Source of the DNA: a virus
IMG/VR virus record: IMGVR_UViG_3300009597_000014
Span: 1 to 64,000 of that record
DNA length: 64,000 bases
Reading direction: 5' to 3' (one strand)
The notes below the pieces were generated by a model, which worked only from the letters and a program-made list of their open reading frames with translations, did not search any database and was not told the DNA's origin. This document shows, piece by piece, positions 1-64,000 of the stretch (positions are counted from its first letter, which is position 1; each line of letters opens with the position of its first letter). The position numbers and the translations under genes were made by a program.

Positions 1-18
1 ATTCAGGGATGATAAGTA

Positions 19-186
19 ATGTCTCTTACCACTATTCTCATTATTATATTGATTCTAATTCTGTTAGGTGGTCTTGGCCCATGGGCACCTGGAGGATATG
101 GTTATGGATATGGGCATGGTAGCATTGGTATTGTGGGTGTCATATTAATTATCCTAGTTGTTTTTCTATTACTGGGTCGAATCTAA
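19..186 (+). CDS. DUF3309-family small membrane protein (55 aa)
   Basis: Translated by hand (below the ORF-track cutoff): MSLTTILIIILILILLGGLGPWAPGGYGYGYGHGSIGIVGVILIILVVFLLLGRI. Two TM helices, a Gly-rich loop and the C-terminal LLGRI are typical of DUF3309. Confidence 0.75.
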   Translation: MSLTTILIIILILILLGGLGPWAPGGYGYGYGHGSIGIVGVILIILVVFLLLGRI

Positions 187-222
187 AAATAATTAATTAA
201 TATAATTCAATGAGTATTTAAT

Positions 223-2733
223 ATGGCTGCTTCCCATAAAAACGAAAAGACTCTAAAAGAGATCTATACGGTCCAGCCATCTATTAAAAATTCAGGCAAT
301 GGATCTTCTGAAGAGCATTATGTCAATTATGCTGAAGCACCTAAGCTAACCAAATGGGCAAATGAACCAACAGTAACCAAACTCAAGGAAGATCTTGAAG
401 CTTCACGGCCTGCTCATGATTCATTCATAGCCAAAGTACGTCGCTGGAACGATCTGACCGAGGTCAAAGGTCAAGCAGCTCCGGTTAAGATTAAAGGACG
501 ATCCCAGGTCCAGCCCAAGCTTATAAGACGCCAGGCTGAATGGCGTTATTCAGCTCTCACTGAGCCATTTAATTCCAGTGAGAAGCTCTTTGATGTCACA
601 CCTGTGACTTTTGAGGATGGCCCAGCTGCACGTCAGAACGAATTACTTCTGAATTGGCAATTTCGAACCAAGATCAACCGAGTCACTTTCATCGACAATT
701 ATGTGCGTGCCAATGTCGATGAAGGCACAGCTGTCGTTCGTGTTGGTTGGTGTCGTTATATCGAAGAGGTCACGGAAGATGCTCCTGTCTGGCAGCATAT
801 AGCTCTCCAGAACCAACAGCAGATGATGCAGCTTCAAGCTGCGATCGAGCTTAAGGAAAACGATCCCAGACAATTTGAAGAAGGCATAGATCCAGCAATC
901 AAAGCTGCCGTTGATTATTATGAAGAATCTGGACAGCCATCGGTGGCTATCCAGACTGGTACTGAAAAAGTTAAAGTTGAGAAGATTATTGAAAATCGAC
1001 CAACACTAGAAGTAATTAATTTAGAAAATATCTATTTTGATCCTTCATGTGGTGATGATTTAGACAAAGCTGGTTTTGTCATTCTATCGTTTGAGACTTC
1101 TCAGGCTGAACTGAAGAAGGAACCCAAGCGTTATAAAAATCTCGAATATGTTGATTGGGAAGGTGCTGCGGCAATTACCGAACCCAACCATATGCCGCAA
1201 TCGAATGATATTAATTTTAATTTCAAGGACCCTTTACGTAAGCGTATTATTGCTTATGAACGTTGGGGCCTATATGATATTCATGGTAAAGAATATCTGG
1301 AACCTATTGTTTCTACCTGGATCGGCAATGTAGTAATTAGGCAGGAAGAGAATCCTTTTCCTGATGGCAAACCACCTTTTGTGTTTGCTCCCTATATGCC
1401 GATCAAGCGTCAGGTTATGGGTGAGCCAGACGCAGAACTCTTGGAAGACAATCAGAAGATCCTGGGAGCTGTTTCCAGAGGCATGATCGATCTCCTGGGT
1501 CGATCTGCAAATGCCCAGCAAGGCTTTGCCAAAGGCATGCTGGATGTCTTGAATCGTCGTCGTTTTGAGCAGGGTCAGGACTATGAATTCAACCCCAACA
1601 TGCCGCCCCAGCAGGGCATCATGGAGCACAAATATCCTGAAATTCCCCAATCGGCCATGGTCATGCTGCAGATGCAGAACCAGGAAGCCGAAGCTCTCAC
1701 AGGCGTAAAGGCCTTCTCTGGAGGGCTTTCTGGTGACGCCTATGGAGAGGTGGCTGCAGGCATCAAAGGCATCCTGGACGCTGCTGCAAAGCGCGAGATG
1801 AGCATTCTTCGTCGATTGGCCGGTGGCCTGGTCCGAATCGGTAAGAAGATGATCGCAATGAACGGTGTTTTCCTGTCAGATAAGGAAACCGTTCGTATTA
1901 CCAATATGGAATTTGTTACAATTAACCGTGAGGAATTGGGCGGAGAATTTGATCTAAAAGTTGATATTTCAACAGCTGAGGTTGATAATAATAAAGCCCA
2001 GGATCTGGCCTTCATGTTGCAAACCATGGGTAACACCATGGATTTTAACATTACTAAAATGATTTTAGCTGAAATTACTCGTCTAAAACGTATGCCAGAA
2101 TTGTCACATGCAATTATGCTATTTGAACCAAAACCTGATCCTCTGGTCGAGCAAATGAAGCAACTTCAGATCCAAAAGGAAATGAAGGAAATCGAGAAGC
2201 TTCAGTCAGAGATTGATCTTAACCTGGCTCGAGCCAAGAGAGAAGAAACCACTGCCGAGAAAACCGCTCTCGAGACTGTCGAGCAGGAAACCGGTACGAA
2301 ACATGCTCGTGACATGGAGAAACAGGCTGGTCAGGCTATGGGCAATCAGGCTCTGGCAGTAACCAAAGCACTGGTGACACCACGTAAATACGATCAGACT
2401 ACACCGGATATTGAGGCAGCGATCGGTTACAACGAATTGACCAAGATGATGCATGATCCAAGGACTGGTCCTACGGCAACAACTTCTCCATACACACCGG
2501 GGATGACATCACAAGAACCCTTGGATGCTGCAGCTATCAATGCAATGGCTGGACCAGCAGCAGGATTGAACATGCTTCCAAGCAGGCCTGGTGGGCCTTC
2601 TCCTGAGCTCCCAGCTGGTCTTCTTCCTGGTTCCCCTCCAGGTCCACCAATGGCGCCTCCGATGGAGCCAGCAATGATGCCCCCAATGGCGCCTATTGAC
2701 CAGGGACCAGTCCCAGGAGTACCTGTAGTTTAA
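223..2733 (+). CDS. Portal protein (N4 gp59-like), with Pro/Met-rich C-terminal extension
   Basis: 836 aa; N4-type portal motifs GRSQVQPKLIRRQAEWRYSALTEPF and EAEALTGVKAFSGG; three genes upstream of the major capsid gene as in N4. Confidence 0.93.
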   Translation: MAASHKNEKTLKEIYTVQPSIKNSGNGSSEEHYVNYAEAPKLTKWANEPTVTKLKEDLEASRPAHDSFIAKVRRWNDLTEVKGQAAPVKIKGRSQVQPKLIRRQAEWRYSALTEPFNSSEKLFDVTPVTFEDGPAARQNELLLNWQFRTKINRVTFIDNYVRANVDEGTAVVRVGWCRYIEEVTEDAPVWQHIALQNQQQMMQLQAAIELKENDPRQFEEGIDPAIKAAVDYYEESGQPSVAIQTGTEKVKVEKIIENRPTLEVINLENIYFDPSCGDDLDKAGFVILSFETSQAELKKEPKRYKNLEYVDWEGAAAITEPNHMPQSNDINFNFKDPLRKRIIAYERWGLYDIHGKEYLEPIVSTWIGNVVIRQEENPFPDGKPPFVFAPYMPIKRQVMGEPDAELLEDNQKILGAVSRGMIDLLGRSANAQQGFAKGMLDVLNRRRFEQGQDYEFNPNMPPQQGIMEHKYPEIPQSAMVMLQMQNQEAEALTGVKAFSGGLSGDAYGEVAAGIKGILDAAAKREMSILRRLAGGLVRIGKKMIAMNGVFLSDKETVRITNMEFVTINREELGGEFDLKVDISTAEVDNNKAQDLAFMLQTMGNTMDFNITKMILAEITRLKRMPELSHAIMLFEPKPDPLVEQMKQLQIQKEMKEIEKLQSEIDLNLARAKREETTAEKTALETVEQETGTKHARDMEKQAGQAMGNQALAVTKALVTPRKYDQTTPDIEAAIGYNELTKMMHDPRTGPTATTSPYTPGMTSQEPLDAAAINAMAGPAAGLNMLPSRPGGPSPELPAGLLPGSPPGPPMAPPMEPAMMPPMAPIDQGPVPGVPVV

Positions 2734-2754
2734 CCCCTATTAAAAGGAAACATT

Positions 2755-3144
2755 ATGTCGGATATCCAAGATCTTGAGCAAGGCATCAAGGACGCCGAGG
2801 AATTGATCGGTCGCCGTCAAATGGCCCTCAAGCTTTCCGAAATTCGTGAATTCAGAAAGCTTATTCTGGAAGATTATATGGTTACTGAATGTGCTCGTCT
2901 GGTTCAGCTTTCAGCCGATCCTGCACTGAACGTACAGCAACGGGCTGACTCCCTTGCTATGGCTCAGGCCACTGGTCATCTGAAGCGCTATCTATCGATG
3001 ATGGTGCAGATGGGAGCTGTTGCCGAACGTGAACTGCCTCAGATGCAGGCAGCTCTCGATGAGACACGCTCCATGGAAATGAATGATGACGACGTTGACG
3101 ACGGGTCGGGAAAACAATGGGATGTCCGCCATGACGCCCACTGA
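2755..3144 (+). CDS. N4 gp58-like conserved protein
   Basis: 129 aa, FRKLILEDY..ECARLV motif; lies between portal and gp57. Confidence 0.75.
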   Translation: MSDIQDLEQGIKDAEELIGRRQMALKLSEIREFRKLILEDYMVTECARLVQLSADPALNVQQRADSLAMAQATGHLKRYLSMMVQMGAVAERELPQMQAALDETRSMEMNDDDVDDGSGKQWDVRHDAH

Positions 3145-4351
3145 AACAGCTGAAGCTGAAACCGAAACCATTGCTCAGGAAGAAAAGCCCAAAGGCAAAG
3201 CCGAGGAATCTAAAAAAGATTATCTCGAAATGTCTGACGAGGATTTTCTTAAAATTAATGGTCCTGAGAAATCAGAGAAACCTGTCCCAGAAAAGGTAGC
3301 TGGCGACGATAAGGCCGATGAAAGCGAGGACAGTAAGGTTGATAAAAAGGAGCAGGATACCAACACCAAGGATGAAACCAAGGCGACAGACGATAAGCCA
3401 GAGGAACCAAAGGAAGAGAAGAAGGCTAAGTCCGATTCTCCTGGTTCCAAGGTCGTAGTAGCTGAGTCGGAAGATAAAAAACCAAAGACTGATACTGTTG
3501 ATTATGAGGGATTTTTCAAACAAATTATGACGCCTTTCAAGGCGAATGGTAAAACCTTTGAGGTAAAAACTCCCGAAGAAGCCATTCGTCTAATGCAGAA
3601 AGGCGCCGGTTATGGTCGTAAAATCCAGGATATGCAGCCCCATCTTAAGGTGCTACGTATGCTGGAGAAAAATAATTTGCTTGATGAAAGTAAATTATCA
3701 TTTTTAATTGATTTGAATCAGAAAAATCCGGATGCAATTAAAAAATTAATTAAAGATGGTGGTATTGATCCCCTTGATTTGAATGCCGATGATAAAGTAA
3801 ACTACACACCGAAAAGCCATGCTGTCACTGACAAGGAAGTAGCGTTCCATCAAGCCGTAGCCGAGATCCAGACACAACCCGGTGGCTTTGAAACGCTTCG
3901 CCAAATCAATCAGACATGGGATCAAGAGAGCAAGGGATTGCTCTGGGAATCGCCTGAGATCTTCGAGATCATCCAGACCCAGCGAGACAATGGTGTTTAC
4001 AACCAGATCGTAGCTGAGATCGATCGTCAGAAGCTTCTTGGCACAATGCCGAATTCGACGCCGTTCCTACAAGCCTACAAGGTCGCCGGGGACCATCTGG
4101 TCAAGACCAATGGTTTTAAAGCGCCGATTCAGAACCAGCCTGTGACCAATGCCAATGGCAGTGGAAATGGTCAACAGCAGCCACAAGTGATCGCCACCCG
4201 TACAGCTGTACCGAAGTCTCAGGCTCAGAACAGCGATAAGGCTGCTACTGCATCGTCTACCAAGACGAGTACGAGCAAGCCTAACCTCGCCGTCAATCCA
4301 CTGGAAATGTCGGATGACGATTTCATGAAACAATTTAAAGGCCGGTTTTAG
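3083..4351 (+). CDS. N4 gp57-like protein (often annotated tape measure; probable capsid scaffold); true start may be 3122 or 3131
   Basis: Acidic disordered N-terminus, conserved PFKANGK..EAIRLMQKGAGY..K core; directly upstream of the major capsid gene. Confidence 0.8.
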   Translation: MMTTLTTGRENNGMSAMTPTETAEAETETIAQEEKPKGKAEESKKDYLEMSDEDFLKINGPEKSEKPVPEKVAGDDKADESEDSKVDKKEQDTNTKDETKATDDKPEEPKEEKKAKSDSPGSKVVVAESEDKKPKTDTVDYEGFFKQIMTPFKANGKTFEVKTPEEAIRLMQKGAGYGRKIQDMQPHLKVLRMLEKNNLLDESKLSFLIDLNQKNPDAIKKLIKDGGIDPLDLNADDKVNYTPKSHAVTDKEVAFHQAVAEIQTQPGGFETLRQINQTWDQESKGLLWESPEIFEIIQTQRDNGVYNQIVAEIDRQKLLGTMPNSTPFLQAYKVAGDHLVKTNGFKAPIQNQPVTNANGSGNGQQQPQVIATRTAVPKSQAQNSDKAATASSTKTSTSKPNLAVNPLEMSDDDFMKQFKGRF

Positions 4352-4376
4352 ATAATACCGACCGGAGGTATTACCA

Positions 4377-5576
4377 ATGTTGAATTATAATGCTCCCGCA
4401 TTTACCATCAGTGGTACCAAGTCCGATATTGACGCCACTGGCGGCGGTCAGATGCAGACCTTCTTCTGGCTCAAGAAGGCAATCATCACAGCTCGTAAAG
4501 AGCAGTATTTTATGCCGCTCTCCAATACGGTCAACATGCCGAAGCACTATGGCAAAACCATTAAGGTTTATGAATATGTGCCTCTGCTCGATGATCGTAA
4601 CATCAACGACATGGGTATCGATGCTGCTGGTGCAGTCATCGCCAATGGCAACCTCTATGGTTCGTCTAAGGACATCGGCACGATTACTGCCAAATTGCCA
4701 GTGCTTTCGGAAAACGGTGGACGTGTAAACCGTGTTGGTTTCACCCGTATTCAGCGTGAGGGTTCTCTCCAGAAATTTGGTTTCTTTACCGAATTCACAG
4801 CTGAGGCTCTTAACTTCGATTCTGACGACGAGTTGATGGATCATCTTAGCACCGAGCTTATGAATGGTGCTGTTGAGATCACCGAAGACGTACTCCAGAG
4901 GGATCTGCTCAATGGAGCCGGTGTCGTTGTCTACGCTGGAACAGCAACCTCCAATGCAACGATTACCGCTGAAGGTGCTGGTGCTGCCTTTATTGATTAC
5001 CAGGACCTGATGCGTCTTGATGCGATCCTGACCGATAACAGGACTCCCAAGCAGACTAAGATCATCACTGGTTCCAGGATGATTGATACCAAGGTCGTCA
5101 GCGGTGGACGTATCCTTTATGTCGGATCTGAATTGGTTCCGATGATCAAGGCCATGAAGGATCTGTTCAATAACCAGGCATTCATTCCGATCCAGCAATA
5201 TGGCGATGCCGGTACCATCATGAACGGTGAGATCGGGTCCATTGATGCTTTCCGCATCATCCAGGTACCCGAGATGCTGAACTGGGGTGGTGCTGGTGCT
5301 ACTGTCTCGGCCAACCCTGGTTATCGAGTCACTGGCACAAAGTACAACGTCTACCCCATGCTCTGTGTTGGTGATGATTCATTCGTGACGATCGGATTCG
5401 AGACCGATGGCAAGACAGTCAAGTTCTCTGTCATGACCAAAATGCCCGGTAAGGAAACTGCCGATCGCAATGATCCTTATGGCGAAACTGGTTTCTCGTC
5501 CATCAAGTGGTACTATGGTTTCTTGATGAAGAGGCCGGAACGTGTCGGTGTAATCAAGGGAGTGGCTCCGCTTTGA
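4377..5576 (+). CDS. Major capsid protein (N4 gp56-like)
   Basis: 399 aa; [47 protein letters not shown]; GGAGGT RBS. Confidence 0.97.
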
Positions 5577-5619
5577 TAATCTTCTACCCCCAGAAGATTA
5601 ATCAATGAGCCCTGAAACT

Positions 5620-5650
5620 GGGGGAGATATTGAATCTCCCCCTCTTTTTT
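5620..5650 (+). terminator. Rho-independent terminator after the capsid gene
   Basis: GGGGGAGAT-attga-ATCTCCCCC followed by TCTTTTTT. Confidence 0.8.
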
Positions 5651-5663
5651 AAACGAGGATTCA

Positions 5664-6410
5664 ATGGCTACTGAACTTTTTAATAATAAACGTATCAAGG
5701 CTTCCGGTGAACCTGCTCCTCCTTTGCCTTCAGATAATCCAAAGACAATTCCAGCTGAGCCTATTGATCCAGATGAAGAAATTCCGGCTGGAGAACCTGC
5801 TGAACCAGGAGAAGAAAATCCTTATGAAGAAGACGAACCTCGGTCGGCTTCAGGAGCTGCCGAGAGGATGACTGAAATTGAGATGCTCAAGAATCGAGCC
5901 AGGTTGATGGGAATTAACTTCTCCAATAACATTGGCCTTTCTTCGTTGAGAGCCAAGGTTCAGGCCAAGCTCGATGGTGAGATTGAACCAGAATCAGAAA
6001 CAATTTTGGTGGAATCTCCTAATGACAAGCCTGCCCTCAGTCTTCGTCAGAAAATGTATAACGAGGAAATGAAGCTGGTCAGGCTTCGAATCACCAATCT
6101 GGATCCAAAGAAGAAGGATTTGCCCGGAGAGATTTTCACTGTCGCTAATGAAATTTTGGGTGCTGTGAAGAAATATATCCCTTATGGAGAAGCGACTGAT
6201 AATGGCTACCATGTACCTTACATTATCTATCGACAATTAAGGGAACGTGAGTTTCTTAATATCAAAACTCGTAAAGATAATCGTGGGCGAACAATCGTCG
6301 AGACCAATATGAGTCGGGAATTCGCTCTTGAAATCCTACCTCCATTGACCCAAAAAGAATTGGATCGTTTGGCTGCATCTCAAGCTGCAGCTGCTGGTAT
6401 GTCTAATTAA
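5664..6410 (+). CDS. N4 gp55-like protein
   Basis: LKNRARLMGINFSNNIG, KLVRLRITNLDPKKKDLPGEIFTVAN and EFALEILPPLT..EL motifs; synteny. Confidence 0.85.
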   Translation: MATELFNNKRIKASGEPAPPLPSDNPKTIPAEPIDPDEEIPAGEPAEPGEENPYEEDEPRSASGAAERMTEIEMLKNRARLMGINFSNNIGLSSLRAKVQAKLDGEIEPESETILVESPNDKPALSLRQKMYNEEMKLVRLRITNLDPKKKDLPGEIFTVANEILGAVKKYIPYGEATDNGYHVPYIIYRQLREREFLNIKTRKDNRGRTIVETNMSREFALEILPPLTQKELDRLAASQAAAAGMSN

Positions 6411-6439
6411 TTTTTATATAATTATACGGAGTACGCATA

Positions 6440-7417
6440 ATGGCAGCCGTTCCGTCTGGCGCCGACGAACTAGCCAATGATCTATTGGATTCACTGACGG
6501 AAGGTGTGGAATTCACTATTCCGGAAGTCGATTTTGATGATCCGGCATTTGATATCCCTCCTGCTACCGGAGATATGTATCTTCCGGTTACCAAGCTTAC
6601 GACTGCAGACCTGACGACTGGAATGGTCGGTGGTGCTGGTATGTTCGACCAGTTGATGGTCAGCCTGGCTGCTCATCTTAAGGTTGAATACACAGCCAAT
6701 CGTATTGCTGGGGCTGAGTACACCAAGGCTTACATAGGGGTCATTGCAGCCGCTCTGCAGACCGCACAGCAATATCTGCTGGCTAAGGATCAATCCTATT
6801 GGCAAGCCATCCTGGTTCAGCAGCAGGCTCGTATAGCTGAGATCGAGGTTGTCAAGGCTCGTGTCGAGCTCGAGACTGCCAAGGCCCTGTTGGCACGGAC
6901 TCAGTTCGAGGCTCATAATGCTGAAGCCCAATATGGTTTGACCAAGATGCAGATCGCTAATCAGGATATTGCATATGCTCAAACAGTCGCTCAGATAGAA
7001 GGTATAGATTATACTAATACTAATATCTTGCCAGCACAAAAACTTGGTATTGATTATACCAATACTAATTTGCAAAGCACTGGTGAAGGTATCGAATATA
7101 CCACTGCAAATATTCTTCCAGCCCAAAAAGCATTGCTTACAGAACAGACTGAAGTCCAGAATGCCCAGATATCTGATACACAAATTGAAGGTGCAGTAGC
7201 AGTTTCAGGTCTTATTGGAAAACAGAAATTGCTTTATACCCAGCAGATTGATTCCTATAAACGAGATGCTGAAACCAAGCTGGTCAAGCAATATACGGAT
7301 GCTTGGCTGACCCAGAAAACAATTGATGAGGGTTATCCACTCCCAGCACAGTTTGCTAATACCGAAATTGATGAAATTCTTATTGCTCTTAGAACCAACC
7401 TTGGTTTGGGTTCATAA
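6440..7417 (+). CDS. N4 gp54-like structural protein
   Basis: LTTG.VGGAG.FDQLM..L.AHL..EY..NRI.G.EY; internal GIDYTNTNILPAQK repeats; GLIGKQK.LY.QQIDSYKRDAE. Confidence 0.85.
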   Translation: MAAVPSGADELANDLLDSLTEGVEFTIPEVDFDDPAFDIPPATGDMYLPVTKLTTADLTTGMVGGAGMFDQLMVSLAAHLKVEYTANRIAGAEYTKAYIGVIAAALQTAQQYLLAKDQSYWQAILVQQQARIAEIEVVKARVELETAKALLARTQFEAHNAEAQYGLTKMQIANQDIAYAQTVAQIEGIDYTNTNILPAQKLGIDYTNTNLQSTGEGIEYTTANILPAQKALLTEQTEVQNAQISDTQIEGAVAVSGLIGKQKLLYTQQIDSYKRDAETKLVKQYTDAWLTQKTIDEGYPLPAQFANTEIDEILIALRTNLGLGS

Positions 7418-7419
7418 TA

Positions 7420-9663
7420 GTGGGCCTGTTTAGCACTGAAAGTACTATTAGTGTTACATCAGTTGTCTATAACATGGCAGGTGAGGAAAAAGATCGTCCT
7501 CAATATTTACAAAGTCTTTTGATTCGTAATATCCTTTCAGGAACCAAGGATAGTATTGGTGATACAATTAGAAATGGTTATCTGAACGGTCCTGCCATAC
7601 GATTCAGACAATTTTTCAGGTGGGCTCGTAAGCCTGAAAAATATGACCAGATTGGAATGCCTGTTGGTTCTGTTGGTTCTGGATCTGCACTTAGTCCATC
7701 AGATGTAGAGCCTTTCATACCTGATATTGTTTCTCCAGATGAACCCTGGTGTCAGCATGCTCCAGTAGGTGGTGCAGATTTATCTTATTGGGCTGAACAA
7801 TGGATAATGGAAAATAGGCCACTTGATCTCGATACGGCCTGGTTTTTTGATTATAATGTAACAACTAATCAGATTACAATTACATTTGTAGATACTACTA
7901 CAGCAACTTTTACTCCAGTTGATTTTGATTATACAGGATATTATCTTTATGCATATTATATAATTGTAACAAATACTGGTACTGTCGATATAGAATATTC
8001 ATTGGATCATTTATTTATTTATAAATTAGGATCAGGTATCCCTGAACTAGATGCTCTTATTATTGCTGGTTCAGATTATGGAGAATTTTTTCCATTTATT
8101 CCCATTCGTGTTAATAATCAATTTATAAGTGAAACACATTATCCTGATGTTTTTGAGCAAACTAAAAAGGCTTATAAAAAAGCAACTGGAGGAAAGCTTC
8201 CAAAATTAATTGAAGAGCTTGAAGATAATCCAGATCTTGCAGATATTGACCATGCTTACGTAGTTTTTGGAGTTTCTCTTAATGTTGTAGAGATGGCATG
8301 TAAACGATATCTTTATACGTTTTTTGAAAAACTACAACTTTCTCAAGTAGGTGGTCTTGATGCTTATAATGATTGGCTTGCAGGAGTACCTGGTGAAAAT
8401 GCAAGATATGATGATTGGGCAGCATGGGAAGAACGTTCAAGACTTCCAGGTTTTGATATAACCACGGATCCTGAACCACCTCGCCCAAATATGTCTGAAG
8501 TAAGTAAAAATGAACTTTTAATTAGAAGTGAAAGTGCATTAAATACTCAATATGATACCCGCATAAGATGGTCATATATTAGTAATGGTATTGGTACTGG
8601 ATTAGGTAGACCTGGGGCTAAGAAAAATGATTGTTGGTTGGAATATATGGGAGAAGATGAAATAGCTCGAAATTATTATAGAACAATTCCATTCGCTGGT
8701 GCTATTACATTTCTTTATGAAAAATTTCGTATTTATTGGCAACGTGATATTGATGATTTTACATACTTAGATGTAGTAGGAATGTATCATGCAAATTATA
8801 TCTATAAAGGTAAAGGTGTTCTTATTACTGCTAAAAAAGCTTTAGAAGATGCTGAGGAATCGGGTTTCATTGTTCCACTTCATAATGAAACATGGCGGGA
8901 AACACCGATTATTGATGCATCCCAGATGGCGACAGCTTGTGTTTTTATTGTTTTCAATTGTTATGAAGAAGTTAAACAGAAGTGGTATGAAACCGGTATC
9001 TTCAGAATTATTCTGGTAATTGTCATTGCCATTGCCAGTGTGGTATTCACAGGAGGTGCTGGTATTGGACTTCTAGGTGCTCATCTTACAGTGGGCACAG
9101 CCCTTGGATTCACAGGCATGACTGCAGCGATCGTAGGATCGGTGGTCAATGCACTGGCAGCCCTGGTTCTCACCACCATCCTCGAGAAGGTAGCCAGTGC
9201 TCTTGGTATTATGGGTCCAGTCATTGCGGCAATCCTGGGCATCGTCATTGGCAACGTCATCAGTGCATTCCAGGCTGGAACAGCCTTTGCGTTTGATCTG
9301 ACAACCTTGTTCCGGGCCGAGAATCTCCTGAAATTGACCAGTGCTGTTGGTGGCAGCATCCAGCAGATGATTCAGCAGCAGACTATTGCGATCCAGGAAG
9401 AGATGACCAGCTTCAATGAGCGAGCCGAGGCAGAGCTCAAAAAAGTCGAAGAAGCATACGTAAGCGCATTCGGCTATGGTAGTATCGACATAGGCGTAGG
9501 CCCAATCACGAGAATCGATAGCATTGGAACCATGCAATCTGAGAGCCCTGATGTGTTTCTGGCTCGAACGCTTATGACTGGATCCGATATTGTAACAATG
9601 TCTCAGGATGTTGTGTATAATTTTGCAGAATATAGCCTAAAATTGCCCGATGCATTCGTTTAA
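7420..9663 (+). CDS. N4 gp53-like virion protein with hydrophobic C-terminal helices
   Basis: MGLFS start (GTG), FFPFIPIR, KQKWYETGIF followed by TM-like segments, ESPDVFLARTL; synteny. Confidence 0.85.
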   Translation: MGLFSTESTISVTSVVYNMAGEEKDRPQYLQSLLIRNILSGTKDSIGDTIRNGYLNGPAIRFRQFFRWARKPEKYDQIGMPVGSVGSGSALSPSDVEPFIPDIVSPDEPWCQHAPVGGADLSYWAEQWIMENRPLDLDTAWFFDYNVTTNQITITFVDTTTATFTPVDFDYTGYYLYAYYIIVTNTGTVDIEYSLDHLFIYKLGSGIPELDALIIAGSDYGEFFPFIPIRVNNQFISETHYPDVFEQTKKAYKKATGGKLPKLIEELEDNPDLADIDHAYVVFGVSLNVVEMACKRYLYTFFEKLQLSQVGGLDAYNDWLAGVPGENARYDDWAAWEERSRLPGFDITTDPEPPRPNMSEVSKNELLIRSESALNTQYDTRIRWSYISNGIGTGLGRPGAKKNDCWLEYMGEDEIARNYYRTIPFAGAITFLYEKFRIYWQRDIDDFTYLDVVGMYHANYIYKGKGVLITAKKALEDAEESGFIVPLHNETWRETPIIDASQMATACVFIVFNCYEEVKQKWYETGIFRIILVIVIAIASVVFTGGAGIGLLGAHLTVGTALGFTGMTAAIVGSVVNALAALVLTTILEKVASALGIMGPVIAAILGIVIGNVISAFQAGTAFAFDLTTLFRAENLLKLTSAVGGSIQQMIQQQTIAIQEEMTSFNERAEAELKKVEEAYVSAFGYGSIDIGVGPITRIDSIGTMQSESPDVFLARTLMTGSDIVTMSQDVVYNFAEYSLKLPDAFV

Positions 9664-9677
9664 TTATAGGTGATAAA

Positions 9678-10199
9678 ATGGCTGGTTATAATTATACTTA
9701 TCAAGCTCCTGACCCAGATGATATTTTTGGATCCCTTGGGCAATTTAATTCCCCTGCTGTAATGGGAACTACTATGGCAAATCCTGGGGCTGTAGCTGCA
9801 GCAAACACCCCAGTTCCTGATGCATGGACCGGTGGAGGAATAGATTTAAGAACACCTACTGTATCAGGATCAGGATTTCCTATTCCTGGTTCAGGTACTG
9901 GTGGGGGTAAAAATTCAGGATTTAACTTTGGTTTCAATCCTGGTTCCATTGACATGGTTACCTCTGTCCTTGGGACCCTTGGGGGTCTTTGGCAGGCTTG
10001 GGAACAGAATAAGATTGCCAAGGAAACATTGAATCTCCAGAAACAATCTGCCAATGTCAATTTTGCTAATCAGATTAAAGCCTATAATCGAGTGCTCGAA
10101 GATGTGAGTTATAACAGACAACATAGTGGTGGCTGGTCTCCGGAACAAACAGCAGCATATGAGAGTGAGCACCAATTGAAACATAGGCCTATTGGTTAA
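9678..10199 (+). CDS. N4 gp52-like small virion/ejection protein
   Basis: 173 aa, Gly-rich, LGTLGGLWQAW...FANQIKAYN; no Cys; synteny. Confidence 0.7.
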   Translation: MAGYNYTYQAPDPDDIFGSLGQFNSPAVMGTTMANPGAVAAANTPVPDAWTGGGIDLRTPTVSGSGFPIPGSGTGGGKNSGFNFGFNPGSIDMVTSVLGTLGGLWQAWEQNKIAKETLNLQKQSANVNFANQIKAYNRVLEDVSYNRQHSGGWSPEQTAAYESEHQLKHRPIG

Positions 10200-10224
10200 T
10201 TATTAATATTTTGAGGATATTATT

Positions 10225-12627
10225 ATGCCCACTAGCAACACACTGACATGGAAAGATGTAAGTGCCAATTTTGGTGCTGGTGGAGATGGTGGAGCCAATT
10301 TTGGAAATATTATCCAGAATAGCATGGAGCCACTTCGACGGTCTCTGCTGGAGGAACGTCTACGTGCAGATAAATCTTACAGCATGGATCAGATCCAAAA
10401 AGCTCTTACTATGCAGGATCCAGATGCAGTAAGAGGTGCTTTGGCCAGTGGTGCCATTGATATGGATGAGTATAATGCTAATTTTTTTAGTGATTATACT
10501 AGCAAACTTTTAGATGATAATCTGAAAAAATTAACGACAGCTGCCACTCTTAAGGAATCCGCTGCTGCTCTGGAATCACGAAAAATTACTGATGAAGGAT
10601 CCAGACTTTCCAATATAAGTGCTGGGCAAACTATTGAAGATAATAAAATAAAATTAGAGAAAAATTTGCATGATTGGAATAAACAGTTAGAACAGGAAAC
10701 AGTTCTACCAAATGTGCTAAAACAGGTTGCCCAATTACAGGATATGGCTACTGGAGGTAATCCAGAAGGTGCTCTTAAAATAGCACGTACTCCTGAATTT
10801 GTTGAGCTGGCAGTTAAAGGAGGTCTCACTGAAGAACGACTCAATGGTCTTCGTGAGAGTTTTTATGCTTCTGCTCAACAAGCTCGAACAGAAGAAAAAA
10901 ATGCTTATGATACTAATCGAGAAAAACGTAGACGAGGTGGAACAGCACGAGAAGAAGATATAAAACTTGAAACAGATATTATAACAGCAGAACAAGGGTT
11001 AGAAACAGCTGAATCAGATGCTGTTACTAAAGCTCTTGAACGTGCAGGTAAAGCAGAGAGCAACGAAGCTGCAGCATTTGTTTTAGAAAATAAGGAAAAA
11101 ATCCTTAAGGGTTACCCAACTCCTCGAGAAATGTTGTTGGCCGTTGATGCCCTTCCTGGTTCTACGCTAGGTAAAGCTGCATTAAAAGATGCCATAAAAC
11201 AGGCAGAAACATCTATTCCCAATATGACTCCAGAAGAGCTGGAGATTTTTAATTATGAAAGAAATCCCAATGCTCCTAGAGGACAACGTACTCGAACAGA
11301 TGCAACTACTTTTGCGGGTGGATTTACTGATTTAATAACTGCTACGGAAAGTGGTCGTGGTGGTTATCGAGCTATGTACGGGCAAGCTCAGGATGACCCT
11401 AATAGTGAATATAATGGTCTTGATATTAGAACGATGTCAATTGCTCAGCTTGATAATCTAGCCAATGATGGTGGTTATAAAGCTTGGGTTGCTGCTCGTA
11501 ATAACGGTGTTGAAGCCAGTCCATTTGGAAAATACCAAATCGTTAATAATACATTACAGGAAGCAGCTCGTGAATTAGGCTTGGATCCAAACACCAAGTT
11601 CGATGAAGCCACTCAGGATATGATCTTTAAACATCTCCTGGATAAACGGCTTGGTAGTGGACGAGGTGATATAAATGCTACATTAAAAGGTGTCCGTCAA
11701 GAATGGGAAGGTCTTAAGCGTGTCGATGACCAGACTCTGCTTAAAGCTATCCAGGATTACCAATCAGGTGCTGTTGCCCGAGACAGGATTGGTCCTCAAG
11801 GCAACCAGGCTCTTGATGCAGGTTTGAGTCTGGCCCTACAAGGCATTGGTGCTGGTAAGACTTATCCAATTGATGAGACTCGTGGTGAGGCAGCTACGAA
11901 ATTTATTCAGGAAATCGTTGCCGATCCAGGACCCATCGATCCTCAAAAGTGGGATATCGTAACTGATATCGTAGCTGAAGCAGATAATAGAGCAACTGCC
12001 CAAAATCAGAAATTGATGGCCGATAATATATTTGGTGGTAATATCCCTGGTTTGATGGCTGCTATTCAAGATCCTGCAAATCAAAACTTACTTTCATCTG
12101 CTGTAGCTAAACAATTAAAGGCTGCATACCCTGATATGGATGAAGGAAATCTGACAACTGATCTTAATACTCTTTCTAAAGAATCTGGTCTTCAGCCTGG
12201 TATAGTAGCAGCCTTTATGTTGGCAGCTCCACAGGAAAATATGTGGCTTTTGTCAGATGCTGCTGGTATTCAGGATCCACGTAAAGTTAATATGGATGCA
12301 GTTAGAGATTTAATGAAAGAATTTGTTACACCCGGAGCAAGTTCTGGTGAAAATACAGCTGGAATAATGGCTCAGCTTGAACAGATCCGTGCCAAGACTG
12401 CGGCCAGTGGTGAACTTGCAGCTGTTCAACAAAGAGTCAGACAAGCTACTGCAGATCTGGCTCAGGCATCTTATCGTATAGCTCAGGGTGAAACACAACT
12501 CTCTGATAAAGCAGCAAAAATAAGACTTGAACAGGCTCTTGCAGCACAAGATGAATTAATTAAACGTATTGATGCTTCTTCAATATATAGTGCTCAGGGA
12601 GCTGGAGTAGGCGCCCAAGCACAATAA
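10225..12627 (+). CDS. N4 gp51-position ejection protein with lambda-lysozyme/lytic-transglycosylase-like domain
   Basis: 800 aa with no Cys seen; LTWKDV N-terminus; central ITATESG..GY..MYG, SPFGKYQIV..TL, FDEATQD and QEWEGL motifs (about nt 11320-11720). Confidence 0.75.
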   Translation: MPTSNTLTWKDVSANFGAGGDGGANFGNIIQNSMEPLRRSLLEERLRADKSYSMDQIQKALTMQDPDAVRGALASGAIDMDEYNANFFSDYTSKLLDDNLKKLTTAATLKESAAALESRKITDEGSRLSNISAGQTIEDNKIKLEKNLHDWNKQLEQETVLPNVLKQVAQLQDMATGGNPEGALKIARTPEFVELAVKGGLTEERLNGLRESFYASAQQARTEEKNAYDTNREKRRRGGTAREEDIKLETDIITAEQGLETAESDAVTKALERAGKAESNEAAAFVLENKEKILKGYPTPREMLLAVDALPGSTLGKAALKDAIKQAETSIPNMTPEELEIFNYERNPNAPRGQRTRTDATTFAGGFTDLITATESGRGGYRAMYGQAQDDPNSEYNGLDIRTMSIAQLDNLANDGGYKAWVAARNNGVEASPFGKYQIVNNTLQEAARELGLDPNTKFDEATQDMIFKHLLDKRLGSGRGDINATLKGVRQEWEGLKRVDDQTLLKAIQDYQSGAVARDRIGPQGNQALDAGLSLALQGIGAGKTYPIDETRGEAATKFIQEIVADPGPIDPQKWDIVTDIVAEADNRATAQNQKLMADNIFGGNIPGLMAAIQDPANQNLLSSAVAKQLKAAYPDMDEGNLTTDLNTLSKESGLQPGIVAAFMLAAPQENMWLLSDAAGIQDPRKVNMDAVRDLMKEFVTPGASSGENTAGIMAQLEQIRAKTAASGELAAVQQRVRQATADLAQASYRIAQGETQLSDKAAKIRLEQALAAQDELIKRIDASSIYSAQGAGVGAQAQ

Positions 12628-12656
12628 TTAATATTACCAAAACATATTAGAGTGTA

Positions 12657-15600
12657 ATGGCTGCTACCTCGAATACCCTTCAGAGACTTCTGGATCCAAT
12701 CTCTGCAAGAGACCTGGATTTCACTGCTCGTGACGAAGCTTACAAGCGTCAGACTATGGAATTGGTGACTACGCCCCCACCTGCACCACTCGCACGAGTG
12801 CTTGAACCAGTACCTACACCCGTATCTGAAGTTCCCAGACGGGTTACCCCGGCAGACCTTCAGGCTCTGGATCCATGGAGTGTCCCTCTGGGAGCTACTG
12901 AAGCTCCCAAGCCTCAGTTTGGTGCTCCTACTCCAGAAGACAATCCGTTCGATGTGCCTTTTCAGGCACCTGAACGTATTCTCCATCCAAGGCTGAAGCT
13001 GGAATCAGATCTACAAGAGATTCGTGATTATAGTGCTACCCCTGAAACGATAGCTCTATATACTCTTGCCAAACACAAGGGTAATGATTTCATTAAAAAT
13101 AATGCTGTCATACAGGATTACGATAATCTAACTTCCGATCAATTTCGGGTAAAATACGGTACTGATGTCTATCGTAATTTGGTAGCTCTTCAGATTGCTG
13201 GTCGACCCATCACTGGTATGGCTCAGACCACTAGTGGTCTCGGTGAGACCGTGCAGGATCTGGCTGTCCATGGAGCATCCACTGTTGTCAGTGGAACTGC
13301 TGACCTGGCTGCCATGGTTCAGGCTAATAATCCATTAAGCAAACCAGTTACCGACATGGTCGGTAAATTATTTGGTGTTGATAATCTTAATGATAAAATA
13401 GCCTTTGAGGTTTCTCAGCTGGGACATGCTGTTTCCGATGCGATGGTTTCCCATGGACAGTCGTCTACTTCTGAACAGCAGACGATCGTAGCCCATTTCC
13501 AGAATGTGGCTGATCACATCGATCAGGCTGCCAAATACAAAAAGGATCTCCGCACCGAAGGTGAGATGGTCGCTAACCTGCGCTATGGCGGTGCTCAGGT
13601 CGTAGACGGAGCTTTGCAGCTTTATAATAATCCCAAGCACCTCGAGAACCTGACCTCTCAAGCCATTGGCTCACTCGTTACCCTTGGTCCTATGACCAAA
13701 GGCCTATCCTATGTGGGCAAAGGTCTGGCAGCTACCAAATACGGCGCCAAGTTGGCTCCTTATGCCGAAGGAGCAGCCTTCAATACAGCCGTAGGTCTGC
13801 AAGAAGCAGGTGGTGCCTATGGTGAAGTGATCCAGCGTGTCATGGCTCTGGATCATCCGACCCTGATGAGACAGTCCGAAGGTTACCGGGATCTGATCAA
13901 CCAGGGATACAGTGAAAGAGACGCCAAGGTCCAGCTGGCAATGGATGCTGCTCAGATAGCAGCACCAACTGCTTTCGGTACAGGATTTGTCACCAGCAAG
14001 CTGGCTCCAAGGGAATTCGAGCTTGGCATCCTTGGGCAGGGAGCCAAGAAGACACTGGCTCAATCGCTTAGGGCTCTACCCGGAACCGCAGCAAGAGAGT
14101 TCATCGAAGAGACTCCTCAGAGTGCAGCTGGGCAATTCGCTGCCAACCTTGCTCTGCAACAGACCGTGGATCCGTTCCAACCTCTTGGTGAAAATGTTGC
14201 CGAGGTTGGTATCCAAGGTGGTATTGCAAGTCTTGGTGTTGGTCCGATCCTTAAGGGTCCTGGCATTATTGCCAAAACCCTCGCAGCACCAGTCAAACTT
14301 GGTTATGAGCAGCTCGCCAAGAGAGCTGGCAGGGTCAAAGCTGCAAACGAATCAAGCTCGAATGTTTCGACCGAAAACATATCAGAAGATATTCAATCAG
14401 TTGCCAAAAACTCAGGCAGTCTGGCAGAGGGTCTGCGATCGCTAGTCGAAGAAAGCGAGACAGCCAGACAGGTAGCAGAGCAAGCCAAGGACCAGACAGA
14501 CCAGGTCCAGGGTGCTCTGGATCAGGTTCAGAGGAGCCAGGAACAAGACACAGGAGCGAACCCGCCAGCACCTCTGACTGACGTGGCTGCTGTTATTGAT
14601 GTGAGTGAGACTGCACCTGTAATAACCACTCCTGAAGCTCGAGCTCAGGAAGCCGAGGAATTTATCCAGAAAGTTGAAACTTCAGCCACTCTTCGAAAGG
14701 AAGATATAGAAACTCTTCCCAGTCAGCTTACTAAAAAATTAACAGATCTTCAATCCAAACTGGATCAGACACTCACCCGTTTTGATGCCATGATTGAAAT
14801 GGCCAAAATAGTGGAAGATCCAAATGCATCTGTGAGTGATCAGGCTTCTGCAGCTGTATTTATTGCAGATATTATTAATCAAAATAGAGACCTATTTAGT
14901 GGGGAGTTACCTGCATTTTTGCAGAATACCCCCCATGATAATCCACATTTTAAAGCACTCATAGATACATTTAGAAATCTTCAGCGCATGGAAAAAAATC
15001 CCATGATCGCTGATGCCATACGCTTTGCTCAGGATGAACTGAACATCCCCGATGTGGATCTAGACACGGTTGGATCTACCTCTCCAGAAGGTCTGCAGAC
15101 CATCAGGAACGTGATCGGTGCAGCGACCCATGCACCAGCCAGATTGAACGAAAACGTAGCCAACCAAGTTCTACGACAGGCTGACGAAGGCAAAGCCAAG
15201 ATCAGTCCTGAAGAGCTTGCAACCATCCGAAATGCTTTGGCCTTGCAGGTTGAGGCAGCCAAGGCTCAGCCCAAGGTCGAACAGGTCGAGGTCAAACCAG
15301 GACCAGCTGCAGAGGCTTTGTCAACTCAGGCACCAACTCCTGCTGCTGCACCCAAGCCCAGAGCCAAGACGACCACACAGGATTTCGTTGCAAAGCAGAT
15401 CGAGACCGAAGGAGGAGACGAGAAGCATCAGCTCTCGTTGAGGCAGCATGTCTCGGAAATCAATCGGGCTATTAAAAATAAAAAACCAAGATTAATAAAA
15501 GAGAAGATTCAAAATCTTGTTGATTTTGCCAAATCTCAAACCAATAAAGTAATAGCCCTCAATGAATCAATTGCCAAAGGCGATGGCTCAAATGCGCCTT

Positions 15601-18600
15601 ATCAGGCAATTAATTCCAAGGGTAAATTTTATACCAACAAAACAGGTGTTGGAGTTAAATTAGGAAATCCTGGTTCCGAGAACTTTGCCCGTCAGGTTCA
15701 CAAGGAAGCGACCAGCCTTGTCGATCTAGCCAATCAGATCATCAACCAGCATCCAGAGGCCAAGATTGAACCTCTGCCGACCCCGCCTGCTTTGAATTTA
15801 CCGGAGGAAGGCTCGACAACCACCCAGCAAGAGACACCACCTTCGGCTACCACGTCGAAGACAGCAGCTACTGAACAATTGGAGCCTCCCTCCGTCCCGG
15901 CAACTGGTGGGGTACCGGGAGCCATTGATACCACAGCTCCCACAACCCAGACCAGTGCCCCTGCCGAGCTGACTCCTGAAGAAAAAGCCGAGCAGAAAAA
16001 GCTTCAAGATCCAAAACAAACGTCTGATGACGAATTAATTAATCGTGTAAAGTTTTTTGATAGACAGGAAAAACAAAGCAAAACAAAAACATTAAGTCCT
16101 AATGCTACCAAAAGCCTGAAAGCTATTCACGAGGAAATAGCTCGTCGTAAGGCACTCAAAATTGAACCAGTGAAGGAAGAGACTCCTCCGTCTGTCACAG
16201 AGCCCGCAACATCCGCAACAGGCCAATCCAGATTCACCCCCGAAGAGCTCAGAAGCGATCCGGAATGGGAACAGGATGAAAGCCTGAGCGATGAGATGGA
16301 TCGGATTGAGAAAAAAGAAAAACTCACTCCGGATGATGAAGCCACTATCGAGGCTCTCCAGAAAGAAATGGATCGTCGTTATGACGAAGCCATAATCCAG
16401 GAAGAGCAGGAACAAACACCACCTGTTGAACAAATAGTTGAACAGACACCCACCAAAAAAGTAATCAAATCTAAACGTAAACCCAAAACAGTAGCTAAAT
16501 CCCTCCAGGATCTAAGCATTGTCCTTGAGACAAAGCCAACCGAACCAGAAACCAAACCCAAACTTGAACCAGTCGAAGAGGCAGTCGAGGAACCTGTAGG
16601 GGCTGAACCAGAATCCATTCCTCTGGATCAGGCCTATGAGAACCTGGCCGAGAGCAGCGAAGGCAATTATTTCCTGAAGGCTTATAAGCGAGGTAAGAAA
16701 ATAGGCTCCCGTCTGATGACGGTAAAAAGTCCGTTGGCTGCTATGCGGAAAGCGCTGTCAGGACAGACAGCCTTGGCTCAGTTTGCTGGTGGAGATGCCC
16801 GTCTGCCAAGGCGTCTGCCTATATGGCAGGAATTTTTAACTGATACGGCAAATAAGATTACTACTAATTTTAAAACTCGTATGTATGGCATTATCAATTC
16901 TAAAGTGGATGAGAATGGTAATCCTAAAACTTCTTTCCTGGATCTTATGGATCAAGGTAGTCCATATAATCGATATATGAATTATAAAACCATGAATCTT
17001 CTGGAGAAGGTTGATGGTGTCTATGGGCTTAACAAGCAGCTTCTAGAGTCGGGTGTCCTGGCAGCCATGGACTGGCTGCTCAATGTTCAAGACCGTACTG
17101 TCAACCACAGTGCAGAGCGACTGGCTGCTGTGCTGGGCGTAGACGAGAACCTGATTGAACAGAGAACTCTCGACGAATGGAACCGTGGCATTGGCTTGAG
17201 TGAGGCCAAGCGATCCCTGGCTCAACAGCTGAAAAAGTTCTGGGACGTACAGGACAACAAAGACGTATCCGAGACCTACGTACAGGGCGTAGCCGAGGCT
17301 ATGGCTCTTGAGCTCTTGGTCGCCATGGAGCAGACAGGCCTTCTTAAAAATGGTGAGTTTGCAGAGCCTACACTCACTGAAAAAACATATAATATGGTTT
17401 ATTTTGACAGGCGGTCAGACGATGACAAAGCCCTATTAAACAAGCTTGGTGAAGAACGTAATACGATTTCTGATTTAGCTCTGGTAGATAAGCTTCGTAG
17501 TGGGCGCAGTGTCGGTGAACCAATCACTGAGGTTCCCCAGCACCTACTGTACAATCCCAACGTCAGCACAACGAACCAGCAGAAAAAAGCAGCCGGAAAC
17601 GTACAAGCCACCAGGCATATGACCAATATGCCGATGGTCAACTTCATGCGAGCATTGGGTCTTCAGAATTATATTAATGCACTGGGAGGCAGGCTTACCG
17701 ATCCCAGAGTGACTGATCCAGAGAAGACCAATATTAATGATGCTAGGTCCAAAGCAGGTGCTAATTTACAATTAACCAACAGTTATAATGGTATGCTGGC
17801 TCAGGTTGCTGAAGTTGAAGCCTATTCTGAAAGAACAGGTATCCCGGTCAGTGAGGTACCCACCTTCTTCGAGTATGCGGTGCTCAGTATTGGACGCCTG
17901 CAGATGCGTGGCTTATTCAATGGTCAGGCCGACAAGCTGGCACGTAATATAGTGACTCCTGTCCGGGCCAAGATCGATCTTTCTCAGCCTGGTTCCCGTA
18001 AATTTTCTGACTTCATGCAGGCCATAGGCCAGGGCCTTGGAGCCAAGCCTGAAAGCAAATCACGTAGAGCTGTAACTGCTGCAGCCTTTGAAAAACTTAA
18101 ATTCTATCGACCGATAATCGATGGAATTAAGGTCCATCTTCGGGATGAAAAGAAAGGATCTCTATCTCAGGATACGATCGATGCCCTTGTCAATCTGGCT
18201 CCTGAAGACAAGCTCACAGATCATGGTCTTCAGTCCCTGCTGGATTATGCCCGCTACGAGGTTTTACGTGAATCGAACCATGGGGATCTAACCCGGTTCG
18301 AGTCATGGAATTTCCTCGAGGCCGATGGCAAGACCAATGGCCCGATCAATGCTCTCATGCTGTGGGCAGCAGGTGCGATCACTCCCAGGTTCCTGGATCT
18401 CGTCAACAAAGGTGGCATGTTCTTTGGGGCCAATGACAAGACCCTCGATCAGCACGGAGACACAGTTGATCTCTATAAAGCCTCCGGTAATAAAGCCTCT
18501 GAGAAAGTCGGTCAGCTTCATGCTGCCATTAGGGATGATAACAATCCCAAGGTCCTGGCTCAATTCAATGCCTTCAGACGGATTATGACAGCCCTTAATA

Positions 18601-21600
18601 CCAATATCGTTCTTAAGGGCGACCAGATTGAAATCTCTCGCGGCTTTGTCAAGAACCCATTAACCATTACGGTTTATGGTTCTGGGGCTAATGGTATAGC
18701 TATTAAGGCCACCAAAGAATTGACTGAATTTATTTATCAGAAGCTCAGTGAATCACTTCAGACAGGTGTAGTACCAGGAGATTTAATCTATAAGGATTAT
18801 CCTGATAATTCTTTCCATGATGATCTGAGTTTGCTGTTAAGCAGGACACCTGACATATCCAAAGATAAAAAATTTGGTACTTATTATTTTACCCGTCCTG
18901 TCAAGCATGTTGCATTTGACAGAAAAGGCAAACCAGGCAGTGATGAATTCCTGAAAAACTTCACATTCAGCAAGACTGAATTTGATGCCCTGCGTGACAA
19001 CGTACAGTTCTTTCTGACTGACCCCATGGTCAGTGCAATCACTGATGAAGTGATGAAAGAAATTGCTCCTGTCATCGAAGCCATCCAGCAAGCGACCCAG
19101 ATCCAGTCGATCGTGGTTCGTAATATGTTCAGGAATAAAGTTTTTGCCAAACTAGCTGATAAGCAGATTAATCCAAATAAATATCCTAATTATCATAAGG
19201 GAGATTTTCTTTCTCAGAATGAACTTAATGAGATCTTTAATTCTCTTAAACAGTTCATGGCTGTCATCGATACAGGAACCCAGCGCTATCAGATTAACTC
19301 CCATGAAAGCGCTGACGTATTTGCCAAAGCAACCATAACATATAACGGGCAGTCATATAATATCACCATGCCGGAATCGTTTGCTCGATCCCTGTCAGGT
19401 GACATGAAGGCTCCCATCTTTATGAACACACCCAACCTGGCTGGTGTGAAGGCTATTCCCTATCTGAACATTGGTTCAGGTGATGGCCAGATGATGCTCC
19501 ATGGCATGAGCATTGATATCCACAGGAGTGATATCTCGAGGCGTACCCTGCCTGTGTTCGACGGTCTCAATATGCCGATCGATATGATCCTGGAATACTC
19601 CCGACTCATCAATGAGTCGGTATTCAAGACCTGGACACAAAATTCTCCAATGCGGGCAATTGCCGAGTCATTCAGGACATTTGCCGAGAACCGCCCGATC
19701 CAGCAGGTACTCGATCCTGATAATGGTTTGAACCAGACAATAGATGACACCATCCTGGAAATGTCCAAGATCGAGGGGGGTTTCAAGCCTGAAAAGCTTA
19801 TCGATCAGACCAGCATGGAAATGATGATTAATGACCTGGTCCGCAAGCTTGAGGATTTCGCAGGTGATTTGGAAGACCGCCAGCAGGTGTACCGTGAAAC
19901 CACCCAATCCATAGACCAGATGTCTTCAGGCAAAGGCCCTCATAACGTCAAGGGAACTGGTGCTCTTATTCTGGTTCCAGGCATGTCAAACCAGGAGATC
20001 GCCCATGCGATGGAAGCTCGACGTATCGAGTTGTCAAACATCAGGGCTGGTCACCGCAAGACAGCGCAGACAGCACCGGCAGTTGCACTGATCCCTGCAA
20101 GCACGCCTGTAGCGCAACTCACGCCTGCCATGCAGAAGGTTCTTGCCCTTGGCACCGAGGATGTATCCGGTACCCGTGTGATCCAGGCAGACCAGCTTCC
20201 TGATGTTATTAGGGCTCTTGGTTCCACGGTTGATTCACAATTTGCCAGACAGCTGGTTAAAGCCATTGCCAAGGAATACCGGCTGGTTTTTGGTACACCT
20301 ACCCAGTTGGATAACTGGGAGCGATCCAATAATGTTGATCGTTTCCAACCTGGTTCCAACGACAATGCTATGGGTAAAATCGACCCTGTAGCAAAAGTTA
20401 TTCTTATCTCGAATTTGGTCCCAGAAACCATTATCCATGAGCTGATCCATGCAGCTACGATCGACAAGGTAAGAGCCTATTATTCAAACCCAAGATCGCT
20501 TTCTCAAGAAGACCGTGATGCCATTCGACGTATCGAAGGCTTGATGAATGAATGGTTGACACTTGATTTCACCAATAATGACGAAATCATAGTTAACGCT
20601 CATCAGATGGCACAGTCATCCATTCTGGGTTGGATGCGTAAAGGCGTAGCCGAAAACGAACCAAATAAATATATGGCTGAAGCTATTAATGAGTTTATGG
20701 CCTGGACATTATCGAACCAGGAGCTTCGTAATAAAGCCAGGACCCTTAAAAACTCAGCCTTCAGGATTCTCAAGGACACCCTTGAGGCTCTTAAAGCCTG
20801 GTTTGGCAAGAGTCTGAGAGTACCTAACAACCTCCTGGCTCAGCTGCAGTTCAACACCCGGATCCTGATTTCAACACCAACCGATCTGGACAATCTTAAG
20901 ACCGATGCCAACTCGGTGACCCTATTTCAGTCGCCTACTTTTGGTAACAGCGATCGGCTGACCTATTTCAGAGAACGATTTAAGGAAAAAATCCTTACCT
21001 ATATAAACGAAGGTGATCCTAATACCCTCGAAGGCTATCGCCAACGCTACCAGCGTTCCAACGAGATCCGGGCTGCCAGACAGGCAAGCCGGGATCTGAC
21101 GATAGGCTTTGTCAGACAATTTGGTGATCTGAGAACCATGCAGGCATGGGCCACCTTTTATGAGATGCAGGTAGGCCTGATGACCGAGCTGCAGCTTAAT
21201 CCCAATTCACTGGCTCGCATGCAGGAACTCTATGACCACGTCATCTCCAAGCTGGAAGTGACAGATTTCCGAATCAACAACGATCCTAATGATCAGGCCG
21301 ACGAGGCACAGGCCCAAGGCAAATACGATGCAATTCATGGTCTGCTGGTCAAGAAGACCGATCCCTATGGACGTAGTTCCCTGTTGAGCTCCTTCGTTTC
21401 ATTGGCCATGAGCTCTGACATTTTCAGGGGAGTCCTTGCCAAGATCGACAAGCCCCCGACTGACAAAAGCACCACGACCAACACCATGGATCGGATCCTC
21501 GAGGACGCAGGCAACGCTTCCATTGATTGGCTTTCCCTGATGGCATCGGGTGAGAAATCCAAGGCCCATAATGTCCAGGAAGCGATGGACAATCTGGCGT

Positions 21601-24311
21601 CTGCAATGATCGAGAACGTAGGCGATCAACGCTCTGCCATCGAACAGCAGACCCATGGTTTCTTCAGTGGAGCCGATCGATATTTTTATGATAATATGCA
21701 GGCATTAACTCAAAGTGCCATTCAGAAATCAAACCAGGTTCTGGCAACCAGCAACAGCAAAGTAGCCCGTGCTGGAGCAAAACTTCTTAAAATTACTTCT
21801 CGAATAATTAATGAGAAATCCTCAACAGCTATAGCTCAGGGATTTGTTAATAACCTGGCCAAGCTAGATGGCCAATATGAGATCATGGCAATCGCCAATG
21901 ACATCGTTCTTCGCACTGACGAGAACGCACCCATCTACGACATGATTGCCGAAACCAAGGCCACTGCCGAACAGACCCGTCAACGTTATCGTGACGAGCT
22001 CCCCGAGGAACTGGCCTCTGAGTTCTCCCGTCCTCTGACCCAGGAGGAATGGACAGCCCAGCACAAAGTAGCCCAAACCGATATCGCTTCCCTGAAGGCC
22101 ACCTACGGGGCCGCTGGAGCGGTTCGGATGATTTTCGATGCTGCATACAGGTCAGCGGAGATTCGTGCCAAGGAGGCCTTTATACGCGCCCAGGAAGGCA
22201 CTCGGGCAGCGAAGATCCTTGAGAAGGCAAAGCAGCTTGCTGGCTATCTCAACACTGGGGAGCTTGGTCTCAACCTGTTGCCCAATACCTATGCGATTTC
22301 CAAGTTGAATGGTGAGGTTGGATTCAACCGATCGACGCCTGATCCCCAGACCGAGAATGCTGTCGACGAGTTGGTAACCCTTTATGCCATCAGGGGCCTG
22401 AGCCAGGAAACCAAAGATACAATTATAAATCTTGGAAATGAGAACCAGAAGAATAAAGAAGGTCTTGAATTTGTATTTCATTATCTGGTTGGGCAGAGAA
22501 AAGACGAACTAGATAAGGCAAAAGCAACCCAGCTGGGTAAAAACAATTATTATAAAGGTGGTGGACTTCCCTCCGAGCAAGTAGGCAACGATTCCCTGGT
22601 CATCGAAAGTGATCGTGAGCACGCCAACATGCTCAAGAAGGGCTACGTCCATCAGGGTGCTTACACTGGTTCCTCTGCAGACCAAAATCTGACCCCGAGA
22701 TCCTATTATTATTCACCCACTGCTGGATTAGCCCCCTATCGACAAGGCGTCATGCAGACGGTTCATGTGACAGCCTCTGGGATAGATCCCCAGACAGGCT
22801 ACACGGTCGGTAGACTGATGGCTGGACGTATCGTCAATGGGCGAGAGATAGCCCAGGTCCAGCAACAGCTTAGGAACCAGGCAGGAACCAACGAGAACTT
22901 ACGTCTGGTCTATGAAGACGATGGCTCTGTCATTGCCATGGAACGCATGGCGGATGTGAACAAGACCAACACGATCGAACGTAATACCAACCTATCCGAG
23001 ATGATCGGCGCCTGGAGAGGTCGCCAAGTCGAAGAGATATTCGCCACCGAGATCAACCGAGCCCTGGTGAACGAACTTTATACGATCTGGGAGAAAGCCA
23101 GACAGGAAGGTCGAACCAATGAGTTCGTGAATATATTTACGTCAACCGATCCAGTGATCCAGAACACTGCCAAGTTGGTTCCCAACTTGATGCGGGATCA
23201 TATCAAGCAGAAATTTGGCAGAGATACTTTCATGGTTCATCGATCCATGGCCTTGAATGCTCTCGGTGATCGGCAGGCCTCAGTGAGCGATATGTTCACC
23301 GGGGAGACACGTTGGAACCCTGCAGTGCAGAAGCGCTTCGAGACCATAGCCATTGGTTTGTTTGGAAACAGCGCCTATAATGGACTGGTTAATACAGAGA
23401 GAACTGTACAAAATATCATAACAAATGTGAAATATAATATCATTGTAAAGTCAGTGATTATTCCTGCAGGAAACATTATGTCCAACTTCGGACAACTTCT
23501 CAACCGGGATGTTCCCTTGCGGGATATCCTGACAGGAGTCCCCAAAAAGATCATTGAAATCAACAGCTACATTAAGTCCAGGAACCAGGAGATAAAACTC
23601 GAGGCCCAACTGCGAGCAGCCGAAGGCAAGGGTGACCTCAATGCCATTCGCAAGCTCAAGGACCGACTCCAGGCAATGGAGGATTCTTACAAACGCCTGA
23701 GCATTTATCCTCTGATTAAGGCGGGGGAATTCTCAACTATTTCTAATGGAAATGTAACCGCCGAGGATCTTGCACTTGCTGATGGCAAGTGGTCCAATTT
23801 CATGGACAAGCTCATCGCCAAGATCCCCGACGGTCCTCTACGCACGACAGCCAGGTATGGCCTGGTGACGCGCGACACTGCACTGTTCCAAGCCCTTGCA
23901 AAAGCAGTGCAGTATGGGGATTTCGTAGGCAAAGCCATTCTTTATGACGACCTGACCAAGCGACAGAAGGTAGCCAACAAGGAAGCTATCGCCACCGTGA
24001 ACCAGGCATTCGTGCCCTATAATAATCTGTCAGGTAGGGGACGACATTATCTGGAAAGCCTTGGGCTTCTCTGGTTCTACAACTACAAGCTGCGTGTCAT
24101 GAAGGAGAGCGTGTACCTGCTTCGACATCATCCATTCAGGGCATTGGTCATGATGGGTATTCCAGGTCTGAACGGCATCGATTCGCCACTGGATAGCAAC
24201 TTCCTGACAAACCTGATTAATGGAAGGCTTGGTGCTTCGGTTGGACCTGAGATGGCATTCGATAGCTGGACACTTAATCCCTGGGTTAATGGATTCAGAA
24301 CTGCTTTTTAA
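12657..24311 (+). CDS. Virion-encapsidated RNA polymerase (N4 gp50, vRNAP)
   Basis: 3884 aa with no cysteine seen; T7-like motifs IGRLQM, motif A LEADGKTNG, motif B RGFVKNPLTITVYGSG, motif C VFDG. Confidence 0.98.
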   Translation: MAATSNTLQRLLDPISARDLDFTARDEAYKRQTMELVTTPPPAPLARVLEPVPTPVSEVPRRVTPADLQALDPWSVPLGATEAPKPQFGAPTPEDNPFDVPFQAPERILHPRLKLESDLQEIRDYSATPETIALYTLAKHKGNDFIKNNAVIQDYDNLTSDQFRVKYGTDVYRNLVALQIAGRPITGMAQTTSGLGETVQDLAVHGASTVVSGTADLAAMVQANNPLSKPVTDMVGKLFGVDNLNDKIAFEVSQLGHAVSDAMVSHGQSSTSEQQTIVAHFQNVADHIDQAAKYKKDLRTEGEMVANLRYGGAQVVDGALQLYNNPKHLENLTSQAIGSLVTLGPMTKGLSYVGKGLAATKYGAKLAPYAEGAAFNTAVGLQEAGGAYGEVIQRVMALDHPTLMRQSEGYRDLINQGYSERDAKVQLAMDAAQIAAPTAFGTGFVTSKLAPREFELGILGQGAKKTLAQSLRALPGTAAREFIEETPQSAAGQFAANLALQQTVDPFQPLGENVAEVGIQGGIASLGVGPILKGPGIIAKTLAAPVKLGYEQLAKRAGRVKAANESSSNVSTENISEDIQSVAKNSGSLAEGLRSLVEESETARQVAEQAKDQTDQVQGALDQVQRSQEQDTGANPPAPLTDVAAVIDVSETAPVITTPEARAQEAEEFIQKVETSATLRKEDIETLPSQLTKKLTDLQSKLDQTLTRFDAMIEMAKIVEDPNASVSDQASAAVFIADIINQNRDLFSGELPAFLQNTPHDNPHFKALIDTFRNLQRMEKNPMIADAIRFAQDELNIPDVDLDTVGSTSPEGLQTIRNVIGAATHAPARLNENVANQVLRQADEGKAKISPEELATIRNALALQVEAAKAQPKVEQVEVKPGPAAEALSTQAPTPAAAPKPRAKTTTQDFVAKQIETEGGDEKHQLSLRQHVSEINRAIKNKKPRLIKEKIQNLVDFAKSQTNKVIALNESIAKGDGSNAPYQAINSKGKFYTNKTGVGVKLGNPGSENFARQVHKEATSLVDLANQIINQHPEAKIEPLPTPPALNLPEEGSTTTQQETPPSATTSKTAATEQLEPPSVPATGGVPGAIDTTAPTTQTSAPAELTPEEKAEQKKLQDPKQTSDDELINRVKFFDRQEKQSKTKTLSPNATKSLKAIHEEIARRKALKIEPVKEETPPSVTEPATSATGQSRFTPEELRSDPEWEQDESLSDEMDRIEKKEKLTPDDEATIEALQKEMDRRYDEAIIQEEQEQTPPVEQIVEQTPTKKVIKSKRKPKTVAKSLQDLSIVLETKPTEPETKPKLEPVEEAVEEPVGAEPESIPLDQAYENLAESSEGNYFLKAYKRGKKIGSRLMTVKSPLAAMRKALSGQTALAQFAGGDARLPRRLPIWQEFLTDTANKITTNFKTRMYGIINSKVDENGNPKTSFLDLMDQGSPYNRYMNYKTMNLLEKVDGVYGLNKQLLESGVLAAMDWLLNVQDRTVNHSAERLAAVLGVDENLIEQRTLDEWNRGIGLSEAKRSLAQQLKKFWDVQDNKDVSETYVQGVAEAMALELLVAMEQTGLLKNGEFAEPTLTEKTYNMVYFDRRSDDDKALLNKLGEERNTISDLALVDKLRSGRSVGEPITEVPQHLLYNPNVSTTNQQKKAAGNVQATRHMTNMPMVNFMRALGLQNYINALGGRLTDPRVTDPEKTNINDARSKAGANLQLTNSYNGMLAQVAEVEAYSERTGIPVSEVPTFFEYAVLSIGRLQMRGLFNGQADKLARNIVTPVRAKIDLSQPGSRKFSDFMQAIGQGLGAKPESKSRRAVTAAAFEKLKFYRPIIDGIKVHLRDEKKGSLSQDTIDALVNLAPEDKLTDHGLQSLLDYARYEVLRESNHGDLTRFESWNFLEADGKTNGPINALMLWAAGAITPRFLDLVNKGGMFFGANDKTLDQHGDTVDLYKASGNKASEKVGQLHAAIRDDNNPKVLAQFNAFRRIMTALNTNIVLKGDQIEISRGFVKNPLTITVYGSGANGIAIKATKELTEFIYQKLSESLQTGVVPGDLIYKDYPDNSFHDDLSLLLSRTPDISKDKKFGTYYFTRPVKHVAFDRKGKPGSDEFLKNFTFSKTEFDALRDNVQFFLTDPMVSAITDEVMKEIAPVIEAIQQATQIQSIVVRNMFRNKVFAKLADKQINPNKYPNYHKGDFLSQNELNEIFNSLKQFMAVIDTGTQRYQINSHESADVFAKATITYNGQSYNITMPESFARSLSGDMKAPIFMNTPNLAGVKAIPYLNIGSGDGQMMLHGMSIDIHRSDISRRTLPVFDGLNMPIDMILEYSRLINESVFKTWTQNSPMRAIAESFRTFAENRPIQQVLDPDNGLNQTIDDTILEMSKIEGGFKPEKLIDQTSMEMMINDLVRKLEDFAGDLEDRQQVYRETTQSIDQMSSGKGPHNVKGTGALILVPGMSNQEIAHAMEARRIELSNIRAGHRKTAQTAPAVALIPASTPVAQLTPAMQKVLALGTEDVSGTRVIQADQLPDVIRALGSTVDSQFARQLVKAIAKEYRLVFGTPTQLDNWERSNNVDRFQPGSNDNAMGKIDPVAKVILISNLVPETIIHELIHAATIDKVRAYYSNPRSLSQEDRDAIRRIEGLMNEWLTLDFTNNDEIIVNAHQMAQSSILGWMRKGVAENEPNKYMAEAINEFMAWTLSNQELRNKARTLKNSAFRILKDTLEALKAWFGKSLRVPNNLLAQLQFNTRILISTPTDLDNLKTDANSVTLFQSPTFGNSDRLTYFRERFKEKILTYINEGDPNTLEGYRQRYQRSNEIRAARQASRDLTIGFVRQFGDLRTMQAWATFYEMQVGLMTELQLNPNSLARMQELYDHVISKLEVTDFRINNDPNDQADEAQAQGKYDAIHGLLVKKTDPYGRSSLLSSFVSLAMSSDIFRGVLAKIDKPPTDKSTTTNTMDRILEDAGNASIDWLSLMASGEKSKAHNVQEAMDNLASAMIENVGDQRSAIEQQTHGFFSGADRYFYDNMQALTQSAIQKSNQVLATSNSKVARAGAKLLKITSRIINEKSSTAIAQGFVNNLAKLDGQYEIMAIANDIVLRTDENAPIYDMIAETKATAEQTRQRYRDELPEELASEFSRPLTQEEWTAQHKVAQTDIASLKATYGAAGAVRMIFDAAYRSAEIRAKEAFIRAQEGTRAAKILEKAKQLAGYLNTGELGLNLLPNTYAISKLNGEVGFNRSTPDPQTENAVDELVTLYAIRGLSQETKDTIINLGNENQKNKEGLEFVFHYLVGQRKDELDKAKATQLGKNNYYKGGGLPSEQVGNDSLVIESDREHANMLKKGYVHQGAYTGSSADQNLTPRSYYYSPTAGLAPYRQGVMQTVHVTASGIDPQTGYTVGRLMAGRIVNGREIAQVQQQLRNQAGTNENLRLVYEDDGSVIAMERMADVNKTNTIERNTNLSEMIGAWRGRQVEEIFATEINRALVNELYTIWEKARQEGRTNEFVNIFTSTDPVIQNTAKLVPNLMRDHIKQKFGRDTFMVHRSMALNALGDRQASVSDMFTGETRWNPAVQKRFETIAIGLFGNSAYNGLVNTERTVQNIITNVKYNIIVKSVIIPAGNIMSNFGQLLNRDVPLRDILTGVPKKIIEINSYIKSRNQEIKLEAQLRAAEGKGDLNAIRKLKDRLQAMEDSYKRLSIYPLIKAGEFSTISNGNVTAEDLALADGKWSNFMDKLIAKIPDGPLRTTARYGLVTRDTALFQALAKAVQYGDFVGKAILYDDLTKRQKVANKEAIATVNQAFVPYNNLSGRGRHYLESLGLLWFYNYKLRVMKESVYLLRHHPFRALVMMGIPGLNGIDSPLDSNFLTNLINGRLGASVGPEMAFDSWTLNPWVNGFRTAF

Positions 24312-24609
24312 CCAGCTGTACTTTTAGACCCAATGTAACCAATAAGGGAAACAATGTCGTCGGTCGAGGCCATCTGGTCTTGCCTCTGGCCAGGTTCTGG
24401 ATCATTGATGGATTGACACCTGTAGCTATGGCTATGTCCTTGTAGGTACCCTTGAACTTGAAGATCTGTTGGCGGACTTCCTCGATCATTTTTTCAGCTG
24501 ATGTGAAGGCTCGCGGTCTGTCCTTAGTTATAGGATGAATTCTAGTCATATTACTGGCTCCATAGCTGGGTATTAGAGCGCCGTTTGATGTGACGACCCA
24601 GCTGGTCAT
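24295..24609 (-). CDS. XRE-type helix-turn-helix protein
   Basis: TYKDIAIATGVNPSMIQNLARGKTRWPRPTTL..L..TLG; converges on the vRNAP stop. Confidence 0.7.
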   Translation of the reverse strand: MTSWVVTSNGALIPSYGASNMTRIHPITKDRPRAFTSAEKMIEEVRQQIFKFKGTYKDIAIATGVNPSMIQNLARGKTRWPRPTTLFPLLVTLGLKVQLVKKQF

Positions 24610-24971
24610 GCTTCCCTGAGTGTCCTTAATTTATTAATCAGTTTTTCGAGTGCCTCAAGCTTGGTATTATGCAGCTGCTCGAGACCCCGTAGCTGCTCAT
24701 CAGCTTCGATCTTGAGGCGTTCCATTCGGACACGATAGCTGTCAATCAGCTCAATACGTTGGAGCTCGTAGACACTGACCTCCTTCATATGCTCGTCCAT
24801 CTTCTGCTTAAGCAGACGCTCTCCAATCGACATGAGCTTGTCGAAATCGAGCACCTGTGTAGATGGCTCGTTCCGACGCATCTGGATTGGTTTGCCGACC
24901 TCCCGACCAAGCTCTTCCATCTTCTGGTTCAGGGCTTCTTCGATGCCTTTTTCCAAGTGATCCTCAGTCAT
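24606..24971 (-). CDS. Hypothetical coiled-coil protein
   Basis: 121 aa; ATGA-coupled to its neighbours. Confidence 0.65.
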   Translation of the reverse strand: MTEDHLEKGIEEALNQKMEELGREVGKPIQMRRNEPSTQVLDFDKLMSIGERLLKQKMDEHMKEVSVYELQRIELIDSYRVRMERLKIEADEQLRGLEQLHNTKLEALEKLINKLRTLREA

Positions 24972-25138
24972 TGTTGAGGTGGTCCTTTTTGTTCGTTCTC
25001 GTGGATGATTGCATAGGTTATTAATGCAATTGCCCCAAAGACTATTAAGAAAGTCATTAACGGGACAAACCAGATAACAATCAGGAATAATGCCCCGGTA
25101 ATGATAGCGGCTATCACCACAGCTTTGATGGCAGCCAT
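24968..25138 (-). CDS. Small membrane protein (56 aa)
   Basis: Hand translation MAAIKAVVIAAIITGALFLIVIWFVPLMTFLIVFGAIALITYAIIHENEQKGPPQQ; stop overlaps the next start (ATGA). Confidence 0.65.
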   Translation of the reverse strand: MAAIKAVVIAAIITGALFLIVIWFVPLMTFLIVFGAIALITYAIIHENEQKGPPQQ

Positions 25139-25144
25139 GAGACT

Positions 25145-26035
25145 TTATTCAGGCTTCTGATCGTGAACCGGCTTTGTCAGGTTGGAGAACAGAGACTTTG
25201 ATGCAGTTGCTACCGGTCCAGTTTGCACAGGGGCAGAGGTGTTAATATCGGGGAAAATCCTTGGAACAGCTGCAGCTACCTGAGTTGCAGGATCTCCAGG
25301 TTGTGCAAAGATTGGATGTGTCAGCGATCCCATTTCTTCGGGGACAGTGTGAGCCTTGGCTGGTTCAGGAATGGATTCCTCTACCTGGATCGGCTTCTTG
25401 GTTCGCATCTTTTTAGGAATGGTCACCTCGTCCTCAGCCTTCCGAATCACCACACTGACAGTGAGGTTACCGTCCTTGACGCCCTCGAAATGGACACCGA
25501 TTTCCTGGTCTTCTCGAAGGGTGATCTGTTGTAGTACGGCGTCTCGGATGGCATCCTCGACTTCCCGCTGATTGAGTATGATCTGCATTGGTTCCTCGAT
25601 TGTTTGAATGTTGGAGAGGGTGACTTCTATCCTTGGGTCGTGGGTATCTACCCCACCCCATTGGTAGGTCACATTGGATATGACATCCATATTATCATCG
25701 ATTAATTTCTTCTGATTAACCAGGGTGTCACAGAAGAATTTATCAACGATACAACAGATATTTGAGATATCGATCCATCGCTTTGAACCAAAGAAAAGTC
25801 TATAGGTCAGATCGGTTTTAACCATTAAAGGTAAATGTCCGATTCGTTTAGACACTATTTTTTCAAATAGATCCTTGGCTTTATTCAGCGTATGGAAATG
25901 GGCGTTACGATAGGTATTCAGATTAAGACTGAATCTATCGCTCGTCCGCTTGCCTAATCTGACATAGATTGGCAGATTCACAGACAGGATGGTTCCCCGG
26001 TGTGAAGAAGGAACCAGTCCTGCCTGGTTCAACAT
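25145..26035 (-). CDS. rusA: RusA-like Holliday junction resolvase fused in frame to an N4-like conserved protein (internal start 25588)
   Basis: N-half: LNLNTYRNAH..LNKAK, DISN..IVDKFFCDTL..IDDN, DPRIEV. C-half begins MQIILNQREVEDAI after a GAGGA RBS. Confidence 0.75.
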   Translation of the reverse strand: MLNQAGLVPSSHRGTILSVNLPIYVRLGKRTSDRFSLNLNTYRNAHFHTLNKAKDLFEKIVSKRIGHLPLMVKTDLTYRLFFGSKRWIDISNICCIVDKFFCDTLVNQKKLIDDNMDVISNVTYQWGGVDTHDPRIEVTLSNIQTIEEPMQIILNQREVEDAIRDAVLQQITLREDQEIGVHFEGVKDGNLTVSVVIRKAEDEVTIPKKMRTKKPIQVEESIPEPAKAHTVPEEMGSLTHPIFAQPGDPATQVAAAVPRIFPDINTSAPVQTGPVATASKSLFSNLTKPVHDQKPE

Positions 26036-26047
26036 GAGCCTTCACAC

Positions 26048-26815
26048 TCAGCTGTTGAACAGTGATGGTGTCTTCGGAGTAGTCTCTCCTGCCTTGGGAG
26101 GAGTGTTCGGACGACCTGGCTTGCCAGATTGCCCTCCTCCATTGCCACCGGCTCCACTCTTGTTGGTCCTACGATCTCTGGTGACACCCTTGTTCTTCTC
26201 GACCCAGGCGTTGAAGAATGTGGCCACTGTGGTGCCCTGGCGGGCCTCTACGACCGTAAGATTGGATGGATAATGAAATACCTTATCCGTGACGTTTTCC
26301 TCTCTGGACTCGGCTGTGTCCTCGTACTCGCCCGTCGAGGAGTTCTTCACCTGCTTGTTCTTTAGCTCCTTGAGGATGCCGAAGGTGACCTTCTTGCCAA
26401 GCAGCTCGACCAGCATGGGGACCGACTTAGGAATCTCCTTCTTGGCTTCTGGGTCATAAACGTTCATGACCTTGTCCTCGGTGGTCTGCTCCGAGAGTGG
26501 CTTATTGGAGGTCACAAGGCAGAGATCCTCGACGATCACGAATCCAGGCAAGGGTACCTTCTTGGTGTTGTCCTGCTTGTTACGGAAGAAATTCTGATCT
26601 TCTCGATTAGTGATCCAGAAAGTTTCCCGATATTCGCCACCTTCAGTGTCTAGAATAACACTGATTGATCGAGCCTTGGAGTGAGGAGACTTACCTGCGT
26701 AAGCTGCTTTAATGGTGCCTGTATAGGCGCCTGACTCAAGCACACGGAAACCACCCAGGCGGTCCTGAGACTGCTCGAGGCCTTCCGTGGTGAGGTTTCC
26801 AAAGATATTTGTCAT
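26048..26815 (-). CDS. ssb: Single-stranded DNA-binding protein (N4 gp45)
   Basis: DRLGG..LESG.Y, EYRETFWIT, LPGF, C-terminal SLF motif; synteny. Confidence 0.9.
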   Translation of the reverse strand: MTNIFGNLTTEGLEQSQDRLGGFRVLESGAYTGTIKAAYAGKSPHSKARSISVILDTEGGEYRETFWITNREDQNFFRNKQDNTKKVPLPGFVIVEDLCLVTSNKPLSEQTTEDKVMNVYDPEAKKEIPKSVPMLVELLGKKVTFGILKELKNKQVKNSSTGEYEDTAESREENVTDKVFHYPSNLTVVEARQGTTVATFFNAWVEKNKGVTRDRRTNKSGAGGNGGGQSGKPGRPNTPPKAGETTPKTPSLFNS

Positions 26816-26847
26816 TGGATTTTCATTCCTTGTTTCTGAGTTGATAA

Positions 26848-27579
26848 TTAACCGTGGTAAAACTTATCCAAATGATCCAGCAAGAGCTGAGCATCATTAT
26901 CCATATAAGTTTGTTCCCGAGAAAACAAACCCATAGGTGAGCGGATACGTTCGGCTACGGTTTCCTTGGTTGGACGAGTCTGGAACACATGCTTATATCC
27001 AAGCTCCCTGTCCTGGTCAGTGATAACCAGGAGATCGGATCCATATTTTTCCAGTTCCAGCATGGTTATTTTCTTAGCTGATACTACTGTAGAAAAATAT
27101 GATTCGATACCATTATTTTTAAGTGATCCCTTGATGGGCACCGAGACTTTCATCTCATGCCTGACTTCATCCAGTGTATCCAGGAGATGGGCTGTAACGA
27201 TGGTTGGCTTACCCCATCTGACGACCTTGTCTTGCATTAGCACCTTGAAGAATTGGGCAAACTGACCCCATGCCTTCTGGGTATTGGGATTATCTATGAT
27301 GTACATGCTTTCATACATATCCATCATGAATGTGGCAGAATCTATGATTATGCCATCCCATTTATCCTGGTTCAGGATGGCATGATCAAAGCCTTCGTAT
27401 ATCTGATATGGGTCAGAGACTCTAAATGTTTTGAATGTATTTTGAAAAGGGAGTCTCTTCCCAGCTTCGGTATTGAGATACATCCATCTATCCTGGTTCC
27501 GGATACTCCTCAGAGCTGCACTCTTACCGGTGCCTGAGTAGCCACCGATAAGAACTAATTGATCATTAATATCGCTCAT
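26848..27579 (-). CDS. AAA-family ATPase (N4 gp44; Sak4-like)
   Basis: Walker A GYSGTGKS, IIIDSATF, KGSLKNNGIESYFS, RIRSPMGLF. Confidence 0.9.
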   Translation of the reverse strand: MSDINDQLVLIGGYSGTGKSAALRSIRNQDRWMYLNTEAGKRLPFQNTFKTFRVSDPYQIYEGFDHAILNQDKWDGIIIDSATFMMDMYESMYIIDNPNTQKAWGQFAQFFKVLMQDKVVRWGKPTIVTAHLLDTLDEVRHEMKVSVPIKGSLKNNGIESYFSTVVSAKKITMLELEKYGSDLLVITDQDRELGYKHVFQTRPTKETVAERIRSPMGLFSREQTYMDNDAQLLLDHLDKFYHG

Positions 27580-27594
27580 GATTTTTCCTTAATT

Positions 27595-27640
27595 GAACCA
27601 GAAAAAGCACTAAGGCTTACCGTCTACATCGCCTTAGTAA
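27595..27640 (-). terminator. Probable terminator after primase
   Basis: Minus strand ACTAAGGC...GCCTTAGT then GCTTTTTCTGGTTC. Confidence 0.55.
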
Positions 27641-27672
27641 TCCCTCATTTATGTCGACGAGAGGGGGTAATA

Positions 27673-29829
27673 TCAGGGTTTCTGGCTCTGATACTTCTTA
27701 GCGACAGTCACCATGATTGTGCTATCGATTTCCTGGGCAGTCATGGGATTGGATAATTTCCCATTAAAACCATGCACCTGGTTTCTGACATCGAGCAATT
27801 TCCAGCCAGCATCTACGAGACATAGTGCATATTTGATCAGCTGGTTATTGCGATTGCCTATATCCATCCGTGAAGCAAACCAGCGCTCAAGATTATCCAG
27901 ATTTCCCAGTGCCTGGTTCCTTTCCTGGTGCTGTTCATTTCTGGAAGTTTTCGGGATGAAATCTAATACGTCGAGAGCTTTGGCTTCGAGATTATAAGTT
28001 ACCTGACATCCTTCATGACTCTGCCATTTCTTGGATCTCTGGTTAGCTGACTCATCGCTCTGGAATGGCAGCCATGCCATGACGCTATTCATGAAGCCTT
28101 TATATTCGTCATGATCGAGTTCGAGATGATAATTGGTTGGCAGAATCATTCTGAACCTGTTGTGATCAGGTGTGGATCGCTTGGTTGTATAGGTCAGGAA
28201 TTTATAATCCTTCATTAGTTCATGAGCTGCCACCAGACTAATACCAGAATCCACATCGATGACGATCATATTGAAGCCGGGGATTACATTTTCATCGGCT
28301 CGATGGTCCTGTTTAAAATGATGATTGGCCCAATTCATATCAGATGCCTGAGCCAGAAGATAAAGCTTCTCGAATGGGACCTCTTCCTTGAGATAATTAT
28401 AAGCCCAATGAGTTGAATATGAGATTACCATTTTCTGGAAGTTAGTTTCCTGGAGTTTCTCTCCTTTGAAAAACTCGATCCCATCAACAAATGATTTTTT
28501 GATAATAATATGTTTCTTATAACCCCAGGCTGTTGCCAGGATCATTTGCTCTTCACGTTGAGCCTTGGCTGTCTTATAGAATGGCAAAGCCTCATTGAGA
28601 TCGGCATGAGTTACTTCGGTATTAACCCCAGCTATATATTTAGCCAATTTCACATAAGATTTTTCACGGTTCAGGATTGTCTGAAATGCAGCTCCTGATT
28701 CCTCGACCAGTTTGATGGCCGAATGCAGATGCTCCATCAGCACCTCGGTGGAACCATCGATAAAGGCATAGGCACCAGCTAGCTTCAGGGTTTTGAAGTA
28801 GCGATGAGCCATCTCTGATTTCTTGATCTCCTCGTGCTCAGGCATGGCCTCTGCGAGGCGTTCACAGTCGATTCGGTAGCTGAGCAGCTCGATCGATACT
28901 TCCTCGCTGACTTCCATCCTCCAGCCGAAGAGAGCCGGGTCTGCCAGCGTATAGAAGTGATGTGCCCACTTGGTCAGGATGGCATCATTCTCTGGTGCTA
29001 TCAGCAGTTTGAATATCTCGGCTGGCGACAGTGACTGTGACGCCCTGACAGGTTGGCCAAAACCAAAGATGCATCGTCTGGCATAGCCGGTCTCGAGGAA
29101 GCTGTAGAACTGATCCTCGGTGGTGGATCCATCCAGCAGCTTGGCTGGTGTTCCAAATAGCAGCATGTTGGTTGGCGTTTTGCCATCCAGTTCCTGGCTT
29201 CTCTGGTTCTCGGCTGTGTTCTTAACCAGTTTTTGTTTAACAATACCTAGATCATATAACTCCAGGAATGTATTCAAAATATCGGTCTGGCCAATCAGAT
29301 TGGAACCGATCTCGTCGATCTGCAGATTGATTGAACCAGCGGATGATAACAGTAACTTCTGCCGTAGCTGCTTGACAGCTGGTGTGGTGCCTGAGTCGAA
29401 GGTGAAGGGGAATACCCCTGCCTGCTTGAATTCGGTTGAGGCCTTATCGTATTCAACCTGTTGATCGTTTCCATTTCTAGCTGCTCGTCCATTGGCGATG
29501 ACCCAGAGATTACCTTCTGAGATTACCGGAAAGGTGTCCTCTATGAAGCGGCTCTTAAATTTACCCAGAATATCATTTTCAGCCATATAGACTGAATGAC
29601 CTTTATTGGAACCAGAAGGTGCCAATGCCAGGGCATACATATTAACCGGAATTTCGCCTCGATCCTTGGTCAGGATGGTAGCCCGCATGGACGAGGCCAT
29701 CTTGGCGAAGAAATATACCAATTGAGTTCGGAAAAAACTTCGATCCAGGTTCTGGGTTTTATTACAAAATACGTCGACGATTTCTTCCAATGCCGGGTGG
29801 TGCTTAACAGCAGTTAAGTCAAGCGACAT
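27673..29829 (-). CDS. DNA primase (N4 gp43/dns-like; PriCT-type C-terminus)
   Basis: RGEIPVN.YA..LAPSG..KG, IDEIGSNL, FLETGYARR, GNRNNQLIKYA..LVD. Start set at MSLDL (29829), overlapping the gp42 stop. Confidence 0.9.
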   Translation of the reverse strand: MSLDLTAVKHHPALEEIVDVFCNKTQNLDRSFFRTQLVYFFAKMASSMRATILTKDRGEIPVNMYALALAPSGSNKGHSVYMAENDILGKFKSRFIEDTFPVISEGNLWVIANGRAARNGNDQQVEYDKASTEFKQAGVFPFTFDSGTTPAVKQLRQKLLLSSAGSINLQIDEIGSNLIGQTDILNTFLELYDLGIVKQKLVKNTAENQRSQELDGKTPTNMLLFGTPAKLLDGSTTEDQFYSFLETGYARRCIFGFGQPVRASQSLSPAEIFKLLIAPENDAILTKWAHHFYTLADPALFGWRMEVSEEVSIELLSYRIDCERLAEAMPEHEEIKKSEMAHRYFKTLKLAGAYAFIDGSTEVLMEHLHSAIKLVEESGAAFQTILNREKSYVKLAKYIAGVNTEVTHADLNEALPFYKTAKAQREEQMILATAWGYKKHIIIKKSFVDGIEFFKGEKLQETNFQKMVISYSTHWAYNYLKEEVPFEKLYLLAQASDMNWANHHFKQDHRADENVIPGFNMIVIDVDSGISLVAAHELMKDYKFLTYTTKRSTPDHNRFRMILPTNYHLELDHDEYKGFMNSVMAWLPFQSDESANQRSKKWQSHEGCQVTYNLEAKALDVLDFIPKTSRNEQHQERNQALGNLDNLERWFASRMDIGNRNNQLIKYALCLVDAGWKLLDVRNQVHGFNGKLSNPMTAQEIDSTIMVTVAKKYQSQKP

Positions 29830-30787
29830 AATAATTGTCCTTTTGTTTACATATTGGAAATGCCGGGCAGTAATCACAGGCTTTTACCTCTCCCGGAACC
29901 GCCAAAACAATTCCTTTTCCACCCTTGCTGGCTTGGTAGGCATGTGCTTCGGCCTTATCGTCGAAATTCTTGGTGGCCCTGACTGTCTTCTGGGGATCGG
30001 CATAATATTTATACGTGGTCTCGCTTCGCCAGAGTTCTTTATCAGTGCAATAGGGAATCTCCTCATCGGGGGATTTCTTATATCTGTCGAGCTGTGCCAG
30101 CTTGAAGCTGATGAACTCTTCGACCTCATTAATCGACGGCAGCTTGACTGGATATTCTAATGCCCTGGTCTGCGGATAGCCGGGGTCTCTCTTCGCCTGG
30201 CTCCGTTGCCAGTCGGTAAAAATGAACTGGATATAGATGTGATTATCAGTGATCAATTCAGGATTGAGCCAGCGATAAATGCCGCCCTGCATGGCATAAT
30301 CGGCATCTTTCCTACCTAGCAGGTAGCTGTAAACCGAAGTGGTTTTAACATCGAATAGACGACCGTCCATTACCATGTCGAACTTGCCACCAATTTTATA
30401 GCCTTTGAATTCTTTAATAGCTCGTCTTTCTATCCAGACAGGAATAAGATTATTATTTTCAATCATGGTTCCTGGATCAGGATTAACAATAATATTATTA
30501 GCTATTGATGCCGGATAGCCTAGCTTCTTCATGGATGCCCTGCCTGATACCTTCCATGCTTTTTCGATAGAATCATGGATAGCATTGCCAAAGCGAGCTG
30601 CAATAAAAAAGGAGACATCCATCTCCTTGTCGCTGTCGAGCACACGCTGGCTCAAGACCAGTTGTCTTGTGCTTTTCAGGAGATTAGTGGCTGAGATATA
30701 ATTGGGCTCATTAATGAAATCATAGTCATCATGCAGGAGCCACACTGCCAAAGGCAAACTGATGCTATGTTCGTTCGTCAATCGCAT
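29819..30787 (-). CDS. N4 gp42-like PD-(D/E)XK nuclease with C-terminal Cys cluster
   Basis: LTN...ISLPLAVWL..DDYD, GGKFD...DVKTTS, YCTDKELWR, CDYC.AFPIC.Q; start set at MRLTN. Confidence 0.88.
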   Translation of the reverse strand: MRLTNEHSISLPLAVWLLHDDYDFINEPNYISATNLLKSTRQLVLSQRVLDSDKEMDVSFFIAARFGNAIHDSIEKAWKVSGRASMKKLGYPASIANNIIVNPDPGTMIENNNLIPVWIERRAIKEFKGYKIGGKFDMVMDGRLFDVKTTSVYSYLLGRKDADYAMQGGIYRWLNPELITDNHIYIQFIFTDWQRSQAKRDPGYPQTRALEYPVKLPSINEVEEFISFKLAQLDRYKKSPDEEIPYCTDKELWRSETTYKYYADPQKTVRATKNFDDKAEAHAYQASKGGKGIVLAVPGEVKACDYCPAFPICKQKDNYYVA

Positions 30788-30923
30788 GATAGACCTCAGC
30801 GTGGTGCGAACTAGGGAAATCACCCTAGCTTGATTCTTCTGGTTTGGGAAGATATTTTTATAATATTTTTTAGGGTATATATGGTAGCCAAAGAACAATT
30901 AACCCACTAAATGTAGTAGGTAG

Positions 30924-33494
30924 CTAATCCTTTGATTTCATTACGTATTCTGTGAATGTAGATGCTATCTCACGCGCAGTGGCATAATTGGGTAGTTTCA
31001 GTTCCTGGCTCCAATTCGGATAGTAGATTGCGAAGACTCCACCGAGTTTCACTTCATCGTGTTGAATATCAGGATGATTTTGCCATTCGCATGCTTTGAC
31101 AATAAAATTATTAGCATACGTAATGGCTTGTATGTCATCCTTCACGAGGAAGTACTGTGCATCATGGATTTGGGCACATGGCTTGATCGCATGGCGATGC
31201 TCGCTCGCCTTGACCCCTGCCATGAATTCGGAACCGGCCCGTGAGTTGAGCAGGCACCAGGATTGACCCAGTGCATTGCCGGCTGTCCGACCTTCTGCAT
31301 CGGCTTCATAGGGGGTTTTGGAGGTCCCTCTAACGACCTGATGCAGAAGGGGAGTCCTCAGTCTTAGACCGAAGGCGACGGTAACATAGCCGTCTAAGCA
31401 AGCCTGGTCCAGCTTTGCCTTCACCCAATCGTCGCTGACCTTGTAGAGCTCGTGGTAGCGTTGTTCAATCTGCCTGGCTTTCTCTTCTGGGAAGCCGCAG
31501 TTGACCATCAGGGTTCGCCAGGTGCCCTGATATGTGAGGGCAAAGGTTGGCGCCTTGGAGTCCTGACGGAGCTTGGGATATTTCACCTGGGTCGAATTGA
31601 CTGAGGCTGGATTATCTGGATTAATGTCTGGCATCTGATCCCCAAAATACGCCTGAGCTCTCAACGAATGGCCATCGTAACCATCGAGGTAGACTTTGAG
31701 TTTGTTGGGGTCCTTGGTCGTAAGGGCGGAGATCCTGTCCTCGAGGGAATTGAAATCAATCCCACAGAAAAACCAACCTGCAGGTGCTTTGAAACAGCTC
31801 TTGATGAGCTTGGCATATCTGGTTCCGGTGGCTGGGAGATTTTGTAGGTTCGGATCGCTGGAACTCAACCTCCCACTGACAGTACCTCCGAGATTAAAAT
31901 TACCGAATAAATAATGCCAATTATCTGGTCCTTGAACTGCTGTTTCTAATGCAGGAATAGTACTGGTTAAGATTTTATTAACTGCACGATATTTAATTAA
32001 TGCCTCAAGAAAATCTTTAATATCTTGTTTATCTGTGTGATGAACCAATGAGGAAAGTGTATCACCATCCACTGAAGGTAGCTTGGTTTCGGTTCTGGCG
32101 ATGACGGGAAGTCCCAGGTTTGTATATAGGAGCCTGATGAGTTGTGGACCTGAATTCGCATTAAATTCCTCGTTGGCGTCGGCAAAGGTAACGACTTTCT
32201 TCTTAAGATTTTGGTTCTTCTCATCTACCCACTCCTCATTAAGTTGGTAAACAAATTCCCTGACTAACATACTGTTTTCCATGGTCGTTACGGCATCATC
32301 ATTGTCCTTCTGCAGAATTTCCTTGACGACCTGAACCCTATCCATGTCGACCGGCATACCAGTCAGTTGCATTTGTATGATATCTACCATTGCTGGTTTA
32401 AAAATATATTCATAAATATCCAACTGTTTATCATTAATAAGCGTCTGCCAATGCTTCTCATAGACGAACCAAGTGGCCAGACAATCAACAAGATTATACT
32501 GGAGTAGCTGAGGTAGAGGAATGGAGCGGATATTTTTAATAGACTCAACGGCATAATTCCCAGCATATTCCTGGGCTTGCTCCTTAAGACCAAGTCTATT
32601 TCCAGAGCATGAATTGGTAGCCAGATAACTAATTAGCCTGGTGCAATCCCAGTTTCTGAGCATGACGTTCAAGCCATGCAAGAGACCCTCATTATCGAGA
32701 ATATCTTTCATGAATAGCTGGTAGATTAGGACTGTCACGTCATAATCGATTTTATGGAAGATAATCTTATTTTTGAAATCCAGGAAAAAGTCTCGCAGGA
32801 GTTCTCTGACTTGCATTGCTTCTTCTGGTTCCAGAAGATCCACTGGAAATGCTATGCCTTCAGTTGTTGACCAGGCAAAAGCTATTGTACCGATACCAGC
32901 TGAATAATGCTTGAGTGAAAATCCTTCAATATCCACAGTTAATGGATAGTTCGAAGCTATCATGGTATCCAGCCAATGAGCTATCTCATGGACTGTCTGG
33001 GGATAATCAGCATGTTTGATAATTTCCACACCTGGATCCTTATAAGTTCCATTGATCCAGGCTTTGAGAGCATGGATCCCTGTGGCGATACGATTGGTGA
33101 CTTTGACTGGATCATAAAAAATGGTCCTGAAATTGGGTACATAGACCACTTTCCATGGACCATATTCACTGTTCATTATATAACCGAGGACTTTATCAAC
33201 CTTAATAGTTTTGGTTAATGTTTTAAAATATTCTCCATCCCCAACTATTAAATATTGGATCTGAAGATCCTCTAATAGAGGAACCAGTTCCTCAGTAATG
33301 TACGCCTTTTGTTCCTTGACTGGCGTTTTTTTCTTACCCACCGCTTGATGGAGATCGATAACGATAATGTCCTCTTCGTTAAGACCATAGGGTCTAATGT
33401 AGGCCCTGCGTATCTCGTCCTTTCGGATATTATTGACCAGGATGCATATTTTATATGTGCGATTTTCTTCCGTACCGAAAGTTAAATATCGCAT
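30924..33494 (-). CDS. DNA polymerase, family A (N4 gp39-like)
   Basis: Exo I DIEG; GTVSGRLSSSDPNLQNLP; motif A DFNSLEDR; motif B RQDSKAPTFALTYQG; motif C IHDA. Confidence 0.96.
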   Translation of the reverse strand: MRYLTFGTEENRTYKICILVNNIRKDEIRRAYIRPYGLNEEDIIVIDLHQAVGKKKTPVKEQKAYITEELVPLLEDLQIQYLIVGDGEYFKTLTKTIKVDKVLGYIMNSEYGPWKVVYVPNFRTIFYDPVKVTNRIATGIHALKAWINGTYKDPGVEIIKHADYPQTVHEIAHWLDTMIASNYPLTVDIEGFSLKHYSAGIGTIAFAWSTTEGIAFPVDLLEPEEAMQVRELLRDFFLDFKNKIIFHKIDYDVTVLIYQLFMKDILDNEGLLHGLNVMLRNWDCTRLISYLATNSCSGNRLGLKEQAQEYAGNYAVESIKNIRSIPLPQLLQYNLVDCLATWFVYEKHWQTLINDKQLDIYEYIFKPAMVDIIQMQLTGMPVDMDRVQVVKEILQKDNDDAVTTMENSMLVREFVYQLNEEWVDEKNQNLKKKVVTFADANEEFNANSGPQLIRLLYTNLGLPVIARTETKLPSVDGDTLSSLVHHTDKQDIKDFLEALIKYRAVNKILTSTIPALETAVQGPDNWHYLFGNFNLGGTVSGRLSSSDPNLQNLPATGTRYAKLIKSCFKAPAGWFFCGIDFNSLEDRISALTTKDPNKLKVYLDGYDGHSLRAQAYFGDQMPDINPDNPASVNSTQVKYPKLRQDSKAPTFALTYQGTWRTLMVNCGFPEEKARQIEQRYHELYKVSDDWVKAKLDQACLDGYVTVAFGLRLRTPLLHQVVRGTSKTPYEADAEGRTAGNALGQSWCLLNSRAGSEFMAGVKASEHRHAIKPCAQIHDAQYFLVKDDIQAITYANNFIVKACEWQNHPDIQHDEVKLGGVFAIYYPNWSQELKLPNYATAREIASTFTEYVMKSKD

Positions 33495-33509
33495 CGATTA
33501 TCCCACAGG

Positions 33510-34013
33510 TTAATAGAGCAAACGAGCAGCTATATAAAACTCGATTTTTTCACGTAGTTTTACATACTGGACATGAGCTCTTGGATTATCCTTGAGCGTA
33601 TAGGCTTCCGGTCTGGTTCTCTCCAGGCGATTGGAACCAGGGATGAAGTCCTTGAGAGCATTAGGAAGCGCATCACGCATATCCTGAAATGATCTACAAT
33701 CCCGTAGGACAAGCGTCAAAGCCTGTCGTATGCGTTCCTTATCGGCCTGCATAGTTGCCCTCTCAGACAACACCTGGTCCATCTCGGGAATCATTTCAAC
33801 AGGTAAGCACGTATAAGTCCCCCTGGCTCGATCGCCACCCTCCAGAAGCGAGTAGATCACGCCCATGTGACGAAATCCGTCCGGTGTACCACCAGACTGG
33901 GTGAACTTCTCGATGAGGGATTTTTCCCGCTTGAGGAGGAAGACTTCCTCTCGTTCAAATAGAACTTTTAGTAGGATATTAACATTATTGAATACCAGGT
34001 TTTTCTCAACCAT
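33510..34013 (-). CDS. N4 gp38-position conserved protein
   Basis: 167 aa, QDMRDALPN..L.RTRPEAY motif; between helicase and DNA polymerase. Confidence 0.7.
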   Translation of the reverse strand: MVEKNLVFNNVNILLKVLFEREEVFLLKREKSLIEKFTQSGGTPDGFRHMGVIYSLLEGGDRARGTYTCLPVEMIPEMDQVLSERATMQADKERIRQALTLVLRDCRSFQDMRDALPNALKDFIPGSNRLERTRPEAYTLKDNPRAHVQYVKLREKIEFYIAARLLY

Positions 34014-34027
34014 GGATCACCCTTTGC

Positions 34028-35350
34028 TCAGGGGAGGATTAATCCTCCGTATTTGCTGGCGAGGTTACCGTACAGGAACACCCTGCTACGTGCCCGAGAA
34101 AACGCCACATAGAGCATCCGGGCTACCTGGTTCTGAATGTTGCAGGTGCTGATGTTTGAGAGATCCACAAAGACCGTGTCATAGGTGGATCCCTGAGCCT
34201 TGTGGACTGTCGCAGCATCTCTGGGTCGTAGATCGGCTATATTATTTTTGAGATTGAAATATGCCTGCCAGTTTTTATCCTTGGCATAATATTTCAATAG
34301 CTGATCCAAGTGATTACGATCAGTGGCAAATGGCACATTGGGAACCAGTTCCCCAAGTGAGGTTCTCAGATCCAGGCGATTGATATCGAGATGAATCTGG
34401 TGCTTCTCATCGACCAGCATCTGGCTTGGTCCTTTGTTACGCAGGACCTCAACCTCTGCCTCGACTGACAGCATGCCACTGGCATGATGGTAGGCAGTGT
34501 TGCTGATCAGCAGCTCACCTTTCTGGAATTCAGTTGGGAGAGTCCGCATGGCTCGAATGTGGTCATTGTACTGGATCACCCTTCTGTTGGTGTAGGCGAG
34601 GATTCGTGCATCCAGGGTCTGATTGTGGAAATGATTGGCCATCTCGGTTTTCATGCCTGGATCATCCAGGAGATCGATGACTCCAGGAACGACCTTGATG
34701 GGCTTGAAATCACCAGTTGCCACAGTCTCCCGTAGCTGTTCGCATACTTCCATCAGGGCTGGCTGACCGGCATTTCTGACGGGCGTGAGCAGCTCGACCA
34801 TCGGTGAATTGTGTTTATAGACAGGGCTCATGGATTCCATGATCGGAGCCAGTTGATGACGATCCCCGACATAGACAAGCTTGCAATCCATGGTTCCCTC
34901 ATGGAGCAGCTTCCAGAGCTCAGTATCGATCATCGAGCTTTCATCGATAAAGATGATTATGTTTCGATGGATCACCCATTTGGGAGTTCGTTTCAGGATG
35001 GTTTGACCAGTTGTAAAATCATCCTTGACCGTCAGATTGAAAAACGAATGCACGGTTGACGTAGGTCGATTAACAGCTGCCGAGAGAACCTCTGCAGCCT
35101 TGTTGGTAGTGGCTGTCATAGTGACTGAATTGAATTCTGGTTGGATGCCCACGAGTTTGCACATCTCGTGATATCTAGGCATTGTATTATCAATAATATA
35201 ATTCATTAAATAGGTCTTACCGACACCGGCAGGACCACTGATAATAAATTCTTTGTCTTCACTAAATAGAAATTCAAAGAACGCATTAGCTGCGTCTTTC
35301 TGTCCCTGGTTTAGATTGTAATTATTACTGATCTGGGTCACGATATTCAT
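34028..35350 (-). CDS. SF1 DNA helicase (Dda/RecD-like, N4 gp37)
   Basis: GPAGVGKT, IDESSM, VGDRHQLAP, TVHKAQGSTYD, LYVAFSRAR. Confidence 0.95.
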   Translation of the reverse strand: MNIVTQISNNYNLNQGQKDAANAFFEFLFSEDKEFIISGPAGVGKTYLMNYIIDNTMPRYHEMCKLVGIQPEFNSVTMTATTNKAAEVLSAAVNRPTSTVHSFFNLTVKDDFTTGQTILKRTPKWVIHRNIIIFIDESSMIDTELWKLLHEGTMDCKLVYVGDRHQLAPIMESMSPVYKHNSPMVELLTPVRNAGQPALMEVCEQLRETVATGDFKPIKVVPGVIDLLDDPGMKTEMANHFHNQTLDARILAYTNRRVIQYNDHIRAMRTLPTEFQKGELLISNTAYHHASGMLSVEAEVEVLRNKGPSQMLVDEKHQIHLDINRLDLRTSLGELVPNVPFATDRNHLDQLLKYYAKDKNWQAYFNLKNNIADLRPRDAATVHKAQGSTYDTVFVDLSNISTCNIQNQVARMLYVAFSRARSRVFLYGNLASKYGGLILP

Positions 35351-35377
35351 GAATCCCCTCTATGTTGGAACCAGACA

Positions 35378-35407
35378 AAGAAAAACCCCGGACAAGCCGG
35401 GGTTCTC
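35378..35407 (-). terminator. Rho-independent terminator after hns
   Basis: Minus strand AACCCCGG-cttgt-CCGGGGTT-TTTCTTT. Confidence 0.8.
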
Positions 35408-35435
35408 ACTAACCGATCCGGTGGTCGGTAAGCTA

Positions 35436-36026
35436 TCAGATTTCGAATGGAGTGCGGTCAGCTGCACCCTTGATCCAGGAAGGCTCCTTGCCCCTGCCAG
35501 ACCAGGTAACACCCGATGCGGGATCCCGGTACTTGGCTTTGGCCTTCGAACCCTTACGCCTGTTTTTGGTTCCACCGAGAGCCTCGACGAGCTCTTCGAC
35601 CGGAATGTTGTACTCGGTCACGACGCTGACGATCTGATCGATGACAGCCTGCTTTTCAGCCGACTGCTTTTCCTTGATACGCCGATCGATTTCCTCCTGC
35701 TGCTTGCGCAGCTGGTCGATCGTCATTTCGGCTGCCAGATCGGAAAAGCTCTTGGGAACTCCCAGCTTCGCCGGTTTTGCCTGCTTGTTAACTACCTGAT
35801 CCATTTCTTCATTCTCCATTGATTCACTCGATGAATCGCCCTCAGAAATAGGATCAGTGGCTTCTGTTTCCAAGTCGTCGGGATTATTTTCTTCTTCTTC
35901 TGGTTCAACCTTCTTAGGCTGTCCCTTCTTTAGGAACTGTGGGATGTCGTTGTCTGAATTTTCGCTGTCGAATGCCAGCCGTTTGGTGGCAGCCTTTTTC
36001 TCATCAGCCGTTTCGGGCTCAGCCAT
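35436..36026 (-). CDS. hns: H-NS family nucleoid-associated protein with acidic N-terminal extension
   Basis: C-terminal AKYRDPASGVTWSGRGKEPSWI matches the H-NS DNA-binding signature; preceded by an oligomerisation coil (IDQLRKQQEEIDRRI..IVSVVTEYNIPVEEL). Confidence 0.9.
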   Translation of the reverse strand: MAEPETADEKKAATKRLAFDSENSDNDIPQFLKKGQPKKVEPEEEENNPDDLETEATDPISEGDSSSESMENEEMDQVVNKQAKPAKLGVPKSFSDLAAEMTIDQLRKQQEEIDRRIKEKQSAEKQAVIDQIVSVVTEYNIPVEELVEALGGTKNRRKGSKAKAKYRDPASGVTWSGRGKEPSWIKGAADRTPFEI

Positions 36027-36080
36027 AATAAACTCCTCGTCTGATTCGTCGTTATCGACGAACTCTAACTTCGTATTTTT

Positions 36081-36410
36081 TTAGGATTTTGTCAAATCAA
36101 AAATGGATGGTTTTGGTGGCCTATCCATAAATTCCCGGATCAATAGTGACCGCACGTATTCCTTGACTGAATAACCAGGACTGAGTTGATCCATCAACCA
36201 GGCTCTTTGCATCGGAGAAAGACTTTCATAAATATCCTCCATGAAAGCCCGTCTGGTATCCACAGGTTGAATGCCTAATTGTTTTAGGCGATAGGTAATA
36301 GTGGTATGATGAAGCTTTAGTCTTTCAGCTATTCCACATAATGATATACCAACATTATTAAGATTTACTATGTCGTTATCATTAGCTTTTTTCTGATAGG
36401 TAGAAGCCAT
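36081..36410 (-). CDS. HTH DNA-binding protein conserved in N4-like phages
   Basis: DIVNLNNVGISL..IAERL..HHTTITYRLK.LGI.P.DTRRAFMEDIY. Confidence 0.75.
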   Translation of the reverse strand: MASTYQKKANDNDIVNLNNVGISLCGIAERLKLHHTTITYRLKQLGIQPVDTRRAFMEDIYESLSPMQRAWLMDQLSPGYSVKEYVRSLLIREFMDRPPKPSIFDLTKS

Positions 36411-36453
36411 CGTGGGAGACCTCGGTTTCCAGGATCCTAATGATTAGATCACC

Positions 36454-36494
36454 AAAAGAAAATCCCCCACCTGTGGCCAAACAGGCAGGGGATT
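36454..36494 (-). terminator. Rho-independent terminator
   Basis: Minus strand AATCCCCTGCCTGT-ttggcc-ACAGGTGGGGGATT-TTCTTTT. Confidence 0.75.
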
Positions 36495-36674
36495 GATGGT
36501 CTGTCCAGATGTTCGTGTGCCGTGATCTATTCGATCTACGCCGCAAACCGTTCAGAATCAATGTCCTATCCTGGTTCGCTCTGACTCGTCATCCGAATCA
36601 TGCAAACTACATCAACACTTTTCAGGAAAAATCAAGCCCCTATACGAACATTTTTTTGAAACTCATTCGTCGGC

Positions 36675-36974
36675 TTAATCGTATCCCTCGCCGTCCTCGT
36701 CCTTGAATCTGGTGGGTTTCAGGAGCAGGCTCTTAGGTAATGGTTTTCGTTGCGGTACTGGTCTGCTCGAGTCTCCGACCTTCAGGATGACGATCTTGAA
36801 GACACCCTGATCGGTATGGATCACTGGATTATGCGGATCGCTGACATCGACGAATTTGATGTAAGCTTTCTCTTCTCCATAGGGATCTTCCCTGCTGGCT
36901 GGATCACTTTCGATCTCCCTGTCCTCGAGAAAGTCTCTAATGGCAATGCCAATGCGAGCAGTGGATAGAGTCAT
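36675..36974 (-). CDS. Hypothetical protein
   Basis: 99 aa; ATGA-coupled with an AAGGA RBS. Confidence 0.6.
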   Translation of the reverse strand: MTLSTARIGIAIRDFLEDREIESDPASREDPYGEEKAYIKFVDVSDPHNPVIHTDQGVFKIVILKVGDSSRPVPQRKPLPKSLLLKPTRFKDEDGEGYD

Positions 36975-37204
36975 TCCTTTGGATCCTCCTCATCCTCTGG
37001 TTCATCTTCCTCATCGTCATCATCGTCATGGATCTCTTTGGCACCGATCACTTCAAATTCCTTGACCTCGTCGCCATCGGACCAGTCCCAGTCGTCATTT
37101 TCATCAGCTTCAGCTATAGCTTCATCAGCATTATTGGCTTCAATTTCTCTCTCACCAATTTCTTCGACAAACTGTTTAGCAGTTACCAGAAATCTGGGCA
37201 TCAA
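36971..37204 (-). CDS. Small acidic protein (DpnD/PcfM-like), paralog of the next gene
   Basis: MPRFLVT...IEANNADEAIA pattern. Confidence 0.6.
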   Translation of the reverse strand: MMPRFLVTAKQFVEEIGEREIEANNADEAIAEADENDDWDWSDGDEVKEFEVIGAKEIHDDDDDEEDEPEDEEDPKE

Positions 37205-37391
37205 TTATCTCCTCTGGTTCAATGTTATCCCAACTTGCATTATCATAGTAAGTCAGATCTTCTTCATTCCAAAGAAGAATATCATTTTCGATTTTAGCTA
37301 TAGCAATTGCCGCATCAGCATTATCAGCTTCAACAACAGTTGTAAAATGTGCATAGGCATCAACACATTTAGTTACTTTGAACTTAGGCAT
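37176..37391 (-). CDS. Small acidic protein (DpnD/PcfM-like)
   Basis: MPKFKVT...VEADNADAAIA pattern. Confidence 0.55.
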   Translation of the reverse strand: MPKFKVTKCVDAYAHFTTVVEADNADAAIAIAKIENDILLWNEEDLTYYDNASWDNIEPEEIIDAQISGNC

Positions 37392-37815
37392 CTGATTCTT
37401 CCCCTTGGCCACACCCTTTTTCCATGAGCTTACCCATTAAGCGTTGAGCTTTTGGACCTGGATTATCTAGATCTCTGGTTCCATGGGCTTTTGCTTCTGA
37501 ACCAGAAGAAAAGACTGGAATATCAGTCTGGTAATCCCATACTGCTGGATCAATATTTTCCCTACGAATTTTTGCCATTCTAAAGGCTAGAAGGTTCTCT
37601 GGTTTATGTGCTGCTACCCATCCAGCACAGAGATGGCCATCTTTCTGATGGCACATAAATATAGCCAAAGCACCTTTCATAACCTGTTCGCCCATTTCAC
37701 CATCATAGTTTGGCAATTTGTCATATTCGTGCTGCTGCCAGATCCCGGAAGGCACGTCTTTCCTATATGGACATGACGCACAGGGTCGTGGAGCACAGGT
37801 AAGTACCTCGCTCAT
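37384..37815 (-). CDS. DUF6283-like Cys/His protein
   Basis: APRPCASCPYRKDVPSGIW..EYDKLP.YD, FMCHQ..G.LCAGW, FSSG.EA..HG. Confidence 0.7.
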   Translation of the reverse strand: MSEVLTCAPRPCASCPYRKDVPSGIWQQHEYDKLPNYDGEMGEQVMKGALAIFMCHQKDGHLCAGWVAAHKPENLLAFRMAKIRRENIDPAVWDYQTDIPVFSSGSEAKAHGTRDLDNPGPKAQRLMGKLMEKGCGQGEESDA

Positions 37816-38843
37816 TTGGTGACTCCATATTCCTTGGTTACTGAACCAAGAGAAATATCTCCCCGGTTGTGATTCTTCTTCCACCAACGCTTGGCCCAGC
37901 AGCCTGGTACAGCGCATTCGTAGTGATCCTTGTCTATTGGCTGCCAGTCATGCTCGCAGTGCTTGCGGACCTTTCTAGTCTGGCACCAGTGACCCTTGAC
38001 TGAGTGATAGCGATGACGCTGTCCAGTCTGCAGATGCTGCTTGATCAGCTTCAGGCCTGGTCCCTGAGCCAGGTGCATGGTCACCTTGTGATGAGGTGCC
38101 AGAACACGCTGCTTGCCCTTGATGATGCTGTGTCTTCTCTCCTGGTTCGACAGGGAGATCACTCCTGAGCCAGGACGAGTGAGCAAGAGCAGCAAGGCTA
38201 TCCCTTGCTTGAGAGAGCCAGCTCCAGATTCCAGCATGAGTTGTTTTTCGTAGGGGCTCCAATCCTCTTTATAAGCAAATTCAAGTGTATGGCTTCTGCA
38301 GAAATTGGTAGCTTCAGGTGTTTTGAACCAGTCAGGAGTAAGACCTTGGTCACCTAAAATAGCTTGTCTTAGGCCAAGCCTGGATAGACCTATATCTTGG
38401 GCCATAGTAAGTTCTTCTTCAAAGCTGATTGGTCGATGCAGTTTGAAGAAATAAGGCATCATATCTGGAACAGATGTTTGTGTTTCCGATGAAAAGAACA
38501 TCGTATTTTCAAAATTAATAAAATAACCAACACGAGAATCGCTATTCTTATCGGTATCTCTTCCATCGAGACCTTTTAGATAACCAGCGAAATCTATTTC
38601 GATCCAGGTATTAGGATATGGAGCTCTAGCAAACTCATGTTCCTGAAGAATCAACGAGCATATATCCCGGATCATGGTTCCAAGGAAAAAACTAGCTTCC
38701 CAATCCAGGACATATCGCTGAGCTTCTTTAAGGGGTTTGATTATTTTTTCAGTTACTTCACTAACTCGAGGAACTCGATGTAAACTTTTATTTACATGAA
38801 TCATTGTATTATCATAGAGGGTAGGCGCATTTTTACTATGCAT
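37812..38843 (-). CDS. Hypothetical phage protein with HxVxGHW and Cys motifs
   Basis: 343 aa; ARAPYPNTWIE, HSVKGHW, C.H.W...C..C..RWW...H.RGD.SLG; GGAGG RBS. Confidence 0.7.
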   Translation of the reverse strand: MHSKNAPTLYDNTMIHVNKSLHRVPRVSEVTEKIIKPLKEAQRYVLDWEASFFLGTMIRDICSLILQEHEFARAPYPNTWIEIDFAGYLKGLDGRDTDKNSDSRVGYFINFENTMFFSSETQTSVPDMMPYFFKLHRPISFEEELTMAQDIGLSRLGLRQAILGDQGLTPDWFKTPEATNFCRSHTLEFAYKEDWSPYEKQLMLESGAGSLKQGIALLLLLTRPGSGVISLSNQERRHSIIKGKQRVLAPHHKVTMHLAQGPGLKLIKQHLQTGQRHRYHSVKGHWCQTRKVRKHCEHDWQPIDKDHYECAVPGCWAKRWWKKNHNRGDISLGSVTKEYGVTK

Positions 38844-38866
38844 TTTCTACCCTCCTATGTTAATGA

Positions 38867-39061
38867 TTATTTTTTCCTACCATGCTTACTGAAACCTTTG
38901 AGGGTCTGAGCAAATCTGGCTCTCTGGCCTATTTTGCCACCCTTCTTGGCAGCAGCAGCTAATTTTTTAGCTGGAATTTTTTCCCCTTGGGGAACACCTA
39001 AATCTCTATGAAGCTGCCCTGGTTTCTTAATTGCCTTTTTGATATTCAAACGCTTGGCCAT
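38867..39061 (-). CDS. Small basic phage protein (KKAIKKPGxLH..LGV..G.KIP family)
   Basis: 64 aa, Lys-rich; AAGGAG RBS. Confidence 0.7.
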   Translation of the reverse strand: MAKRLNIKKAIKKPGQLHRDLGVPQGEKIPAKKLAAAAKKGGKIGQRARFAQTLKGFSKHGRKK

Positions 39062-39101
39062 AGTTTGCTCCTTTTTTAAAGAGATAAACTTTCTAAGCAT
39101 T

Positions 39102-39362
39102 TTATTTATTTTTAATTTCCATATTAATTACAACACACACGACCTTTGGTAGTTTCCATCCATGCGGTTCACGTTGCAAATCTGGGCGATTGCGGATGTA
39201 ACCATACCGTTCATTGTTGAAACGTCTAGCTTCTTCTCTGGTGTAGAATAACCTTGTCCTACAAGGATGGCTGGCATCTCCATCCAGATATTCACGTTTG
39301 CCATCTAAATGATTTTCACTTTGCTGCAGGATACCCCAGGTTAGAATAGATCGTTTATTCAT
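39102..39362 (-). CDS. Hypothetical protein
   Basis: 86 aa; LF.TR.EAR.F..ERYGYI..RPDL..EPHGWK.PK; ATGA-coupled. Confidence 0.65.
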   Translation of the reverse strand: MNKRSILTWGILQQSENHLDGKREYLDGDASHPCRTRLFYTREEARRFNNERYGYIRNRPDLQREPHGWKLPKVVCVVINMEIKNK

Positions 39363-39592
39363 CCCCTTGGTTCCTTTGTCAATGCAGTGTGAATAACAGC
39401 ACGTAATTCATTAACCGACTTCATCAGCTGTTTCTGTCGATTTATATCACCACCTTCACGCTCTTCCATGCCTGCACTGAATGCTTTGTTTAAAATAATG
39501 GGAACGGTTGCTAGCATATCTAGTAGCTGGTCTCGTTCCTCCCGTAGTCGCCCATTCGCAAGCAGCGCGTCAGTGTACCGTTGGTTGCTCAT
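39359..39592 (-). CDS. Hypothetical protein (last, degenerate member of the mini-gene array)
   Basis: 77 aa, contains RLREERDQL; ATGA-coupled. Confidence 0.6.
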   Translation of the reverse strand: MSNQRYTDALLANGRLREERDQLLDMLATVPIILNKAFSAGMEEREGGDINRQKQLMKSVNELRAVIHTALTKEPRG

Positions 39593-39738
39593 TTTATTTC
39601 ATAGCGGGCAAAGCCAATAAACAGCCTCCCGTCCCTATTGTCGCGCCCACGCACCAGCCACCAGCGGCTTGGCCACAAGCGGACAAGTTTGCGAATACCG
39701 AGCAGCGTCGTTGCGTAGCCTGTGCGATGCAGCGGCAT
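39589..39738 (-). CDS. Array mini-gene (49 aa)
   Basis: Hand translation MPLHRTGYATTLLGIRKLVRLWPSRWWLVRGRDNRDGRLFIGFARYEIK; TAATG and ATGA coupling at the two ends. Confidence 0.5.
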   Translation of the reverse strand: MPLHRTGYATTLLGIRKLVRLWPSRWWLVRGRDNRDGRLFIGFARYEIK

Positions 39739-39938
39739 TAGCCCCCCTTCGCCAGCGCGGCGCGGGCCAAGTCACCGATGCTTCGCTCTTGGCTTCCCAG
39801 CTTCCAGCTTTCGTCATAGGTGTTGGCGATCTTCGTCAGCGCCTCGCGCAGCCGGTCGTTCTCGGCCCGAAGGTGTTGAAGATCGGCTTCCGAGCGTTCG
39901 ACATAGTCGGCGAATTGTTGTTCCGTCAGGTCGCTCAT
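39738..39938 (-). CDS. Array mini-gene (66 aa), RLREAL...ARAALAK type
   Basis: MSDLTEQQ...AENDRLREALTKIA...ARAALAKGG; start lies in the junction repeat. Confidence 0.7.
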   Translation of the reverse strand: MSDLTEQQFADYVERSEADLQHLRAENDRLREALTKIANTYDESWKLGSQERSIGDLARAALAKGG

Positions 39939-40105
39939 TTCCTTGCCTCCTTCGCCAGCGTGACATCGACGAACCGCACCGGCCACATCACGATGCGGCC
40001 ATACACGGCAAGCGCCCGTTCGACCCAGTCCCGGCGATGGCTGGAGTAGATAGGTATCCACTGGCCCTCGATGAGAGCTTCCACGCGGTAAGTCAGCGGT
40101 CTCAT
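39935..40105 (-). CDS. Array mini-gene (56 aa)
   Basis: Hand translation MRPLTYRVEALIEGQWIPIYSSHRRDWVERALAVYGRIVMWPVRFVDVTLAKEARK; junction repeats at both ends. Confidence 0.65.
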   Translation of the reverse strand: MRPLTYRVEALIEGQWIPIYSSHRRDWVERALAVYGRIVMWPVRFVDVTLAKEARK

Positions 40106-40299
40106 TTCCCCGCCTCCTTCGCACGAAAAGGCGCCTTACAACTGAAACAATTCCAGCCGTTCTTTTTTGCAAGGCCAGCACTCGTTCGATGCTGGCAGGC
40201 TGTGTAGCGATAGCGGGGTTTGTCTTTACCCATTCCAGTTCTCAAGCTGTCACGATGTGCTGCGTCAGCCCACGATCTCCAACCTGGCATGTCGGTCAT
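40102..40299 (-). CDS. Array mini-gene (65 aa), Zn-finger-like
   Basis: MTDMPGW...CQH...CFSC..FRAKEAGK. Confidence 0.6.
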   Translation of the reverse strand: MTDMPGWRSWADAAHRDSLRTGMGKDKPRYRYTACQHRTSAGLAKKNGWNCFSCKAPFRAKEAGK

Positions 40300-40550
40300 G
40301 AGGAGGCTCCTGCTAGAGCGTCGAGGGCAATGCGCTCCATGCGCTCGATGATGCTGCCGGGCTTGATGTACTGCTTGCTTGGGCGCATATACGCGATGCT
40401 TGTCAGGGCCTCGCGCAGCCGGTTGCGCTCGGCGTGAATATCCCTCAAATATGCTTCGAGGATCGTCTCCGCGCCTTTGATTTCTATGGTGTGATCGGTT
40501 CTGAGCAGCAAATGCCCGCCGCATATTGTGCATGGCTTCAGGTCGCTCAT
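40296..40550 (-). CDS. Array mini-gene (84 aa)
   Basis: MSDLKPCTICGG (Lar-like start)...AERNRLREALTSIA...IALDALAGASS. Confidence 0.7.
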   Translation of the reverse strand: MSDLKPCTICGGHLLLRTDHTIEIKGAETILEAYLRDIHAERNRLREALTSIAYMRPSKQYIKPGSIIERMERIALDALAGASS

Positions 40551-40774
40551 TTCCCAGCCTCGAACTCAAGGTGTTTGATGAGGACAGCTTCAAGACGCCC
40601 GACGTTATTACGAATGTCCCTAAAATCGTTAGCTATTTCGATCAGGTCGTGGCGTATTTCCTTCAATCGCAGACGAGCTTCGAGGATGTTAGTATTAATC
40701 GTTGACAAACAGTAATAAAGCAGACCAGTCGCCATAACGATTACTACCAAAATGATAAGCGCGACTTCGGTCAT
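40547..40774 (-). CDS. Array mini-gene (75 aa), N-terminal TM helix plus coil
   Basis: MTEVALIILVVIVMATGLLYYCL...FEAGK. Confidence 0.65.
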   Translation of the reverse strand: MTEVALIILVVIVMATGLLYYCLSTINTNILEARLRLKEIRHDLIEIANDFRDIRNNVGRLEAVLIKHLEFEAGK

Positions 40775-41073
40775 TGCCCTGCCTCCTTCGCCAGCGCTAG
40801 CCCGAGAGTGGCAATCCGCTTGACCCACTCCGGCGCACGCCGATGCTCGCTGATGATGGTCAGTGCTTCGCGCAGCCGGTCCCGCTCATCGCTTACCTCG
40901 GCCCAAAGCTGTTCAAAGCTGGCGTTCTTATCCAGCGCATCCTTGTATCTCTGAGTTTCATATTCGGCTTTCTCCAGTGCCTCACACAGCCGCTCGATCT
41001 TGGCTTCAAGTTCAGCGATCCGGTCGCGATATTCCTTGGTTTCCCATTGTTCGTCAGCGTTGTGTTGCGTCAT
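40771..41073 (-). CDS. Array mini-gene (100 aa)
   Basis: Two boxes (KIERLCEALE, ERDRLREALT); ends ALAKEAGQ. Confidence 0.7.
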   Translation of the reverse strand: MTQHNADEQWETKEYRDRIAELEAKIERLCEALEKAEYETQRYKDALDKNASFEQLWAEVSDERDRLREALTIISEHRRAPEWVKRIATLGLALAKEAGQ

Positions 41074-41252
41074 TCCCCCGCCTCCTTCGCCAGCGCGGCA
41101 CGAGCGATTTCGTTAGCGAACGCCCCGGCGCTGTATGTTCCTACCCAGCCGTATGTCCCCTGCATTTTTGCGATGCGTGTCAGCGCATCACGCAGCTGCC
41201 TGATTTCAGCAAGCGACGCTGCTGGTTCGTGATAGGCTTCATCGTCCGTCAT
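41070..41252 (-). CDS. Array mini-gene (60 aa; alternative start 41297)
   Basis: AEIRQLRDALTRIA...ARAALAKEAGE. Confidence 0.65.
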   Translation of the reverse strand: MTDDEAYHEPAASLAEIRQLRDALTRIAKMQGTYGWVGTYSAGAFANEIARAALAKEAGE

Positions 41253-41353
41253 GGCCGAAGCGTCTTCTCGCCGTGGCATCACGCTTTCAACCCCCATGGC
41301 TGGCGATCATCCGGGCGGTAGGCCGGGTTCGGAAGAAGTTCATGTTGGGCTCC

Positions 41354-41680
41354 TCAGAAAGGGATTTCGTCGTCGGCGACGCGCCGTCTACGCGGCGCCG
41401 CTTTGATCGTCTTCGTCCGTTCTGCCGCCTCCTCTGAGGTTCCTGATTTGAGAGCGGCCTGCAAAACAAGCCGCGCATTGTGTCCCGGCATCCTCGCTGG
41501 ACTGCCGTAAGTGCGCTCAAGAAGCAGGTCTACTGCTTCCGTCATCGCACCCCGTAGCCGGTCGCGTTCGGCCTCTGCTTCAAGGACACGCTTCCACGCA
41601 TTTTGCGCATCGTCCAGGGCACGTTCCAGATCGGACAGTCGCACCCATACCTCACCATCTTCCTCGATGGTTCGTTTCAT
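41354..41680 (-). CDS. Array mini-gene (108 aa) ending in an SSB-like DDEIPF tail
   Basis: MKRTIEEDG...AERDRLRGAMTE...DDEIPF. Confidence 0.65.
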   Translation of the reverse strand: MKRTIEEDGEVWVRLSDLERALDDAQNAWKRVLEAEAERDRLRGAMTEAVDLLLERTYGSPARMPGHNARLVLQAALKSGTSEEAAERTKTIKAAPRRRRVADDEIPF

Positions 41681-42000
41681 TTCCTCACCTCCTTCGCCAG
41701 TGCCACGCGGGCGATTACGCCAATTCCACCCAGTATATGCGGGTGTGCTTCCGACCATCCGTTGATCTTCTCAAGCGCCTCACGTAGTTGCTCGTTCTCG
41801 GCCTTAGCTTCGTCACGCTGGCGCAGAGCCATGTCGGTCATCTTCTTCCAGACGCGCCTAACATTGCTATCGGTCTTACTTTCGAAGGCGACTTTCCAGT
41901 CGTCCCGTTCCTTCACCAACCGGTCGTTCTCGGCTCGGAGGGCTTTGCAATCAGCCTCGGCTGCGTCGTAAGCAGCTTCGTAAATGTTGATGTCGTTCAT
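41677..42000 (-). CDS. Array mini-gene (107 aa)
   Basis: AENDRL..., AENEQLREALEKI...ARVALAKEVRK. Confidence 0.7.
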   Translation of the reverse strand: MNDINIYEAAYDAAEADCKALRAENDRLVKERDDWKVAFESKTDSNVRRVWKKMTDMALRQRDEAKAENEQLREALEKINGWSEAHPHILGGIGVIARVALAKEVRK

Positions 42001-42233
42001 TTCCCCGCCTCCTTTACCGTCGCGACCTTGGCAATACGTCTTGCTTCATGCGGATCGTCCAGCCAATTCAGTTCTGCGATTTTTTCCAGTGCTTTGCGCA
42101 ATTGGTCGTTCTCAGCCTCAAGTTTGGCAATACGATTTCGAGCGGTCCAGATGGCAGTGGCAAGTGTTTTCATTGTCTTGTCCCGCTTAATCTTTTGACC
42201 GTAATTATATGCTGTATCCTCTAATTTATTCAT
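41997..42233 (-). CDS. Array mini-gene (78 aa), first of the array
   Basis: MNKLEDT...AENDQLRKALEKIA...ATVKEAGK; start overlaps the vWA gene stop. Confidence 0.65.
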   Translation of the reverse strand: MNKLEDTAYNYGQKIKRDKTMKTLATAIWTARNRIAKLEAENDQLRKALEKIAELNWLDDPHEARRIAKVATVKEAGK

Positions 42234-43488
42234 TGAGGTGAACAATCTGGCCTTGAGCCACTTTAGCATCTCGATTATTAAGAGCGACCCAGATAATAGG
42301 TATATTTAATCCCGGTGGTAATGGTTCCATTGGATCACATTCCAGATCCGAGAATATCACCACAGCTGTTGGTTCGTTCTTGACGATCCATTCCCTGACA
42401 CAGACGAGAGACGTACCTCCTCGGCCTGTGATCTTGATCTCATCGAAGGGATCGTCCTTAAGGAACACATCTTCCTGTTGGATCTGGGTGTCAAACTGCA
42501 CCATAGTCAGCTTCTCGGGCTGATAGGTGTCTTTGACGTATTTGAACTCCGAGTTGAAACGGATGCTATCGCCATCACTAATGGAACCAGAGACATCCTG
42601 GAAATTCACAATGTGGTCCAACCCCTGACGATCATCGACCAAGCCGGGAAGGTAGATGTCCTGGTAGCGCCTATTGGGCCGCATCCAGCTGTAATCCAGG
42701 TTGGCCAGCTCATTGAAGAACTGGTGGAGGATCCTGTCCCAAGGTAATTTTGGTGACAGGAAGCGCTTGAGAGTGATCTGTACCTCTCCAGGCATATCTC
42801 CCGCACCACCAGAGATCGCAGCGGTATGGGCTGCAGAGACAACATTGTTGATGACTGTATGTTCGATCGACTTCTGGTCATCGATGCTCTCGGCCTCTAT
42901 GATATCACCCGAATCACCCTCTCCAGTTTCCTCGTCAGTGTGACCCCACATAAACTTGGGAAAGGTAGTTTTTAGTTCCTCTAGCTCTTCGTCGCGTCTG
43001 CGAACCAGGTCGTCATAAACAGCCTCAGTGACCCACCCGTCATACCGGTGATCGAGCCATGGTTTGAGACCCTCGAACGAATGGCCCTCGAGATCGAGCA
43101 TATTATTGATGACGATATCGCCAGCCAGATTCCAAAGGTAGGGTTCCCTGGTTCCTCTTCTGAGCATATGCAGCAGACCAGGATGCCAGAGCTCGTGCAA
43201 CAGGACGGTGCCTCTGGACTTGGGTTTGGTCTTCAAGAAGAACCGCGGATTCCACAGGAGTCTGATTCCGTTGGTGCAGGCAGTAGCGATGTCGACTGTC
43301 CATGAAAAATTCATGGAGCACATCAATGGACCCAGGAAGGCTGCGTTCTTACCCAAAAAAACCTTCGATTTGACCCGATCCAGTTCCCGATCCAGAAGCC
43401 GATAATTGAGCTCCGGTAATGGTTTCTTCTTTTTCTGGTTCGCTTTGATCAGTTCCGGTGTCATTACCGTCATCGACAATGTCGTCAT
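42226..43488 (-). CDS. vWA-domain putative metallopeptidase (N4 gp25-like)
   Basis: TACTNG, HELWH (HExxH), WNLAGD..IN, DVSGSIS (MIDAS), GRGGT, FSD. Confidence 0.9.
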   Translation of the reverse strand: MTTLSMTVMTPELIKANQKKKKPLPELNYRLLDRELDRVKSKVFLGKNAAFLGPLMCSMNFSWTVDIATACTNGIRLLWNPRFFLKTKPKSRGTVLLHELWHPGLLHMLRRGTREPYLWNLAGDIVINNMLDLEGHSFEGLKPWLDHRYDGWVTEAVYDDLVRRRDEELEELKTTFPKFMWGHTDEETGEGDSGDIIEAESIDDQKSIEHTVINNVVSAAHTAAISGGAGDMPGEVQITLKRFLSPKLPWDRILHQFFNELANLDYSWMRPNRRYQDIYLPGLVDDRQGLDHIVNFQDVSGSISDGDSIRFNSEFKYVKDTYQPEKLTMVQFDTQIQQEDVFLKDDPFDEIKITGRGGTSLVCVREWIVKNEPTAVVIFSDLECDPMEPLPPGLNIPIIWVALNNRDAKVAQGQIVHLNE

Positions 43489-44557
43489 GGAGATACCTCG
43501 AGAGTTCAACCATCGCTGCTCTGAAAGCAGGATGACGTTTCATTTGTGGTTTCTGAACCATCAGAGCCCGGAAAAACAGGATTCTAAACTCAGATCCAAG
43601 CCTGTTGATGTAAATAGAAATATCAGCCAAATTATCATTAGCTACATTTTCTATCAAATAGGTAACAGTTGCCCATTTGGTGGAGCTATCAGCAGGAAGC
43701 CTGGTTCCAATTGGATCCTTGATGATTTCTTTTAGCTTAGGCAATGATTCATAAACTTTAGTAAAATTGATAAAATCAGTAGCTACTCCAGAGGTAATAG
43801 CACCTGCATAAAGAGCAGCCTCTTCCTCCATCTCATAGAAGGAGGATCCATCAGCCCTGGTTCGGGTTTTGAATTCCTTGCCTTTAATAAGCTTGTTCAT
43901 GAATTCCCAGGTTCTGGGAGCACAGAAAGTCTTATCATTATGGTCAGGTCTAAAATCATGCAATAATGCTTTCTTCATATTCAAGAAAGCCACAATTCGA
44001 CCATCCCAGGCAAACCTAAGAGCCACGTCTTCCATGAACTCATCAAAATTGAGCTCCATGGTCAGATGGATCAATCTTGACTGCATGGCAGTGGAGAGGG
44101 GATTAACAATCGATCGGTCGGTCGTAAGGTTACCCGCACAAACGATAACGACATTGGAGTGGAGCTTACGGAGCCCAACCATTTTGTCGAGGACAAGTTT
44201 GTAGGCTGCAGCCTGAACCATCTTTGAGGCTGCATTGAACTCGTCCAGGAATAACATCCATCCTTGGTAACCATCGGGAATAGGAGTCCCCTCAACTGGG
44301 AAATTTTCGAATGGAATGAAGCTGGCACTTCTTTCTGTTAGCTTAGGCAGGCCAGACAGATCTTCCGGGGCTGATGTGCTCAGCCTATGGTCTATCATCT
44401 TCAGGTTAAATTCCTTGGCAATCTCAGCCACGATGGCACTCTTGCCCATGGCAGGAGAGGATTGCACAAAGGGAACCAGGCCTGAGAACATGCACCTGAT
44501 GATGTATTTTTTGACCTGTCTGGGGGTACAGGTGTAGGCACTCAAGCCTGCAGCCAT
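43349..44557 (-). CDS. MoxR-like AAA+ ATPase (N4 gp24-like)
   Basis: SSPAMGKS, DLSGLP, LFLDEFN, AAYKLVLD, CAGN, PRTW. Confidence 0.9.
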   Translation of the reverse strand: MAAGLSAYTCTPRQVKKYIIRCMFSGLVPFVQSSPAMGKSAIVAEIAKEFNLKMIDHRLSTSAPEDLSGLPKLTERSASFIPFENFPVEGTPIPDGYQGWMLFLDEFNAASKMVQAAAYKLVLDKMVGLRKLHSNVVIVCAGNLTTDRSIVNPLSTAMQSRLIHLTMELNFDEFMEDVALRFAWDGRIVAFLNMKKALLHDFRPDHNDKTFCAPRTWEFMNKLIKGKEFKTRTRADGSSFYEMEEEAALYAGAITSGVATDFINFTKVYESLPKLKEIIKDPIGTRLPADSSTKWATVTYLIENVANDNLADISIYINRLGSEFRILFFRALMVQKPQMKRHPAFRAAMVELSRYLHDDIVDDGNDTGTDQSEPEKEETITGAQLSASGSGTGSGQIEGFFG

Positions 44558-44589
44558 GAGACTTTCCTCACTAAGTTGATAATACAGAA

Positions 44590-44793
44590 TTAATTGGAGA
44601 TGGCAACCATGCCATCGGTGTCATTCCACCGATAATTGGCAGGCTGGTCGGACGGTACGACACGGTAGTCGTCACATTGCGTCCAATTAAACATTTTATT
44701 GTAACCAGCTTTACTGGCTTCACCTTCAGTTTCAAAAAAAGCTTGATTGTCGTACCATTTTCCTTGAACGTTAACTTCATAACGATAAGACAT
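44590..44793 (-). CDS. Hypothetical protein
   Basis: 67 aa; AAAGGAG RBS. Confidence 0.65.
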   Translation of the reverse strand: MSYRYEVNVQGKWYDNQAFFETEGEASKAGYNKMFNWTQCDDYRVVPSDQPANYRWNDTDGMVAISN

Positions 44794-44826
44794 TGGTTTC
44801 TCCTTTCTGGAACCAGAAAAAAGAAA

Positions 44827-45078
44827 TTAGACTTTTGAAATATCAATGTCTAATTCGGCAGTCTGGATCTGATAGGATTCATCATCCTTGGCTTCGAAGT
44901 AGTGCTCAATCATTTCATCTGGATCCTCTGGCTTGACATGCTCTGGATCCATTTCGTCTCCCCACCAGCTATCGACATAATTCTTAACGATTTTATTGGC
45001 AGCTTCTGCAGAAGGACTGGCATAGAGATCGTCGCCATGCTTGTGACTGATATGAGTAATCCAGACTGTGATTTTCAT
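44827..45078 (-). CDS. Hypothetical protein
   Basis: 83 aa; ATGA-coupled. Confidence 0.6.
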   Translation of the reverse strand: MKITVWITHISHKHGDDLYASPSAEAANKIVKNYVDSWWGDEMDPEHVKPEDPDEMIEHYFEAKDDESYQIQTAELDIDISKV

Positions 45079-45542
45079 GCTGCCCTCTTTCTAGCAGGTT
45101 TAACAAATGGTACATTAACGCAGAGTTTATGATGTTTGTCACAATAGACACTATTAGGTAATTTAGCTTCACCACAAAATAGTCCTTTATCGCCAGGCTG
45201 TTCATGATGTTCCCACATAGGGAATTTACAATGAAATTCCTTAAGTCTGACTAAGGTTATTCCTTCCATTTCTGGTTCCTCCTCTATAATGACTGGTGCA
45301 TATTTGAGGACAGGTTTAGGTTTAACTTCAGTTTCAGATTTTTTAGCATTCATGCCTTTGACAGGTAAATGAGGCAAACCAATTTGTTTTAGTCTAGGTG
45401 TTCTCCAGATAATACCCATTACTGAATTACGAGTACGACTCACAGCCTCAGCAATCTGTTTGCTCGTGAAATTCTTAGTGAGCATCATTTCTGCTATCTT
45501 ATTAATTTCCTCTTCGGTTGGTGATCCAGTCCTAGCAATCAT
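45075..45542 (-). CDS. gcrA: GcrA-family cell-cycle transcriptional regulator
   Basis: N-terminal HTH TSKQIAEAVSRTRNSVMGIIWR; C-terminal ITLVRL.E.HCKFP...FCG......YC..H. Confidence 0.85.
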   Translation of the reverse strand: MIARTGSPTEEEINKIAEMMLTKNFTSKQIAEAVSRTRNSVMGIIWRTPRLKQIGLPHLPVKGMNAKKSETEVKPKPVLKYAPVIIEEEPEMEGITLVRLKEFHCKFPMWEHHEQPGDKGLFCGEAKLPNSVYCDKHHKLCVNVPFVKPARKRAA

Positions 45543-45799
45543 GCAAGCCTCTTATCCGTTGCCAACCAGGTCGGCATAGTTATGTCTAATTCTTTACGTT
45601 CTGATATAATATTACCAGTTTCAACTATAGTAATTCTTATTAATGGTAAGAATACTATATCTTCGTTAATAGCTATTGAGACAGCTATTGACATTCCACC
45701 TTTATGATAAAAGCGTTCCAAACACCTAATGGTAATTGGAGTCCAATCTCTACCGTCTTCGTCAATATAGCTCATGATTATTTTCTCATCCATACCCAC
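45539..45799 (-). CDS. Hypothetical protein
   Basis: VFLPL..I..ITMPTWLA.DK.L motif seen in small phage proteins. Confidence 0.55.
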   Translation of the reverse strand: MGMDEKIIMSYIDEDGRDWTPITIRCLERFYHKGGMSIAVSIAINEDIVFLPLIRITIVETGNIISERKELDITMPTWLATDKRLA

Positions 45800-45859
45800 A
45801 TAATGAAGGCTATCACAAGCAGTGATATTATAACTGTGTACATACTAGGATTTCCATAA

Positions 45860-46063
45860 TCAAACATTAGGACCACCTTGAGCCAGTTTGATATGTAATT
45901 CCTCAATTTTTTTATGTAATATAATACGATCGTTCCTGAGTCCTATGAGTGTCTTGATGACCAGGTCTATTGCCTTGGGTCCTATGGCTGGTTTTTGACC
46001 CAGCCATTCAATGAACACATCGATGTCTTCGTCAGCAAGTGTTGGCACAGGATAATCGTTCAT
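45860..46063 (-). CDS. Hypothetical protein
   Basis: 67 aa; GGGAG RBS just after the terminator. Confidence 0.55.
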   Translation of the reverse strand: MNDYPVPTLADEDIDVFIEWLGQKPAIGPKAIDLVIKTLIGLRNDRIILHKKIEELHIKLAQGGPNV

Positions 46064-46074
46064 GGTAACTCCCT

Positions 46075-46108
46075 AAAAAAATAAACCCCCGCCAATATGG
46101 CGAGGGTT
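46075..46108 (-). terminator. Rho-independent terminator
   Basis: Minus strand AACCCTCGCCA-ta-TTGGCGGGGGTT-TATTTTTTT. Confidence 0.8.
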
Positions 46109-46131
46109 CATAGTTTCTAGTAATTAAGAAA

Positions 46132-46986
46132 TCATTTTTTTGATTTCTTTCTATAATCATCATCATCGTCATCTTTGCCTTTGACGAGCTTGGCTAAACG
46201 GGCATCACCTTTAGATTTCTCCTCGGCTTCTTCCTCTTCAGCTTCAGCCTTTGCCTTGGCATCCGCTGCAGTCTTGGCCTTCTTGGAAGCTTTGGTATCT
46301 TCTTCCTCGTCGTCAGCCATGAGTAGAAGAGCAGCTGTCACAGTGACACCAGCCTCAGTTATATGGCCCACGTATTTATGGGCAATCCTGATGACGGTAG
46401 TGCCTGGAGCAACGCCTGTGACGACTCCAGCGGCACTTACGGTGGCAATAGACGTATTGGCACTGACGAAGTCATTGTCTGCCACAGCAGACGCTACATC
46501 GCCTGGCTGAAGCTTTACAGCAAGGGTAGCTGTCGCAGCGACCACCATAGCTACGGGAGCACAGGTGATACCCGTTGAAAGCATGATTGGGCCATGGCGC
46601 TTGATTCGAATATTGGCCATGTCATGGATGCCATGAGGAAACATGGATCCAGGCGTTGGGCCGCTATAAGCAGGGAGACCGTTTAGAGCTACAGGCGGTG
46701 CCACCCATCCAGTGGTGGGTGGTGTCGTAGTAGCTGGTGTTGCGAACAGACGTTTGGCGACAACCTCTCTGACGTGATGAAAAGCTGTGTGGTTGAGTCC
46801 ATATTTGTGAAGCGGATCGGTTCCAGCAGCGTGGTCAACCGTGCCAAGGCTGGTGCCTGTACCCGGTAGCGTATCTGCACCAACAGCGACAAAGACATCA
46901 AATCCTGGCCTGATGGGAATTGGTTGACCACTGGGCAGCAGAGTAGTGGTGTCCATAGGACCAAGTTCCAGTTTATAAGTAGCCAT
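46132..46986 (-). CDS. Ig-like (Big_2) capsid decoration protein, N4 gp17 position
   Basis: FVSANTSIATVSAAGVVTGVAPGTTVI Ig signature; follows RNAP II subunit 2 as in N4; start MATYK with CAGGAG RBS. Confidence 0.8.
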   Translation of the reverse strand: MATYKLELGPMDTTTLLPSGQPIPIRPGFDVFVAVGADTLPGTGTSLGTVDHAAGTDPLHKYGLNHTAFHHVREVVAKRLFATPATTTPPTTGWVAPPVALNGLPAYSGPTPGSMFPHGIHDMANIRIKRHGPIMLSTGITCAPVAMVVAATATLAVKLQPGDVASAVADNDFVSANTSIATVSAAGVVTGVAPGTTVIRIAHKYVGHITEAGVTVTAALLLMADDEEEDTKASKKAKTAADAKAKAEAEEEEAEEKSKGDARLAKLVKGKDDDDDDYRKKSKK

Positions 46987-46999
46987 TTGCAATCTCCTG

Positions 47000-47041
47000 A
47001 AAAAATAAGGGCGCCGCTCCCTAAGAGTCAGGAGCGACGCC
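47000..47041 (-). terminator. Rho-independent terminator after RNAP II subunit 2
   Basis: Minus strand GGCGTCGCTCC-tgactcttag-GGAGCGGCGCC-CTTATTTTT. Confidence 0.75.
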
Positions 47042-47047
47042 ATGTTA

Positions 47048-47843
47048 TCAGGAAAGTGCGTAGTTGGTAACTCGAATATCAGCAGGTAGTGTCGGATCGA
47101 TCTTGCCAGCTGTGATATGTTTTCCGGTGATCTGACCAACGATCGAACCAAGGATCTTGGATTCAGCTATTTCAGCCAGCAGATTATTATATTGCTGTCT
47201 GAGATCATTTCCATGGTTCGGAAGGCATCTGAAACAGTCATGGATGGAGATAACCTGGAATGGTTTATCTGGTAATGACCTGAGTAATTGTCTAATAATT
47301 TCAGGATTAACCAATCCCATATTATCAATGTTCAGATACTCCAGGATCCTAGCTGATAAGAATCCTGTCATTTGGTAGTTGATCCAGAGCTGTTGAACGA
47401 GCCTGTCGTTCTCGTATCTGGATCGGTGTCCTCCTCCACCTACGAATGCTAAACCCTGCAGTTTCTTGATCTTGATTGGATCGTAGTTACACCTTCTGTT
47501 CATTTCCCTGACGATCATGCCATCAATGGAATGAACCATGTTGGCTCCCAATGAGCGTCCTCCCTTGATGGGCATGTTCTCATTGAAGATAACGTCATAT
47601 GGTTCATCCAGGAATGTGACAGGTTCTATTATCTGACCCATTACCTTAACTTTCACATGGAAATTATCAGGTAATGTCCATTGATTAATCAGGGCTGTCG
47701 GATCCCAGATACCAAGCATGGTCTCATTGATTTCCCATGCTCCTGGTGCATTCTCCTGGATTGTCTCATAGAAGGTCCTGAGCAGTTCACCCTCGCCGAA
47801 TATCTGCTTGGGTGTGGCTGTGGACCCATAGAACGCTGTCATA
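47048..47843 (-). CDS. RNA polymerase II subunit 2 (N4 gp16), exon 2
   Basis: MTAFYGS (second half of motif B), ANMVHSIDG, motif C IHDCF; spliced product is 400 aa. Confidence 0.92.
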
Positions 47844-48620
47844 CAATATGTTCAACAGAAGTCGTTAATTTCTGCCAGCAGCTTTACCTGCATCTCCATG
47901 TTTCCAAGGAGTTCGGACTATATCATAATCCCGAAGGATCCCGTGCGCTTCGGTCCACTTGGACCTACTCTACTAGGTTCGATTTTCATCGCCGTTCGAT
48001 AGTCTCTGCACCTTCTGATATGCCAAGATATCTTCACACATACTCAGGAAAATTTCAGTTGCCATTTCACCTTTGGCTCTGTTTGCAGCCCATGAGAGCC
48101 ACTGTACATTACCCTCAATATATCCTTTTCCTGGTTCAATTTGATCCAAAGATAAGGAATGCATTGAGTCTTTTTCTAGTGAAAGGCTAACTCCTGTTAG
48201 ATTACATAAACCTTTTTGAGATTTATATACACTATACAGATAGTTATCTGTTAATTCTGGTAAAGGTCGTTTAAGTTTTACACATCTACTTTTCGCATCT
48301 TTTAATTTATGACGAATAGTAGACATTAAAACTCTATCTTCTAGTGGAATTAATTTAATTCTACCAGTACCTTGATAACCAGGATTTCTTTTCCTGAATT
48401 CTTTTGCATAATCATTATTACATGATTTGCAATAAGTGTGGTGGTTTTGCCTTGTAATAGCAAAACATATGAGATCTTTGATTTCACCACAACGTATGCA
48501 TAGCTTGGTTTGCATAGAAAGCTCCTAAGTTGCTTTCTACGTATCAGCTTGGCTCATGATTGTCCACAAGGGATGTTCCATGAGTTCACACGGTTTAAAG
48601 GCGACCATGACTAGTGGTTA
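47844..48620 (-). mobile_element. Group I self-splicing intron (777 nt) in the RNAP II subunit 2 gene
   Basis: IGS GUCAUGGUCGCC pairs with exon GGCGAU (U.G at the 5' site) and the 3' exon UAUGAC. P3 CCGUGUG/CGCACGG; P4 CUCAUG/CAUGAG; P7 GCAGAGACUA (48000-48009) with AUGAUAUAGUCC (47915-47926); terminal G. Splicing restores KQAI-MTAFYGS. Confidence 0.92.
47973..48515 (-). CDS. Intron-encoded homing endonuclease (HNH/beta-beta-alpha-Me type with Zn finger)
   Basis: CxxC...CxxC; QKGLCNLTG; SLDQIEPGKGYIEGNVQW...ANRAK. Confidence 0.85.
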   Translation of the reverse strand: MQTKLCIRCGEIKDLICFAITRQNHHTYCKSCNNDYAKEFRKRNPGYQGTGRIKLIPLEDRVLMSTIRHKLKDAKSRCVKLKRPLPELTDNYLYSVYKSQKGLCNLTGVSLSLEKDSMHSLSLDQIEPGKGYIEGNVQWLSWAANRAKGEMATEIFLSMCEDILAYQKVQRLSNGDENRT

Positions 48621-49027
48621 ATCGCCTGCTTGGTCTTTTTCCGGTCTATTTTCGCATTTGAGCCTAGTTTCTTGGCCATAGTGTTATAGATGGAGATGTA
48701 TGCGTCTTCGCGGTGGCCCGTGTCGATGACATTGCAGAGACTGGCGGCTTGTCTGTCGCAGGATAGAGCCGCCAGGATCTGTATGCCGGAACAGGTGGCA
48801 TCCAAACTGATTGGATACCCACACATCTTTCCTTCCTTGGCTTTTTCCCAAGCGACTATCCCAGCATAAAAAAGCGCTGGCTCTTCAGCCTTTGGAACCA
48901 GAGAATGAAGCTGTCCCTCATTCTCATCGAACCAAGAAAGACGATCATTCCAATTAGCCTTGTCGAGGCCAAAGTTACTAGCAATATCTATTTTGAGATA
49001 TTGCTGACCTGTAAATGTTTGTAGCAT
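48621..49027 (-). CDS. RNA polymerase II subunit 2 (N4 gp16), exon 1
   Basis: YLKIDIASNFGLDK, motif A LDATCSGIQ, R..TKQAI (first half of motif B). Confidence 0.92.
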
Positions 49028-49036
49028 GATAGCTCC

Positions 49037-49243
49037 TTAATAGCCGGGTATTTTCCGGCGGGTTAATTCTTTCTCCTCCTTGTCGAAGAGAATGAACAGT
49101 GTGTAGTCCTCTGGTTCACCAAAGTCTGATGCCCAGATTTCCATCCTTCCAGCCAGAGCCAGGAGATCTGGTTCGAATCCTGGACCCAGAGGCGGTTTAG
49201 CCACCATGGATTCATAGTTTGCACTTTGTTCCATCAGGTACAT
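49037..49243 (-). CDS. Hypothetical protein
   Basis: 68 aa; TAATG-coupled to the DUF4326 gene. Confidence 0.55.
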   Translation of the reverse strand: MYLMEQSANYESMVAKPPLGPGFEPDLLALAGRMEIWASDFGEPEDYTLFILFDKEEKELTRRKIPGY

Positions 49244-49617
49244 TATCCTGCATCTCCATAGGTTTGCGTGCATGCAAGACCTACGTGTTGACCACCGGTC
49301 ATTCCACAGAGGCCGCATTTGTTTTCCAGCTTGGCTGCTGCCTCGAGGAGCAGATCTCCATGGCAGGCCAATGGCTTGCAATAGCAGACCAGATGCTTGC
49401 CTTTGAGAGGCTCGAGATCCAGGTGAGGCAACACATGGACACGGAACATCTCGATGGATCGTTCTCTGCTTTCAGTGAAATACAGTGCCTTGCTGTTGGG
49501 ATTATGTGAGTAGGGATTTCCCCAAGGAGAACCTCTGCCGACATATACGGCATCATTAGGAGCCGTGTTATGTTTCTTATTATGGACTCTTGGTTTAGGA
49601 TTTCTAGGAGTTGTCAT
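49243..49617 (-). CDS. DUF4326 family protein
   Basis: VYVGRGSPWGNPY; LKGKHLVCYCKPLACHGDLL. Confidence 0.85.
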   Translation of the reverse strand: MTTPRNPKPRVHNKKHNTAPNDAVYVGRGSPWGNPYSHNPNSKALYFTESRERSIEMFRVHVLPHLDLEPLKGKHLVCYCKPLACHGDLLLEAAAKLENKCGLCGMTGGQHVGLACTQTYGDAG

Positions 49618-49802
49618 TCATCTTCTCCTAATTCTGTTTCTAGAAACTGGATCAATCCCTTAATAAAATCAGTATGTAATTGTTGATTTCTCCAGACAAT
49701 ATATTGCTCATCTCTGGACATGGCTTTGCCATATAGAAGTCGGAGTTGCTGCAGTTCTTCATTGGTAAGAAGAATTTCATTAGTGGGATGATTCTCATTC
49801 AT
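49614..49802 (-). CDS. Hypothetical protein
   Basis: 62 aa; coupled start/stop. Confidence 0.55.
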   Translation of the reverse strand: MNENHPTNEILLTNEELQQLRLLYGKAMSRDEQYIVWRNQQLHTDFIKGLIQFLETELGEDE

Positions 49803-49987
49803 TTTGTTACCTCTTGAAGTGCTTTTATTATGAAGAGCTCGATTAAACGGGCTGCTTCTTCGAATTTCTCCTCATCACCACGACAGACTCTGTGAAACAA
49901 GGAAGTTAATGCAGGTACAGGCTTTCCATCCACCAAGGTAGTTGGATCCTGGGTATGAAGTAGAATTTGTTGGATTTGCTCATTCAT
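49799..49987 (-). CDS. Hypothetical protein
   Basis: 62 aa; CAGGAG RBS, coupled. Confidence 0.55.
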   Translation of the reverse strand: MNEQIQQILLHTQDPTTLVDGKPVPALTSLFHRVCRGDEEKFEEAARLIELFIIKALQEVTK

Positions 49988-50793
49988 TTTGTTATCTCCT
50001 GATTGGCAAATTCTACCACTGCTTTATTCCAGCATGCTGCCTGATAATTAACATGATATCCTTGGCAATATGTCCTGCCTCGTTTATCATATTTATGGGT
50101 GAGCCAGAATTCACCCTCATTGGATAATCCCAGATGATTAAGAACATCATGGGCTGTCCGGTCATATTTTTCGAAGGCTTTCACCCTCTTCTTGTATTCC
50201 TCGATGTCTTCGTCCTGCTTGGGCTTGTCGAGGTGTCTCCATTTGTTCTTGATGGTGGTAGCTACCTGCTGGTTCAACCTGAATTTGATTCTGTTTAGGC
50301 TATTTAAGTGATCCAGGCAGACATCCTCATCATGGTGATTATGTCTTAGAATCACTGAGTTATGACTCGTGTAATAACCCGTGTCATGATTAGTCCTCAA
50401 TATCCTTGGTTCCACGACCATAGGCAGTGGATATTGATACCGATCGATGTCGTCCTGCACGTCTTGACTGATGTCCCATCTAACGATGAACTGTTTCTGG
50501 ATGGGGCTCCAGTTGGCCAGATCTGCCCGTACAGCAGCATCTAGGGCATTGGCTGTCCGTTGTGGGTCTCCATCAAAATGTCTCATCAGGATGCCTGCCA
50601 TGGTTGGCAGAGTAGCTCTCTTGTGAAGAGCCATCTGAACCAGGAAGTCGAATCCGAACTCCATATCGATCTTGTGCTCGATCATGTGAGCCTTGAAGTC
50701 GAATTCCTTCTCCGATTCGAAGTCGTCTCGTATGCGAGTGAACAGCTGGTTCTTGTGGAACAGCTGCTCGATAGAGATTTGAAACTCAAGCAT
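49984..50793 (-). CDS. RNA polymerase II subunit 1 (N4 gp15)
   Basis: YQYPLPMVV.P, THKYDKRGRTYCQGYHVNYQ (DxRGR motif). Start at MLEFQ (AAGGAG RBS) gives 269 aa; the frame is open from 50952. Confidence 0.93.
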   Translation of the reverse strand: MLEFQISIEQLFHKNQLFTRIRDDFESEKEFDFKAHMIEHKIDMEFGFDFLVQMALHKRATLPTMAGILMRHFDGDPQRTANALDAAVRADLANWSPIQKQFIVRWDISQDVQDDIDRYQYPLPMVVEPRILRTNHDTGYYTSHNSVILRHNHHDEDVCLDHLNSLNRIKFRLNQQVATTIKNKWRHLDKPKQDEDIEEYKKRVKAFEKYDRTAHDVLNHLGLSNEGEFWLTHKYDKRGRTYCQGYHVNYQAACWNKAVVEFANQEITK

Positions 50794-50948
50794 GGATTTC
50801 TCCTTTACTGGTTCGATTGTTTTCATGGGTGGCGGTAGTAATGGGACTATCGGAGGCAATGAAAAAGGCTTCCGAGTTTCCTCTAGAAGCCTTAATTCAT
50901 GAACCAGGATAATGCCGAGTTGGAGTATTTTAATAATAGCTCCTACAT

Positions 50949-51218
50949 TCATGTGATCTCCCGATATTTCTCCAACAGTTTCCTGAGTTTATGTTCATCG
51001 AAACCAGGTGAAAGATAATCAGACCCTTCAGGTCCGAATCTGATACCTGCTGTTATTTCCTTATTACCTGGGAGGATATAGGCGTCGAGTTTGTCTCCAT
51101 ATTGGAACCAGCGAGAAATAGAATCTGGTCCATGTGGGTAACACTCGGCCAGCTCCTCTAGCTGGACATATGTGATTTCATCCTTCCAGGGATTATCTTC
51201 ATGCCAGTGGGTAATCAT
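50949..51218 (-). CDS. Hypothetical protein
   Basis: 89 aa; GIRFGPEGSDYLSP. Confidence 0.6.
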   Translation of the reverse strand: MITHWHEDNPWKDEITYVQLEELAECYPHGPDSISRWFQYGDKLDAYILPGNKEITAGIRFGPEGSDYLSPGFDEHKLRKLLEKYREIT

Positions 51219-51583
51219 CCGAATTCCTCCAGAAAATCATGTGCTTTCTTTTTCCATTCGTCCTCATTGTTGAGGGCAGCTCTTAGCAGCTTACGTAGCT
51301 CACTCTCACGATCCTCTTTCATGAGGTTCTGGATATCCATGACCTGACCGATGAATGAGCTCCCTAGACCCATTCTAATTTCACTCTCTGGAGTGGATTC
51401 GAATTCGGCTAGAGATGTCCTGACTTTTCTGACTGAAATAGCCAGATTAGGCCATTCAATTCTGGCATAATCATTTATATCCTTATTCCAATCACTAAAG
51501 GGTCCGAACCAATCTGGATCTTTATCCTGCATGGCGTGAATGTCTGAGAGTAAGCTCTTTAGATTTTCTAGTAATTCTCTCAT
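51215..51583 (-). CDS. Hypothetical protein
   Basis: 122 aa; ATGA-coupled. Confidence 0.6.
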   Translation of the reverse strand: MRELLENLKSLLSDIHAMQDKDPDWFGPFSDWNKDINDYARIEWPNLAISVRKVRTSLAEFESTPESEIRMGLGSSFIGQVMDIQNLMKEDRESELRKLLRAALNNEDEWKKKAHDFLEEFG

Positions 51584-51891
51584 TGTGAGTTCTGCCTTCT
51601 GGCTTCGAGGTAAACATGACCATGTTCTATGCCTTTGGCATAATAGAATCTAATGGCATCAGTGAAATCCGCAGGTGGATTACATTCTGCAGTTAGAAAT
51701 CCAACAACATAAGTTTGAACCAGGATAAGGAATAATGATTTATCTCTATCTCCTGTTGGTTCACTTGATGTGCCTTTAAGTAATGCATGATCCATATCTT
51801 CATGGATTTTTGCCATTAGCTGAGTGATAAGCCCTCGATTATCATCAATGGCTTGAACCATAGGAGTAATGTCTTCCATTATCTTCGCCAT
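51580..51891 (-). CDS. Hypothetical protein
   Basis: 103 aa; coupled. Confidence 0.55.
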   Translation of the reverse strand: MAKIMEDITPMVQAIDDNRGLITQLMAKIHEDMDHALLKGTSSEPTGDRDKSLFLILVQTYVVGFLTAECNPPADFTDAIRFYYAKGIEHGHVYLEARRQNSQ

Positions 51892-52061
51892 ATCCTGAGA
51901 AAATTAAATCTATTAGAATGAATTTTCCTTTTAGCATTATTCTTGCTGTTCCAGGTACGAGCTATCATACGGTTTTTAAAAACCTTCCCTGGTTGTGGGT
52001 TTCCCCACAGCCAAGGTTGGATAGATCTTAGAAATCGATTGGGATTCCAGAGCGATTTCAT
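51879..52061 (-). CDS. Small basic hypothetical protein
   Basis: 60 aa; ATGA-coupled. Confidence 0.45.
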   Translation of the reverse strand: MKSLWNPNRFLRSIQPWLWGNPQPGKVFKNRMIARTWNSKNNAKRKIHSNRFNFLRIWRR

Positions 52062-52330
52062 ACCCAGATTCCATCATAGACACCTGGATGTTCTTCACCT
52101 CTGGTTCGAGGTTGATCCAGTTTGCCTGAATCCCAGAGTTCCAGGGCTATTTCTACACCCTTCTTGGGATTCTTTTTCCAATAAACAGGAGCATAATTTG
52201 TCTTTATAGCTTCCTCGAATATGTCCCTTTTGGGCATATTGGTTCCAGCGATTATTTTCTCTACATCCTTAAGATCCACTTCTCCATTGAGGATGTCCTT
52301 GACGCAGAAGCTGAGACTCATTCCGATCAT
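52058..52330 (-). CDS. Hypothetical phage protein
   Basis: IGMSLSFCVKDIL.G.V...V.KII.GT...GKLDQPR. Confidence 0.65.
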   Translation of the reverse strand: MIGMSLSFCVKDILNGEVDLKDVEKIIAGTNMPKRDIFEEAIKTNYAPVYWKKNPKKGVEIALELWDSGKLDQPRTRGEEHPGVYDGIWV

Positions 52331-52905
52331 GCTCGTATCCTCCCCTGGATGTTGTCGATCTCAAGAAGCTGTGCCTCGAGCTCTTTGGGACTGGTAGCTG
52401 ACCCAAAGTTAATGATGGGGATCTGATAGTGCTTGGCGATCCTCAATGCCTGGCCTGTCCCACCTGTGACAGCACCCTTGATGGTCCAGCATATGATGAA
52501 CCTGGATGGCTGCACGATCGCTCCATGGATCTGCTCGCAGCCTATGACGATCCTCGTATTACGTTGATGCAGAAGCTTTGCTGAAGGTGAACAGGCACTC
52601 CATCTTGGATGATAGTGTGCAGTGAAATCCTGTTCCTGTTGAGTGAATGGATACTTCTTGGGATTGAGCTCACTTGGATGGTTATTGTATCCGGCCCATG
52701 GAAGATAGATTTCCTTGGCCTCGTCGTGGATCCCCTCCTCGAAGGCCGAGTCAGCTCCTGTGGCAGCACCTGACCGCAGGATCCATCCTTCACTCTCCAG
52801 ATAACGCGCAACCTGGTTCATGATGGTCTGGATGTGCGTCGGTGTCTCCCTGGATCCTATTCCAGCGTAAAAAAGTTGAACTTTAGGTGCCGTTTCGATG
52901 GCCAT
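52327..52905 (-). CDS. SLOG-superfamily (DprA/Smf-like Rossmann) protein
   Basis: YAGIGSRETP, LRSGAATGADSAFE, YLPW, RN, GGTGQALRIA. Confidence 0.8.
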   Translation of the reverse strand: MAIETAPKVQLFYAGIGSRETPTHIQTIMNQVARYLESEGWILRSGAATGADSAFEEGIHDEAKEIYLPWAGYNNHPSELNPKKYPFTQQEQDFTAHYHPRWSACSPSAKLLHQRNTRIVIGCEQIHGAIVQPSRFIICWTIKGAVTGGTGQALRIAKHYQIPIINFGSATSPKELEAQLLEIDNIQGRIRA

Positions 52906-53053
52906 TTTTGCCCTCCTTTTAAAACGGTTTAGTTTTCAGGCATTTACTCGACAAATTCCTCATTTTCGAGATAGTTGGTTACTCGATACCCACAATAAGT
53001 AGAAATTTCGAGTTGAAAAAGTCCAACTTAGTTCGACTTTCGTTCCTATCTAT

Positions 53054-53488
53054 TTAGGTAGTCTTTTGGTCTCTGATAGCCATCAGGATCTTGCCCAGAT
53101 GATTATCTCCCTGGCCTGCACAGACACCCCAGTAGGTGTCTCCCCAATGATTTTCTTCGATGATTTCCCTGGATCCAGTGGCTTTTAATTTAGCCATTAA
53201 TTCTGGATGTTGGTTGAATTTAAGGGTGACAATTTCTGTCATGATCCCTAATTTGATTTCATTCCAATTGGATCTTAATTTCACTTTAGATCCATGTCTT
53301 TTAGCCTGTCCAGGAGTTAATGTAGCTATCCTTATCCAGTCGCTTGCATCTTCACTCTTGGTAGCCTGATAGGCATTCTCGGCAGTCGGAAAGAACCATC
53401 TTTCTGTACCCATGGGTATCTGTACCGTGGCTGGGTAGAAGTTGCTGAGCCAGGCATAATCATCCCTGAAACTACGTATTGCATCCAT
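53054..53488 (-). CDS. NADAR-family (YbiA-like) ADP-ribosyl/N-glycoside hydrolase
   Basis: WLSNFYP, FPTAENAYQA.K, KF.QHPEL, L.ATG, EEN..GD.YWG, G.NHLGKILM.IR. Confidence 0.9.
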   Translation of the reverse strand: MDAIRSFRDDYAWLSNFYPATVQIPMGTERWFFPTAENAYQATKSEDASDWIRIATLTPGQAKRHGSKVKLRSNWNEIKLGIMTEIVTLKFNQHPELMAKLKATGSREIIEENHWGDTYWGVCAGQGDNHLGKILMAIRDQKTT

Positions 53489-53514
53489 GATTACCTCCTG
53501 TTGACTTCTATATT

Positions 53515-53558
53515 AAAAAAGGAGATATGCTATATCGCATGGATAAGCATACCTCCTT
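53515..53558 (-). terminator. Rho-independent terminator
   Basis: Minus strand AAGGAGGTATGCT...AGCATATCTCCTT-TTTT. Confidence 0.65.
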
Positions 53559-53587
53559 GGCTCCAAGGGACGGAACCAGAAAAAGAA

Positions 53588-54058
53588 CTATCGGGTAGTA
53601 AGAGATCCTGAAGCATAGTTTTCAACGACATTCTTGGCCGTTACCAAATCAATCCAAGGAAATAGAGGCTGGTAGAAAGCTCTGAACTCCTTGATTGCAT
53701 TGATCTTTTGATTAGGGGCATACTGCTGCCAGACATGGGGTGAAGGCAAATTGGGTATATGGTAATCATGAGATTCACAATATTCGGTTACTCTTTCTAT
53801 GGCTCTCCAGGCGTCTACGAATAATGTTTCTTTATAAGATTTAACAGCTTCGCTGAAATATCCTTCCTGGGCCAGGTCTCTCCAGGTTGGAGGTGTCTTT
53901 TCCTCTTCCTGGTTCGACTCGTTGAAGAGGTCGTGGAATAGGATGGGATTTTTCAATGCTGCCTTGGCGATATCTTCCTGCATTTCATTCATGGTCGAAT
54001 TTAGGATTCGAATCAGAATGATGGAAGCCTTCTCATGTATTTTATCAATCTCACGCAT
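53588..54058 (-). CDS. Early protein with ribosomal L7/L12 C-terminal-like motif
   Basis: QKINAIKEFRAF....DLVTAKNVVE; AGGAGGT RBS; directly behind a hairpin promoter. Confidence 0.6.
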   Translation of the reverse strand: MREIDKIHEKASIILIRILNSTMNEMQEDIAKAALKNPILFHDLFNESNQEEEKTPPTWRDLAQEGYFSEAVKSYKETLFVDAWRAIERVTEYCESHDYHIPNLPSPHVWQQYAPNQKINAIKEFRAFYQPLFPWIDLVTAKNVVENYASGSLTTR

Positions 54059-54076
54059 TAATACCTCCTAAATGCA

Positions 54077-54095
54077 CCAATCGAAGGCGCAGCCT
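54077..54095 (-). promoter_or_regulatory. vRNAP hairpin promoter (Pe3)
   Basis: Template (+) strand CCAATCGA-AGGC-GCA-GCCT. Confidence 0.7.
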
Positions 54096-54123
54096 CTCTG
54101 TTGTCGATAGGACTATCGGATTC

Positions 54124-54165
54124 AAAGGGGAACACCTGGCTCCATCTCTGGAACCAGGTATCCCC
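54124..54165 (-). terminator. Terminator after gp2
   Basis: Minus strand GGGGATACCTGGTTCCA-gaga-TGGAGCCAGGTGTTCCCC-TTT. Confidence 0.7.
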
Positions 54166-54176
54166 CTCCCCCCGCT

Positions 54177-54692
54177 TTATGCGACGGTCTTAAGCGCCCT
54201 CTGCAACGTCCTGATCTGGGCCTGGATCTCGGCCTTGGTCGGGCCAGACTCAGCCTCAGCCTGCACCTGCGGTGTCACCTGTGCAGCCTTGCCGGTGGTG
54301 AGCATGCCCATCAGATCGCCAACGCTAAACTCGTTGTCGGCACGAACGATGGAGAGCTCCTCGTTGACCCTCCGGAGCCTCACGACGAGGTTGGAGAGCT
54401 CTTTCTCCTCTCCGGGCTGCATCGAGTCGCCGATCACCTGAAGGGCACTCAGCAGCTCGTTCTTGGCCGTGTTACGCTTCACCGCTTCCGGGTTGGTGCC
54501 GGTGACGGAGCTAGGCTCCATCGTGTCGATCGGGGATCCAAGCGGCAACGGTACGAAGTTCCCATTGACCACATAGCCGATATTGGCCCAGACCTTCGCT
54601 CGCGGACGATCGAAGCTCAGACCACCAAAAGGCCTGCGTGCATTGCTCTGTGCCGTCTGGGTAGGGACGGTGACCTGTTCGAGAATAGCCAT
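54177..54692 (-). CDS. N4 gp2-like ssDNA-binding activator of RNAP II
   Basis: RPRAKVWANIGY, FVPLPLG.PIDTMEP, NELL, PGEE, LRRV; AAGGAG RBS. Confidence 0.88.
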   Translation of the reverse strand: MAILEQVTVPTQTAQSNARRPFGGLSFDRPRAKVWANIGYVVNGNFVPLPLGSPIDTMEPSSVTGTNPEAVKRNTAKNELLSALQVIGDSMQPGEEKELSNLVVRLRRVNEELSIVRADNEFSVGDLMGMLTTGKAAQVTPQVQAEAESGPTKAEIQAQIRTLQRALKTVA

Positions 54693-54754
54693 AGCGTGGT
54701 AGCTCCTTTGCTCATGGCGGTTAAGATCGGGTGCCTGCGACCATCGCAAAACAC

Positions 54755-54774
54755 CCATTCGAGGGCGCAGCCCT
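54755..54774 (-). promoter_or_regulatory. vRNAP hairpin promoter (Pe2)
   Basis: Template (+) strand CCATTCG-AGGGC-GCA-GCCCT, upstream of gp2. Confidence 0.75.
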
Positions 54775-54883
54775 TGTGTGCCACGCCTATCAGGAGAGCA
54801 CCGGCCTTGCGGCAGTGCTCTTTGAACCAGAAAAAGGAATGGAGCCCCACCTCTCGGCAGGACTCTTAATGTGTGGGATTAGC

Positions 54884-54976
54884 TCAGCGGTCGTCTCCGC
54901 ACATGACCATCAGGATGGACATTGCGAAGGCCAGAGGCACGCAGATGGCGAGCCAGGCGACGATGAAGCTTAGCAT
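54884..54976 (-). CDS. Small membrane peptide (30 aa)
   Basis: MLSFIVAWLAICVPLAFAMSILMVMCGDDR; TGATG-coupled. Confidence 0.45.
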   Translation of the reverse strand: MLSFIVAWLAICVPLAFAMSILMVMCGDDR

Positions 54977-55164
54977 CACATCACCGCCATAGCGGTGGTG
55001 CAGATGGTGATCACCGAGGTGAATGCCATGATCAGGCTGAGGATCGGTTTACGATCGAACCAGCATGTCAGGGCAGCCACTGCAAGCATGAATGAGAGGA
55101 TGACGAATATGCTGACGGCCCATGTCGGGTCATTGCCGTTGAAGATGTAGGATTCGATGTTCAT
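54976..55164 (-). CDS. Early membrane protein (62 aa)
   Basis: Two TM helices; AAGGAG RBS before MNIESY. Confidence 0.6.
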   Translation of the reverse strand: MNIESYIFNGNDPTWAVSIFVILSFMLAVAALTCWFDRKPILSLIMAFTSVITICTTAMAVM

Positions 55165-55204
55165 GGTGGTAGCTCCTTGAAATCGTAGGGTTTCTAGTTT
55201 TGGA

Positions 55205-55492
55205 TCAGGCCGAGACATTCATCTCGGCGTCGATCATCTCCTTGGTCGGGAACACCAGTCCCTCCCCATATTTCCATTCCATAGCGGTGCAGTCACAGCC
55301 GTCTGTGATCAGCACCTGCTTGATGAATCCCAGCCTCTGGGCTGGGATCGTGGGTGAGGTGTAGTGGCGAAAGGCCTCTACGGCCTCTTCGACACTGACC
55401 CATCCCCTGACGTATTCCTGTTCCTCGCTGACGAAGAACACACAGACGGAGAACTCTCCATCGGTCGAACCAATATGTCTGGGCATTTCCAT
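55205..55492 (-). CDS. Early hypothetical protein
   Basis: EFSV..FF...EYVR.WV..EEAV...ITDG.DC..MEW.YGEG..FP. Confidence 0.65.
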   Translation of the reverse strand: MEMPRHIGSTDGEFSVCVFFVSEEQEYVRGWVSVEEAVEAFRHYTSPTIPAQRLGFIKQVLITDGCDCTAMEWKYGEGLVFPTKEMIDAEMNVSA

Positions 55493-55562
55493 AGCTCCTT
55501 GTTTTTACTATCGGTTGTAGGTTTGGAACCAAGGAGGAATGACATCCTCCCTGGGTCAAAGC

Positions 55563-55790
55563 CTATGAGTTCATAGCGGTATCGTAGGCATCCATAGCAG
55601 CCTCATAGGCAGCGTCAGCCTCGTCCTGGTAGCTCAGGTCATCAAGGCCGTACTTGTGAGCCAACTGGTCCTCAAGCTCGTCCTTGCAGTCCTTGGCGTA
55701 CTGCAGCGAGTCGAACTTGCCCATCACTCTACCGGTTTGCATATCGGTGACTTCGTAGCCGGTGTTGGTGGAGATTATCTGGATACGCAT
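55563..55790 (-). CDS. Early hypothetical acidic protein
   Basis: 75 aa; AAGGAG RBS. Confidence 0.6.
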   Translation of the reverse strand: MRIQIISTNTGYEVTDMQTGRVMGKFDSLQYAKDCKDELEDQLAHKYGLDDLSYQDEADAAYEAAMDAYDTAMNS

Positions 55791-55940
55791 GGCGATTAAC
55801 TCCTTGGATTAGTCGAGACCGATAGTCTCTTTAGTCTCTATAGGGGTTGAAGCGAATGTAAGTTTGATAGTAACGGTACTATCAAGCTACAGAGCACAGT
55901 CCCGCCAGGTTCTTACCTGGCAGGACTTAGCTCCCGGTGG

Positions 55941-56285
55941 TTAATCGAAGAGAGCCGACAGCTCCGCGAAGTTGGCGTCGAAGAGCAACTTTGTTTGCGG
56001 GTTGGAGTGCATTTCTGAAGCCAGAGCGAGTTGAGATCTGGTCCGTTCGGAAGCAGCCTGCTCCAGCAGGTAGAGTCTCCGTGTCTTGGCACGGACGATG
56101 GAGTTGTCAGCCTGGTTTAACTCGGCGTCTGCCGCCCAGTTATCCAGCATGTTGATGCCTCGATCCAGTACCTTGATGCTGGTCGATGCAGTGTTGATGA
56201 GGCGAGAGCCTGCGTTAGCTGCAGTCTCTACTCCTCCGAGGATGGCGCCCACTGCTCCAGTGGTACGCGCTACTATGCCAGTCAT
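55941..56285 (-). CDS. N4 gp1-like first early protein
   Basis: 114 aa Ala/Thr-rich helical protein; first gene behind hairpin promoter Pe1. Confidence 0.7.
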   Translation of the reverse strand: MTGIVARTTGAVGAILGGVETAANAGSRLINTASTSIKVLDRGINMLDNWAADAELNQADNSIVRAKTRRLYLLEQAASERTRSQLALASEMHSNPQTKLLFDANFAELSALFD

Positions 56286-56310
56286 GGTATATACTCCGGG
56301 GCAGGATCGC

Positions 56311-56330
56311 CCACTTGGGGGCGCAGCCCC
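56311..56330 (-). promoter_or_regulatory. vRNAP hairpin promoter (Pe1)
   Basis: Template (+) strand CCACTTG-GGGGC-GCA-GCCCC. Confidence 0.75.
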
Positions 56331-56334
56331 AGTG

Positions 56335-56560
56335 TGAGTGTGTAACCGGGGGGGTAGGTTTACCGGAGGGGTGGCTACGTAGCGGGAGGAATGGACGTAG
56401 AAGTCTTTACAAAAAATCCATAACCTGAATTAATATGCCGTGGAACATCTGCATGAAAATATGCAGTTCCAAAAATATAATAAAAATAATTTCTATAATA
56501 AAAATTAGCTATATTTATAATACTAGTATATCTTATGTCTTACGACGAGCGTTCTCTATA
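56335..56560. other. Probable genome-end / collapsed terminal-repeat region
   Basis: Non-coding gap between the right-end genes and Pe1/gp1; G-run ACCGGGGGGGTAGG followed by a very AT-rich TATAATAAAAAT tandem; matches the N4 map position. Confidence 0.5.
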
Positions 56561-56567
56561 GAACGGC

Positions 56568-56654
56568 CTAGACTCCTATGACGAGCAGGAGAAGAGCTAC
56601 GAATATGACTGTCCAGATGAGGATCCAGACACCGTAGGTAGGGGTTTTTCTCAA
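56568..56654 (-). CDS. Possible small membrane peptide (28 aa, TTG start)
   Basis: MRKTPTYGVWILIWTVIFVALLLLVIGV; TTGA overlap. Confidence 0.35.
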   Translation of the reverse strand: MRKTPTYGVWILIWTVIFVALLLLVIGV

Positions 56655-56758
56655 GGGAATATTACCCACCAGAGGATGAACCAGAAAATGGATGCAAGGA
56701 TGCTGCCGTAGATGACACCCAGCCAGAATTCAGAATGATGGGGAGGACGGCGATTCAT
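56651..56758 (-). CDS. Small membrane peptide (35 aa)
   Basis: MNRRPPHHSEFWLGVIYGSILASIFWFILWWVIFP; ATGA-coupled. Confidence 0.45.
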   Translation of the reverse strand: MNRRPPHHSEFWLGVIYGSILASIFWFILWWVIFP

Positions 56759-56979
56759 AGTTTTAGTTTGGTTTTTTTCTCAGCCATAGCTCGTTCGTAT
56801 TTGGCTTTCTGGGTTTCCAGTCTGTAACGTTCTTGAGGGTCTATATTGGGATTGTAGACCTGGCCTGAGCCGTAGCACTCCGGACATTGAATGGTGTAGC
56901 GCTCAACGCCGTAAGTATCGATGATGGGGTAGGTACCTTCACCATTGCAGACAGAACAGCCTAGTTGGAATCCACTCAT
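56755..56979 (-). CDS. DnaJ-type zinc-finger small protein
   Basis: CSVCNGEG...CPECYGSG. Confidence 0.65.
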   Translation of the reverse strand: MSGFQLGCSVCNGEGTYPIIDTYGVERYTIQCPECYGSGQVYNPNIDPQERYRLETQKAKYERAMAEKKTKLKL

Positions 56980-56981
56980 GG

Positions 56982-57194
56982 TTAGGGTTCCTTGAGGGAG
57001 TTTATTGCACGGCGTACTTCATCGGCTAAGGTGATTGTTTGTTTTGATATGAGACCGCCGTTACCGCCTTGGAATTTACCCCCAATCATTGTTCCATGTT
57101 CGTCATGGGAGAGTGAATCGACCAATGCGGTAGCAGCATCGACCAGGCGTTTGATGTTAATAGTATTATCTTCTATGGAAGTACTATTGGACAT
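56982..57194 (-). CDS. Hypothetical protein
   Basis: 70 aa; GGNGGLIS..TI..ADE.RRA; GGGAG RBS. Confidence 0.6.
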   Translation of the reverse strand: MSNSTSIEDNTINIKRLVDAATALVDSLSHDEHGTMIGGKFQGGNGGLISKQTITLADEVRRAINSLKEP

Positions 57195-57211
57195 TACGTT
57201 TCTCCCATTGA

Positions 57212-57511
57212 TCAAAATGGATCTGTAGATGGTGCGTATTTTCCTGTCCATGGATACTCACCGAGAGCTTTGAGACGGAGACTCTCTCTTCCTACGGCCT
57301 TGGGGTCTGAGGTGTCTATGTCCTTGTTGGGATCGTACCACACCAGGAAGCAGGGCAGGCATATCATCTGAGGCTCATGCCAGAAGGATGTGCGGAGATG
57401 GTCTGTACCTCCGCAGGCCGAACAGGTTTTATTTTCCAACTGGTTCATAATGTTTGACCTTGCCGCATCGACTGCAGCGCCAACCGATGCAGAGAATTTT
57501 ACCTCTACCAC
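57212..57511 (-). CDS. Zn-binding hypothetical protein
   Basis: CSACG...CLPCF..WYD. Confidence 0.55.
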   Translation of the reverse strand: MVEVKFSASVGAAVDAARSNIMNQLENKTCSACGGTDHLRTSFWHEPQMICLPCFLVWYDPNKDIDTSDPKAVGRESLRLKALGEYPWTGKYAPSTDPF

Positions 57512-57567
57512 CTCTCCAGCCTGAGACGACAGTACCAGGGCACCATCCCATCCAACAATAGAACCAT

Positions 57568-57774
57568 CTAATCGACATTGATGCGAACCAGGAGAAGGAT
57601 GCCCCCTACGTCGAAGTCCCAGGATATTTTCTGGACGGTATATATTTTGCCGTTAAGGACCATTATGCCCCCGACCGATGGATGGGAGGGTATGCTGATG
57701 CTAATTAGGAAGCCTGAGTCGGTATAGAAGTCGGTTGGGATGGTGGTAAGAGATTCGCTCATCAGAGGCCTCAA
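57568..57774 (-). CDS. Hypothetical protein
   Basis: 68 aa, beta-rich. Confidence 0.45.
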   Translation of the reverse strand: MRPLMSESLTTIPTDFYTDSGFLISISIPSHPSVGGIMVLNGKIYTVQKISWDFDVGGILLLVRINVD

Positions 57775-57831
57775 AGGGGCTGGATTTACGGCTCATTATC
57801 GGCGGTTTTAAAATAATGGCATTTACGCCGA

Positions 57832-58014
57832 TTATCTATTGGCATGCTTCACGAGGCGTATCAAACGAGGGCTGATGAAGCGGTTTCGCTTACGGGATCT
57901 CTCGATGGTTTGAAGCTGGATCTCGAGTTCTCTGATGCGTAGATCCTTCTCCTGGATCTGAGCCAGTAGCTCGTTGTGGGTCTTCATGGTAGGGCGGAAT
58001 CTGTTTTGGCTCAT
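57832..58014 (-). CDS. Hypothetical coiled-coil protein
   Basis: 60 aa from MSQNR; AAGGAG RBS. Confidence 0.55.
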   Translation of the reverse strand: MSQNRFRPTMKTHNELLAQIQEKDLRIRELEIQLQTIERSRKRNRFISPRLIRLVKHANR

Positions 58015-58019
58015 CTGGA

Positions 58020-58244
58020 TCACTCCTTGGGGGTTTTGGTGGCTGCTTTCACAGCCCACATGGCTCCATCTTCGATCGCTGTCATGGCCAGTGCCTTGAG
58101 ACGTTTGATCTCGCCTTCTCCCTTGTCGTCAGTCTTTTCGATAAGATCGATGAGCTTAGCAGCCTGGGATTTGATCTCATCTACCTCTGGGTTCTGGGAT
58201 GGATTGAACGAGATGCCGACTCGGTATTCGCCTGTGGTTGTCAT
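58020..58244 (-). CDS. Acb2/Tad1-hairpin-like small protein (putative immune-signal sponge)
   Basis: GEYRVGISFNPS...VDEIK..AA.LID...R..ALAMTAIEDGAMWAVKAAT helical hairpin. Confidence 0.6.
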   Translation of the reverse strand: MTTTGEYRVGISFNPSQNPEVDEIKSQAAKLIDLIEKTDDKGEGEIKRLKALAMTAIEDGAMWAVKAATKTPKE

Positions 58245-58463
58245 TGGGGATTCCCTCTCGGTGACTGCGGCGGTAGCCGCAGGAACCCATGATCCCTAGA
58301 CTGATTTGTCTATAGGGACAAGGGTTTAGCTCTTACCAGGGTGGGTCTCCACAATAGCTTACGCGCTTCTCTCTCTTATAGTAGGGGGGAGGGAAAAGTC
58401 AGGGTAGGCTCAAGGTGGGAAAAAACATATATAACGGTTTTTAAGGGGGGTCTAGAGTCGGAG

Positions 58464-58730
58464 TCGCCAGCAGGCACTGCTACAATCTGGGGGAGCTACC
58501 ACCCACTTACGATTGGAGTGCCTGCTGACGAAACTTTGAAAGGGAAAGAGAATTTGGGGTATGAAGCCGGGAGATTCTTCAGAGGAGGGAGGAGAGGGTA
58601 TCCTGGATCTCCCGGCTTCACTTCCTCTCACGGTACCTAGGGAGATACTCTAAATACCGTGAGAGATTTCCTCGCTAATACCCGATTATGAACGTCTGCA
58701 AGGGTGCGAGTCCTTTATAAAAATAATCGG
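58464..58730. ncRNA. Putative structured RNA: four tandem long hairpins with purine-rich (+) / CCUCC-rich (-) loops
   Basis: Stems 58464-58531, 58562-58620 (14 bp perfect), 58625-58665 (11 bp), 58682-58730. Confidence 0.45.
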
Positions 58731-58800
58731 ATTTTAGATTTTTAGGTAATATTTATGCATTAGTGGTATCAGAAATCTTTCAGGAGACAAGGGAAAAATT

Positions 58801-59541
58801 ATGTCTCTCTTCGACGATCCCGAAGTACAAAACCCAAAAAAAGACTTAAGTCTCCAAGGGTTAGCTCCAGTTCCACTGACTGTGGAGGAGGTGCAGAATG
58901 CTCTGCCGAATCACCTCCGGTCGAGTGTCACTCAGGGGATGGTAGACAACCTCAATACGATTGCAGCCGATCCTATTATGGCTGAAAATATTAAAGCTAA
59001 TTTTGTTGGATATTCAGCTATTTTAAAGGATGGTAAATTCAAGACTGAGGAATATATTAATGCAGTTACATATGTCAGTTTCAAGCTTATGGGATTTACA
59101 AACATTGAATCCTATACTCGAACATTTCCCCAGAGGTATGCCAATCTGGTGGCCAAGGGGACCTCAGCGAAGGACATCTCCGGGTATGTAAGCGCGTATA
59201 ACAGGGGTAAGTTACCTAATCTCATTATGGAGCAATCCCTGGTTCCAACTTGGGTGTTGAACCAGGATCTGTTCCAGAAGGCTCTCAACGTTCAGGCAGA
59301 CCTGATGTTGAACTCAAACAGCGACAAGGTCAGGACTGATGCTGCTAATTCCCTCCTGGTTCACCTGAAGAAGCCTGAGACCAAGGAGTTCCAGATCTCG
59401 ATGGAGACCAATGAGTCTGCAGGCATCAAGGAGATGCGGAATATGCTGGGTGAACTCGCAAAACAGCAGCAGGACATGATCAAGGACGGAGCTAAAACGA
59501 TCGACATAGCGGCAACCAGGCTGGTGGTGACGGAACAATGA
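58801..59541 (+). CDS. N4 gp69-like protein (putative small terminase)
   Basis: NFVGYS.ILKDGKFK...YINAV.YVS.KLMG, YN.GKL.N.I.EQSLVP.W.LNQD, S.KVR.DAANSLL.HLKKPE. Confidence 0.85.
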   Translation: MSLFDDPEVQNPKKDLSLQGLAPVPLTVEEVQNALPNHLRSSVTQGMVDNLNTIAADPIMAENIKANFVGYSAILKDGKFKTEEYINAVTYVSFKLMGFTNIESYTRTFPQRYANLVAKGTSAKDISGYVSAYNRGKLPNLIMEQSLVPTWVLNQDLFQKALNVQADLMLNSNSDKVRTDAANSLLVHLKKPETKEFQISMETNESAGIKEMRNMLGELAKQQQDMIKDGAKTIDIAATRLVVTEQ

Positions 59542-59792
59542 GTGACTATGATATGAACATCCATACTAATCCTGATGCTGTGGCATGGGCAAAGTTTTAT
59601 GTCGAAACGAAAGCCAAATATACCGGTCCTGAACCATTCGATACCGAAGATAATATGATCGGTTGGTTTGCAAATGCGATGATGGCTATGCATGATTATC
59701 TGAAAGGTGGACCAACCATATTACCTGATGGTTCAGCATTTTTTGTTGATACTATTTATAAGCCGATGATGTTGGAAAATAAAGATGCTTAA
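59538..59792 (+). CDS. Hypothetical protein
   Basis: DA..WAKF...MIGWFANAMM..HD motif; coupled at both ends. Confidence 0.65.
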   Translation: MSDYDMNIHTNPDAVAWAKFYVETKAKYTGPEPFDTEDNMIGWFANAMMAMHDYLKGGPTILPDGSAFFVDTIYKPMMLENKDA

Positions 59793-61422
59793 TGTCGACG
59801 ATGCTAGTGGTTACCCCAATGAGTGGGTTAAAGAACGAATCGTCGTCAAGAAATCCCTCGACGAATGGCTCGACGAGGTGGATTACCATGATATTAATTC
59901 TGGTTCCTATGTTCCGAGTCAGTTTGCCCTTATTTTTATGAACTTCGTTAAACTCGTAAATGGTGCTGAAGGAGAAACTCATAAGACACCTCCTGTGCAT
60001 CTTAAGATGCTTGATAAAATGCTTTCTAAAAAGGAATTAATTGCTAATCTATGTTTTCGTGGAGCTGCTAAAACTACTTTGTTTTTTGAATATCTGGTAT
60101 TATTTATTGCTACTTTTGGTTATTTACCTGAATTTGGTGATATTACTGGTATGATTTATGTTTCTGACTCCATGGAAAATGGCGTCAAGGCTGCAAGAAA
60201 AAATGTCCAGTTCCGATATGATCATAGTGACTTCCTTAAGGAATGGATACCCGAAGCATATTTCACAGACAGTTATCTCGAGTTTACGAACCGGGACGGA
60301 CATAAGCTTGGATGCCGTATGTTTGGAGCTCAGACAGGTCTCCGGGGGACCAAGATCTTCGGAAAACGACCGGTGCTGGCAGTGCTGGATGATCTGGTTT
60401 CTGACGATGACGCCAAATCCCGAGTGTCCATGGATGCCATCAAGGACAACATCTATAAGGGGGTGAATTACGCTCTGGATCCAACGAGAAGGAAGATTGT
60501 CTTCAATGGTACGCCCTTCAACAAGGACGATATCATGATCGAGGCGGTCGAATCAGGTGCCTGGGATGTGAATGTCTGGCCTGTTTGTGAGAAATTTCCT
60601 TGTTCGAGGGAAGAATTCGTTGGTGCTTGGGAGGATCGGTTCTCTTATGATTTCGTGATCGAGCAATATGAGAATGCAGTTCTGACTGGGAAGACCGAAG
60701 GTTTTATGCAGGAGCTAATGCTTCGGATTTCGAGTGATGAAGAGCGTTTGATCCAGGAAGGGGAGATCCGAGAATACTCCAGGGTGCAATTATTAGAGAG
60801 AAAATCAGTCTTTAACTTTTATATCACCACTGATTTTGCCACTTCAGACAAACAGACTGCAGATTTCAGTGTTATTTCTGTGTGGGCATACAATTCTCAA
60901 GGGGATTGGTTCTGGGTAGATGGTGTCTGCGAGCGCCAGACGATGGACAGGACGATCGGGGATCTCTTTCGCCTGGTTCAAATCTATAAACCTCAGTCTG
61001 TCGGTATCGAAGTCAGTGGCCAGCAACTTGCTTTCATCAAGTGGTTGCAGTCTGAGATGATGACTCGTAATATCTGGTTCAATTTCGCTTCGTCGGAGAA
61101 GACTGGAAAGCCAGGAATACGGCCAATTGTTAATAAATTAACCAGATTTAACTTAATAGTACCTCTTTTTAAAGCAGGGAAAATGTATTTTCCCACAGAA
61201 TTGAAAACTTCCAAGATAATGGCTCATTTTTATGGGCAAATCAGGCTGGCAACTAAGAACGGTCTGAAAGGAAAAGATGATTGTCTTGATACAATTTCCC
61301 AGCTAATGTATCTAAACGCCTGGAAGCCCAGCGAAGAGATCGCGGTCCCTGATTCCAGCAGTGGCATGTGGAAGGATTCCTTCCCAGACGAGCCCAGCGC
61401 CATTTCATCGTATATAGTTTGA
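59785..61422 (+). CDS. terL: Terminase large subunit (N4 gp68)
   Basis: FRGAAKTT (Walker A), LAVLDDL (Walker B), GTPFN, TTDFATS, DDCLDTIS. Confidence 0.96.
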   Translation: MLNVDDASGYPNEWVKERIVVKKSLDEWLDEVDYHDINSGSYVPSQFALIFMNFVKLVNGAEGETHKTPPVHLKMLDKMLSKKELIANLCFRGAAKTTLFFEYLVLFIATFGYLPEFGDITGMIYVSDSMENGVKAARKNVQFRYDHSDFLKEWIPEAYFTDSYLEFTNRDGHKLGCRMFGAQTGLRGTKIFGKRPVLAVLDDLVSDDDAKSRVSMDAIKDNIYKGVNYALDPTRRKIVFNGTPFNKDDIMIEAVESGAWDVNVWPVCEKFPCSREEFVGAWEDRFSYDFVIEQYENAVLTGKTEGFMQELMLRISSDEERLIQEGEIREYSRVQLLERKSVFNFYITTDFATSDKQTADFSVISVWAYNSQGDWFWVDGVCERQTMDRTIGDLFRLVQIYKPQSVGIEVSGQQLAFIKWLQSEMMTRNIWFNFASSEKTGKPGIRPIVNKLTRFNLIVPLFKAGKMYFPTELKTSKIMAHFYGQIRLATKNGLKGKDDCLDTISQLMYLNAWKPSEEIAVPDSSSGMWKDSFPDEPSAISSYIV

Positions 61423-61462
61423 TATTTTTAGACTACTTTTAAACTATTTAGGTGATTTTATA

Positions 61463-62164
61463 ATGAAAATTGAGGAGCTGTTTAGCAGACTCGCCTATGG
61501 TGAGCTGTCAAATCTTGCCATCAACAATGGCGATGGAACAATCATCGAAGAAAAGCAGCCTCAAATCGTTCAATATATAAATGAAGGCCTATTAGCTCTC
61601 TGTTCGAGATTCCGGCTCATAGAGCACGAAGTTTTGATCGAGCAGGTTGAGCATATCACGCATTATCACCTTAAACCTGCCTTTGCCGAGAGCTCTGGCT
61701 CTGATGTCGAGTTCCCATACATCAAGGATCTGCCGGATGAACCTTTCACGGGCGATGTGATCAGGATTCTTGAAGTCCATGACGAGGTTGGTGCTGTTAC
61801 CCTGAATGATCAGGCCAATCCGTTGTCAATGTTTACGCCACAGCCTGATATTCTCTTTGTTCCTACACCTAATCCGTATCATCCATTAACAATATATTAT
61901 CAGGCTAGGCATTCCGTACTAGATACGAGACCTGGCCACATTATTAACCAAGAAATTGAAATTCCATTTTTTCTGGAAACTGCTTTGCAGAATTTTGTGG
62001 CTTATAAGACATATAGCCATATGAATGGTCAGGAAAATATCGTTAAAGGTCAGGAATATCTGGCAGTCTATGAAACATCGTGTCTCGAAGCTGAGATGCG
62101 CGATTCAGCGAACCAGTCTTTCCACACCTCACATGAAAAACTCGAGATGAGAGGCTTCGTCTGA
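61463..62164 (+). CDS. N4 gp67-like head-tail adaptor
   Basis: L.YGELSNLA, INEGL.AL..RF.L.E, K.E.RGFV. Confidence 0.85.
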   Translation: MKIEELFSRLAYGELSNLAINNGDGTIIEEKQPQIVQYINEGLLALCSRFRLIEHEVLIEQVEHITHYHLKPAFAESSGSDVEFPYIKDLPDEPFTGDVIRILEVHDEVGAVTLNDQANPLSMFTPQPDILFVPTPNPYHPLTIYYQARHSVLDTRPGHIINQEIEIPFFLETALQNFVAYKTYSHMNGQENIVKGQEYLAVYETSCLEAEMRDSANQSFHTSHEKLEMRGFV

Positions 62165-64000
62165 TGGGTTACCGTTCGGATATGGATAGCGCTACTGGTT
62201 TGGTCGATACGATGATTGGCTCGGCCTACCCGGTTGTCAGGGAAGTCGCCACTAATATCGAATATGTGAAGCATGTCAGTGCTCACCTTGAGTATATAGT
62301 AGGTATTGAAGATAATATTGAAGAAATTAATAAAGTTGGGGCTAATATTGAAGAAATTATAATAGTATCTAATAATATGGATGCTATTACTAGTGTTAAT
62401 GAAAATATGGATTCTATCATTACCATTAATAATGATATTGAAGAAGTAAAAGAAGTAGCTGATAATATTCCAGAAATTTATACAGCTGTTGATACCATTA
62501 TTACTAAAACTGAAGAAGCAGATGCTCTTCTTGATGAAGCAGAAGAATTAGCTAATGCGATTAGTGGAATAGCCAGCCCCCTTATTATTGCTGATAATCT
62601 TTTTGGTACTAAGGGATCTGTTGAATTATGGAACCCTGCAACACCGCCTGATTATATCAGGATTGCCGGACATCTTGTTGCTGGAGATGGTGGTGCAGCA
62701 CTTTATAAGAAAGTGGCATCACAACCTGCGCATGCGGGCAAAATCCAATCCATGAATGGTACATGGTGGGAGCTTTCTGAAGAACGTATTACTCCTTATA
62801 TGTTTGGCGCTAAAGGTGATAATGTTACTGATGATGTGGTAGCATTACAAGCATTTTTTGATTATGCGACTGCTTATAAGAAAGTCGAACTGCATTGCAT
62901 TGGTTCATTTAAAATTGGAGCTAAGTTATTTATTGGGCAAGCTGGGGTTAATTCTCTTAGTGTATCAATGTATTTCGACTGTATCATAACCAGTCTTGCT
63001 ACTTTTATTTCAACTGAAGAATTAGTACGTTTTCGCTATATCGGTTATGCGAATTGTAGTGGTGAATTCAGGGTATATGGCGGCTCTGCTGGAACTGCCT
63101 ATGTAGATCGCAGGCAGTGGGATGGTATCGTTATCGAGCAATGCCCTCGCACACGTTTCCCCGGTTTGTCATCGCAATCCGTCAAGCGTAATGGCATTAC
63201 CATACATAGTTCAGGTAACAGTAATGGTGCTCGTTTTCCCAAACTGGCAGCCGATCGTTCTGGTGGCGAACTACCAGGGACAATGTTGTCTGGATGGACG
63301 ACTATATGGGCCACTGCGACCGATTACCCGCTAAATGCCACAGTGAAGAATAGCGCTGGTCGGATGTACACCTGTACCACAGATCCTGGTGTGGTGAATT
63401 CGACCGTTGAACCTGTTCATACCACTGGTGCAGTCACTGATGTTGACGGGTACGGTTGGACATATACTGGTATGAATAGCGGTTCCGTTAATTCAGCTAA
63501 TCAACGCACGACATTGTTGGTTACCGACATACCAGAAGCTTTAGCGCTTGGTGATTTTATTACTTATGGCGGTCGCCCATATCATGTGATGACTGTTAAT
63601 ATTCCAGCAGGAACCATTGACGTATTTCCGTGGGTAATTAATCCTGTTGCTGGCCCCATTATGTATCTTGTTGGTGCTGGTGCTTACTTTGTCGGTAGTG
63701 ACAGCAATATTTGTCAAATTGGATTTGTAGATACTGGCTTCAATGGTACTGGGGCTAAACTTCGTAGCCTTTATGCACCGACAATCGAGCAAATGCATAC
63801 TAGTCAGGATGGTATTGGTGTTGCAATTGGTTCTGCAACATCTGGTGCATGGATTGGTGGATTTATTACTAATTTTTATGTTGAAAATCCAACATCGAGG
63901 ATTAATTTTGTAGAATGTTCTGATCCTAATGGAGCAGCATTTTCAATAGGTACATTGGGTCCAGGATCATTATCACAAATATTTAAACCAACTGCGAATA
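62164..64000 (+). CDS. Tailspike/tail fibre with beta-helix depolymerase-like domain (3' truncated by window)
   Basis: Absent from the ORF track because it has no stop. N-terminus LVDTMIGSAYPVVREVA; 10-aa NIEEI repeats; GDGGAALY; FGAKGDNVTDD..ALQA (pectate-lyase-3-type start). Confidence 0.88.
   Translation, partial: MGYRSDMDSATGLVDTMIGSAYPVVREVATNIEYVKHVSAHLEYIVGIEDNIEEINKVGANIEEIIIVSNNMDAITSVNENMDSIITINNDIEEVKEVADNIPEIYTAVDTIITKTEEADALLDEAEELANAISGIASPLIIADNLFGTKGSVELWNPATPPDYIRIAGHLVAGDGGAALYKKVASQPAHAGKIQSMNGTWWELSEERITPYMFGAKGDNVTDDVVALQAFFDYATAYKKVELHCIGSFKIGAKLFIGQAGVNSLSVSMYFDCIITSLATFISTEELVRFRYIGYANCSGEFRVYGGSAGTAYVDRRQWDGIVIEQCPRTRFPGLSSQSVKRNGITIHSSGNSNGARFPKLAADRSGGELPGTMLSGWTTIWATATDYPLNATVKNSAGRMYTCTTDPGVVNSTVEPVHTTGAVTDVDGYGWTYTGMNSGSVNSANQRTTLLVTDIPEALALGDFITYGGRPYHVMTVNIPAGTIDVFPWVINPVAGPIMYLVGAGAYFVGSDSNICQIGFVDTGFNGTGAKLRSLYAPTIEQMHTSQDGIGVAIGSATSGAWIGGFITNFYVENPTSRINFVECSDPNGAAFSIGTLGPGSLSQIFKPTAN

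Follow-up and report, generated by a model that had tools for sequence, protein, structure and literature searches.

The window analysed here comprises the first 64,000 nucleotides of the record of an uncultured phage (IMG/VR IMGVR_UViG_3300009597_000014; 74,834 bp, i.e. a 74.8-kb genome). It harbours the homologue of gp43 together with genes coding for an SF1 helicase and an exonuclease, and exact copies of the heptamer CTGGTTC (GAACCAG on the complementary strand) are scattered over almost its entire length (Table 1). A Sak4-like annealase and a RusA-like resolvase are also encoded by this phage.

Table 1. Features of the window discussed in the text (coordinates are those of the window).
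Feature	Coordinates	Strand	Match or remark
CTGGTTC array, 97 exact copies (54 +, 43 -)	1677..62116	.	∼1 per 0.66 kb
gp43 homologue, 734 aa	27673..29877	-	PHROG 'DNA primase'; 'DNS protein' in phage G7C annotation; proposed word reader
gp43 residues 28-400, predicted MCM-like AAA+ ATPase (helicase) domain	28678..29796	-	3f8t_A, Z 16.8, rmsd 3.8, 250 aligned
gp43 residues 405-475, predicted winged-helix domain	28453..28665	-	several winged-helix proteins, Z 6.4-7.9, ∼65 aligned
gp43 residues 479-651, predicted AEP primase-polymerase fold	27925..28443	-	conserved D-x-D (D541, D543)
gp43 residues 661-734, predicted C-terminal helix bundle	27676..27897	-	Pfam PriCT_1, 19.1 bits vs cut-off 21.1
Exonuclease (PHROG 2139, Cas4/RecB-like; N4 gp42 homologue)	29819..30898	-	possible partner in a Chi-like scheme
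SF1 helicase (AAA_30, UvrD_C_2, PIF1-like; N4 gp37 homologue)	34028..35350	-	might be the reader instead if the word is Chi-like
Intergenic CTGGTTC, T-run 5'	27595..27601	-	TTTTTCTGGTTCAA; ∼20 nt upstream of Sak4-like gene start
Intergenic CTGGTTC	35368..35374	-	TTTTTCTTTGTCTGGTTCC; between H-NS-like gene and helicase gene
Intergenic CTGGTTC	36571..36577	+	TATCCTGGTTCGC; sole intergenic copy on + strand
Intergenic CTGGTTC with T-run	53573..53579	-	TTCTTTTTCTGGTTCC
Intergenic CTGGTTC	54151..54157	-	GATACCTGGTTCCA; early region
Intergenic CTGGTTC with T-run	54824..54830	-	TTCCTTTTTCTGGTTCAA
Intergenic CTGGTTC with T-run	56678..56684	-	CCATTTTCTGGTTCA
Word-poor part of cassette-like small-gene array	38332..41221	.	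0 strict copies; 2-3 broad copies per 3 kb vs 9.6 average
Word-poor tail/host-recognition block, start	62117..64000	.	continues past the window to ∼72.7 kb of the genome

In its structure model (pLDDT 95.8), gp43 models as an MCM-like helicase followed by a winged helix, an AEP primase and a PriCT helix bundle. The AEP part gives a moderate match to the PrimPol of S-2L (6zp9_B; Z 8.5, rmsd 3.5, 139 aligned), and the same residues also match the AEP domains of RepB', Prim-PolC, LigD-pol and D5/E5 (Foldseek E 5e-3 to 0.5). At the sequence level, no similarity between gp43 and a solved primase was detected. The PriCT_1 profile (PF08708) is recorded for the majority of relatives, the present protein falling below the cut-off. 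gp43 was found in every Schitoviridae genome tested, and since its homologues among isolated phages are confined to this family (471 records), the primase is not separable from other family-specific genes. Profiles of DnaG/TOPRIM primases (PF13155, PF01807, PF08275) gave no match in the six frames of the complete genome, although they did match the control genomes; as judged from these searches, gp43 is the only primase of this phage.

Copy number of CTGGTTC and its independence from coding

An exact search of the window returned 97 copies of the heptamer (54 CTGGTTC and 43 GAACCAG on the + strand), ∼12-fold more than the 8.16±2.94 copies (maximum 17) present in 100 dinucleotide-preserving shuffles. 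The massive excess on both strands claimed by a first-pass annotation of this DNA is thus confirmed, and all 13 of the coordinates which it gave as examples are true + strand matches. The whole record carries 103 copies, none of them inside its 123-bp terminal overlap. When k-mer z-scores were calculated, as that annotation had advised, CTGGTTC ranked first among the over-represented 7-mers of the genome, both against an order-2 Markov model (z 16.7) and against synonymous shuffles (z 15.7). For the broader word CTGG-N-TC the genome-wide count is 240, on average 9.6 per 3 kb. The spacing of CTGGTTC along the genome is Poisson-like, i.e. random rather than regular. Among its one-mismatch neighbours, GTGGTTC (3 observed vs 7.6 expected), CCGGTTC (4 vs 8.5) and CTGGTAC (6 vs 12.3) are depleted, whereas CTGGATC, CTGGCTC and TTGGTTC are enriched.

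In agreement with the claim that the sites occupy the sense and antisense strands of genes as well as the DNA between them, 45 of the 103 genome sites are wholly contained in a called gene in the sense and 51 in the antisense orientation, 7 are intergenic, and all six frames are used (sense 18/20/7, antisense 19/7/25). One further antisense copy straddles a pair of overlapping genes, so that 45 + 52 = 97 copies lie in coding sequences. Synonymous shuffles, in which codons were swapped within each gene and every protein, dipeptide and the codon usage were kept, contained 25.4±4.3 copies (maximum 40), ∼4-fold fewer than the 97 observed in coding DNA, and codon-order shuffles contained 14.9. Of the 232 peptide contexts able to carry CTGGTTC, 97 (42%) do so against 9% expected, again in all six frames. 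According to the first-pass annotation, its claim would be refuted if the excess disappeared in such shuffles, as an effect of codon pairs would; because the excess survives although proteins, dipeptides and codon usage are all preserved, CTGGTTC is selected at the DNA level, independently of frame. Intergenic DNA is not enriched in the word, 7 of 103 corresponding to about the proportion of the genome that is non-coding; in 5 of these 7 sites CTGGTTC is combined with a T-run.

Two modules are poor in the word, much as had been noticed at first sight. The cassette array between 38,331 and 42,584 contains a single CTGGTTC site, at 41,222. The tailspike gene had been described as devoid of copies, and none was found in the window part of the tail gene starting at 62,164; the genes at 62164-64950, 64979-68905, 69626-70939 and 70950-72713 of the genome hold 9 copies of the broad word where ∼31 are expected. 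These exchangeable tail and cassette modules may represent recently acquired DNA in which the word has not accumulated so far.

The word in Schitoviridae, its flanks and strand polarity

The comparison with relatives and hosts, which had been proposed at the outset, covered 26 Schitoviridae genomes with a GC content of 35-59% and hosts from the alpha-, beta- and gamma-proteobacteria. In 18 of them the first-ranking 7-mer is a word of the form NTGGNTN (CTGGTTC, TTGGTTC, TTGGYTT or CTGGYTT). Coliphage N4 carries 110 copies (1.57/kb) vs 10 of a reversed control word, whereas E. coli K-12 (720 copies in 4.64 Mb, 0.155/kb) is at about random expectation and ten times less dense. E. coli enters this comparison as the host of N4. 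No comparable enrichment was seen in T7, lambda and phiKMV. The present phage thus has CTGGTTC as its dialect of a word that is kept dense throughout Schitoviridae, with the consensus 5'-Y-TGG-Y-T-Y-3' after ∼10 pyrimidine-rich bases. As the density in E. coli K-12 is low and the word family persists over unrelated hosts, it is not a host signal, and the reader of the word is probably phage-encoded rather than host-encoded.

What selection maintains is the density, with ∼100 copies per genome distributed over the two strands. Single sites turn over: only 4 of 55 sites are shared with N4, and 17 of 58, 15 of 55 and 8 of 59 with the relatives G001, G004 and G003, respectively. Many CTGGTTC sites coincide with amino acid differences from the relatives.

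Of the 11 bases 5' of CTGGTTC, 63-65% are pyrimidines whether the site is sense or antisense, vs 47-53% in the background, and position -1 is C or T in 75% of the sites of this genome. The pyrimidine-rich 5' flank is present family-wide, G accounting for only 6-8% at positions -4/-3 of the intergenic sites of the 26 genomes. Such a composition suits a purine-started primer, as would be expected of a site recognised by an AEP primase.

In addition, all 26 genomes favour one physical strand (1330:820, or 62:38; p 3e-28), namely the sense strand of the late genes. The bias has the same sign in late (571:388) and in early/middle genes (560:334), hence it is not due to transcription. At four-fold sites the skew of the favoured strand is G>C and T>A, which would be expected of a lagging-strand template; with late genes on one strand and early genes on the other, however, skew and gene class are confounded. 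In ten isolates the bias is strongest (69:15, 82%) in the first tenth of the genome, provided that the records start at the true left end; in N4, the left end is the first to enter the cell. The early region of the present genome is without such bias (7 vs 10 by a hand count of the window sites).

Possible readers of the word

The first-pass annotation took the heptamer for a genome-wide cis signal, and this view is strongly supported by selection at the DNA level, by independence from frame and by family dialects kept regardless of host. Among the functions it suggested, primase recognition fits best, although not in its T7 form, (G/T)GGTC: the only primase of the genome appears to be of the AEP type, with the NrS-1 site 5'-TTTGGTTA-3' as the nearest precedent. 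The best reading, to which we give about an even chance, is that the word marks start sites of the phage's own primase, and gp43 would be the protein most likely to read it and to prime there. On the model of the primase-polymerases of pRN1 and NrS-1, gp43 may use its helix bundle to bind the word on the single-stranded template exposed by the helicase, after which the catalytic domain would begin a purine-initiated primer on the pyrimidine-rich bases directly 5' of the word. A primase of such selectivity would meet a random 7-mer only once per ∼16 kb per strand, which may be the reason why the genome has become enriched to ∼1 site per 1.4 kb per strand, approximately the size of an Okazaki fragment.

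The primase ORF904 of pRN1, the site of which is 5'-GTG-3', has the same domain order as NrSPol, the AEP primase-polymerase of NrS-1. NrSPol recognises 5'-TTTGGTTA-3' and 5'-GTG(G/A)-3' and begins primer synthesis on the base immediately 5' of the recognised sequence; in the pRN1 and NrS-1 primases the template recognition site is bound by a PriCT-type helix bundle, and the helicase domain of NrSPol is C-terminal (PMC8718748). The family word YTGGYTY has TTGGTT in common with the long site and TGG with GTGG, which is a resemblance of the words and not homology of the enzymes, and in the gp43 model, too, an AEP fold is followed by a PriCT-type helix bundle. However, the helicase-first order of gp43 (helicase, winged helix, AEP, helix bundle) differs from that of NrS-1 and pRN1, and its AEP fold matches are moderate. 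Moreover, the NrS-1 genome reportedly has few copies of the long site, far fewer than of GTG, and this site was suggested to initiate replication at a specific position (PMC8718748), whereas ∼100 copies of the word are spread over both strands here.

The DnaG-type primases offer a further parallel, since their sites are likewise short oriented template words that set the starts of lagging-strand primers. T7 gp4 recognises 5'-(G/T)(G/T)GTC-3' and T4 gp61 recognises 5'-G(T/C)T-3', and the T7 primer pppACCA is similar to A-R-C-C-A, the complement of the N4-family core. Yet the sites of T7's own primase are enriched just 1.1 to 1.6-fold in T7, compared with 4-fold (synonymous) to 12-fold (dinucleotide) here, and the present genome lacks a DnaG-type enzyme. 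Other observations also speak against primase start sites. None of the results ties the word to gp43 specifically; position 1 of the dialect has undergone at least 6 changes, equal in number on the primase, capsid and polymerase trees, and C-type genomes are not told from T-type ones by any column in the alignments of gp43 and six further conserved proteins. If selection for Okazaki spacing were strict, one might, furthermore, expect regularity rather than the Poisson-like pattern.

A Chi-like signal, in which a helicase-nuclease reads the word on one strand and switches from degradation to recombination or protection, seems unlikely. The enzyme could be the phage SF1 helicase acting with the RecB/Cas4-like exonuclease, or a conserved host enzyme, and phage DNA with its ∼1.4 words per kb would be spared whereas host DNA would not; the annealase and resolvase genes suit the scheme as well. 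Like Chi and KOPS, the word is oriented, over-represented and biased towards one physical strand regardless of transcription, with a peak at the presumed first-entering end, and its random spacing at high density recalls both Chi and uptake sequences. It also has CTGGT in common with the E. coli Chi, 5'-GCTGGTGG-3', which occurs about once per 4.6 kb in E. coli. Nevertheless, Chi is host-specific, differs between bacterial groups and is enriched in the host chromosome, while the present word is specific to a phage family with hosts in three proteobacterial classes, is several times denser, differs from the E. coli Chi and is unenriched in E. coli K-12. Known Chi recognition, moreover, assigns no role to a one-sided pyrimidine-rich flank, and the unbiased early region of this genome does not fit either. 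No higher probability can be given to another phage DNA-binding protein acting in condensation/packaging, in ejection or as an accessory factor for the phage RNA polymerases. Family-wide, host-independent enrichment with dialect drift is what a co-evolving protein-DNA pair would produce, the polarity could follow the direction of packaging or ejection, and some intergenic copies closely precede a gene, on its sense strand; but the sites are mainly genic, in both orientations and not enriched between genes, a duplex binder is not expected to need a pyrimidine tract on one strand, and no family-conserved candidate was identified besides the replication proteins.

It is quite improbable that the word is a functionless by-product of sequence-biased mutation or repair, for instance of short-patch repair or of a nicking enzyme converting near-matches. 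The fast turnover and random spacing of the sites, the depletion of several one-mismatch neighbours and the scarcity in recently acquired modules, which fits slow accumulation, would be accounted for, but every lineage would still need a conserved sequence-specific enzyme, and neither the flank preference nor the polarity in 26 of 26 genomes is expected; many sites involve amino acid differences, and CTGGATC, CTGGCTC and TTGGTTC are enriched instead of depleted. It is very improbable that phage DNA is protected or marked by a sequence-specific modification, or by a site-specific nick, at the word: although the word is short, asymmetric and present on both strands, resembling type IIS/III or BREX-type sites, such targets are not normally over-represented, and three main DNA methyltransferase families (PF01555, PF00145, PF02086) have no match in the genome. 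Words containing CTGG are common in enterobacterial genomes, and the uptake sequences of Haemophilus (USS) and Neisseria (DUS) as well as cyanobacterial HIP1 resemble the word in density (∼1 per kb), in being genic, in both orientations and all frames, and in being maintained in number rather than at fixed positions. These, however, are host-genome words that reach phages secondarily, whereas here the word follows the phage family, and E. coli K-12, unlike the uptake-sequence hosts, is not enriched in it. A composition signal derived from the host (uptake sequence, host Chi, codon-pair or dipeptide bias) is therefore scarcely tenable, being contradicted by the shuffles, by the 26-genome survey with its range of hosts and GC content, by the E. 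coli K-12 density and by the other E. coli and Pseudomonas phages without enrichment.

Start sites for gp43 thus being the preferred reading, a tentative and rather doubtful extension of it is that the word serves as a 'self' mark of the phage, the gp43 helicase-primase priming efficiently only on word-dense DNA. Were this the case, lagging-strand synthesis would be confined to phage DNA, host DNA being ten times poorer in the word, and dialect drift between CTGGTTC, TTGGTTC, TTGGYTT and CTGGYTT would lead to replication incompatibility between lineages and to a penalty on freshly imported modules. It would also mean genome-wide co-evolution of one primase with its entire template, which, to our knowledge, has not been described for any virus.

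Abundance of the heptamer and the question of a coding origin

The heptamer CTGGTTC (complement GAACCAG), for which the first-pass annotation had claimed over-representation on both strands, was found by exact search in 97 copies in the window (54 on the + and 43 on the - strand), compared with 8.16 +/- 2.94 copies (maximum 17) in 100 dinucleotide-preserving shuffles, and every coordinate offered there as an example proved to be a true match. The window forms bases 1-64,000 of a 74,834-bp IMG/VR virus record (G000). The record as a whole harbours 103 copies, the overlap of its ends containing none, and no other 7-mer of the genome comes near CTGGTTC in over-representation (103 vs 22.9, z = 16.7, order-2 Markov model). 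Since these ends share 123 bp, the record is regarded as a circularly closed assembly. It is the genome of an N4-like phage (Schitoviridae) whose capsid protein shares 74-75% identity with its Moo19 and N4 counterparts; our search found no isolates close to it in DNA sequence. In 24 DNA runs from metagenomes of freshwater sediment, sediment and groundwater (2017-2025), contigs match the phage at 99% identity or more (window 48000-57900 and 42500-62400), with no RNA run among those listed; the phage is therefore considered widespread and stable in such habitats. In this lytic N4-like phage, a gene that separates the helicase gene from the small middle genes encodes a protein with an H-NS-type DNA-binding domain.

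Features of the G000 genome and predicted domains of its gp43 homologue
Feature	Position	Strand	Details
Late genes	1-24,311 and 57,976 onward	+	
Virion RNA polymerase (late)	12,657-24,311	+	3,884 aa
Early and middle genes	24,295-57,774	-	
N4 gp43 homologue	27,673-29,877	-	734 aa; PHROG 'DNA primase'
H-NS-like protein	35436-36026	-	196 aa; H-NS histone C-terminal DNA-binding domain, PF00816, E 8.7e-10
Cassette-like array	near 39-42 kb		
Four tail/host-recognition genes	62.2-72.7 kb		
gp43, predicted MCM-like AAA+ ATPase	residues 28-400		3f8t_A, Z 16.8, rmsd 3.8, 250 aligned
gp43, predicted winged helix	residues 405-475		Z about 7-8
gp43, predicted AEP primase-polymerase fold	residues 479-651		S-2L PrimPol 6zp9_B, Z 8.5, rmsd 3.5, 139 aligned
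gp43, predicted helix bundle	residues 661-734		generic helical-bundle matches only (Z <=6.5); weak Pfam match to PriCT_1, residues 673-721

When the 103 sites were placed by whole containment inside a called gene, 45 were sense (frames 18/20/7), 51 antisense (frames 19/7/25) and 7 intergenic; one further antisense copy straddles two overlapping genes, which gives 97 copies in coding sequences (45 + 52). Permutation of synonymous codons within each gene, which leaves proteins, dipeptides and codon usage unchanged, yielded 25.4 +/- 4.3 copies (maximum 40; z = 15.7 for the observed number), and permutation of whole codons yielded 14.9. Moreover, the word is present in 97 of the 232 compatible tripeptide contexts (42%), whereas codon usage predicts 20.4 (9%). 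The first-pass annotation would have abandoned its claim had the enrichment been lost in synonymous or dipeptide-preserving shuffles; it persisted, and the excess over the context expectation, 2.5 to 6-fold, holds in each of the six frames. An origin of the word in dipeptides or codon usage is thus rejected.

As for its anatomy, position 1 is preferably C, then T; positions 2-4 are strictly TGG; position 5 is preferably T, followed by A, C and G; positions 6 and 7 are T and C. The broad form CTGG-N-TC occurs 229 times in coding sequences, where ~80 are expected, and 240 times in the whole genome; a form TTTTTCTGGTTC has also been noted for this genome. The second most enriched variant is CTGGATC, which contains GATC (71 vs 26.9 in synonymous shuffles), and the palindrome AATTAATT is enriched as well (22 vs 4.2). 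Another enriched word, TGTTGGT/ACCAACA (37 copies vs 12.8 in synonymous shuffles; e.g. window 741, 4733, 5366, 7662 and 14237), including its 8-mer GTGTTGGT (14 vs 1.9), contains TTGGT and could be related to the main one.

The word in the phage family and in hosts

Coliphage N4 carries 110 copies in 70,153 bp (1.57 per kb), with only 10 of the reversed control word, whereas the 720 copies in the 4.64 Mb of E. coli K-12 (0.155 per kb) are about what is expected at random. The comparison was extended to 26 complete Schitoviridae genomes with GC contents from 35% to 59%: 14 uncultured IMG/VR records and 12 isolates, the latter comprising ten named GenBank records and two found in IMG/VR (Zuri and G017, probably Erwinia phage S6). 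The named isolates infect Escherichia, Klebsiella, Pectobacterium, Pseudomonas aeruginosa, P. putida, Achromobacter, Rhizobium, Sulfitobacter, Vibrio and Acinetobacter. In 18 of the 26 genomes an N-TGG-N-T-N word heads the over-represented 7-mers, and in all but one of the remaining eight such a word ranks within the top ten by Markov z-score. Lineages differ in dialect around an invariant core, TGG-Y-T; Zuri/G016 and G018, initially scored as lacking CTGGTTC, use TTGGTTC instead.

Dialects of the word among Schitoviridae (G020, one of the 26 genomes)
Dialect	Genomes
CTGGTTC (+ CTGGCTC)	N4, St11Ph5, G000, five IMG/VR relatives
TTGGTTC	Zuri, phiAxp-3, RHph_Y38, VCO139, six IMG/VR relatives
TTGGATC / TTGGTTC, weaker	G020
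TTGGTTT / TTGGCTT	LIT1, nACB1, K480, EE36phi1; weakly Pylas
CTGGCTT / CTGGTTT	CB1
ATGGCTC / ATGGTTC, weaker	G017 (probably Erwinia phage S6)

The control phages T7, lambda and phiKMV contain 1-9 copies of these dialect words, and their best N-TGG-N-T-N words rank 26th, 18th and 131st. Given the near-random frequency in K-12, the pattern across 26 genomes of one family and the absence of enrichment in these controls, a host signal was rejected and a host origin of the word is excluded. The word is intrinsic to the phage family, is a feature of the DNA itself, is oriented, and is maintained at ~100 copies per genome through continuing selection or drive, with lineage-specific dialects. A literature search that covered few subscription journals found no paper on the ~110 heptamer copies of N4 or on a family-wide word.

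Other words are enriched in particular lineages. In the GC-rich relatives G001 and G002 (whole genomes), L019 and L020, the AT-rich AGATAAT/ATTATCT outdoes the main word (31 vs 2.4; 41 vs 2.3; 13 vs 0.1 in 21 kb); it may represent a promoter or some different regulatory box. GATATC is enriched in K480 (60 vs 15) and CB1 (48 vs 18), GCCGGCG in the relative G006 (69 vs 14) and TGGCGCC in G017 (50 vs 11), all of these being palindromic or GC-rich.

Turnover, flanks and strand polarity

Protein-guided codon alignments of orthologues revealed that few G000 sites have a counterpart at the homologous position: 4 of 55 in N4, 17 of 58 in G001, 15 of 55 in G004 and 8 of 59 in G003, although each of these phages carries about 85-110 copies of CTGGTTC. 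Density is thus kept, individual positions are not. Regular spacing was rejected, as the distances are Poisson-like on each strand (coefficient of variation ~1) and the maximum gaps are those of random placement; likewise, a hand count in the window gave four inverted word pairs within 30 bp vs ~2 expected, which is not significant. The word is scarce in exchangeable modules, namely the four tail/host-recognition genes (9 broad copies vs ~31 expected) and the cassette-like array (2-3 broad copies per 3 kb vs 9.6).

In G000, the 11 bases 5' of the word are rich in pyrimidines at both sense (0.63, background 0.47) and antisense sites (0.65, background 0.53), while no such enrichment is seen on the 3' side. 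The 5' flank is found family-wide, with G at only 6-8% at positions -4 and -3 of intergenic sites, and in G000 a T-run precedes CTGGTTC at five of the seven intergenic copies.

The sense strand of the late genes is the richer in the word in all 26 genomes (1,330 vs 820, p = 3e-28). Because the bias has the same sign within late genes (571:388, word sense) and within early and middle genes (560:334, word antisense), the polarity belongs to the DNA strand and not to transcription. At four-fold degenerate sites of the word-rich strand, after removal of the sense-strand effect, G exceeds C by 0.057 (25 of 26 genomes) and T exceeds A by 0.081 (26 of 26), a decomposition that is confounded with gene class, late and early genes being on opposite strands. 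Such an excess of G over C together with T over A is what a lagging-strand template usually shows. In ten pooled isolates, the records of which are assumed to begin at the true left end, the word bias amounts to 82% (69:15) in the first tenth and 51-67% elsewhere; this tenth (e.g. N4 1-7000), assumed to be the first-entering end, also has the highest late-sense word density. The switch of orientation along the genome that a bidirectional origin would produce was found neither in N4 nor in G000 nor in the ten pooled isolates.

gp43 and the possible readers of the word

The candidate reader is the homologue of N4 gp43, which is the genetically defined 'dns' function and the counterpart of which in phage G7C is annotated 'DNS protein'. 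Given an alignment of 121 representatives (28-61% identity), AlphaFold models gp43 with very high confidence (mean pLDDT 95.8) as a four-domain protein composed of an MCM-like AAA+ ATPase, a winged helix, an AEP fold and a PriCT helix bundle. Its C-terminal 280 residues modelled alone (pLDDT 79) gave exclusively AEP proteins as top Foldseek matches, all with weak E-values (S-2L PrimPol, RepB', Prim-PolC, LigD polymerase, poxvirus D5/E5). Neither the single sequence nor a profile of 121 sequences matched any solved structure, and to our knowledge no structure of this architecture has been solved. The G000 genome encodes no DnaG/TOPRIM-type primase. Each of the 16 further Schitoviridae genomes examined for gp43 has it (42-67% identity), hence its presence or absence does not discriminate enriched genomes. 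No gp43 outside N4-like phages was detected by tblastn against 50,697 phage records, nor any relative outside Schitoviridae in a locus search with two distant representatives. Several gp43 matches are split or contain one in-frame stop (Vibrio phage VCO139, L148; L138, L142 and L149), and in VCO139 the primase gene is spread over two places close to a gene for an HNH endonuclease, an arrangement which suggests that mobile elements have inserted into the primase gene of some lineages.

A precedent is provided by the AEP primase-polymerase of NrS-1, which recognizes 5'-TTTGGTTA-3' and also 5'-GTG(G/A)-3', begins primer synthesis mainly at the base adjoining the site on its 5' side, and is held to bind it through a helix-bundle domain, as in pRN1 ORF904 (PMC8718748). 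The former site includes TTGGTT, which forms the core shared by the dialects TTGGTTC and TTGGTTT described here. Apart from this paper, the same literature search returned nothing relevant on primase recognition or the replication origin of N4. A start 5' of the site, with primers beginning with purines, would account for a pyrimidine tract on one side only. Chance alone would place a given 7-mer once per ~16 kb per strand; the observed density, one per ~1.4 kb per strand, is close to the size of Okazaki fragments. On balance, the chances seem about even that the gp43 helicase-primase recognizes its template at this word. Nothing in the sequences ties it to gp43 over other family-specific proteins: trees and alignment columns do not single out the primase, and the dialect follows it no better than other genes. 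The irregular spacing also speaks against a primase site, as does the fact that T7 primase sites are barely enriched in T7.

Less probably, the word is read by another phage DNA-binding protein. A Chi-like signal is likewise a less probable reading; its readers would be the phage SF1 helicase (gp37 homologue) and the RecB/Cas4-like exonuclease (gp42 homologue), and it would suit the marked bias of the left end, presumed the first to enter the cell. A modification target is improbable, the three main DNA methyltransferase families being missing from the G000 genome, and so is an origin in repair or mutation drive.

Since the 1960s N4 has served as a model phage. Should the word be a primase start site, it would provide a cheaply testable recognition sequence for a new MCM-AEP class of helicase-primases and an instance of a primase whose specificity has moulded the whole genome that encodes it; the word would also serve as a marker for Schitoviridae classification and recently imported modules, and as a guide for recoding phage genomes without harm to replication. 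If, on the other hand, it serves as a Chi-like signal or a mark of self, a system of this kind would for the first time be linked to a phage family instead of a host.

Follow-up and report, generated by a model that had tools for sequence, protein, structure and literature searches.

A polycistronic mini-gene array in an N4-like phage, probably acquired horizontally and recombining at two repeated boxes

The window analyzed here, a 64,000-nt stretch of an N4-like phage whose complete genome comprises 74,834 bp (~74.8 kb), contains a chain of 12 minus-strand mini-genes that probably represents a horizontally acquired polycistronic array of mini-proteins, recombining at two short boxes that recur along its length. 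Eight of the 12 genes (g1-g5, g7, g10 and g12) are paralogs of a single family that has not been described previously, and four unrelated mini-genes are interspersed among them. One of the boxes lies within the family genes, and the other, which encodes their C-terminus, is fused to the signals that initiate translation of the next gene.

Organization of the array

According to ORF calls and translations, the mini-genes (Table 1) are coupled by stop/start overlaps. The overlap is ATGA at each boundary except g10/g11, where it is TAATG, and g3/g4, the only uncoupled boundary in the array and the site of an 18-codon ORF; the true start of g4 is likely the ATG at 41252. Within the array, promoter- and terminator-like sites do not exceed their frequency in shuffled sequence, and no such signal rises above chance at the junctions between genes.

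Table 1. Features of the mini-gene array and their positions in the window
Feature	Position	Strand	Description
Mini-gene chain	39359-42233	-	12 coupled mini-genes
Insertion limits	39354..42233	-	2,871 bp, repeat start to repeat start
Direct repeat ATGAATAAA	42233-42225 and 39362-39354		9 nt, flanking the array
g1	41997-42233	-	78 aa; family member; backbone-like GC (46%)
g2	41677-42000	-	107 aa; family member; box 1 in two copies
g3	41354-41680	-	108 aa; family core and add-on tail with DDEIPF end
18-codon ORF	41287-41343		At g3/g4 boundary
g4	41070-41297	-	Family member; 75 aa, or 60 aa from ATG at 41252
g5	40771-41073	-	100 aa; family member; one good and one degenerate box 1
g6	40547-40774	-	75 aa; non-family; N-terminal transmembrane helix and coil
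g7	40296-40550	-	84 aa; family member; one N-terminal CxxC; degenerate tail ALDALAGASS
g8	40102-40299	-	65 aa; non-family orphan, Zn-ribbon-like; junction tail AKEAGK at end
g9	39935-40105	-	56 aa; non-family orphan cassette
g10	39738-39938	-	66 aa; shortest canonical family member; used for fold and dimer models
g11	39589-39738	-	49 aa; non-family; basic, Trp-rich
g12	39359-39592	-	77 aa; hybrid family member; degenerate tail
Junction repeat	39931-39960, 40098-40127, 40767-40796, 41066-41095, 41673-41702, 41993-42022	-	30-nt copies (repeat search)
Junction repeat, degenerate	40543-40572 and 39743-39767	-	
Box 1 repeat	39826-39871, 40393-40438, 40850-40895, 40964-41009, 41170-41215, 41532-41577, 41762-41807, 42076-42121	-	
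Box 1, further copies	41917-41958; ~39520-39550	-	First box of g2; g12

The island is more GC-rich than its flanks, as the first-pass annotation had observed, with a GC content of 0.55-0.58 over 40-42 kb versus 0.466 genome-wide. Individual genes fall into two ranges, 54-62% for g2-g5 and g7-g11, and 44-47% for g1, g6 and the 3' part of g12. A low-GC dip (44%) at g6 is bounded by junction copies. In g12, the 5' 70 nt are GC-rich and the 3' part is backbone-like, the fall occurring in box 1 at ~39525.

Very short ORFs, with ORFs in alternative frames also covering the region in the ORF listing, might be expected if the mini-ORFs were not genes at all and the locus were non-coding repeat DNA or a structured RNA. 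This reading is extremely improbable in view of the chain of Shine-Dalgarno (SD) and ATGA couplings, the family members that a protein profile recovers in other arrays and contigs, and the confident fold model of g10 (below). In addition, g11 is 85-91% identical in the arrays of two other phage backbones, and by our own count ~9 of the 16 differences among the three aligned copies are synonymous, the rest being replacements. The region displays no Rfam match, no tRNA and no excess RNA stability, and the RNA fold of g11 is no better than that of its shuffles.

Two repeated boxes in the DNA

A repeat search of the region recovers seven copies of a 30-nt junction and eight copies of a second, 46-nt box (box 1). 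The repeated stop/RBS/start junction that had been reported earlier is present where it had been placed, including the degenerate copies. It consists of box 2 followed by AAGGAGG, 8 nt and ATGA, often then GCGAC (M-S-D). Because box 2 is fused in this way to the initiation region of the next gene, an upstream gene coupled in frame ends in KEAG-x. The tail is also found on non-family genes (g8, g9 and the g11 homologue P0205), and the spacer is kept even downstream of unrelated genes. A 27-nt junction pattern allowing up to 3 mismatches gives 4 matches versus 0.00 expected. The junction is more than a plain AAGGAGG ribosome-binding site with an ATGA overlap, a comparison set beforehand as a refutation test: AAGGAGG-N3-10-ATGA occurs six times in the whole genome, all six in the array with a spacer of N8, and seven weaker SD and ATGA sites elsewhere have no flanking sequence in common.

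Both boxes are fixed at the codon level. The DNA core of box 1 is GAC CGG CTG CGY GAG GCG CTG, and GCG CTG GCG AAG GAG GCG GGG is common to junctions across arrays. Among 15 distinct box-1 cores from seven arrays, the copies being related by descent and so not independent draws, Asp is encoded by GAC in 15/15 (background usage for the same residue, 0.64), the first Arg by CGG in 13/14 (0.23), the second Arg by CGC or CGT in 15/15, Glu by GAG in 14/15 (0.53) and Ala by GCG in 12/15 (0.28).

It might be argued that the boxes are primarily expression signals, with the junction securing tight translational coupling, box 1 an mRNA or DNA regulatory site and recombination an incidental outcome without an adaptive role. 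The junction does place a perfect SD 8 nt ahead of the ATG, together with a stop/start overlap, its spacer persists after unrelated genes, and the array is stable over years (below). However, box 1 has no obvious regulatory architecture and belongs to no known RNA family, it resides in the predicted dimer interface, and half-gene in-frame recombination across many phages would be left unexplained. We consider this reading improbable as a full account; it overlaps with recombination at the boxes of an acquired array and does not preclude it.

The proposal that the system is integrase-free is borne out, as the complete genome contains no match to the tyrosine recombinase profile PF00589, for which the control genomes were all positive. 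Its description as integron-like did not survive, there being no integrase and no attC-type inverted repeats; the repeat search detected no inverted repeats or hairpins at the junctions and only two unrelated inverted pairs in the region. Site-specific cassettes, whose junction would be an attC-type site served by a dedicated phage or host recombinase, would accommodate small, putatively promoterless cassettes in one orientation split by a repeated element, but they are a very improbable explanation of a junction that is coding sequence plus SD rather than a folded attC, of an intragenic second box that is also a breakpoint, unlike in integrons, and of a genome without a tyrosine recombinase.

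A family of small helical proteins

Family proteins are built from a variable N-terminal helix, box 1 (AE-R/N-DRLREAL-x-x-I), a variable 12-30-residue loop and box 2 (IARAALAKEAG-x). Membership of this tandem paralogous family is based on the boxes shared in alignments (A1-A3) and on a single HMM, which matches exactly eight ORFs in the genome, all of them within the array. The earlier view of the genes as unrelated cargos is therefore mostly wrong, and the ALAKEAG tail is the conserved C-terminal helix of the family rather than a neutral linker. Likewise, the CxxC gene described as Lar-like is g7, a family member without a match to Lar or any other Pfam entry.

The family is large, its profile matching 112 proteins in one search and 653 metagenome cluster representatives at E<=1e-3. 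Neither Pfam nor PHROGs has a name for it or a match above cut-off, and the isolated phages in GenBank lack it. No structural homologue of its fold was found, and a Pfam search of the array proteins returned no toxin or immunity signatures. The variable parts differ in length and cannot be aligned. A diversity-generating retroelement was rejected as a candidate on this basis, and also because the genome has no match to the reverse transcriptase profile PF00078.

The model of g10 (pLDDT 86.3) contains a helix at residues 3-40, a loop and a second helix at residues 49-64. As a homodimer, g10 scores 0.66 versus 0.02 for the best of three controls; of the proteins solved as one-chain pairs, 20 of 30 reach that mark, compared with 1 of 23 of those solved as single chains. 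Contact agreement in the dimer runs is at least 55%, partner pLDDT is at least 70, and the modeled interface (residues 23-37 and 54-61) corresponds to the two boxes. These models suggest that family proteins are helical hairpins that would dimerize via box 1 and box 2, leaving their variable parts exposed, and they lend support to binding.

The C-terminus of g3 is ADDEIPF, an ending shared with homologues P0016 and P0018 and with a different family protein in another array (L105). At its extreme C-terminus, g3 thereby matches the six-residue motif of the SSB C-terminal tip, D-D-[DE]-I-P-F (PMC5872125). Judging from this resemblance, the tail may mimic the SSB tip and is a candidate for engaging SSB-interacting proteins.

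Insertion site and relatives

Copies of the 9-nt direct repeat ATGAATAAA flank the array, an insertion of 2,871 bp. At the insertion point in the closest relative (79% VWA identity), the VWA and d1 genes overlap, stop to start, and the g1 start reuses the ATGAATAAA of this old VWA/d1 overlap. None of the five N4-like relatives found, all at least 99% complete, contains a family member, and the GC excess of the array over the backbone likewise points to acquisition. Horizontal acquisition, with insertion into the VWA/d1 overlap, is the probable origin of the array, as part of the same explanation that includes box recombination and the mini-protein family.

The array had been said to occupy the slot in which N4 keeps a dCTP deaminase and thymidylate synthase. 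This holds for relatives, in three of which the same DUF2201/VWA gene is followed immediately downstream by one for a dCMP deaminase (PF00383), with ThyX (PF02511) farther on in one of the three. Neither enzyme was found in the array phage.

Exchange of modules between arrays

The family occurs in several unrelated phage backbones, where, as had been predicted, the same junction accompanies differing cassette content and order. These include a 44.7-kb contig (G001), an 82-kb genome with terminal repeats (G004), an array of seven coupled genes (L009) that adjoins a gene resembling GH19, though under the Pfam cut-off, and an ORF picked out by eye alone as a candidate small terminase, and arrays of three coupled genes (L093/L096).

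Comparison with other arrays locates the endpoints of homology where crossover in the repeats had been predicted to leave them. A stretch containing g9 (40122-39935) is 94-95% identical at the DNA level in the contigs L104 and L105, its homology ends in junctions, and its neighbors differ on both sides, so that g9 is found in three contexts. Half-gene modules behave similarly at box 1: the N-module of g2 (42015-41913) is 90% identical to L105 and that of g4 (41258-41181) is 95% identical to L105, each recurring with another C-module and the homology ending in box 1 in both cases. The sequence beside these 90-95%-identical modules is unalignable. The g3 tail module (41384-41352) is the one carried by a different family protein in L105. 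A block comprising g11 and the 5' part of g12 is ~87% identical to G004, in which the 5' 70 nt of g12 are homologous to the gene after g11; this homology stops, together with the high GC, at ~39525 in box 1. Among 7-8 members each, the g2, g3 and g5 types of C-module are paired with 5-6 different N-module clusters, and explicit chimeras occur, such as P0013 with a g2 N-module and a g1 C-module. Chimeric joins at 18-35-nt repeats are possible, because the comparison arrays, L104 and L105 included, were assembled from metagenomes; one L105 junction recurs in an independent ENA protein, P0209. Taken together, these sequence comparisons argue for recombination at the boxes.

Could the array instead be an ordinary tandem family, produced by duplication and divergence, in which the protein needs the boxes and the module swaps reflect assembly chimeras plus shared ancestry? 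Such an origin would suit the paralogy of 8 of the 12 genes, the colinearity of the array where the contigs of four runs reach (below) and the metagenomic source of every comparison array, and protein-level selection on the boxes is expected because they form the predicted dimer core. Nevertheless, it is unlikely given highly similar modules with unalignable flanks and endpoints in boxes, a g9 cassette seen in three contexts in independent assemblies, the junction reproduced by P0209 and a codon choice far more fixed than the residues need. The coincidence of GC steps with boxes, the same tail on the non-family g8, g9 and P0205, and the absence of the family from the closest relatives also speak against it.

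The idea of an active accordion was not borne out. In Logan contigs from four runs dated 2017-2025, the array is colinear with the window wherever contigs reach, no contig spanning the whole array. 'Joints' in the runs, including those of the 'goes back' type, have short sides of 20-42 nt and are compatible with other family members that have only the boxes in common. The Sak4-like/SSB/RusA machinery that was to drive shuffling was not found in the phage with PF13479, PF00436 and PF05866.

Proposed mechanism and significance

In the explanation that we regard as probable, homologous or short-homology recombination would occur at the boxes, both within and between co-infecting phages. Whole cassettes would move from junction to junction and half-genes from junction to box 1, with reading frame and translational coupling preserved across exchanges. 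The hairpin proteins would dimerize via the boxes, exposing their variable parts, and the mini-proteins are probably a repertoire of putative binders for host proteins in early or middle infection. More tentatively, and on balance doubtfully, the boxes could be dual-purpose, forming the dimer core while serving as selected, codon-frozen handles. The arrays would then act as a combinatorial, self-shuffling library of mini-binders forming homo- and heterodimers, shared across unrelated alphaproteobacterial phage backbones and quickly re-assortable for counter-defense or host takeover, with tails such as the SSB-tip mimic as one warhead class.

Accessory-gene shuffling at short conserved handles is already known for transcriptional cassettes, the PeSLs (PMC2839356; PMC4122927). 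In the array, a translational coupling unit within a protein C-terminus serves as one handle and an intragenic, in-frame site as the other; recombination can therefore re-assort the order of genes as well as the halves of proteins with expression unbroken. If the proteins bind host factors, they would amount to a natural library with a constant scaffold and a variable surface, and a tractable model for the exchange of accessory repertoires among lytic phages. In that case, g3 would be a candidate SSB-tail mimic, of which we know of no earlier description in a phage mini-protein.

Comparison with known systems

Polymorphic toxin loci provide one point of comparison, in that a conserved peptide or DNA motif (VENN in CdiA, PxxxxDPxGL in Rhs) separates constant from variable parts and serves as an in-frame recombination point for tandem orphan modules. 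However, those toxins are large, secreted and accompanied by immunity genes, whereas the array proteins are 50-110-aa, cytoplasmic and helical. Integrons likewise consist of small cassettes in one orientation, and those of the array may also be promoterless and expressed from upstream, but the array has no IntI and no attI/attC hairpins, most of its cassettes are homologous, and its breakpoints are also intragenic.

Lambda Ea22 (Ead_Ea22, PF13935) typifies early-expressed phage coiled coils that are oligomeric and very diverse, much as the array proteins are predicted to be. It is larger than the small proteins of the array and occurs singly, the last of its three domains having an alpha/beta fold (PMC10834534, PMC7093339), and PF13935 gave no match at E<=1 among 10 window proteins or 28 A3 members. 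Separately, an Atlas feature search pointed weakly to a cluster that contains Ead_Ea22 (0.82).

Phage mosaicism through Botstein-type linkers, or boundary sequences, and relaxed homologous recombination (De Paepe et al. 2014, PMC3945230) likewise uses short conserved module boundaries as crossover points between diverged phage DNA. Those cases are mostly temperate lambdoid phages with Rad52-like recombinases, whereas the array phage has a lytic-type N4-like backbone in which PF13479, PF00436 and PF05866 identified no recombinase, and its boundaries are repeated up to 8 times in 3 kb.

Among known systems, the array is most like the PeSL-mediated shuffling that takes place in hyperplastic regions of T4-type phages (Arbiol et al. 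2010, PMC2839356; PMC4122927). In both systems, short conserved expression signals (seven junction copies here) flank small, accessory, mostly uncharacterized ORFs, no dedicated site-specific recombinase is involved, and differences between genomes end in the motif, which here is the junction or box 1 (g9, the N-modules of g2 and g4, and the g11/g12 block). PeSL ORFs are non-essential, the insertions, deletions and replacements that distinguish phages are accounted for by recombination between PeSL copies, and excised mini-circles have been demonstrated (PMC2839356; PMC4122927). PeSLs are intergenic and transcriptional, each combining a sigma70 early promoter with a stem-loop terminator, whereas the handle of the array is translational (an SD with a stop/start overlap) and sits within the coding sequence that specifies the family C-terminus. 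Unlike PeSLs, the array also has a second, intragenic handle, enabling half-genes to be swapped in frame.

Architecture of the mini-gene array

The minus strand at 39359-42233 is filled by twelve ORFs of 49-108 aa each (g1 to g12, numbered from upstream to downstream), and all of the features ascribed to this array in the first-pass annotation, namely coupled ORFs, a high GC content and repeats, are present in the sequence. The GC content of g2-g5 and g7-g11 is 54-62% versus 46.6% for the genome, with g1, g6 and the 3′ part of g12 at backbone level. Successive genes overlap at ATGA (TAATG for g10/g11), except for g3/g4, where a short ORF occupies the uncoupled gap (see the table). Comparison with the metagenome contig L105 suggests that g4 begins at the ATG at 41252 rather than at 41297.

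The joints carry a recurrent element. A repeat search recovers seven copies of a 30-nt junction and eight copies of a 46-nt intragenic box (box 1). The junction reads GCG CTG GCG AAG GAG GCG GGG NAA TGA, often followed by GCGAC (M-S-D), and joins the C-terminal repeat (box 2) to the region where translation of the following gene is initiated. Its strong form, AAGGAGG-N8-ATGA, occurs at six sites genome-wide, all within the array, and the seven weaker SD-plus-ATGA sites outside have no flanking sequence in common; as previously claimed, the junction thus goes beyond an ordinary ribosome-binding site with an overlap. The 27-nt pattern originally proposed has four matches versus zero expected. 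Because in-frame coupling to a family-type start forces K-E-A-G-x and then a stop, unrelated genes also bear the junction tail, as seen on g8 and g9.

Codon usage in box 1 was surveyed over 15 distinct cores from seven arrays, with background taken from the usage for each residue in those genes. Asp is encoded by GAC in 15/15 (background 0.64), the first Arg by CGG in 13/14 (0.23), the second Arg by CGC or CGT in 15/15, Glu by GAG in 14/15 (0.53) and Ala by GCG in 12/15 (0.28). Codons in this box are much more fixed than its residues demand, a statement that is descriptive rather than probabilistic, as the copies share descent.

Positions of features in and related to the array
Feature	Position	Description
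g11	39589-39738	49 aa, basic, Trp-rich; core WPSRWWLVRGRDNR
18-codon ORF	41287-41343	own GAGGAG site; sole uncoupled gap, g3/g4
9-bp direct repeat ATGAATAAA	42225-42233 and 39354-39362	brackets whole 2,871-bp array
g2 N-module in L105	42015-41913	90% identical; limits, junction and box 1
g4 N-module in L105	41258-41181	95% identical; limits, start codon and box 1
DDEIPF tail module, 33 nt	41352-41384; L105:1534-1566	94% identical
g11 and 5′-g12 block	39742 to about 39525	about 87% identical to G004
g1 5′ end	42176-42233	M-x-K/D-LEDTAYNYG peptide
Chi octamer GCTGGTGG	39658-39665	within g11's core, where DNA is 100% conserved
Lone non-family domain, G001	L084:1925-2206	about 90 aa
Same domain, G004	L083:963-1346	fused to family N-module

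A single family accounts for most of the cassettes

The cargos were at first regarded as unrelated, which proves mostly wrong: by alignment, g1, g2, g3, g4, g5, g7, g10 and g12 form one family, and the family HMM matches precisely these eight ORFs in the genome. Members share a plan in which a variable N-terminus (N-module) leads into box 1 (LRAE-R/N-DRLREAL-x-x-I), followed, as the C-module, by 12-30 variable residues and box 2 (IARAALAKEAG-x). The non-members are g6 (a TM helix and a coil), g8 (Zn-ribbon-like), g9 and g11.

Profile searches retrieve 112 proteins among 90% clusters and 653 cluster representatives (E<=1e-3) from the 50% library, and nearly all of these are metagenome proteins with no name, 50-200 aa long, in which box 1 is present one to four times. 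All cassettes yield sub-threshold coiled-coil noise and nothing above cut-off in Pfam and PHROGs, and GenBank phages give no match to the island by blastn or to g10 and g11 by tblastn. For g8 and g9, no relatives were found except near-identical copies, the Atlas offering weak Zn-ribbon leads for g8. The junction pattern has 64 matches among 185,579 prokaryote genomes (Pseudomonas, Streptomyces and others); these are attributed to chance, since none encodes a family member, and the pattern scan therefore found no prophage copy.

The peptide at the 5′ end of g1 also opens several otherwise unlike family proteins (P0019, P0035, P0039). Since P0039 reads through it to a second M-S-D start, the mature protein may not include this peptide, which would then be a leader module or a small upstream ORF.

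Arrays in other backbones

The same architecture recurs in unrelated backbones with a different content and order of cassettes in each, as the first-pass annotation had anticipated. The 62% GC contig L009 carries seven ATGA-coupled family members adjoining a GH19-like gene (sub-threshold in Pfam) and a candidate small terminase subunit ORF recognized by eye; further arrays reside in G001, a 44.7-kb contig, in G004, an 82-kb genome with terminal repeats in which the array comes after a SNF2-type helicase, and in the contigs L093 and L096, with three coupled genes.

The cassette g11 lacks a Pfam match; its copies in three or more phage backbones and a number of metagenome clusters are 85-94% identical (85-91% at the amino-acid level in G001 and G004), and its neighbors are far less conserved. 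Its context is a family array in every case, and in G004 it is followed, as in the window, by a gene with a g12-like start. Its C-terminal tails differ, ending in IK, KEAGQ (as in the homologue P0205; that of P0206 is a different, shared tail), DKWEEEIQ or KAAR. This highly conserved region was also considered as RNA, and Rfam, tRNA and folding searches were all blank (fold z-score +1.0); on these grounds an RNA locus is ruled out for the array, and g11 is taken as coding. Its predicted model, a helix and a beta-hairpin, is of low confidence (pLDDT 66). The conserved core of g11 includes the Chi octamer of E. coli, the host here being taken as alphaproteobacterial, and the five copies in the window versus about 1.9 expected are not significant.

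A lone non-family domain (…VWVSASTM…GERLGEL…THWAKIP…) is encoded in G001, and in G004 the same domain lies right behind the ERDRLREA of a family N-module. To judge from its sequence, the G004 fusion looks like a box-1 crossover uniting the family with an unrelated domain.

Probable exchange at the boxes

It had been proposed that crossover in the repeat would move a whole cassette, and the orphan g9, seen in the lineage of the source phage alone, conforms to this. The metagenome contigs L104 and L105 carry it at 94-95% DNA identity with different neighbors on both sides, and homology extends from the upstream junction to the downstream junction. An independent ENA protein, P0209, matches the upstream context of g9 in L105. 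Three smaller window modules are also present in L105, each joined to otherwise unrelated sequence: the N-modules of g2 and g4 and the DDEIPF tail module. At the other end of the array, identity of the g11 and 5′-g12 block to G004 collapses at box 1 of g12, where GC content drops from ~60% to ~40%. Among proteins, each of the g2, g3 and g5 types of C-module is found with five to six different N-module clusters among seven to eight members, and chimeras include P0013, which combines the g2 N-module with the g1 C-module, and P0019, made up of a g1 leader, an L009-type N-module and the g10 C-module.

An active accordion, as initially envisaged, is not borne out. The array stretch is found in freshwater-sediment, sediment and groundwater metagenome runs dated 2017-2025, with no RNA run among those listed, and contigs of four runs spanning those years are colinear with the window wherever they reach, none covering the full array and contigs being prone to mask rare variants. 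The contigs contain many joints that skip or go back, which were rejected as variants of the source phage; because their sides measure 20-42 nt and their flanks are unlike, they are assigned to other family members with common boxes. The suggested Sak4/SSB/RusA machinery was not found either: Pfam models find no Sak4 (PF13479), RusA, SSB, integrase or RT in the genome.

Insertion into an N4-like genome

The source record is 74,834 bp long with direct terminal repeats, the window being its first 64 kb, and its gene content is N4-like. Directly upstream of the array is a DUF2201 metallopeptidase/VWA gene (PF13203 and PF09967), and farther on, the array's strand also carries replication genes. 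Five N4-like relatives, each at least 99% complete, were retrieved via the VWA protein, and none carries a family member. In the closest (VWA 79%, d1, the downstream neighbor, 65% and d2 89% identical), the VWA stop and the start of the d1 homologue form a single overlap. The VWA end of the source phage (…CTC AAT GAA TAA) corresponds to that of this relative and holds the g1 start, and nine of its bases are repeated as the d1 start immediately past g12. Since the VWA end contains the g1 start and these nine bases return in d1, the array is, from comparison of the two genomes, an insertion in a stop/start overlap with a direct repeat at its edges. Translational coupling is retained at both ends. 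In three other relatives this position is occupied by dCMP deaminase, with ThyX beyond it confirmed by Pfam in one; the source genome has neither dCMP deaminase (PF00383) nor ThyX (PF02511).

Predicted structure and possible function

The g10 model is a helical hairpin (pLDDT 86.3; helix 3-40, loop, helix 49-64) for which a Foldseek search of the PDB yields generic helical hairpins and nothing at E<=0.001. Its homodimer model scores 0.66 versus 0.02 for the best of three controls, a mark reached by 20/30 proteins solved as one-chain pairs and by 1/23 solved as single chains; contact agreement between runs is at least 55%, with a partner pLDDT of at least 70. The model supports dimerization, with box 1 (residues 23-37) predicted to contact itself and box 2 (54-61). 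Should the model hold, the core would consist of the constant boxes, the variable N-terminus and loop would be exposed, and paralogs could heterodimerize.

The g3 tail, RR-x-RVADDEIPF, resembles the SSB C-terminal tip, of which the motif is D-D-D-I-P-F (PMC5872125). It acts as a module of its own, 33 nt long, that is carried by two distinct family proteins and is lacking from some homologues of the g3 core (P0022, P0034, P0035). With such a tail, g3 might compete for SSB-interacting proteins. In this N4-like phage the array lies within the early/middle operon, and this position, together with a diverse, small and predicted oligomeric family and the SSB-tip motif on g3, leads us to favor, at less than even odds, a family of host-protein binders that would serve takeover or counter-defense.

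Comparison with known systems

The array was likened to an integron, a relationship excluded by the absence of an integrase and of hairpin sites and by breakpoints that also fall within genes. A DGR is excluded by the absence of a reverse transcriptase. Among known systems, PeSL-mediated modular shuffling in T4-type phages (PMC2839356, PMC4122927) comes nearest, and there is a broader likeness to boundary-sequence recombination in phage mosaicism (PMC3945230). The array is new in that its handle is translational and coding, not transcriptional and intergenic. Also new are a second, intragenic handle that permits in-frame exchange of half-genes, and a cargo that is chiefly one large undescribed family, in which the handles themselves are the predicted dimer core.

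Follow-up and report, generated by a model that had tools for sequence, protein, structure and literature searches.

Probable td-like mobile group I intron within motif B of the RNAP2 gene of an N4-like phage

The window analysed here, a stretch of 64,000 nucleotides (positions 1 to 64,000 of IMG/VR record IMGVR_UViG_3300009597_000014), carries a gene for RNAP2, the large subunit of an N4-type RNAP II, in two pieces that lie 777 nt apart and divide a catalytic motif between them. Is such a gene broken, does it make two proteins, or is it one gene with an intron? The question has been raised by other genomes. The JWAlpha paper of 2014 noted an interruption of RNAP2 and wondered whether the gene "is still functional" (PMC3915230), the same doubt returns in a comparative study (PMC4193335), and "two RNAP2" have been counted elsewhere (PMC4837373); in papers since 2014, the RNAP2 genes of JWAlpha and JWDelta appear as "divided" and functionally doubtful. 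For ZC08, an insertion of an endonuclease into RNAP2 was described and made the basis of an evolutionary scenario (PMC5418858). A split RNAP2 was thus already visible in the published genomes of JWAlpha (2014), phi 1, pVco-5 and HN04, and its identity as an intron seems to have gone unnamed: a full-text search, outside which most subscription journals lie, found no paper that calls these interruptions group I introns. The sequence-only reading from which this analysis started knew of no intron in an N4-type RNAP II; the interruption itself was already in print. Our reading, to which we give a probability of about 0.9, is that the interruption is a mobile, self-splicing, td-like intron of subgroup IA, inserted in phase 2 of an Ile codon in the middle of motif B.

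The source phage genome is a complete virus record of 74,834 bp with terminal repeats. A virion polymerase frame of 3,884 codons also lies on the window, so the phage is N4-like, and its DNA recurs in groundwater and freshwater-sediment metagenomes. The phage comes from a metagenome of freshwater or groundwater; megablast with 24 kb of the window as query returned no near-identical phage records. The polymerase genes are arranged as follows, with RNAP1 upstream of RNAP2 and adjoining it.

49984..50952, minus strand: RNAP1 (N4 gp15-like), the other subunit of the middle polymerase heterodimer; phrog_2166 "N4-like RNA polymerase", E 1e-92
48621..49027, minus strand: RNAP2 (N4 gp16-like) exon 1, residues 1-135 and the first two bases of Ile136; PF00940, E 2e-16; phrog_2051 positions 2-137
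47048..47843, minus strand: RNAP2 exon 2, the first base completing the Ile codon, then MTAFYGS; phrog_2051 positions 138-401

Read on the minus strand, RNAP2 runs through ...DRKKTKQAI, continues with N and H and then meets UAG (48611-48613). This exon-1 frame of 138 codons (49027-48611, minus strand) matches the N-terminal third of T7-type RNA polymerases, and motif A and the first half of motif B (R-x3-K) both lie in exon 1. The exon-2 frame has 264 codons (47842-47048, minus strand), and exon 2 supplies the other half of motif B (M-x3-Y-G), followed by motif C (HDCF) and the stop codon. When 135 codons plus 2 nt are joined to the 1 nt that completes the Ile codon and to the remaining 264 codons, the predicted frame is open and encodes 400 amino acids, as had been proposed from the sequence alone. 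The exons are colinear with N4 RNAP2 (PDB 6dt7_B): exon 1 corresponds to residues 1-141 (...CKQAI) and exon 2 to residues 142-404 (MTALYGS...), with no residue lost or doubled at the junction. Full-length colinearity, motifs A, B and C and the adjoining RNAP1 gene identify the joined product as the large subunit of an N4-type RNAP II. The interruption falls inside R-K-K-T-K-Q-A-I / M-T-A-F-Y-G-S, which carries the R-x3-K-x7-Y-G signature of motif B (the O-helix) of single-subunit polymerases. This signature, together with the HMMER alignment of motif B from an uninterrupted relative with the yeast mitochondrial RNAP ...RKVVKQTVMTNVYG, upholds the motif B placement made in the sequence-only reading. 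The T7 counterparts of the signature we take to be R627, K631 and Y639, with the break between V634 and M635.

The 777 nt between the exons have the anatomy of a group I intron.

47844..48620, minus strand: predicted group I intron, 777 nt, subgroup IA (T4-td-like), starting UAACC (U = 48620) and ending in a terminal G (omega-G, 47844)
48600..48626, minus strand: P1 hairpin, exon-1 end GGCGAU (48621-48626) with guide GUCGCC (48600-48605), U.G at the splice site
48542..48592, minus strand: 5' half of the core, from RNAalifold on seven ORF-less constructs and pair counts with controls
48587-48592, minus strand: P3 5' strand, CGUGUG
48578-48584 with 48553-48559, minus strand: P4
48571-48573 with 48563-48565, minus strand: P5
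48542-48547, minus strand: P6 5' strand, CUGAUA
47856..48020, minus strand: 3' half of the core, which aligns with the 3' half of the T4 td intron
48015-48020, minus strand: P6 3'
47999-48004, minus strand: P7 5', GACUAU
47980-47991, minus strand: P7.1
47952-47965, minus strand: P7.2
47942-47947, minus strand: P3 3', CGCACG
47927-47940, minus strand: P8
47916-47921, minus strand: P7 3', AUAGUC
47894-47911, minus strand: P9
47878-47891, minus strand: P9.1
47856-47874, minus strand: P9.2

Next to the P1 guide, a P10 guide GUCAUG (48606-48611) pairs with the first six bases of exon 2, UAUGAC (47838-47843). Every core helix is intact in this copy, as are the invariant P7, J8/7 and the terminal G; its weak points are a P5 of only 3 bp and one U-U mismatch in P9. 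P7.1 and P7.2 both lie between P7 and P3' and both show compensatory changes, an arrangement that Michel and Westhof in 1990 reportedly made the defining criterion of subgroup IA. Two further pairings were considered and left out of the model, namely a 4-bp CCUA/UAGG pairing beside P7.2, which is not conserved in homologues, and a GUGCA/UGUAU helix that alifold returned when given only the 3' half.

In Rfam, the group I intron model RF00028 matches positions 47894-48120 (minus strand) at 32.1 bits, with an E value of 1.2e-5 when 3.5 kb was searched and of 2e-4 when the whole window was searched, and the match includes the P7 segments GAGACUA and AUAUAGUC. The score is below the Rfam gathering threshold for this family, which is 50 bits. 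Experimentally proven T4 introns that carry an ORF also remain under 50 bits in an identical search (td 40.3 and nrdB 35.7), and L025, an ORF-less homologue from IMG/VR, reaches 49.8 bits (E 9e-12) with a match that spans the entire model, P1 as well. We attribute the low score of the window intron to the 540-nt ORF in P6. No further group I intron was found in the genome at E <= 0.01. Misassembly is ruled out as the source of the interruption: in three other metagenome runs, contigs span both junctions, and their sequence is identical. Among the contigs of four DNA runs, we found identical intron-bearing pieces only and no joint of an intron-less allele.

Comparison with relatives fixes the junction. 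Exon 2 has 17 relatives in IMG/VR, one of them truncated and 16 with a full-length gene. In 14 of these 16, RNAP2 is uninterrupted, its halves meeting precisely at the predicted junction; one such relative reads CAGGCGAT-TATGAC, which is the predicted ligation product of the window. The splice sites proposed at first (48620 and 47844, with the intron running UAACC...G) hold to the base and have the backing of this comparison. The other two relatives bear introns, one of 819 nt with an ORF (L034) and the other the ORF-less L025, of 325 nt. With JWAlpha, Burkholderia HN04 and Vibrio phi 1 and pVco-5, these make six homologous introns at the same site in N4-like phages, and blastn finds the intron with its ORF at this position in the RNAP2 genes of Burkholderia HN02, HN04 and HN05, Achromobacter JWAlpha and JWDelta, and Vibrio phi 1, pVco-5 and pVco-7. 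Members of this ribozyme family turn up in other phage genes too, often paired with an endonuclease of the family seen here; a T4-like phage (G2285) and Salmonella phage SSE121, for example, have one in a DNA polymerase gene. Further cases are Pectobacterium phages phiTE and CB7 and Pseudomonas PaoP5-like phages. In Salmonella phage Vi06, the DNA polymerase gene is also matched, by the 5' part of the intron.

We aligned and folded the seven introns with the ORF-bearing loop removed. RNAalifold recovers P1, P3, P4, P5, P6, P7.1, P7.2, P8, P9, P9.1 and P9.2, and P7 (GACUAU/AUAGUC), which forms a pseudoknot with P3, is invariant across the seven, so that the P3, P4 and P7 described as intact in the sequence-only reading are borne out. 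In the 3' half, 89.8% of cells are paired, against 26-42% with slid partners, and both sides have changed in 22 of 38 pairs. For P1 and P3-P6, where the P3 and P6 pairs counted span the ORF, the corresponding values are 92.8% against 32-43%, with both sides changed in 15 of 30 pairs. Shuffles as high as the observed counts numbered 0 of 500 and 0 of 1000, respectively, figures that overstate significance because the sequences are only seven and are related; the slid-partner control does not share this flaw of kinship and is fairer and equally clear. The guide also tracks the exon codons: the window pairs GGCGAU with GUCGCC, HN04 and JWAlpha pair GGCCGU with GCGGCC, L025 and L034 pair GGCCAU with GUGGCC, and the Vibrio phages pair CCUU with GAGG. 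The U.G pair and the guide spanning the ligated junction, both claimed in the sequence-only reading, hold. All seven introns end in G, all seven phages have an in-frame stop three codons into the intron, and splicing at the predicted sites would give open frames of 400-412 aa in each of the seven.

The loop of P6 carries a gene of its own.

47973..48515, minus strand: putative endonuclease gene, 180 aa, in the P6 loop; phrog_1035 "endonuclease VII", E 2.5e-27
48513..48541, minus strand: predicted hairpin that base-pairs the endonuclease start codon, from minimum-free-energy folds

The last ~48 nt of this gene overlap P6 3', P7 5' and P7.1, and the ORF is unbroken in five homologues at 49-54% identity. 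The 180-aa protein further matches phrog_3322 and, more weakly, phrog_2255 and phrog_3118 (HNH). Its N-terminus bears a Cys4 motif like that of a zinc ribbon, and a C-terminal motif, SLDxI..GY..NVQWL..NRAKG, is conserved. HNH or His-Me finger nucleases have a beta-beta-alpha metal finger in which a His and an Asn are catalytic, and the C-terminal motif shows no obvious counterpart of the first His expected of such a finger. Searches of Pfam and NCBIfam gave no match, and sequence and profile searches of the PDB gave nothing significant, with PacI appearing only at E 0.3. In the ESM Atlas, only unnamed viral clusters were found, with HNH and EndoVII clusters as weak leads. An AlphaFold2 model built on a five-sequence alignment has a mean pLDDT of 54, with values below 50 over residues 100-180, the catalytic half, which is too low to establish a nuclease fold. 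The assignment as a probable homing endonuclease rests on context and on PHROG family names. In the minimum-free-energy folds, a GGAG ribosome-binding site (48522-48525) is split between the loop and the 3' stem of the hairpin, and the start-codon AUG lies inside a stem in 6 of 7 homologues, in which the stem sequences differ. The arrangement recalls the delayed translation of I-TevI in T4.

An ORF in the P6 loop, patchy presence, empty sites at the same position and an ORF-less form (L025) are all marks of a mobile intron. Its scattered occurrence, the endonuclease gene that it carries and the ORF-less decay form are typical of a selfish homing intron. Compared with the window copy, the ribozymes of the JWAlpha, HN and Vibrio carriers are 66-78% identical and their endonuclease genes ~66% identical at the DNA level, and their exons share 37-54% protein identity. 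The ribozyme is better conserved than the exons, and the DNA of the endonuclease gene has diverged about as much as the exons have. This comparison is compatible with old inheritance followed by losses or with repeated transfer, and does not separate the two.

From these features we infer that the intron splices, by the following route. In N4, the injected virion polymerase makes the early transcripts, and the RNAP2 pre-mRNA would likewise be made early by this enzyme. As the intron folds, the guide GUCGCC would pair with the exon end GGCGAU to form P1, and a free guanosine bound in P7 would attack 3' to the splice-site U that is paired with G. The neighbouring guide GUCAUG would position the 3' exon UAUGAC (P10), the terminal G (47844) would enter the G site, and the exons would be ligated to ...CAGGCGAU-UAUGACAGCG..., an RNA that would encode the 400-aa RNAP2 with motif B restored. 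On unspliced RNA, ribosomes would be halted by the UAG three codons into the intron. When related phages infect the same cell, the putative endonuclease would most likely cut their RNAP2 alleles, where these lack the intron, close to the codons of motif B, and repair of the cut allele would copy the intron in.

The sequence-only reading suggested a possible timing or nucleotide checkpoint, in which splicing would have been co-opted to time or gate the switch from early to middle transcription through GTP or folding conditions. If the intron is real, active RNAPII could not be made without splicing, and the conserved hairpin over the endonuclease start codon implies some control of expression inside the element. 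However, most relatives do without the intron: besides the 14 of 16 in IMG/VR, an RNAP2 homologue is present in one piece (at least 80%) in 447 of 507 phage records. Interrupted RNAP2 genes are therefore a minority, at most ~1 in 8, and the intron is not a required part of the N4-type programme. No sensing feature was seen in the element, and its distribution and ORF-less decay form fit a selfish homing cycle. Nothing in the data calls for a regulatory role of this kind, and we consider it unlikely.

A different possibility is that a free-standing endonuclease has split RNAP2 and that the halves, of 138 and 264 aa, are made separately and assemble with RNAP1 into a three-piece polymerase. NrdA of phage Aeh1 is a precedent, its halves being made separately and then assembling. 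Exon 2 does begin with AUG, the GenBank records annotate the halves as separate genes, and the RNAPII of N4 is already a split T7-like enzyme of two polypeptides (PMC5418858). The exon-2 AUG, however, is the conserved methionine of motif B and is present in all intron-less alleles too. It has no Shine-Dalgarno sequence upstream, and the bases there are conserved P9.2 and 3'-terminal ribozyme sequence. A mere spacer would need neither a group I fold kept by compensatory changes nor a guide that tracks the exon, and L025 retains a 325-nt ribozyme after losing the endonuclease gene. These points leave assembly from separate pieces very improbable. Still less credible is a derived group I element that has lost splicing and left RNAP2 as a pseudogene in a defective or helper-dependent phage, a notion to which the sub-threshold Rfam score, the short P5 and the mismatch in P9 lend something, but against which stand an intact core from the helices to the terminal G, Rfam scores of proven T4 introns that are similar, exons that are both open and conserved in a complete genome, an unchanged sequence in metagenomes dated between 2017 and 2025, which a replicating phage would be expected to leave, and the growth in culture of JWAlpha, phi 1 and HN04 with the same interruption.

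Under the intron reading, the evidence says that split RNAP2 genes would be ordinary intron-containing genes that yield one full-length subunit, and annotation pipelines should accordingly join the exons. This resolves a small open point in N4-like phage genomics, the "divided" RNAP2. It also extends the host range of phage group I introns, beyond DNA-metabolism genes and multisubunit polymerases, to an RNA polymerase of the T7-like single-subunit family, in which two active-site motifs, B and C, would be homing targets. The RNAP2 intron reveals no new mechanism; the main value lies in corrected annotations and in a polymerase gene in which intron homing can readily be studied, and since cultured carriers exist, splicing, homing and competition are directly testable. 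By analogy with known systems, we suggest tentatively, and with more doubt than conviction, that motifs B and C have been colonised across the Schitoviridae by introns whose endonucleases serve as weapons against intron-less rivals, to the benefit of the carrier. If so, cutting the RNAP2 gene of a rival would block its middle transcription.

Among known systems, the T4 td intron, labelled a group IA intron in T4's own record, is closely similar in architecture. It has the same order of helices, including P7.1 and P7.2 between P7 and P3', an endonuclease gene in the P6 loop (for td, I-TevI in P6a) and an in-frame stop soon after the 5' splice site. Several strings are near-identical between the two introns (GAGUAGG..AAGU, GAUAUAGUC, AUUAACGAC and UGAACAU(A/U)UG-3' (UGAACAUAUUG-3')). 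Both introns fall below the Rfam threshold because of their ORFs, and both lie within the catalytic region of an essential phage enzyme. The host gene encodes an RNA polymerase in the window and thymidylate synthase in T4. P2 is absent from the window intron and present in the Vibrio homologues, the endonuclease belongs to a PHROG "endonuclease VII/HNH" family in place of GIY-YIG I-TevI, and its frame, unlike that in td, extends into P6 3', P7 5' and P7.1.

Within the N4-like group, JWAlpha and JWDelta, HN02, HN04 and HN05, and phi 1, pVco-5 and pVco-7 carry a homologous intron and endonuclease gene at the identical RNAP2 codon. Their records annotate two polymerase genes together with a hypothetical or endonuclease gene, and none is labelled an intron. 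A second site in RNAP2 is occupied in Erwinia phage MIF8 (94.4 bits) and Pseudomonas phage ZC08 (88.9 bits) by group I introns with an endonuclease gene. These lie just after the H-D of motif C, at about residue 338, and are unannotated in both records; three more Vibrio phage records break at the same residue. They share the host gene and the phage family with the window intron, but their endonuclease gene lies downstream of the ribozyme core and not in P6, and it is of another family.

Phage RNA polymerases of another kind provide the remaining parallels. In PhiPA3, a homing-endonuclease intron in the gene for the beta subunit of a multisubunit RNAP encodes gp210, which has been shown to act as a weapon against PhiKZ (PMC11620839), and in AR9 and PBS1 introns of groups I and II occur in the beta' gene of the virion RNAP (PMC12350094). 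As in the window, these are homing-endonuclease introns at conserved catalytic residues of a phage RNA polymerase. Their hosts are multisubunit enzymes of bacterial type from jumbo phages, in contrast to the T7-like single-subunit-family enzyme of a 75-kb podovirus described here.

In Erwinia phage MIF8 and Pseudomonas phage ZC08, the group I intron of RNAP2, the gp16-like large subunit of the middle RNA polymerase, lies in motif C (L-numbers denote comparison loci):

L005:1884-2131, MIF8 (PP700702.1): group I intron, not of the window type; RF00028, 94.4 bits
L040:2997-3262, ZC08 (KU356691.1): group I intron at the motif C site of RNAP2; 88.9 bits
L040:3310-3939, ZC08: endonuclease gene, 3' of the group I match
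L040:4201-4401, ZC08: RNAP2 3' exon of 66 codons, after the endonuclease gene

The MIF8 intron is inserted immediately after ...TVHDA; an endonuclease gene follows the intron core match, and a short 3' exon restarts near L005:2831. The MIF8 record annotates none of these parts as belonging to an intron. For ZC08, a "homing endonuclease insertion in RNAP2" was described in 2017 (PMC5418858), and this insertion is, judged by its sequence, a clear group I intron.

At the motif B site, which is occupied in the window, the following features were located:

48513-48541, minus strand, window: conserved hairpin pairing the endonuclease start codon
L025:2176-2500 (IMGVR_UViG_3300013132_000173): natural ORF-less form of the window intron, 325 nt, at the identical site
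L041:2189-2438, Vibrio phage 1.169.O (MG592536.1): weak group I match in a split RNAP2; 30.6 bits, E 1e-4

The pairing of the start-codon hairpin is kept in six of the seven introns at this site (the window copy and six homologues) while its stem sequence varies between phages, and its likely effect is to hold back translation of the ORF from RNA that has not been spliced. The L025 intron retains, from the endonuclease gene, the ribosome-binding site, the start codon and the last ~20 codons, remnants of the kind expected after deletion of that gene during the homing cycle. The introns of Vibrio phages phi 1 and pVco-5 contain an additional P2 hairpin, whose stem differs by a compensatory change (UAUACA/UGUAUA vs UAUGCA/UGCAUA), and their exon 2 reads MTHFYFS, in which Phe replaces the normally invariant Gly of the motif B Y-G. 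In 1.169.O, RNAP2 is split at motif B, with a 173-codon ORF separating the halves, and several more Vibrio phage records (D283a, D265, D98b) show a break at about residue 337.

The 3' core of the window ribozyme is matched in many unrelated phages, often beside an "endonuclease VII" gene, including Pseudomonas phages PaoP5, K5 and K8, Pectobacterium phages phiTE and CB7, and Acinetobacter phages; many of these records carry no annotation at that site. DNA near-identical to window 47000-49100 occurs in 24 metagenome runs among the matches listed (groundwater, freshwater sediment and sediment, 2017-2025), which suggests that the phage persists in habitats of this kind. The record itself may derive from some of the runs.

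Upstream of RNAP2, three small genes (49243-49987, minus strand) separate it from RNAP1, the gp15-like partner, among them:

49243-49617, minus strand: DUF4326 protein; E 9e-17

This arrangement differs from that of N4, in which the two polymerase genes are adjacent.
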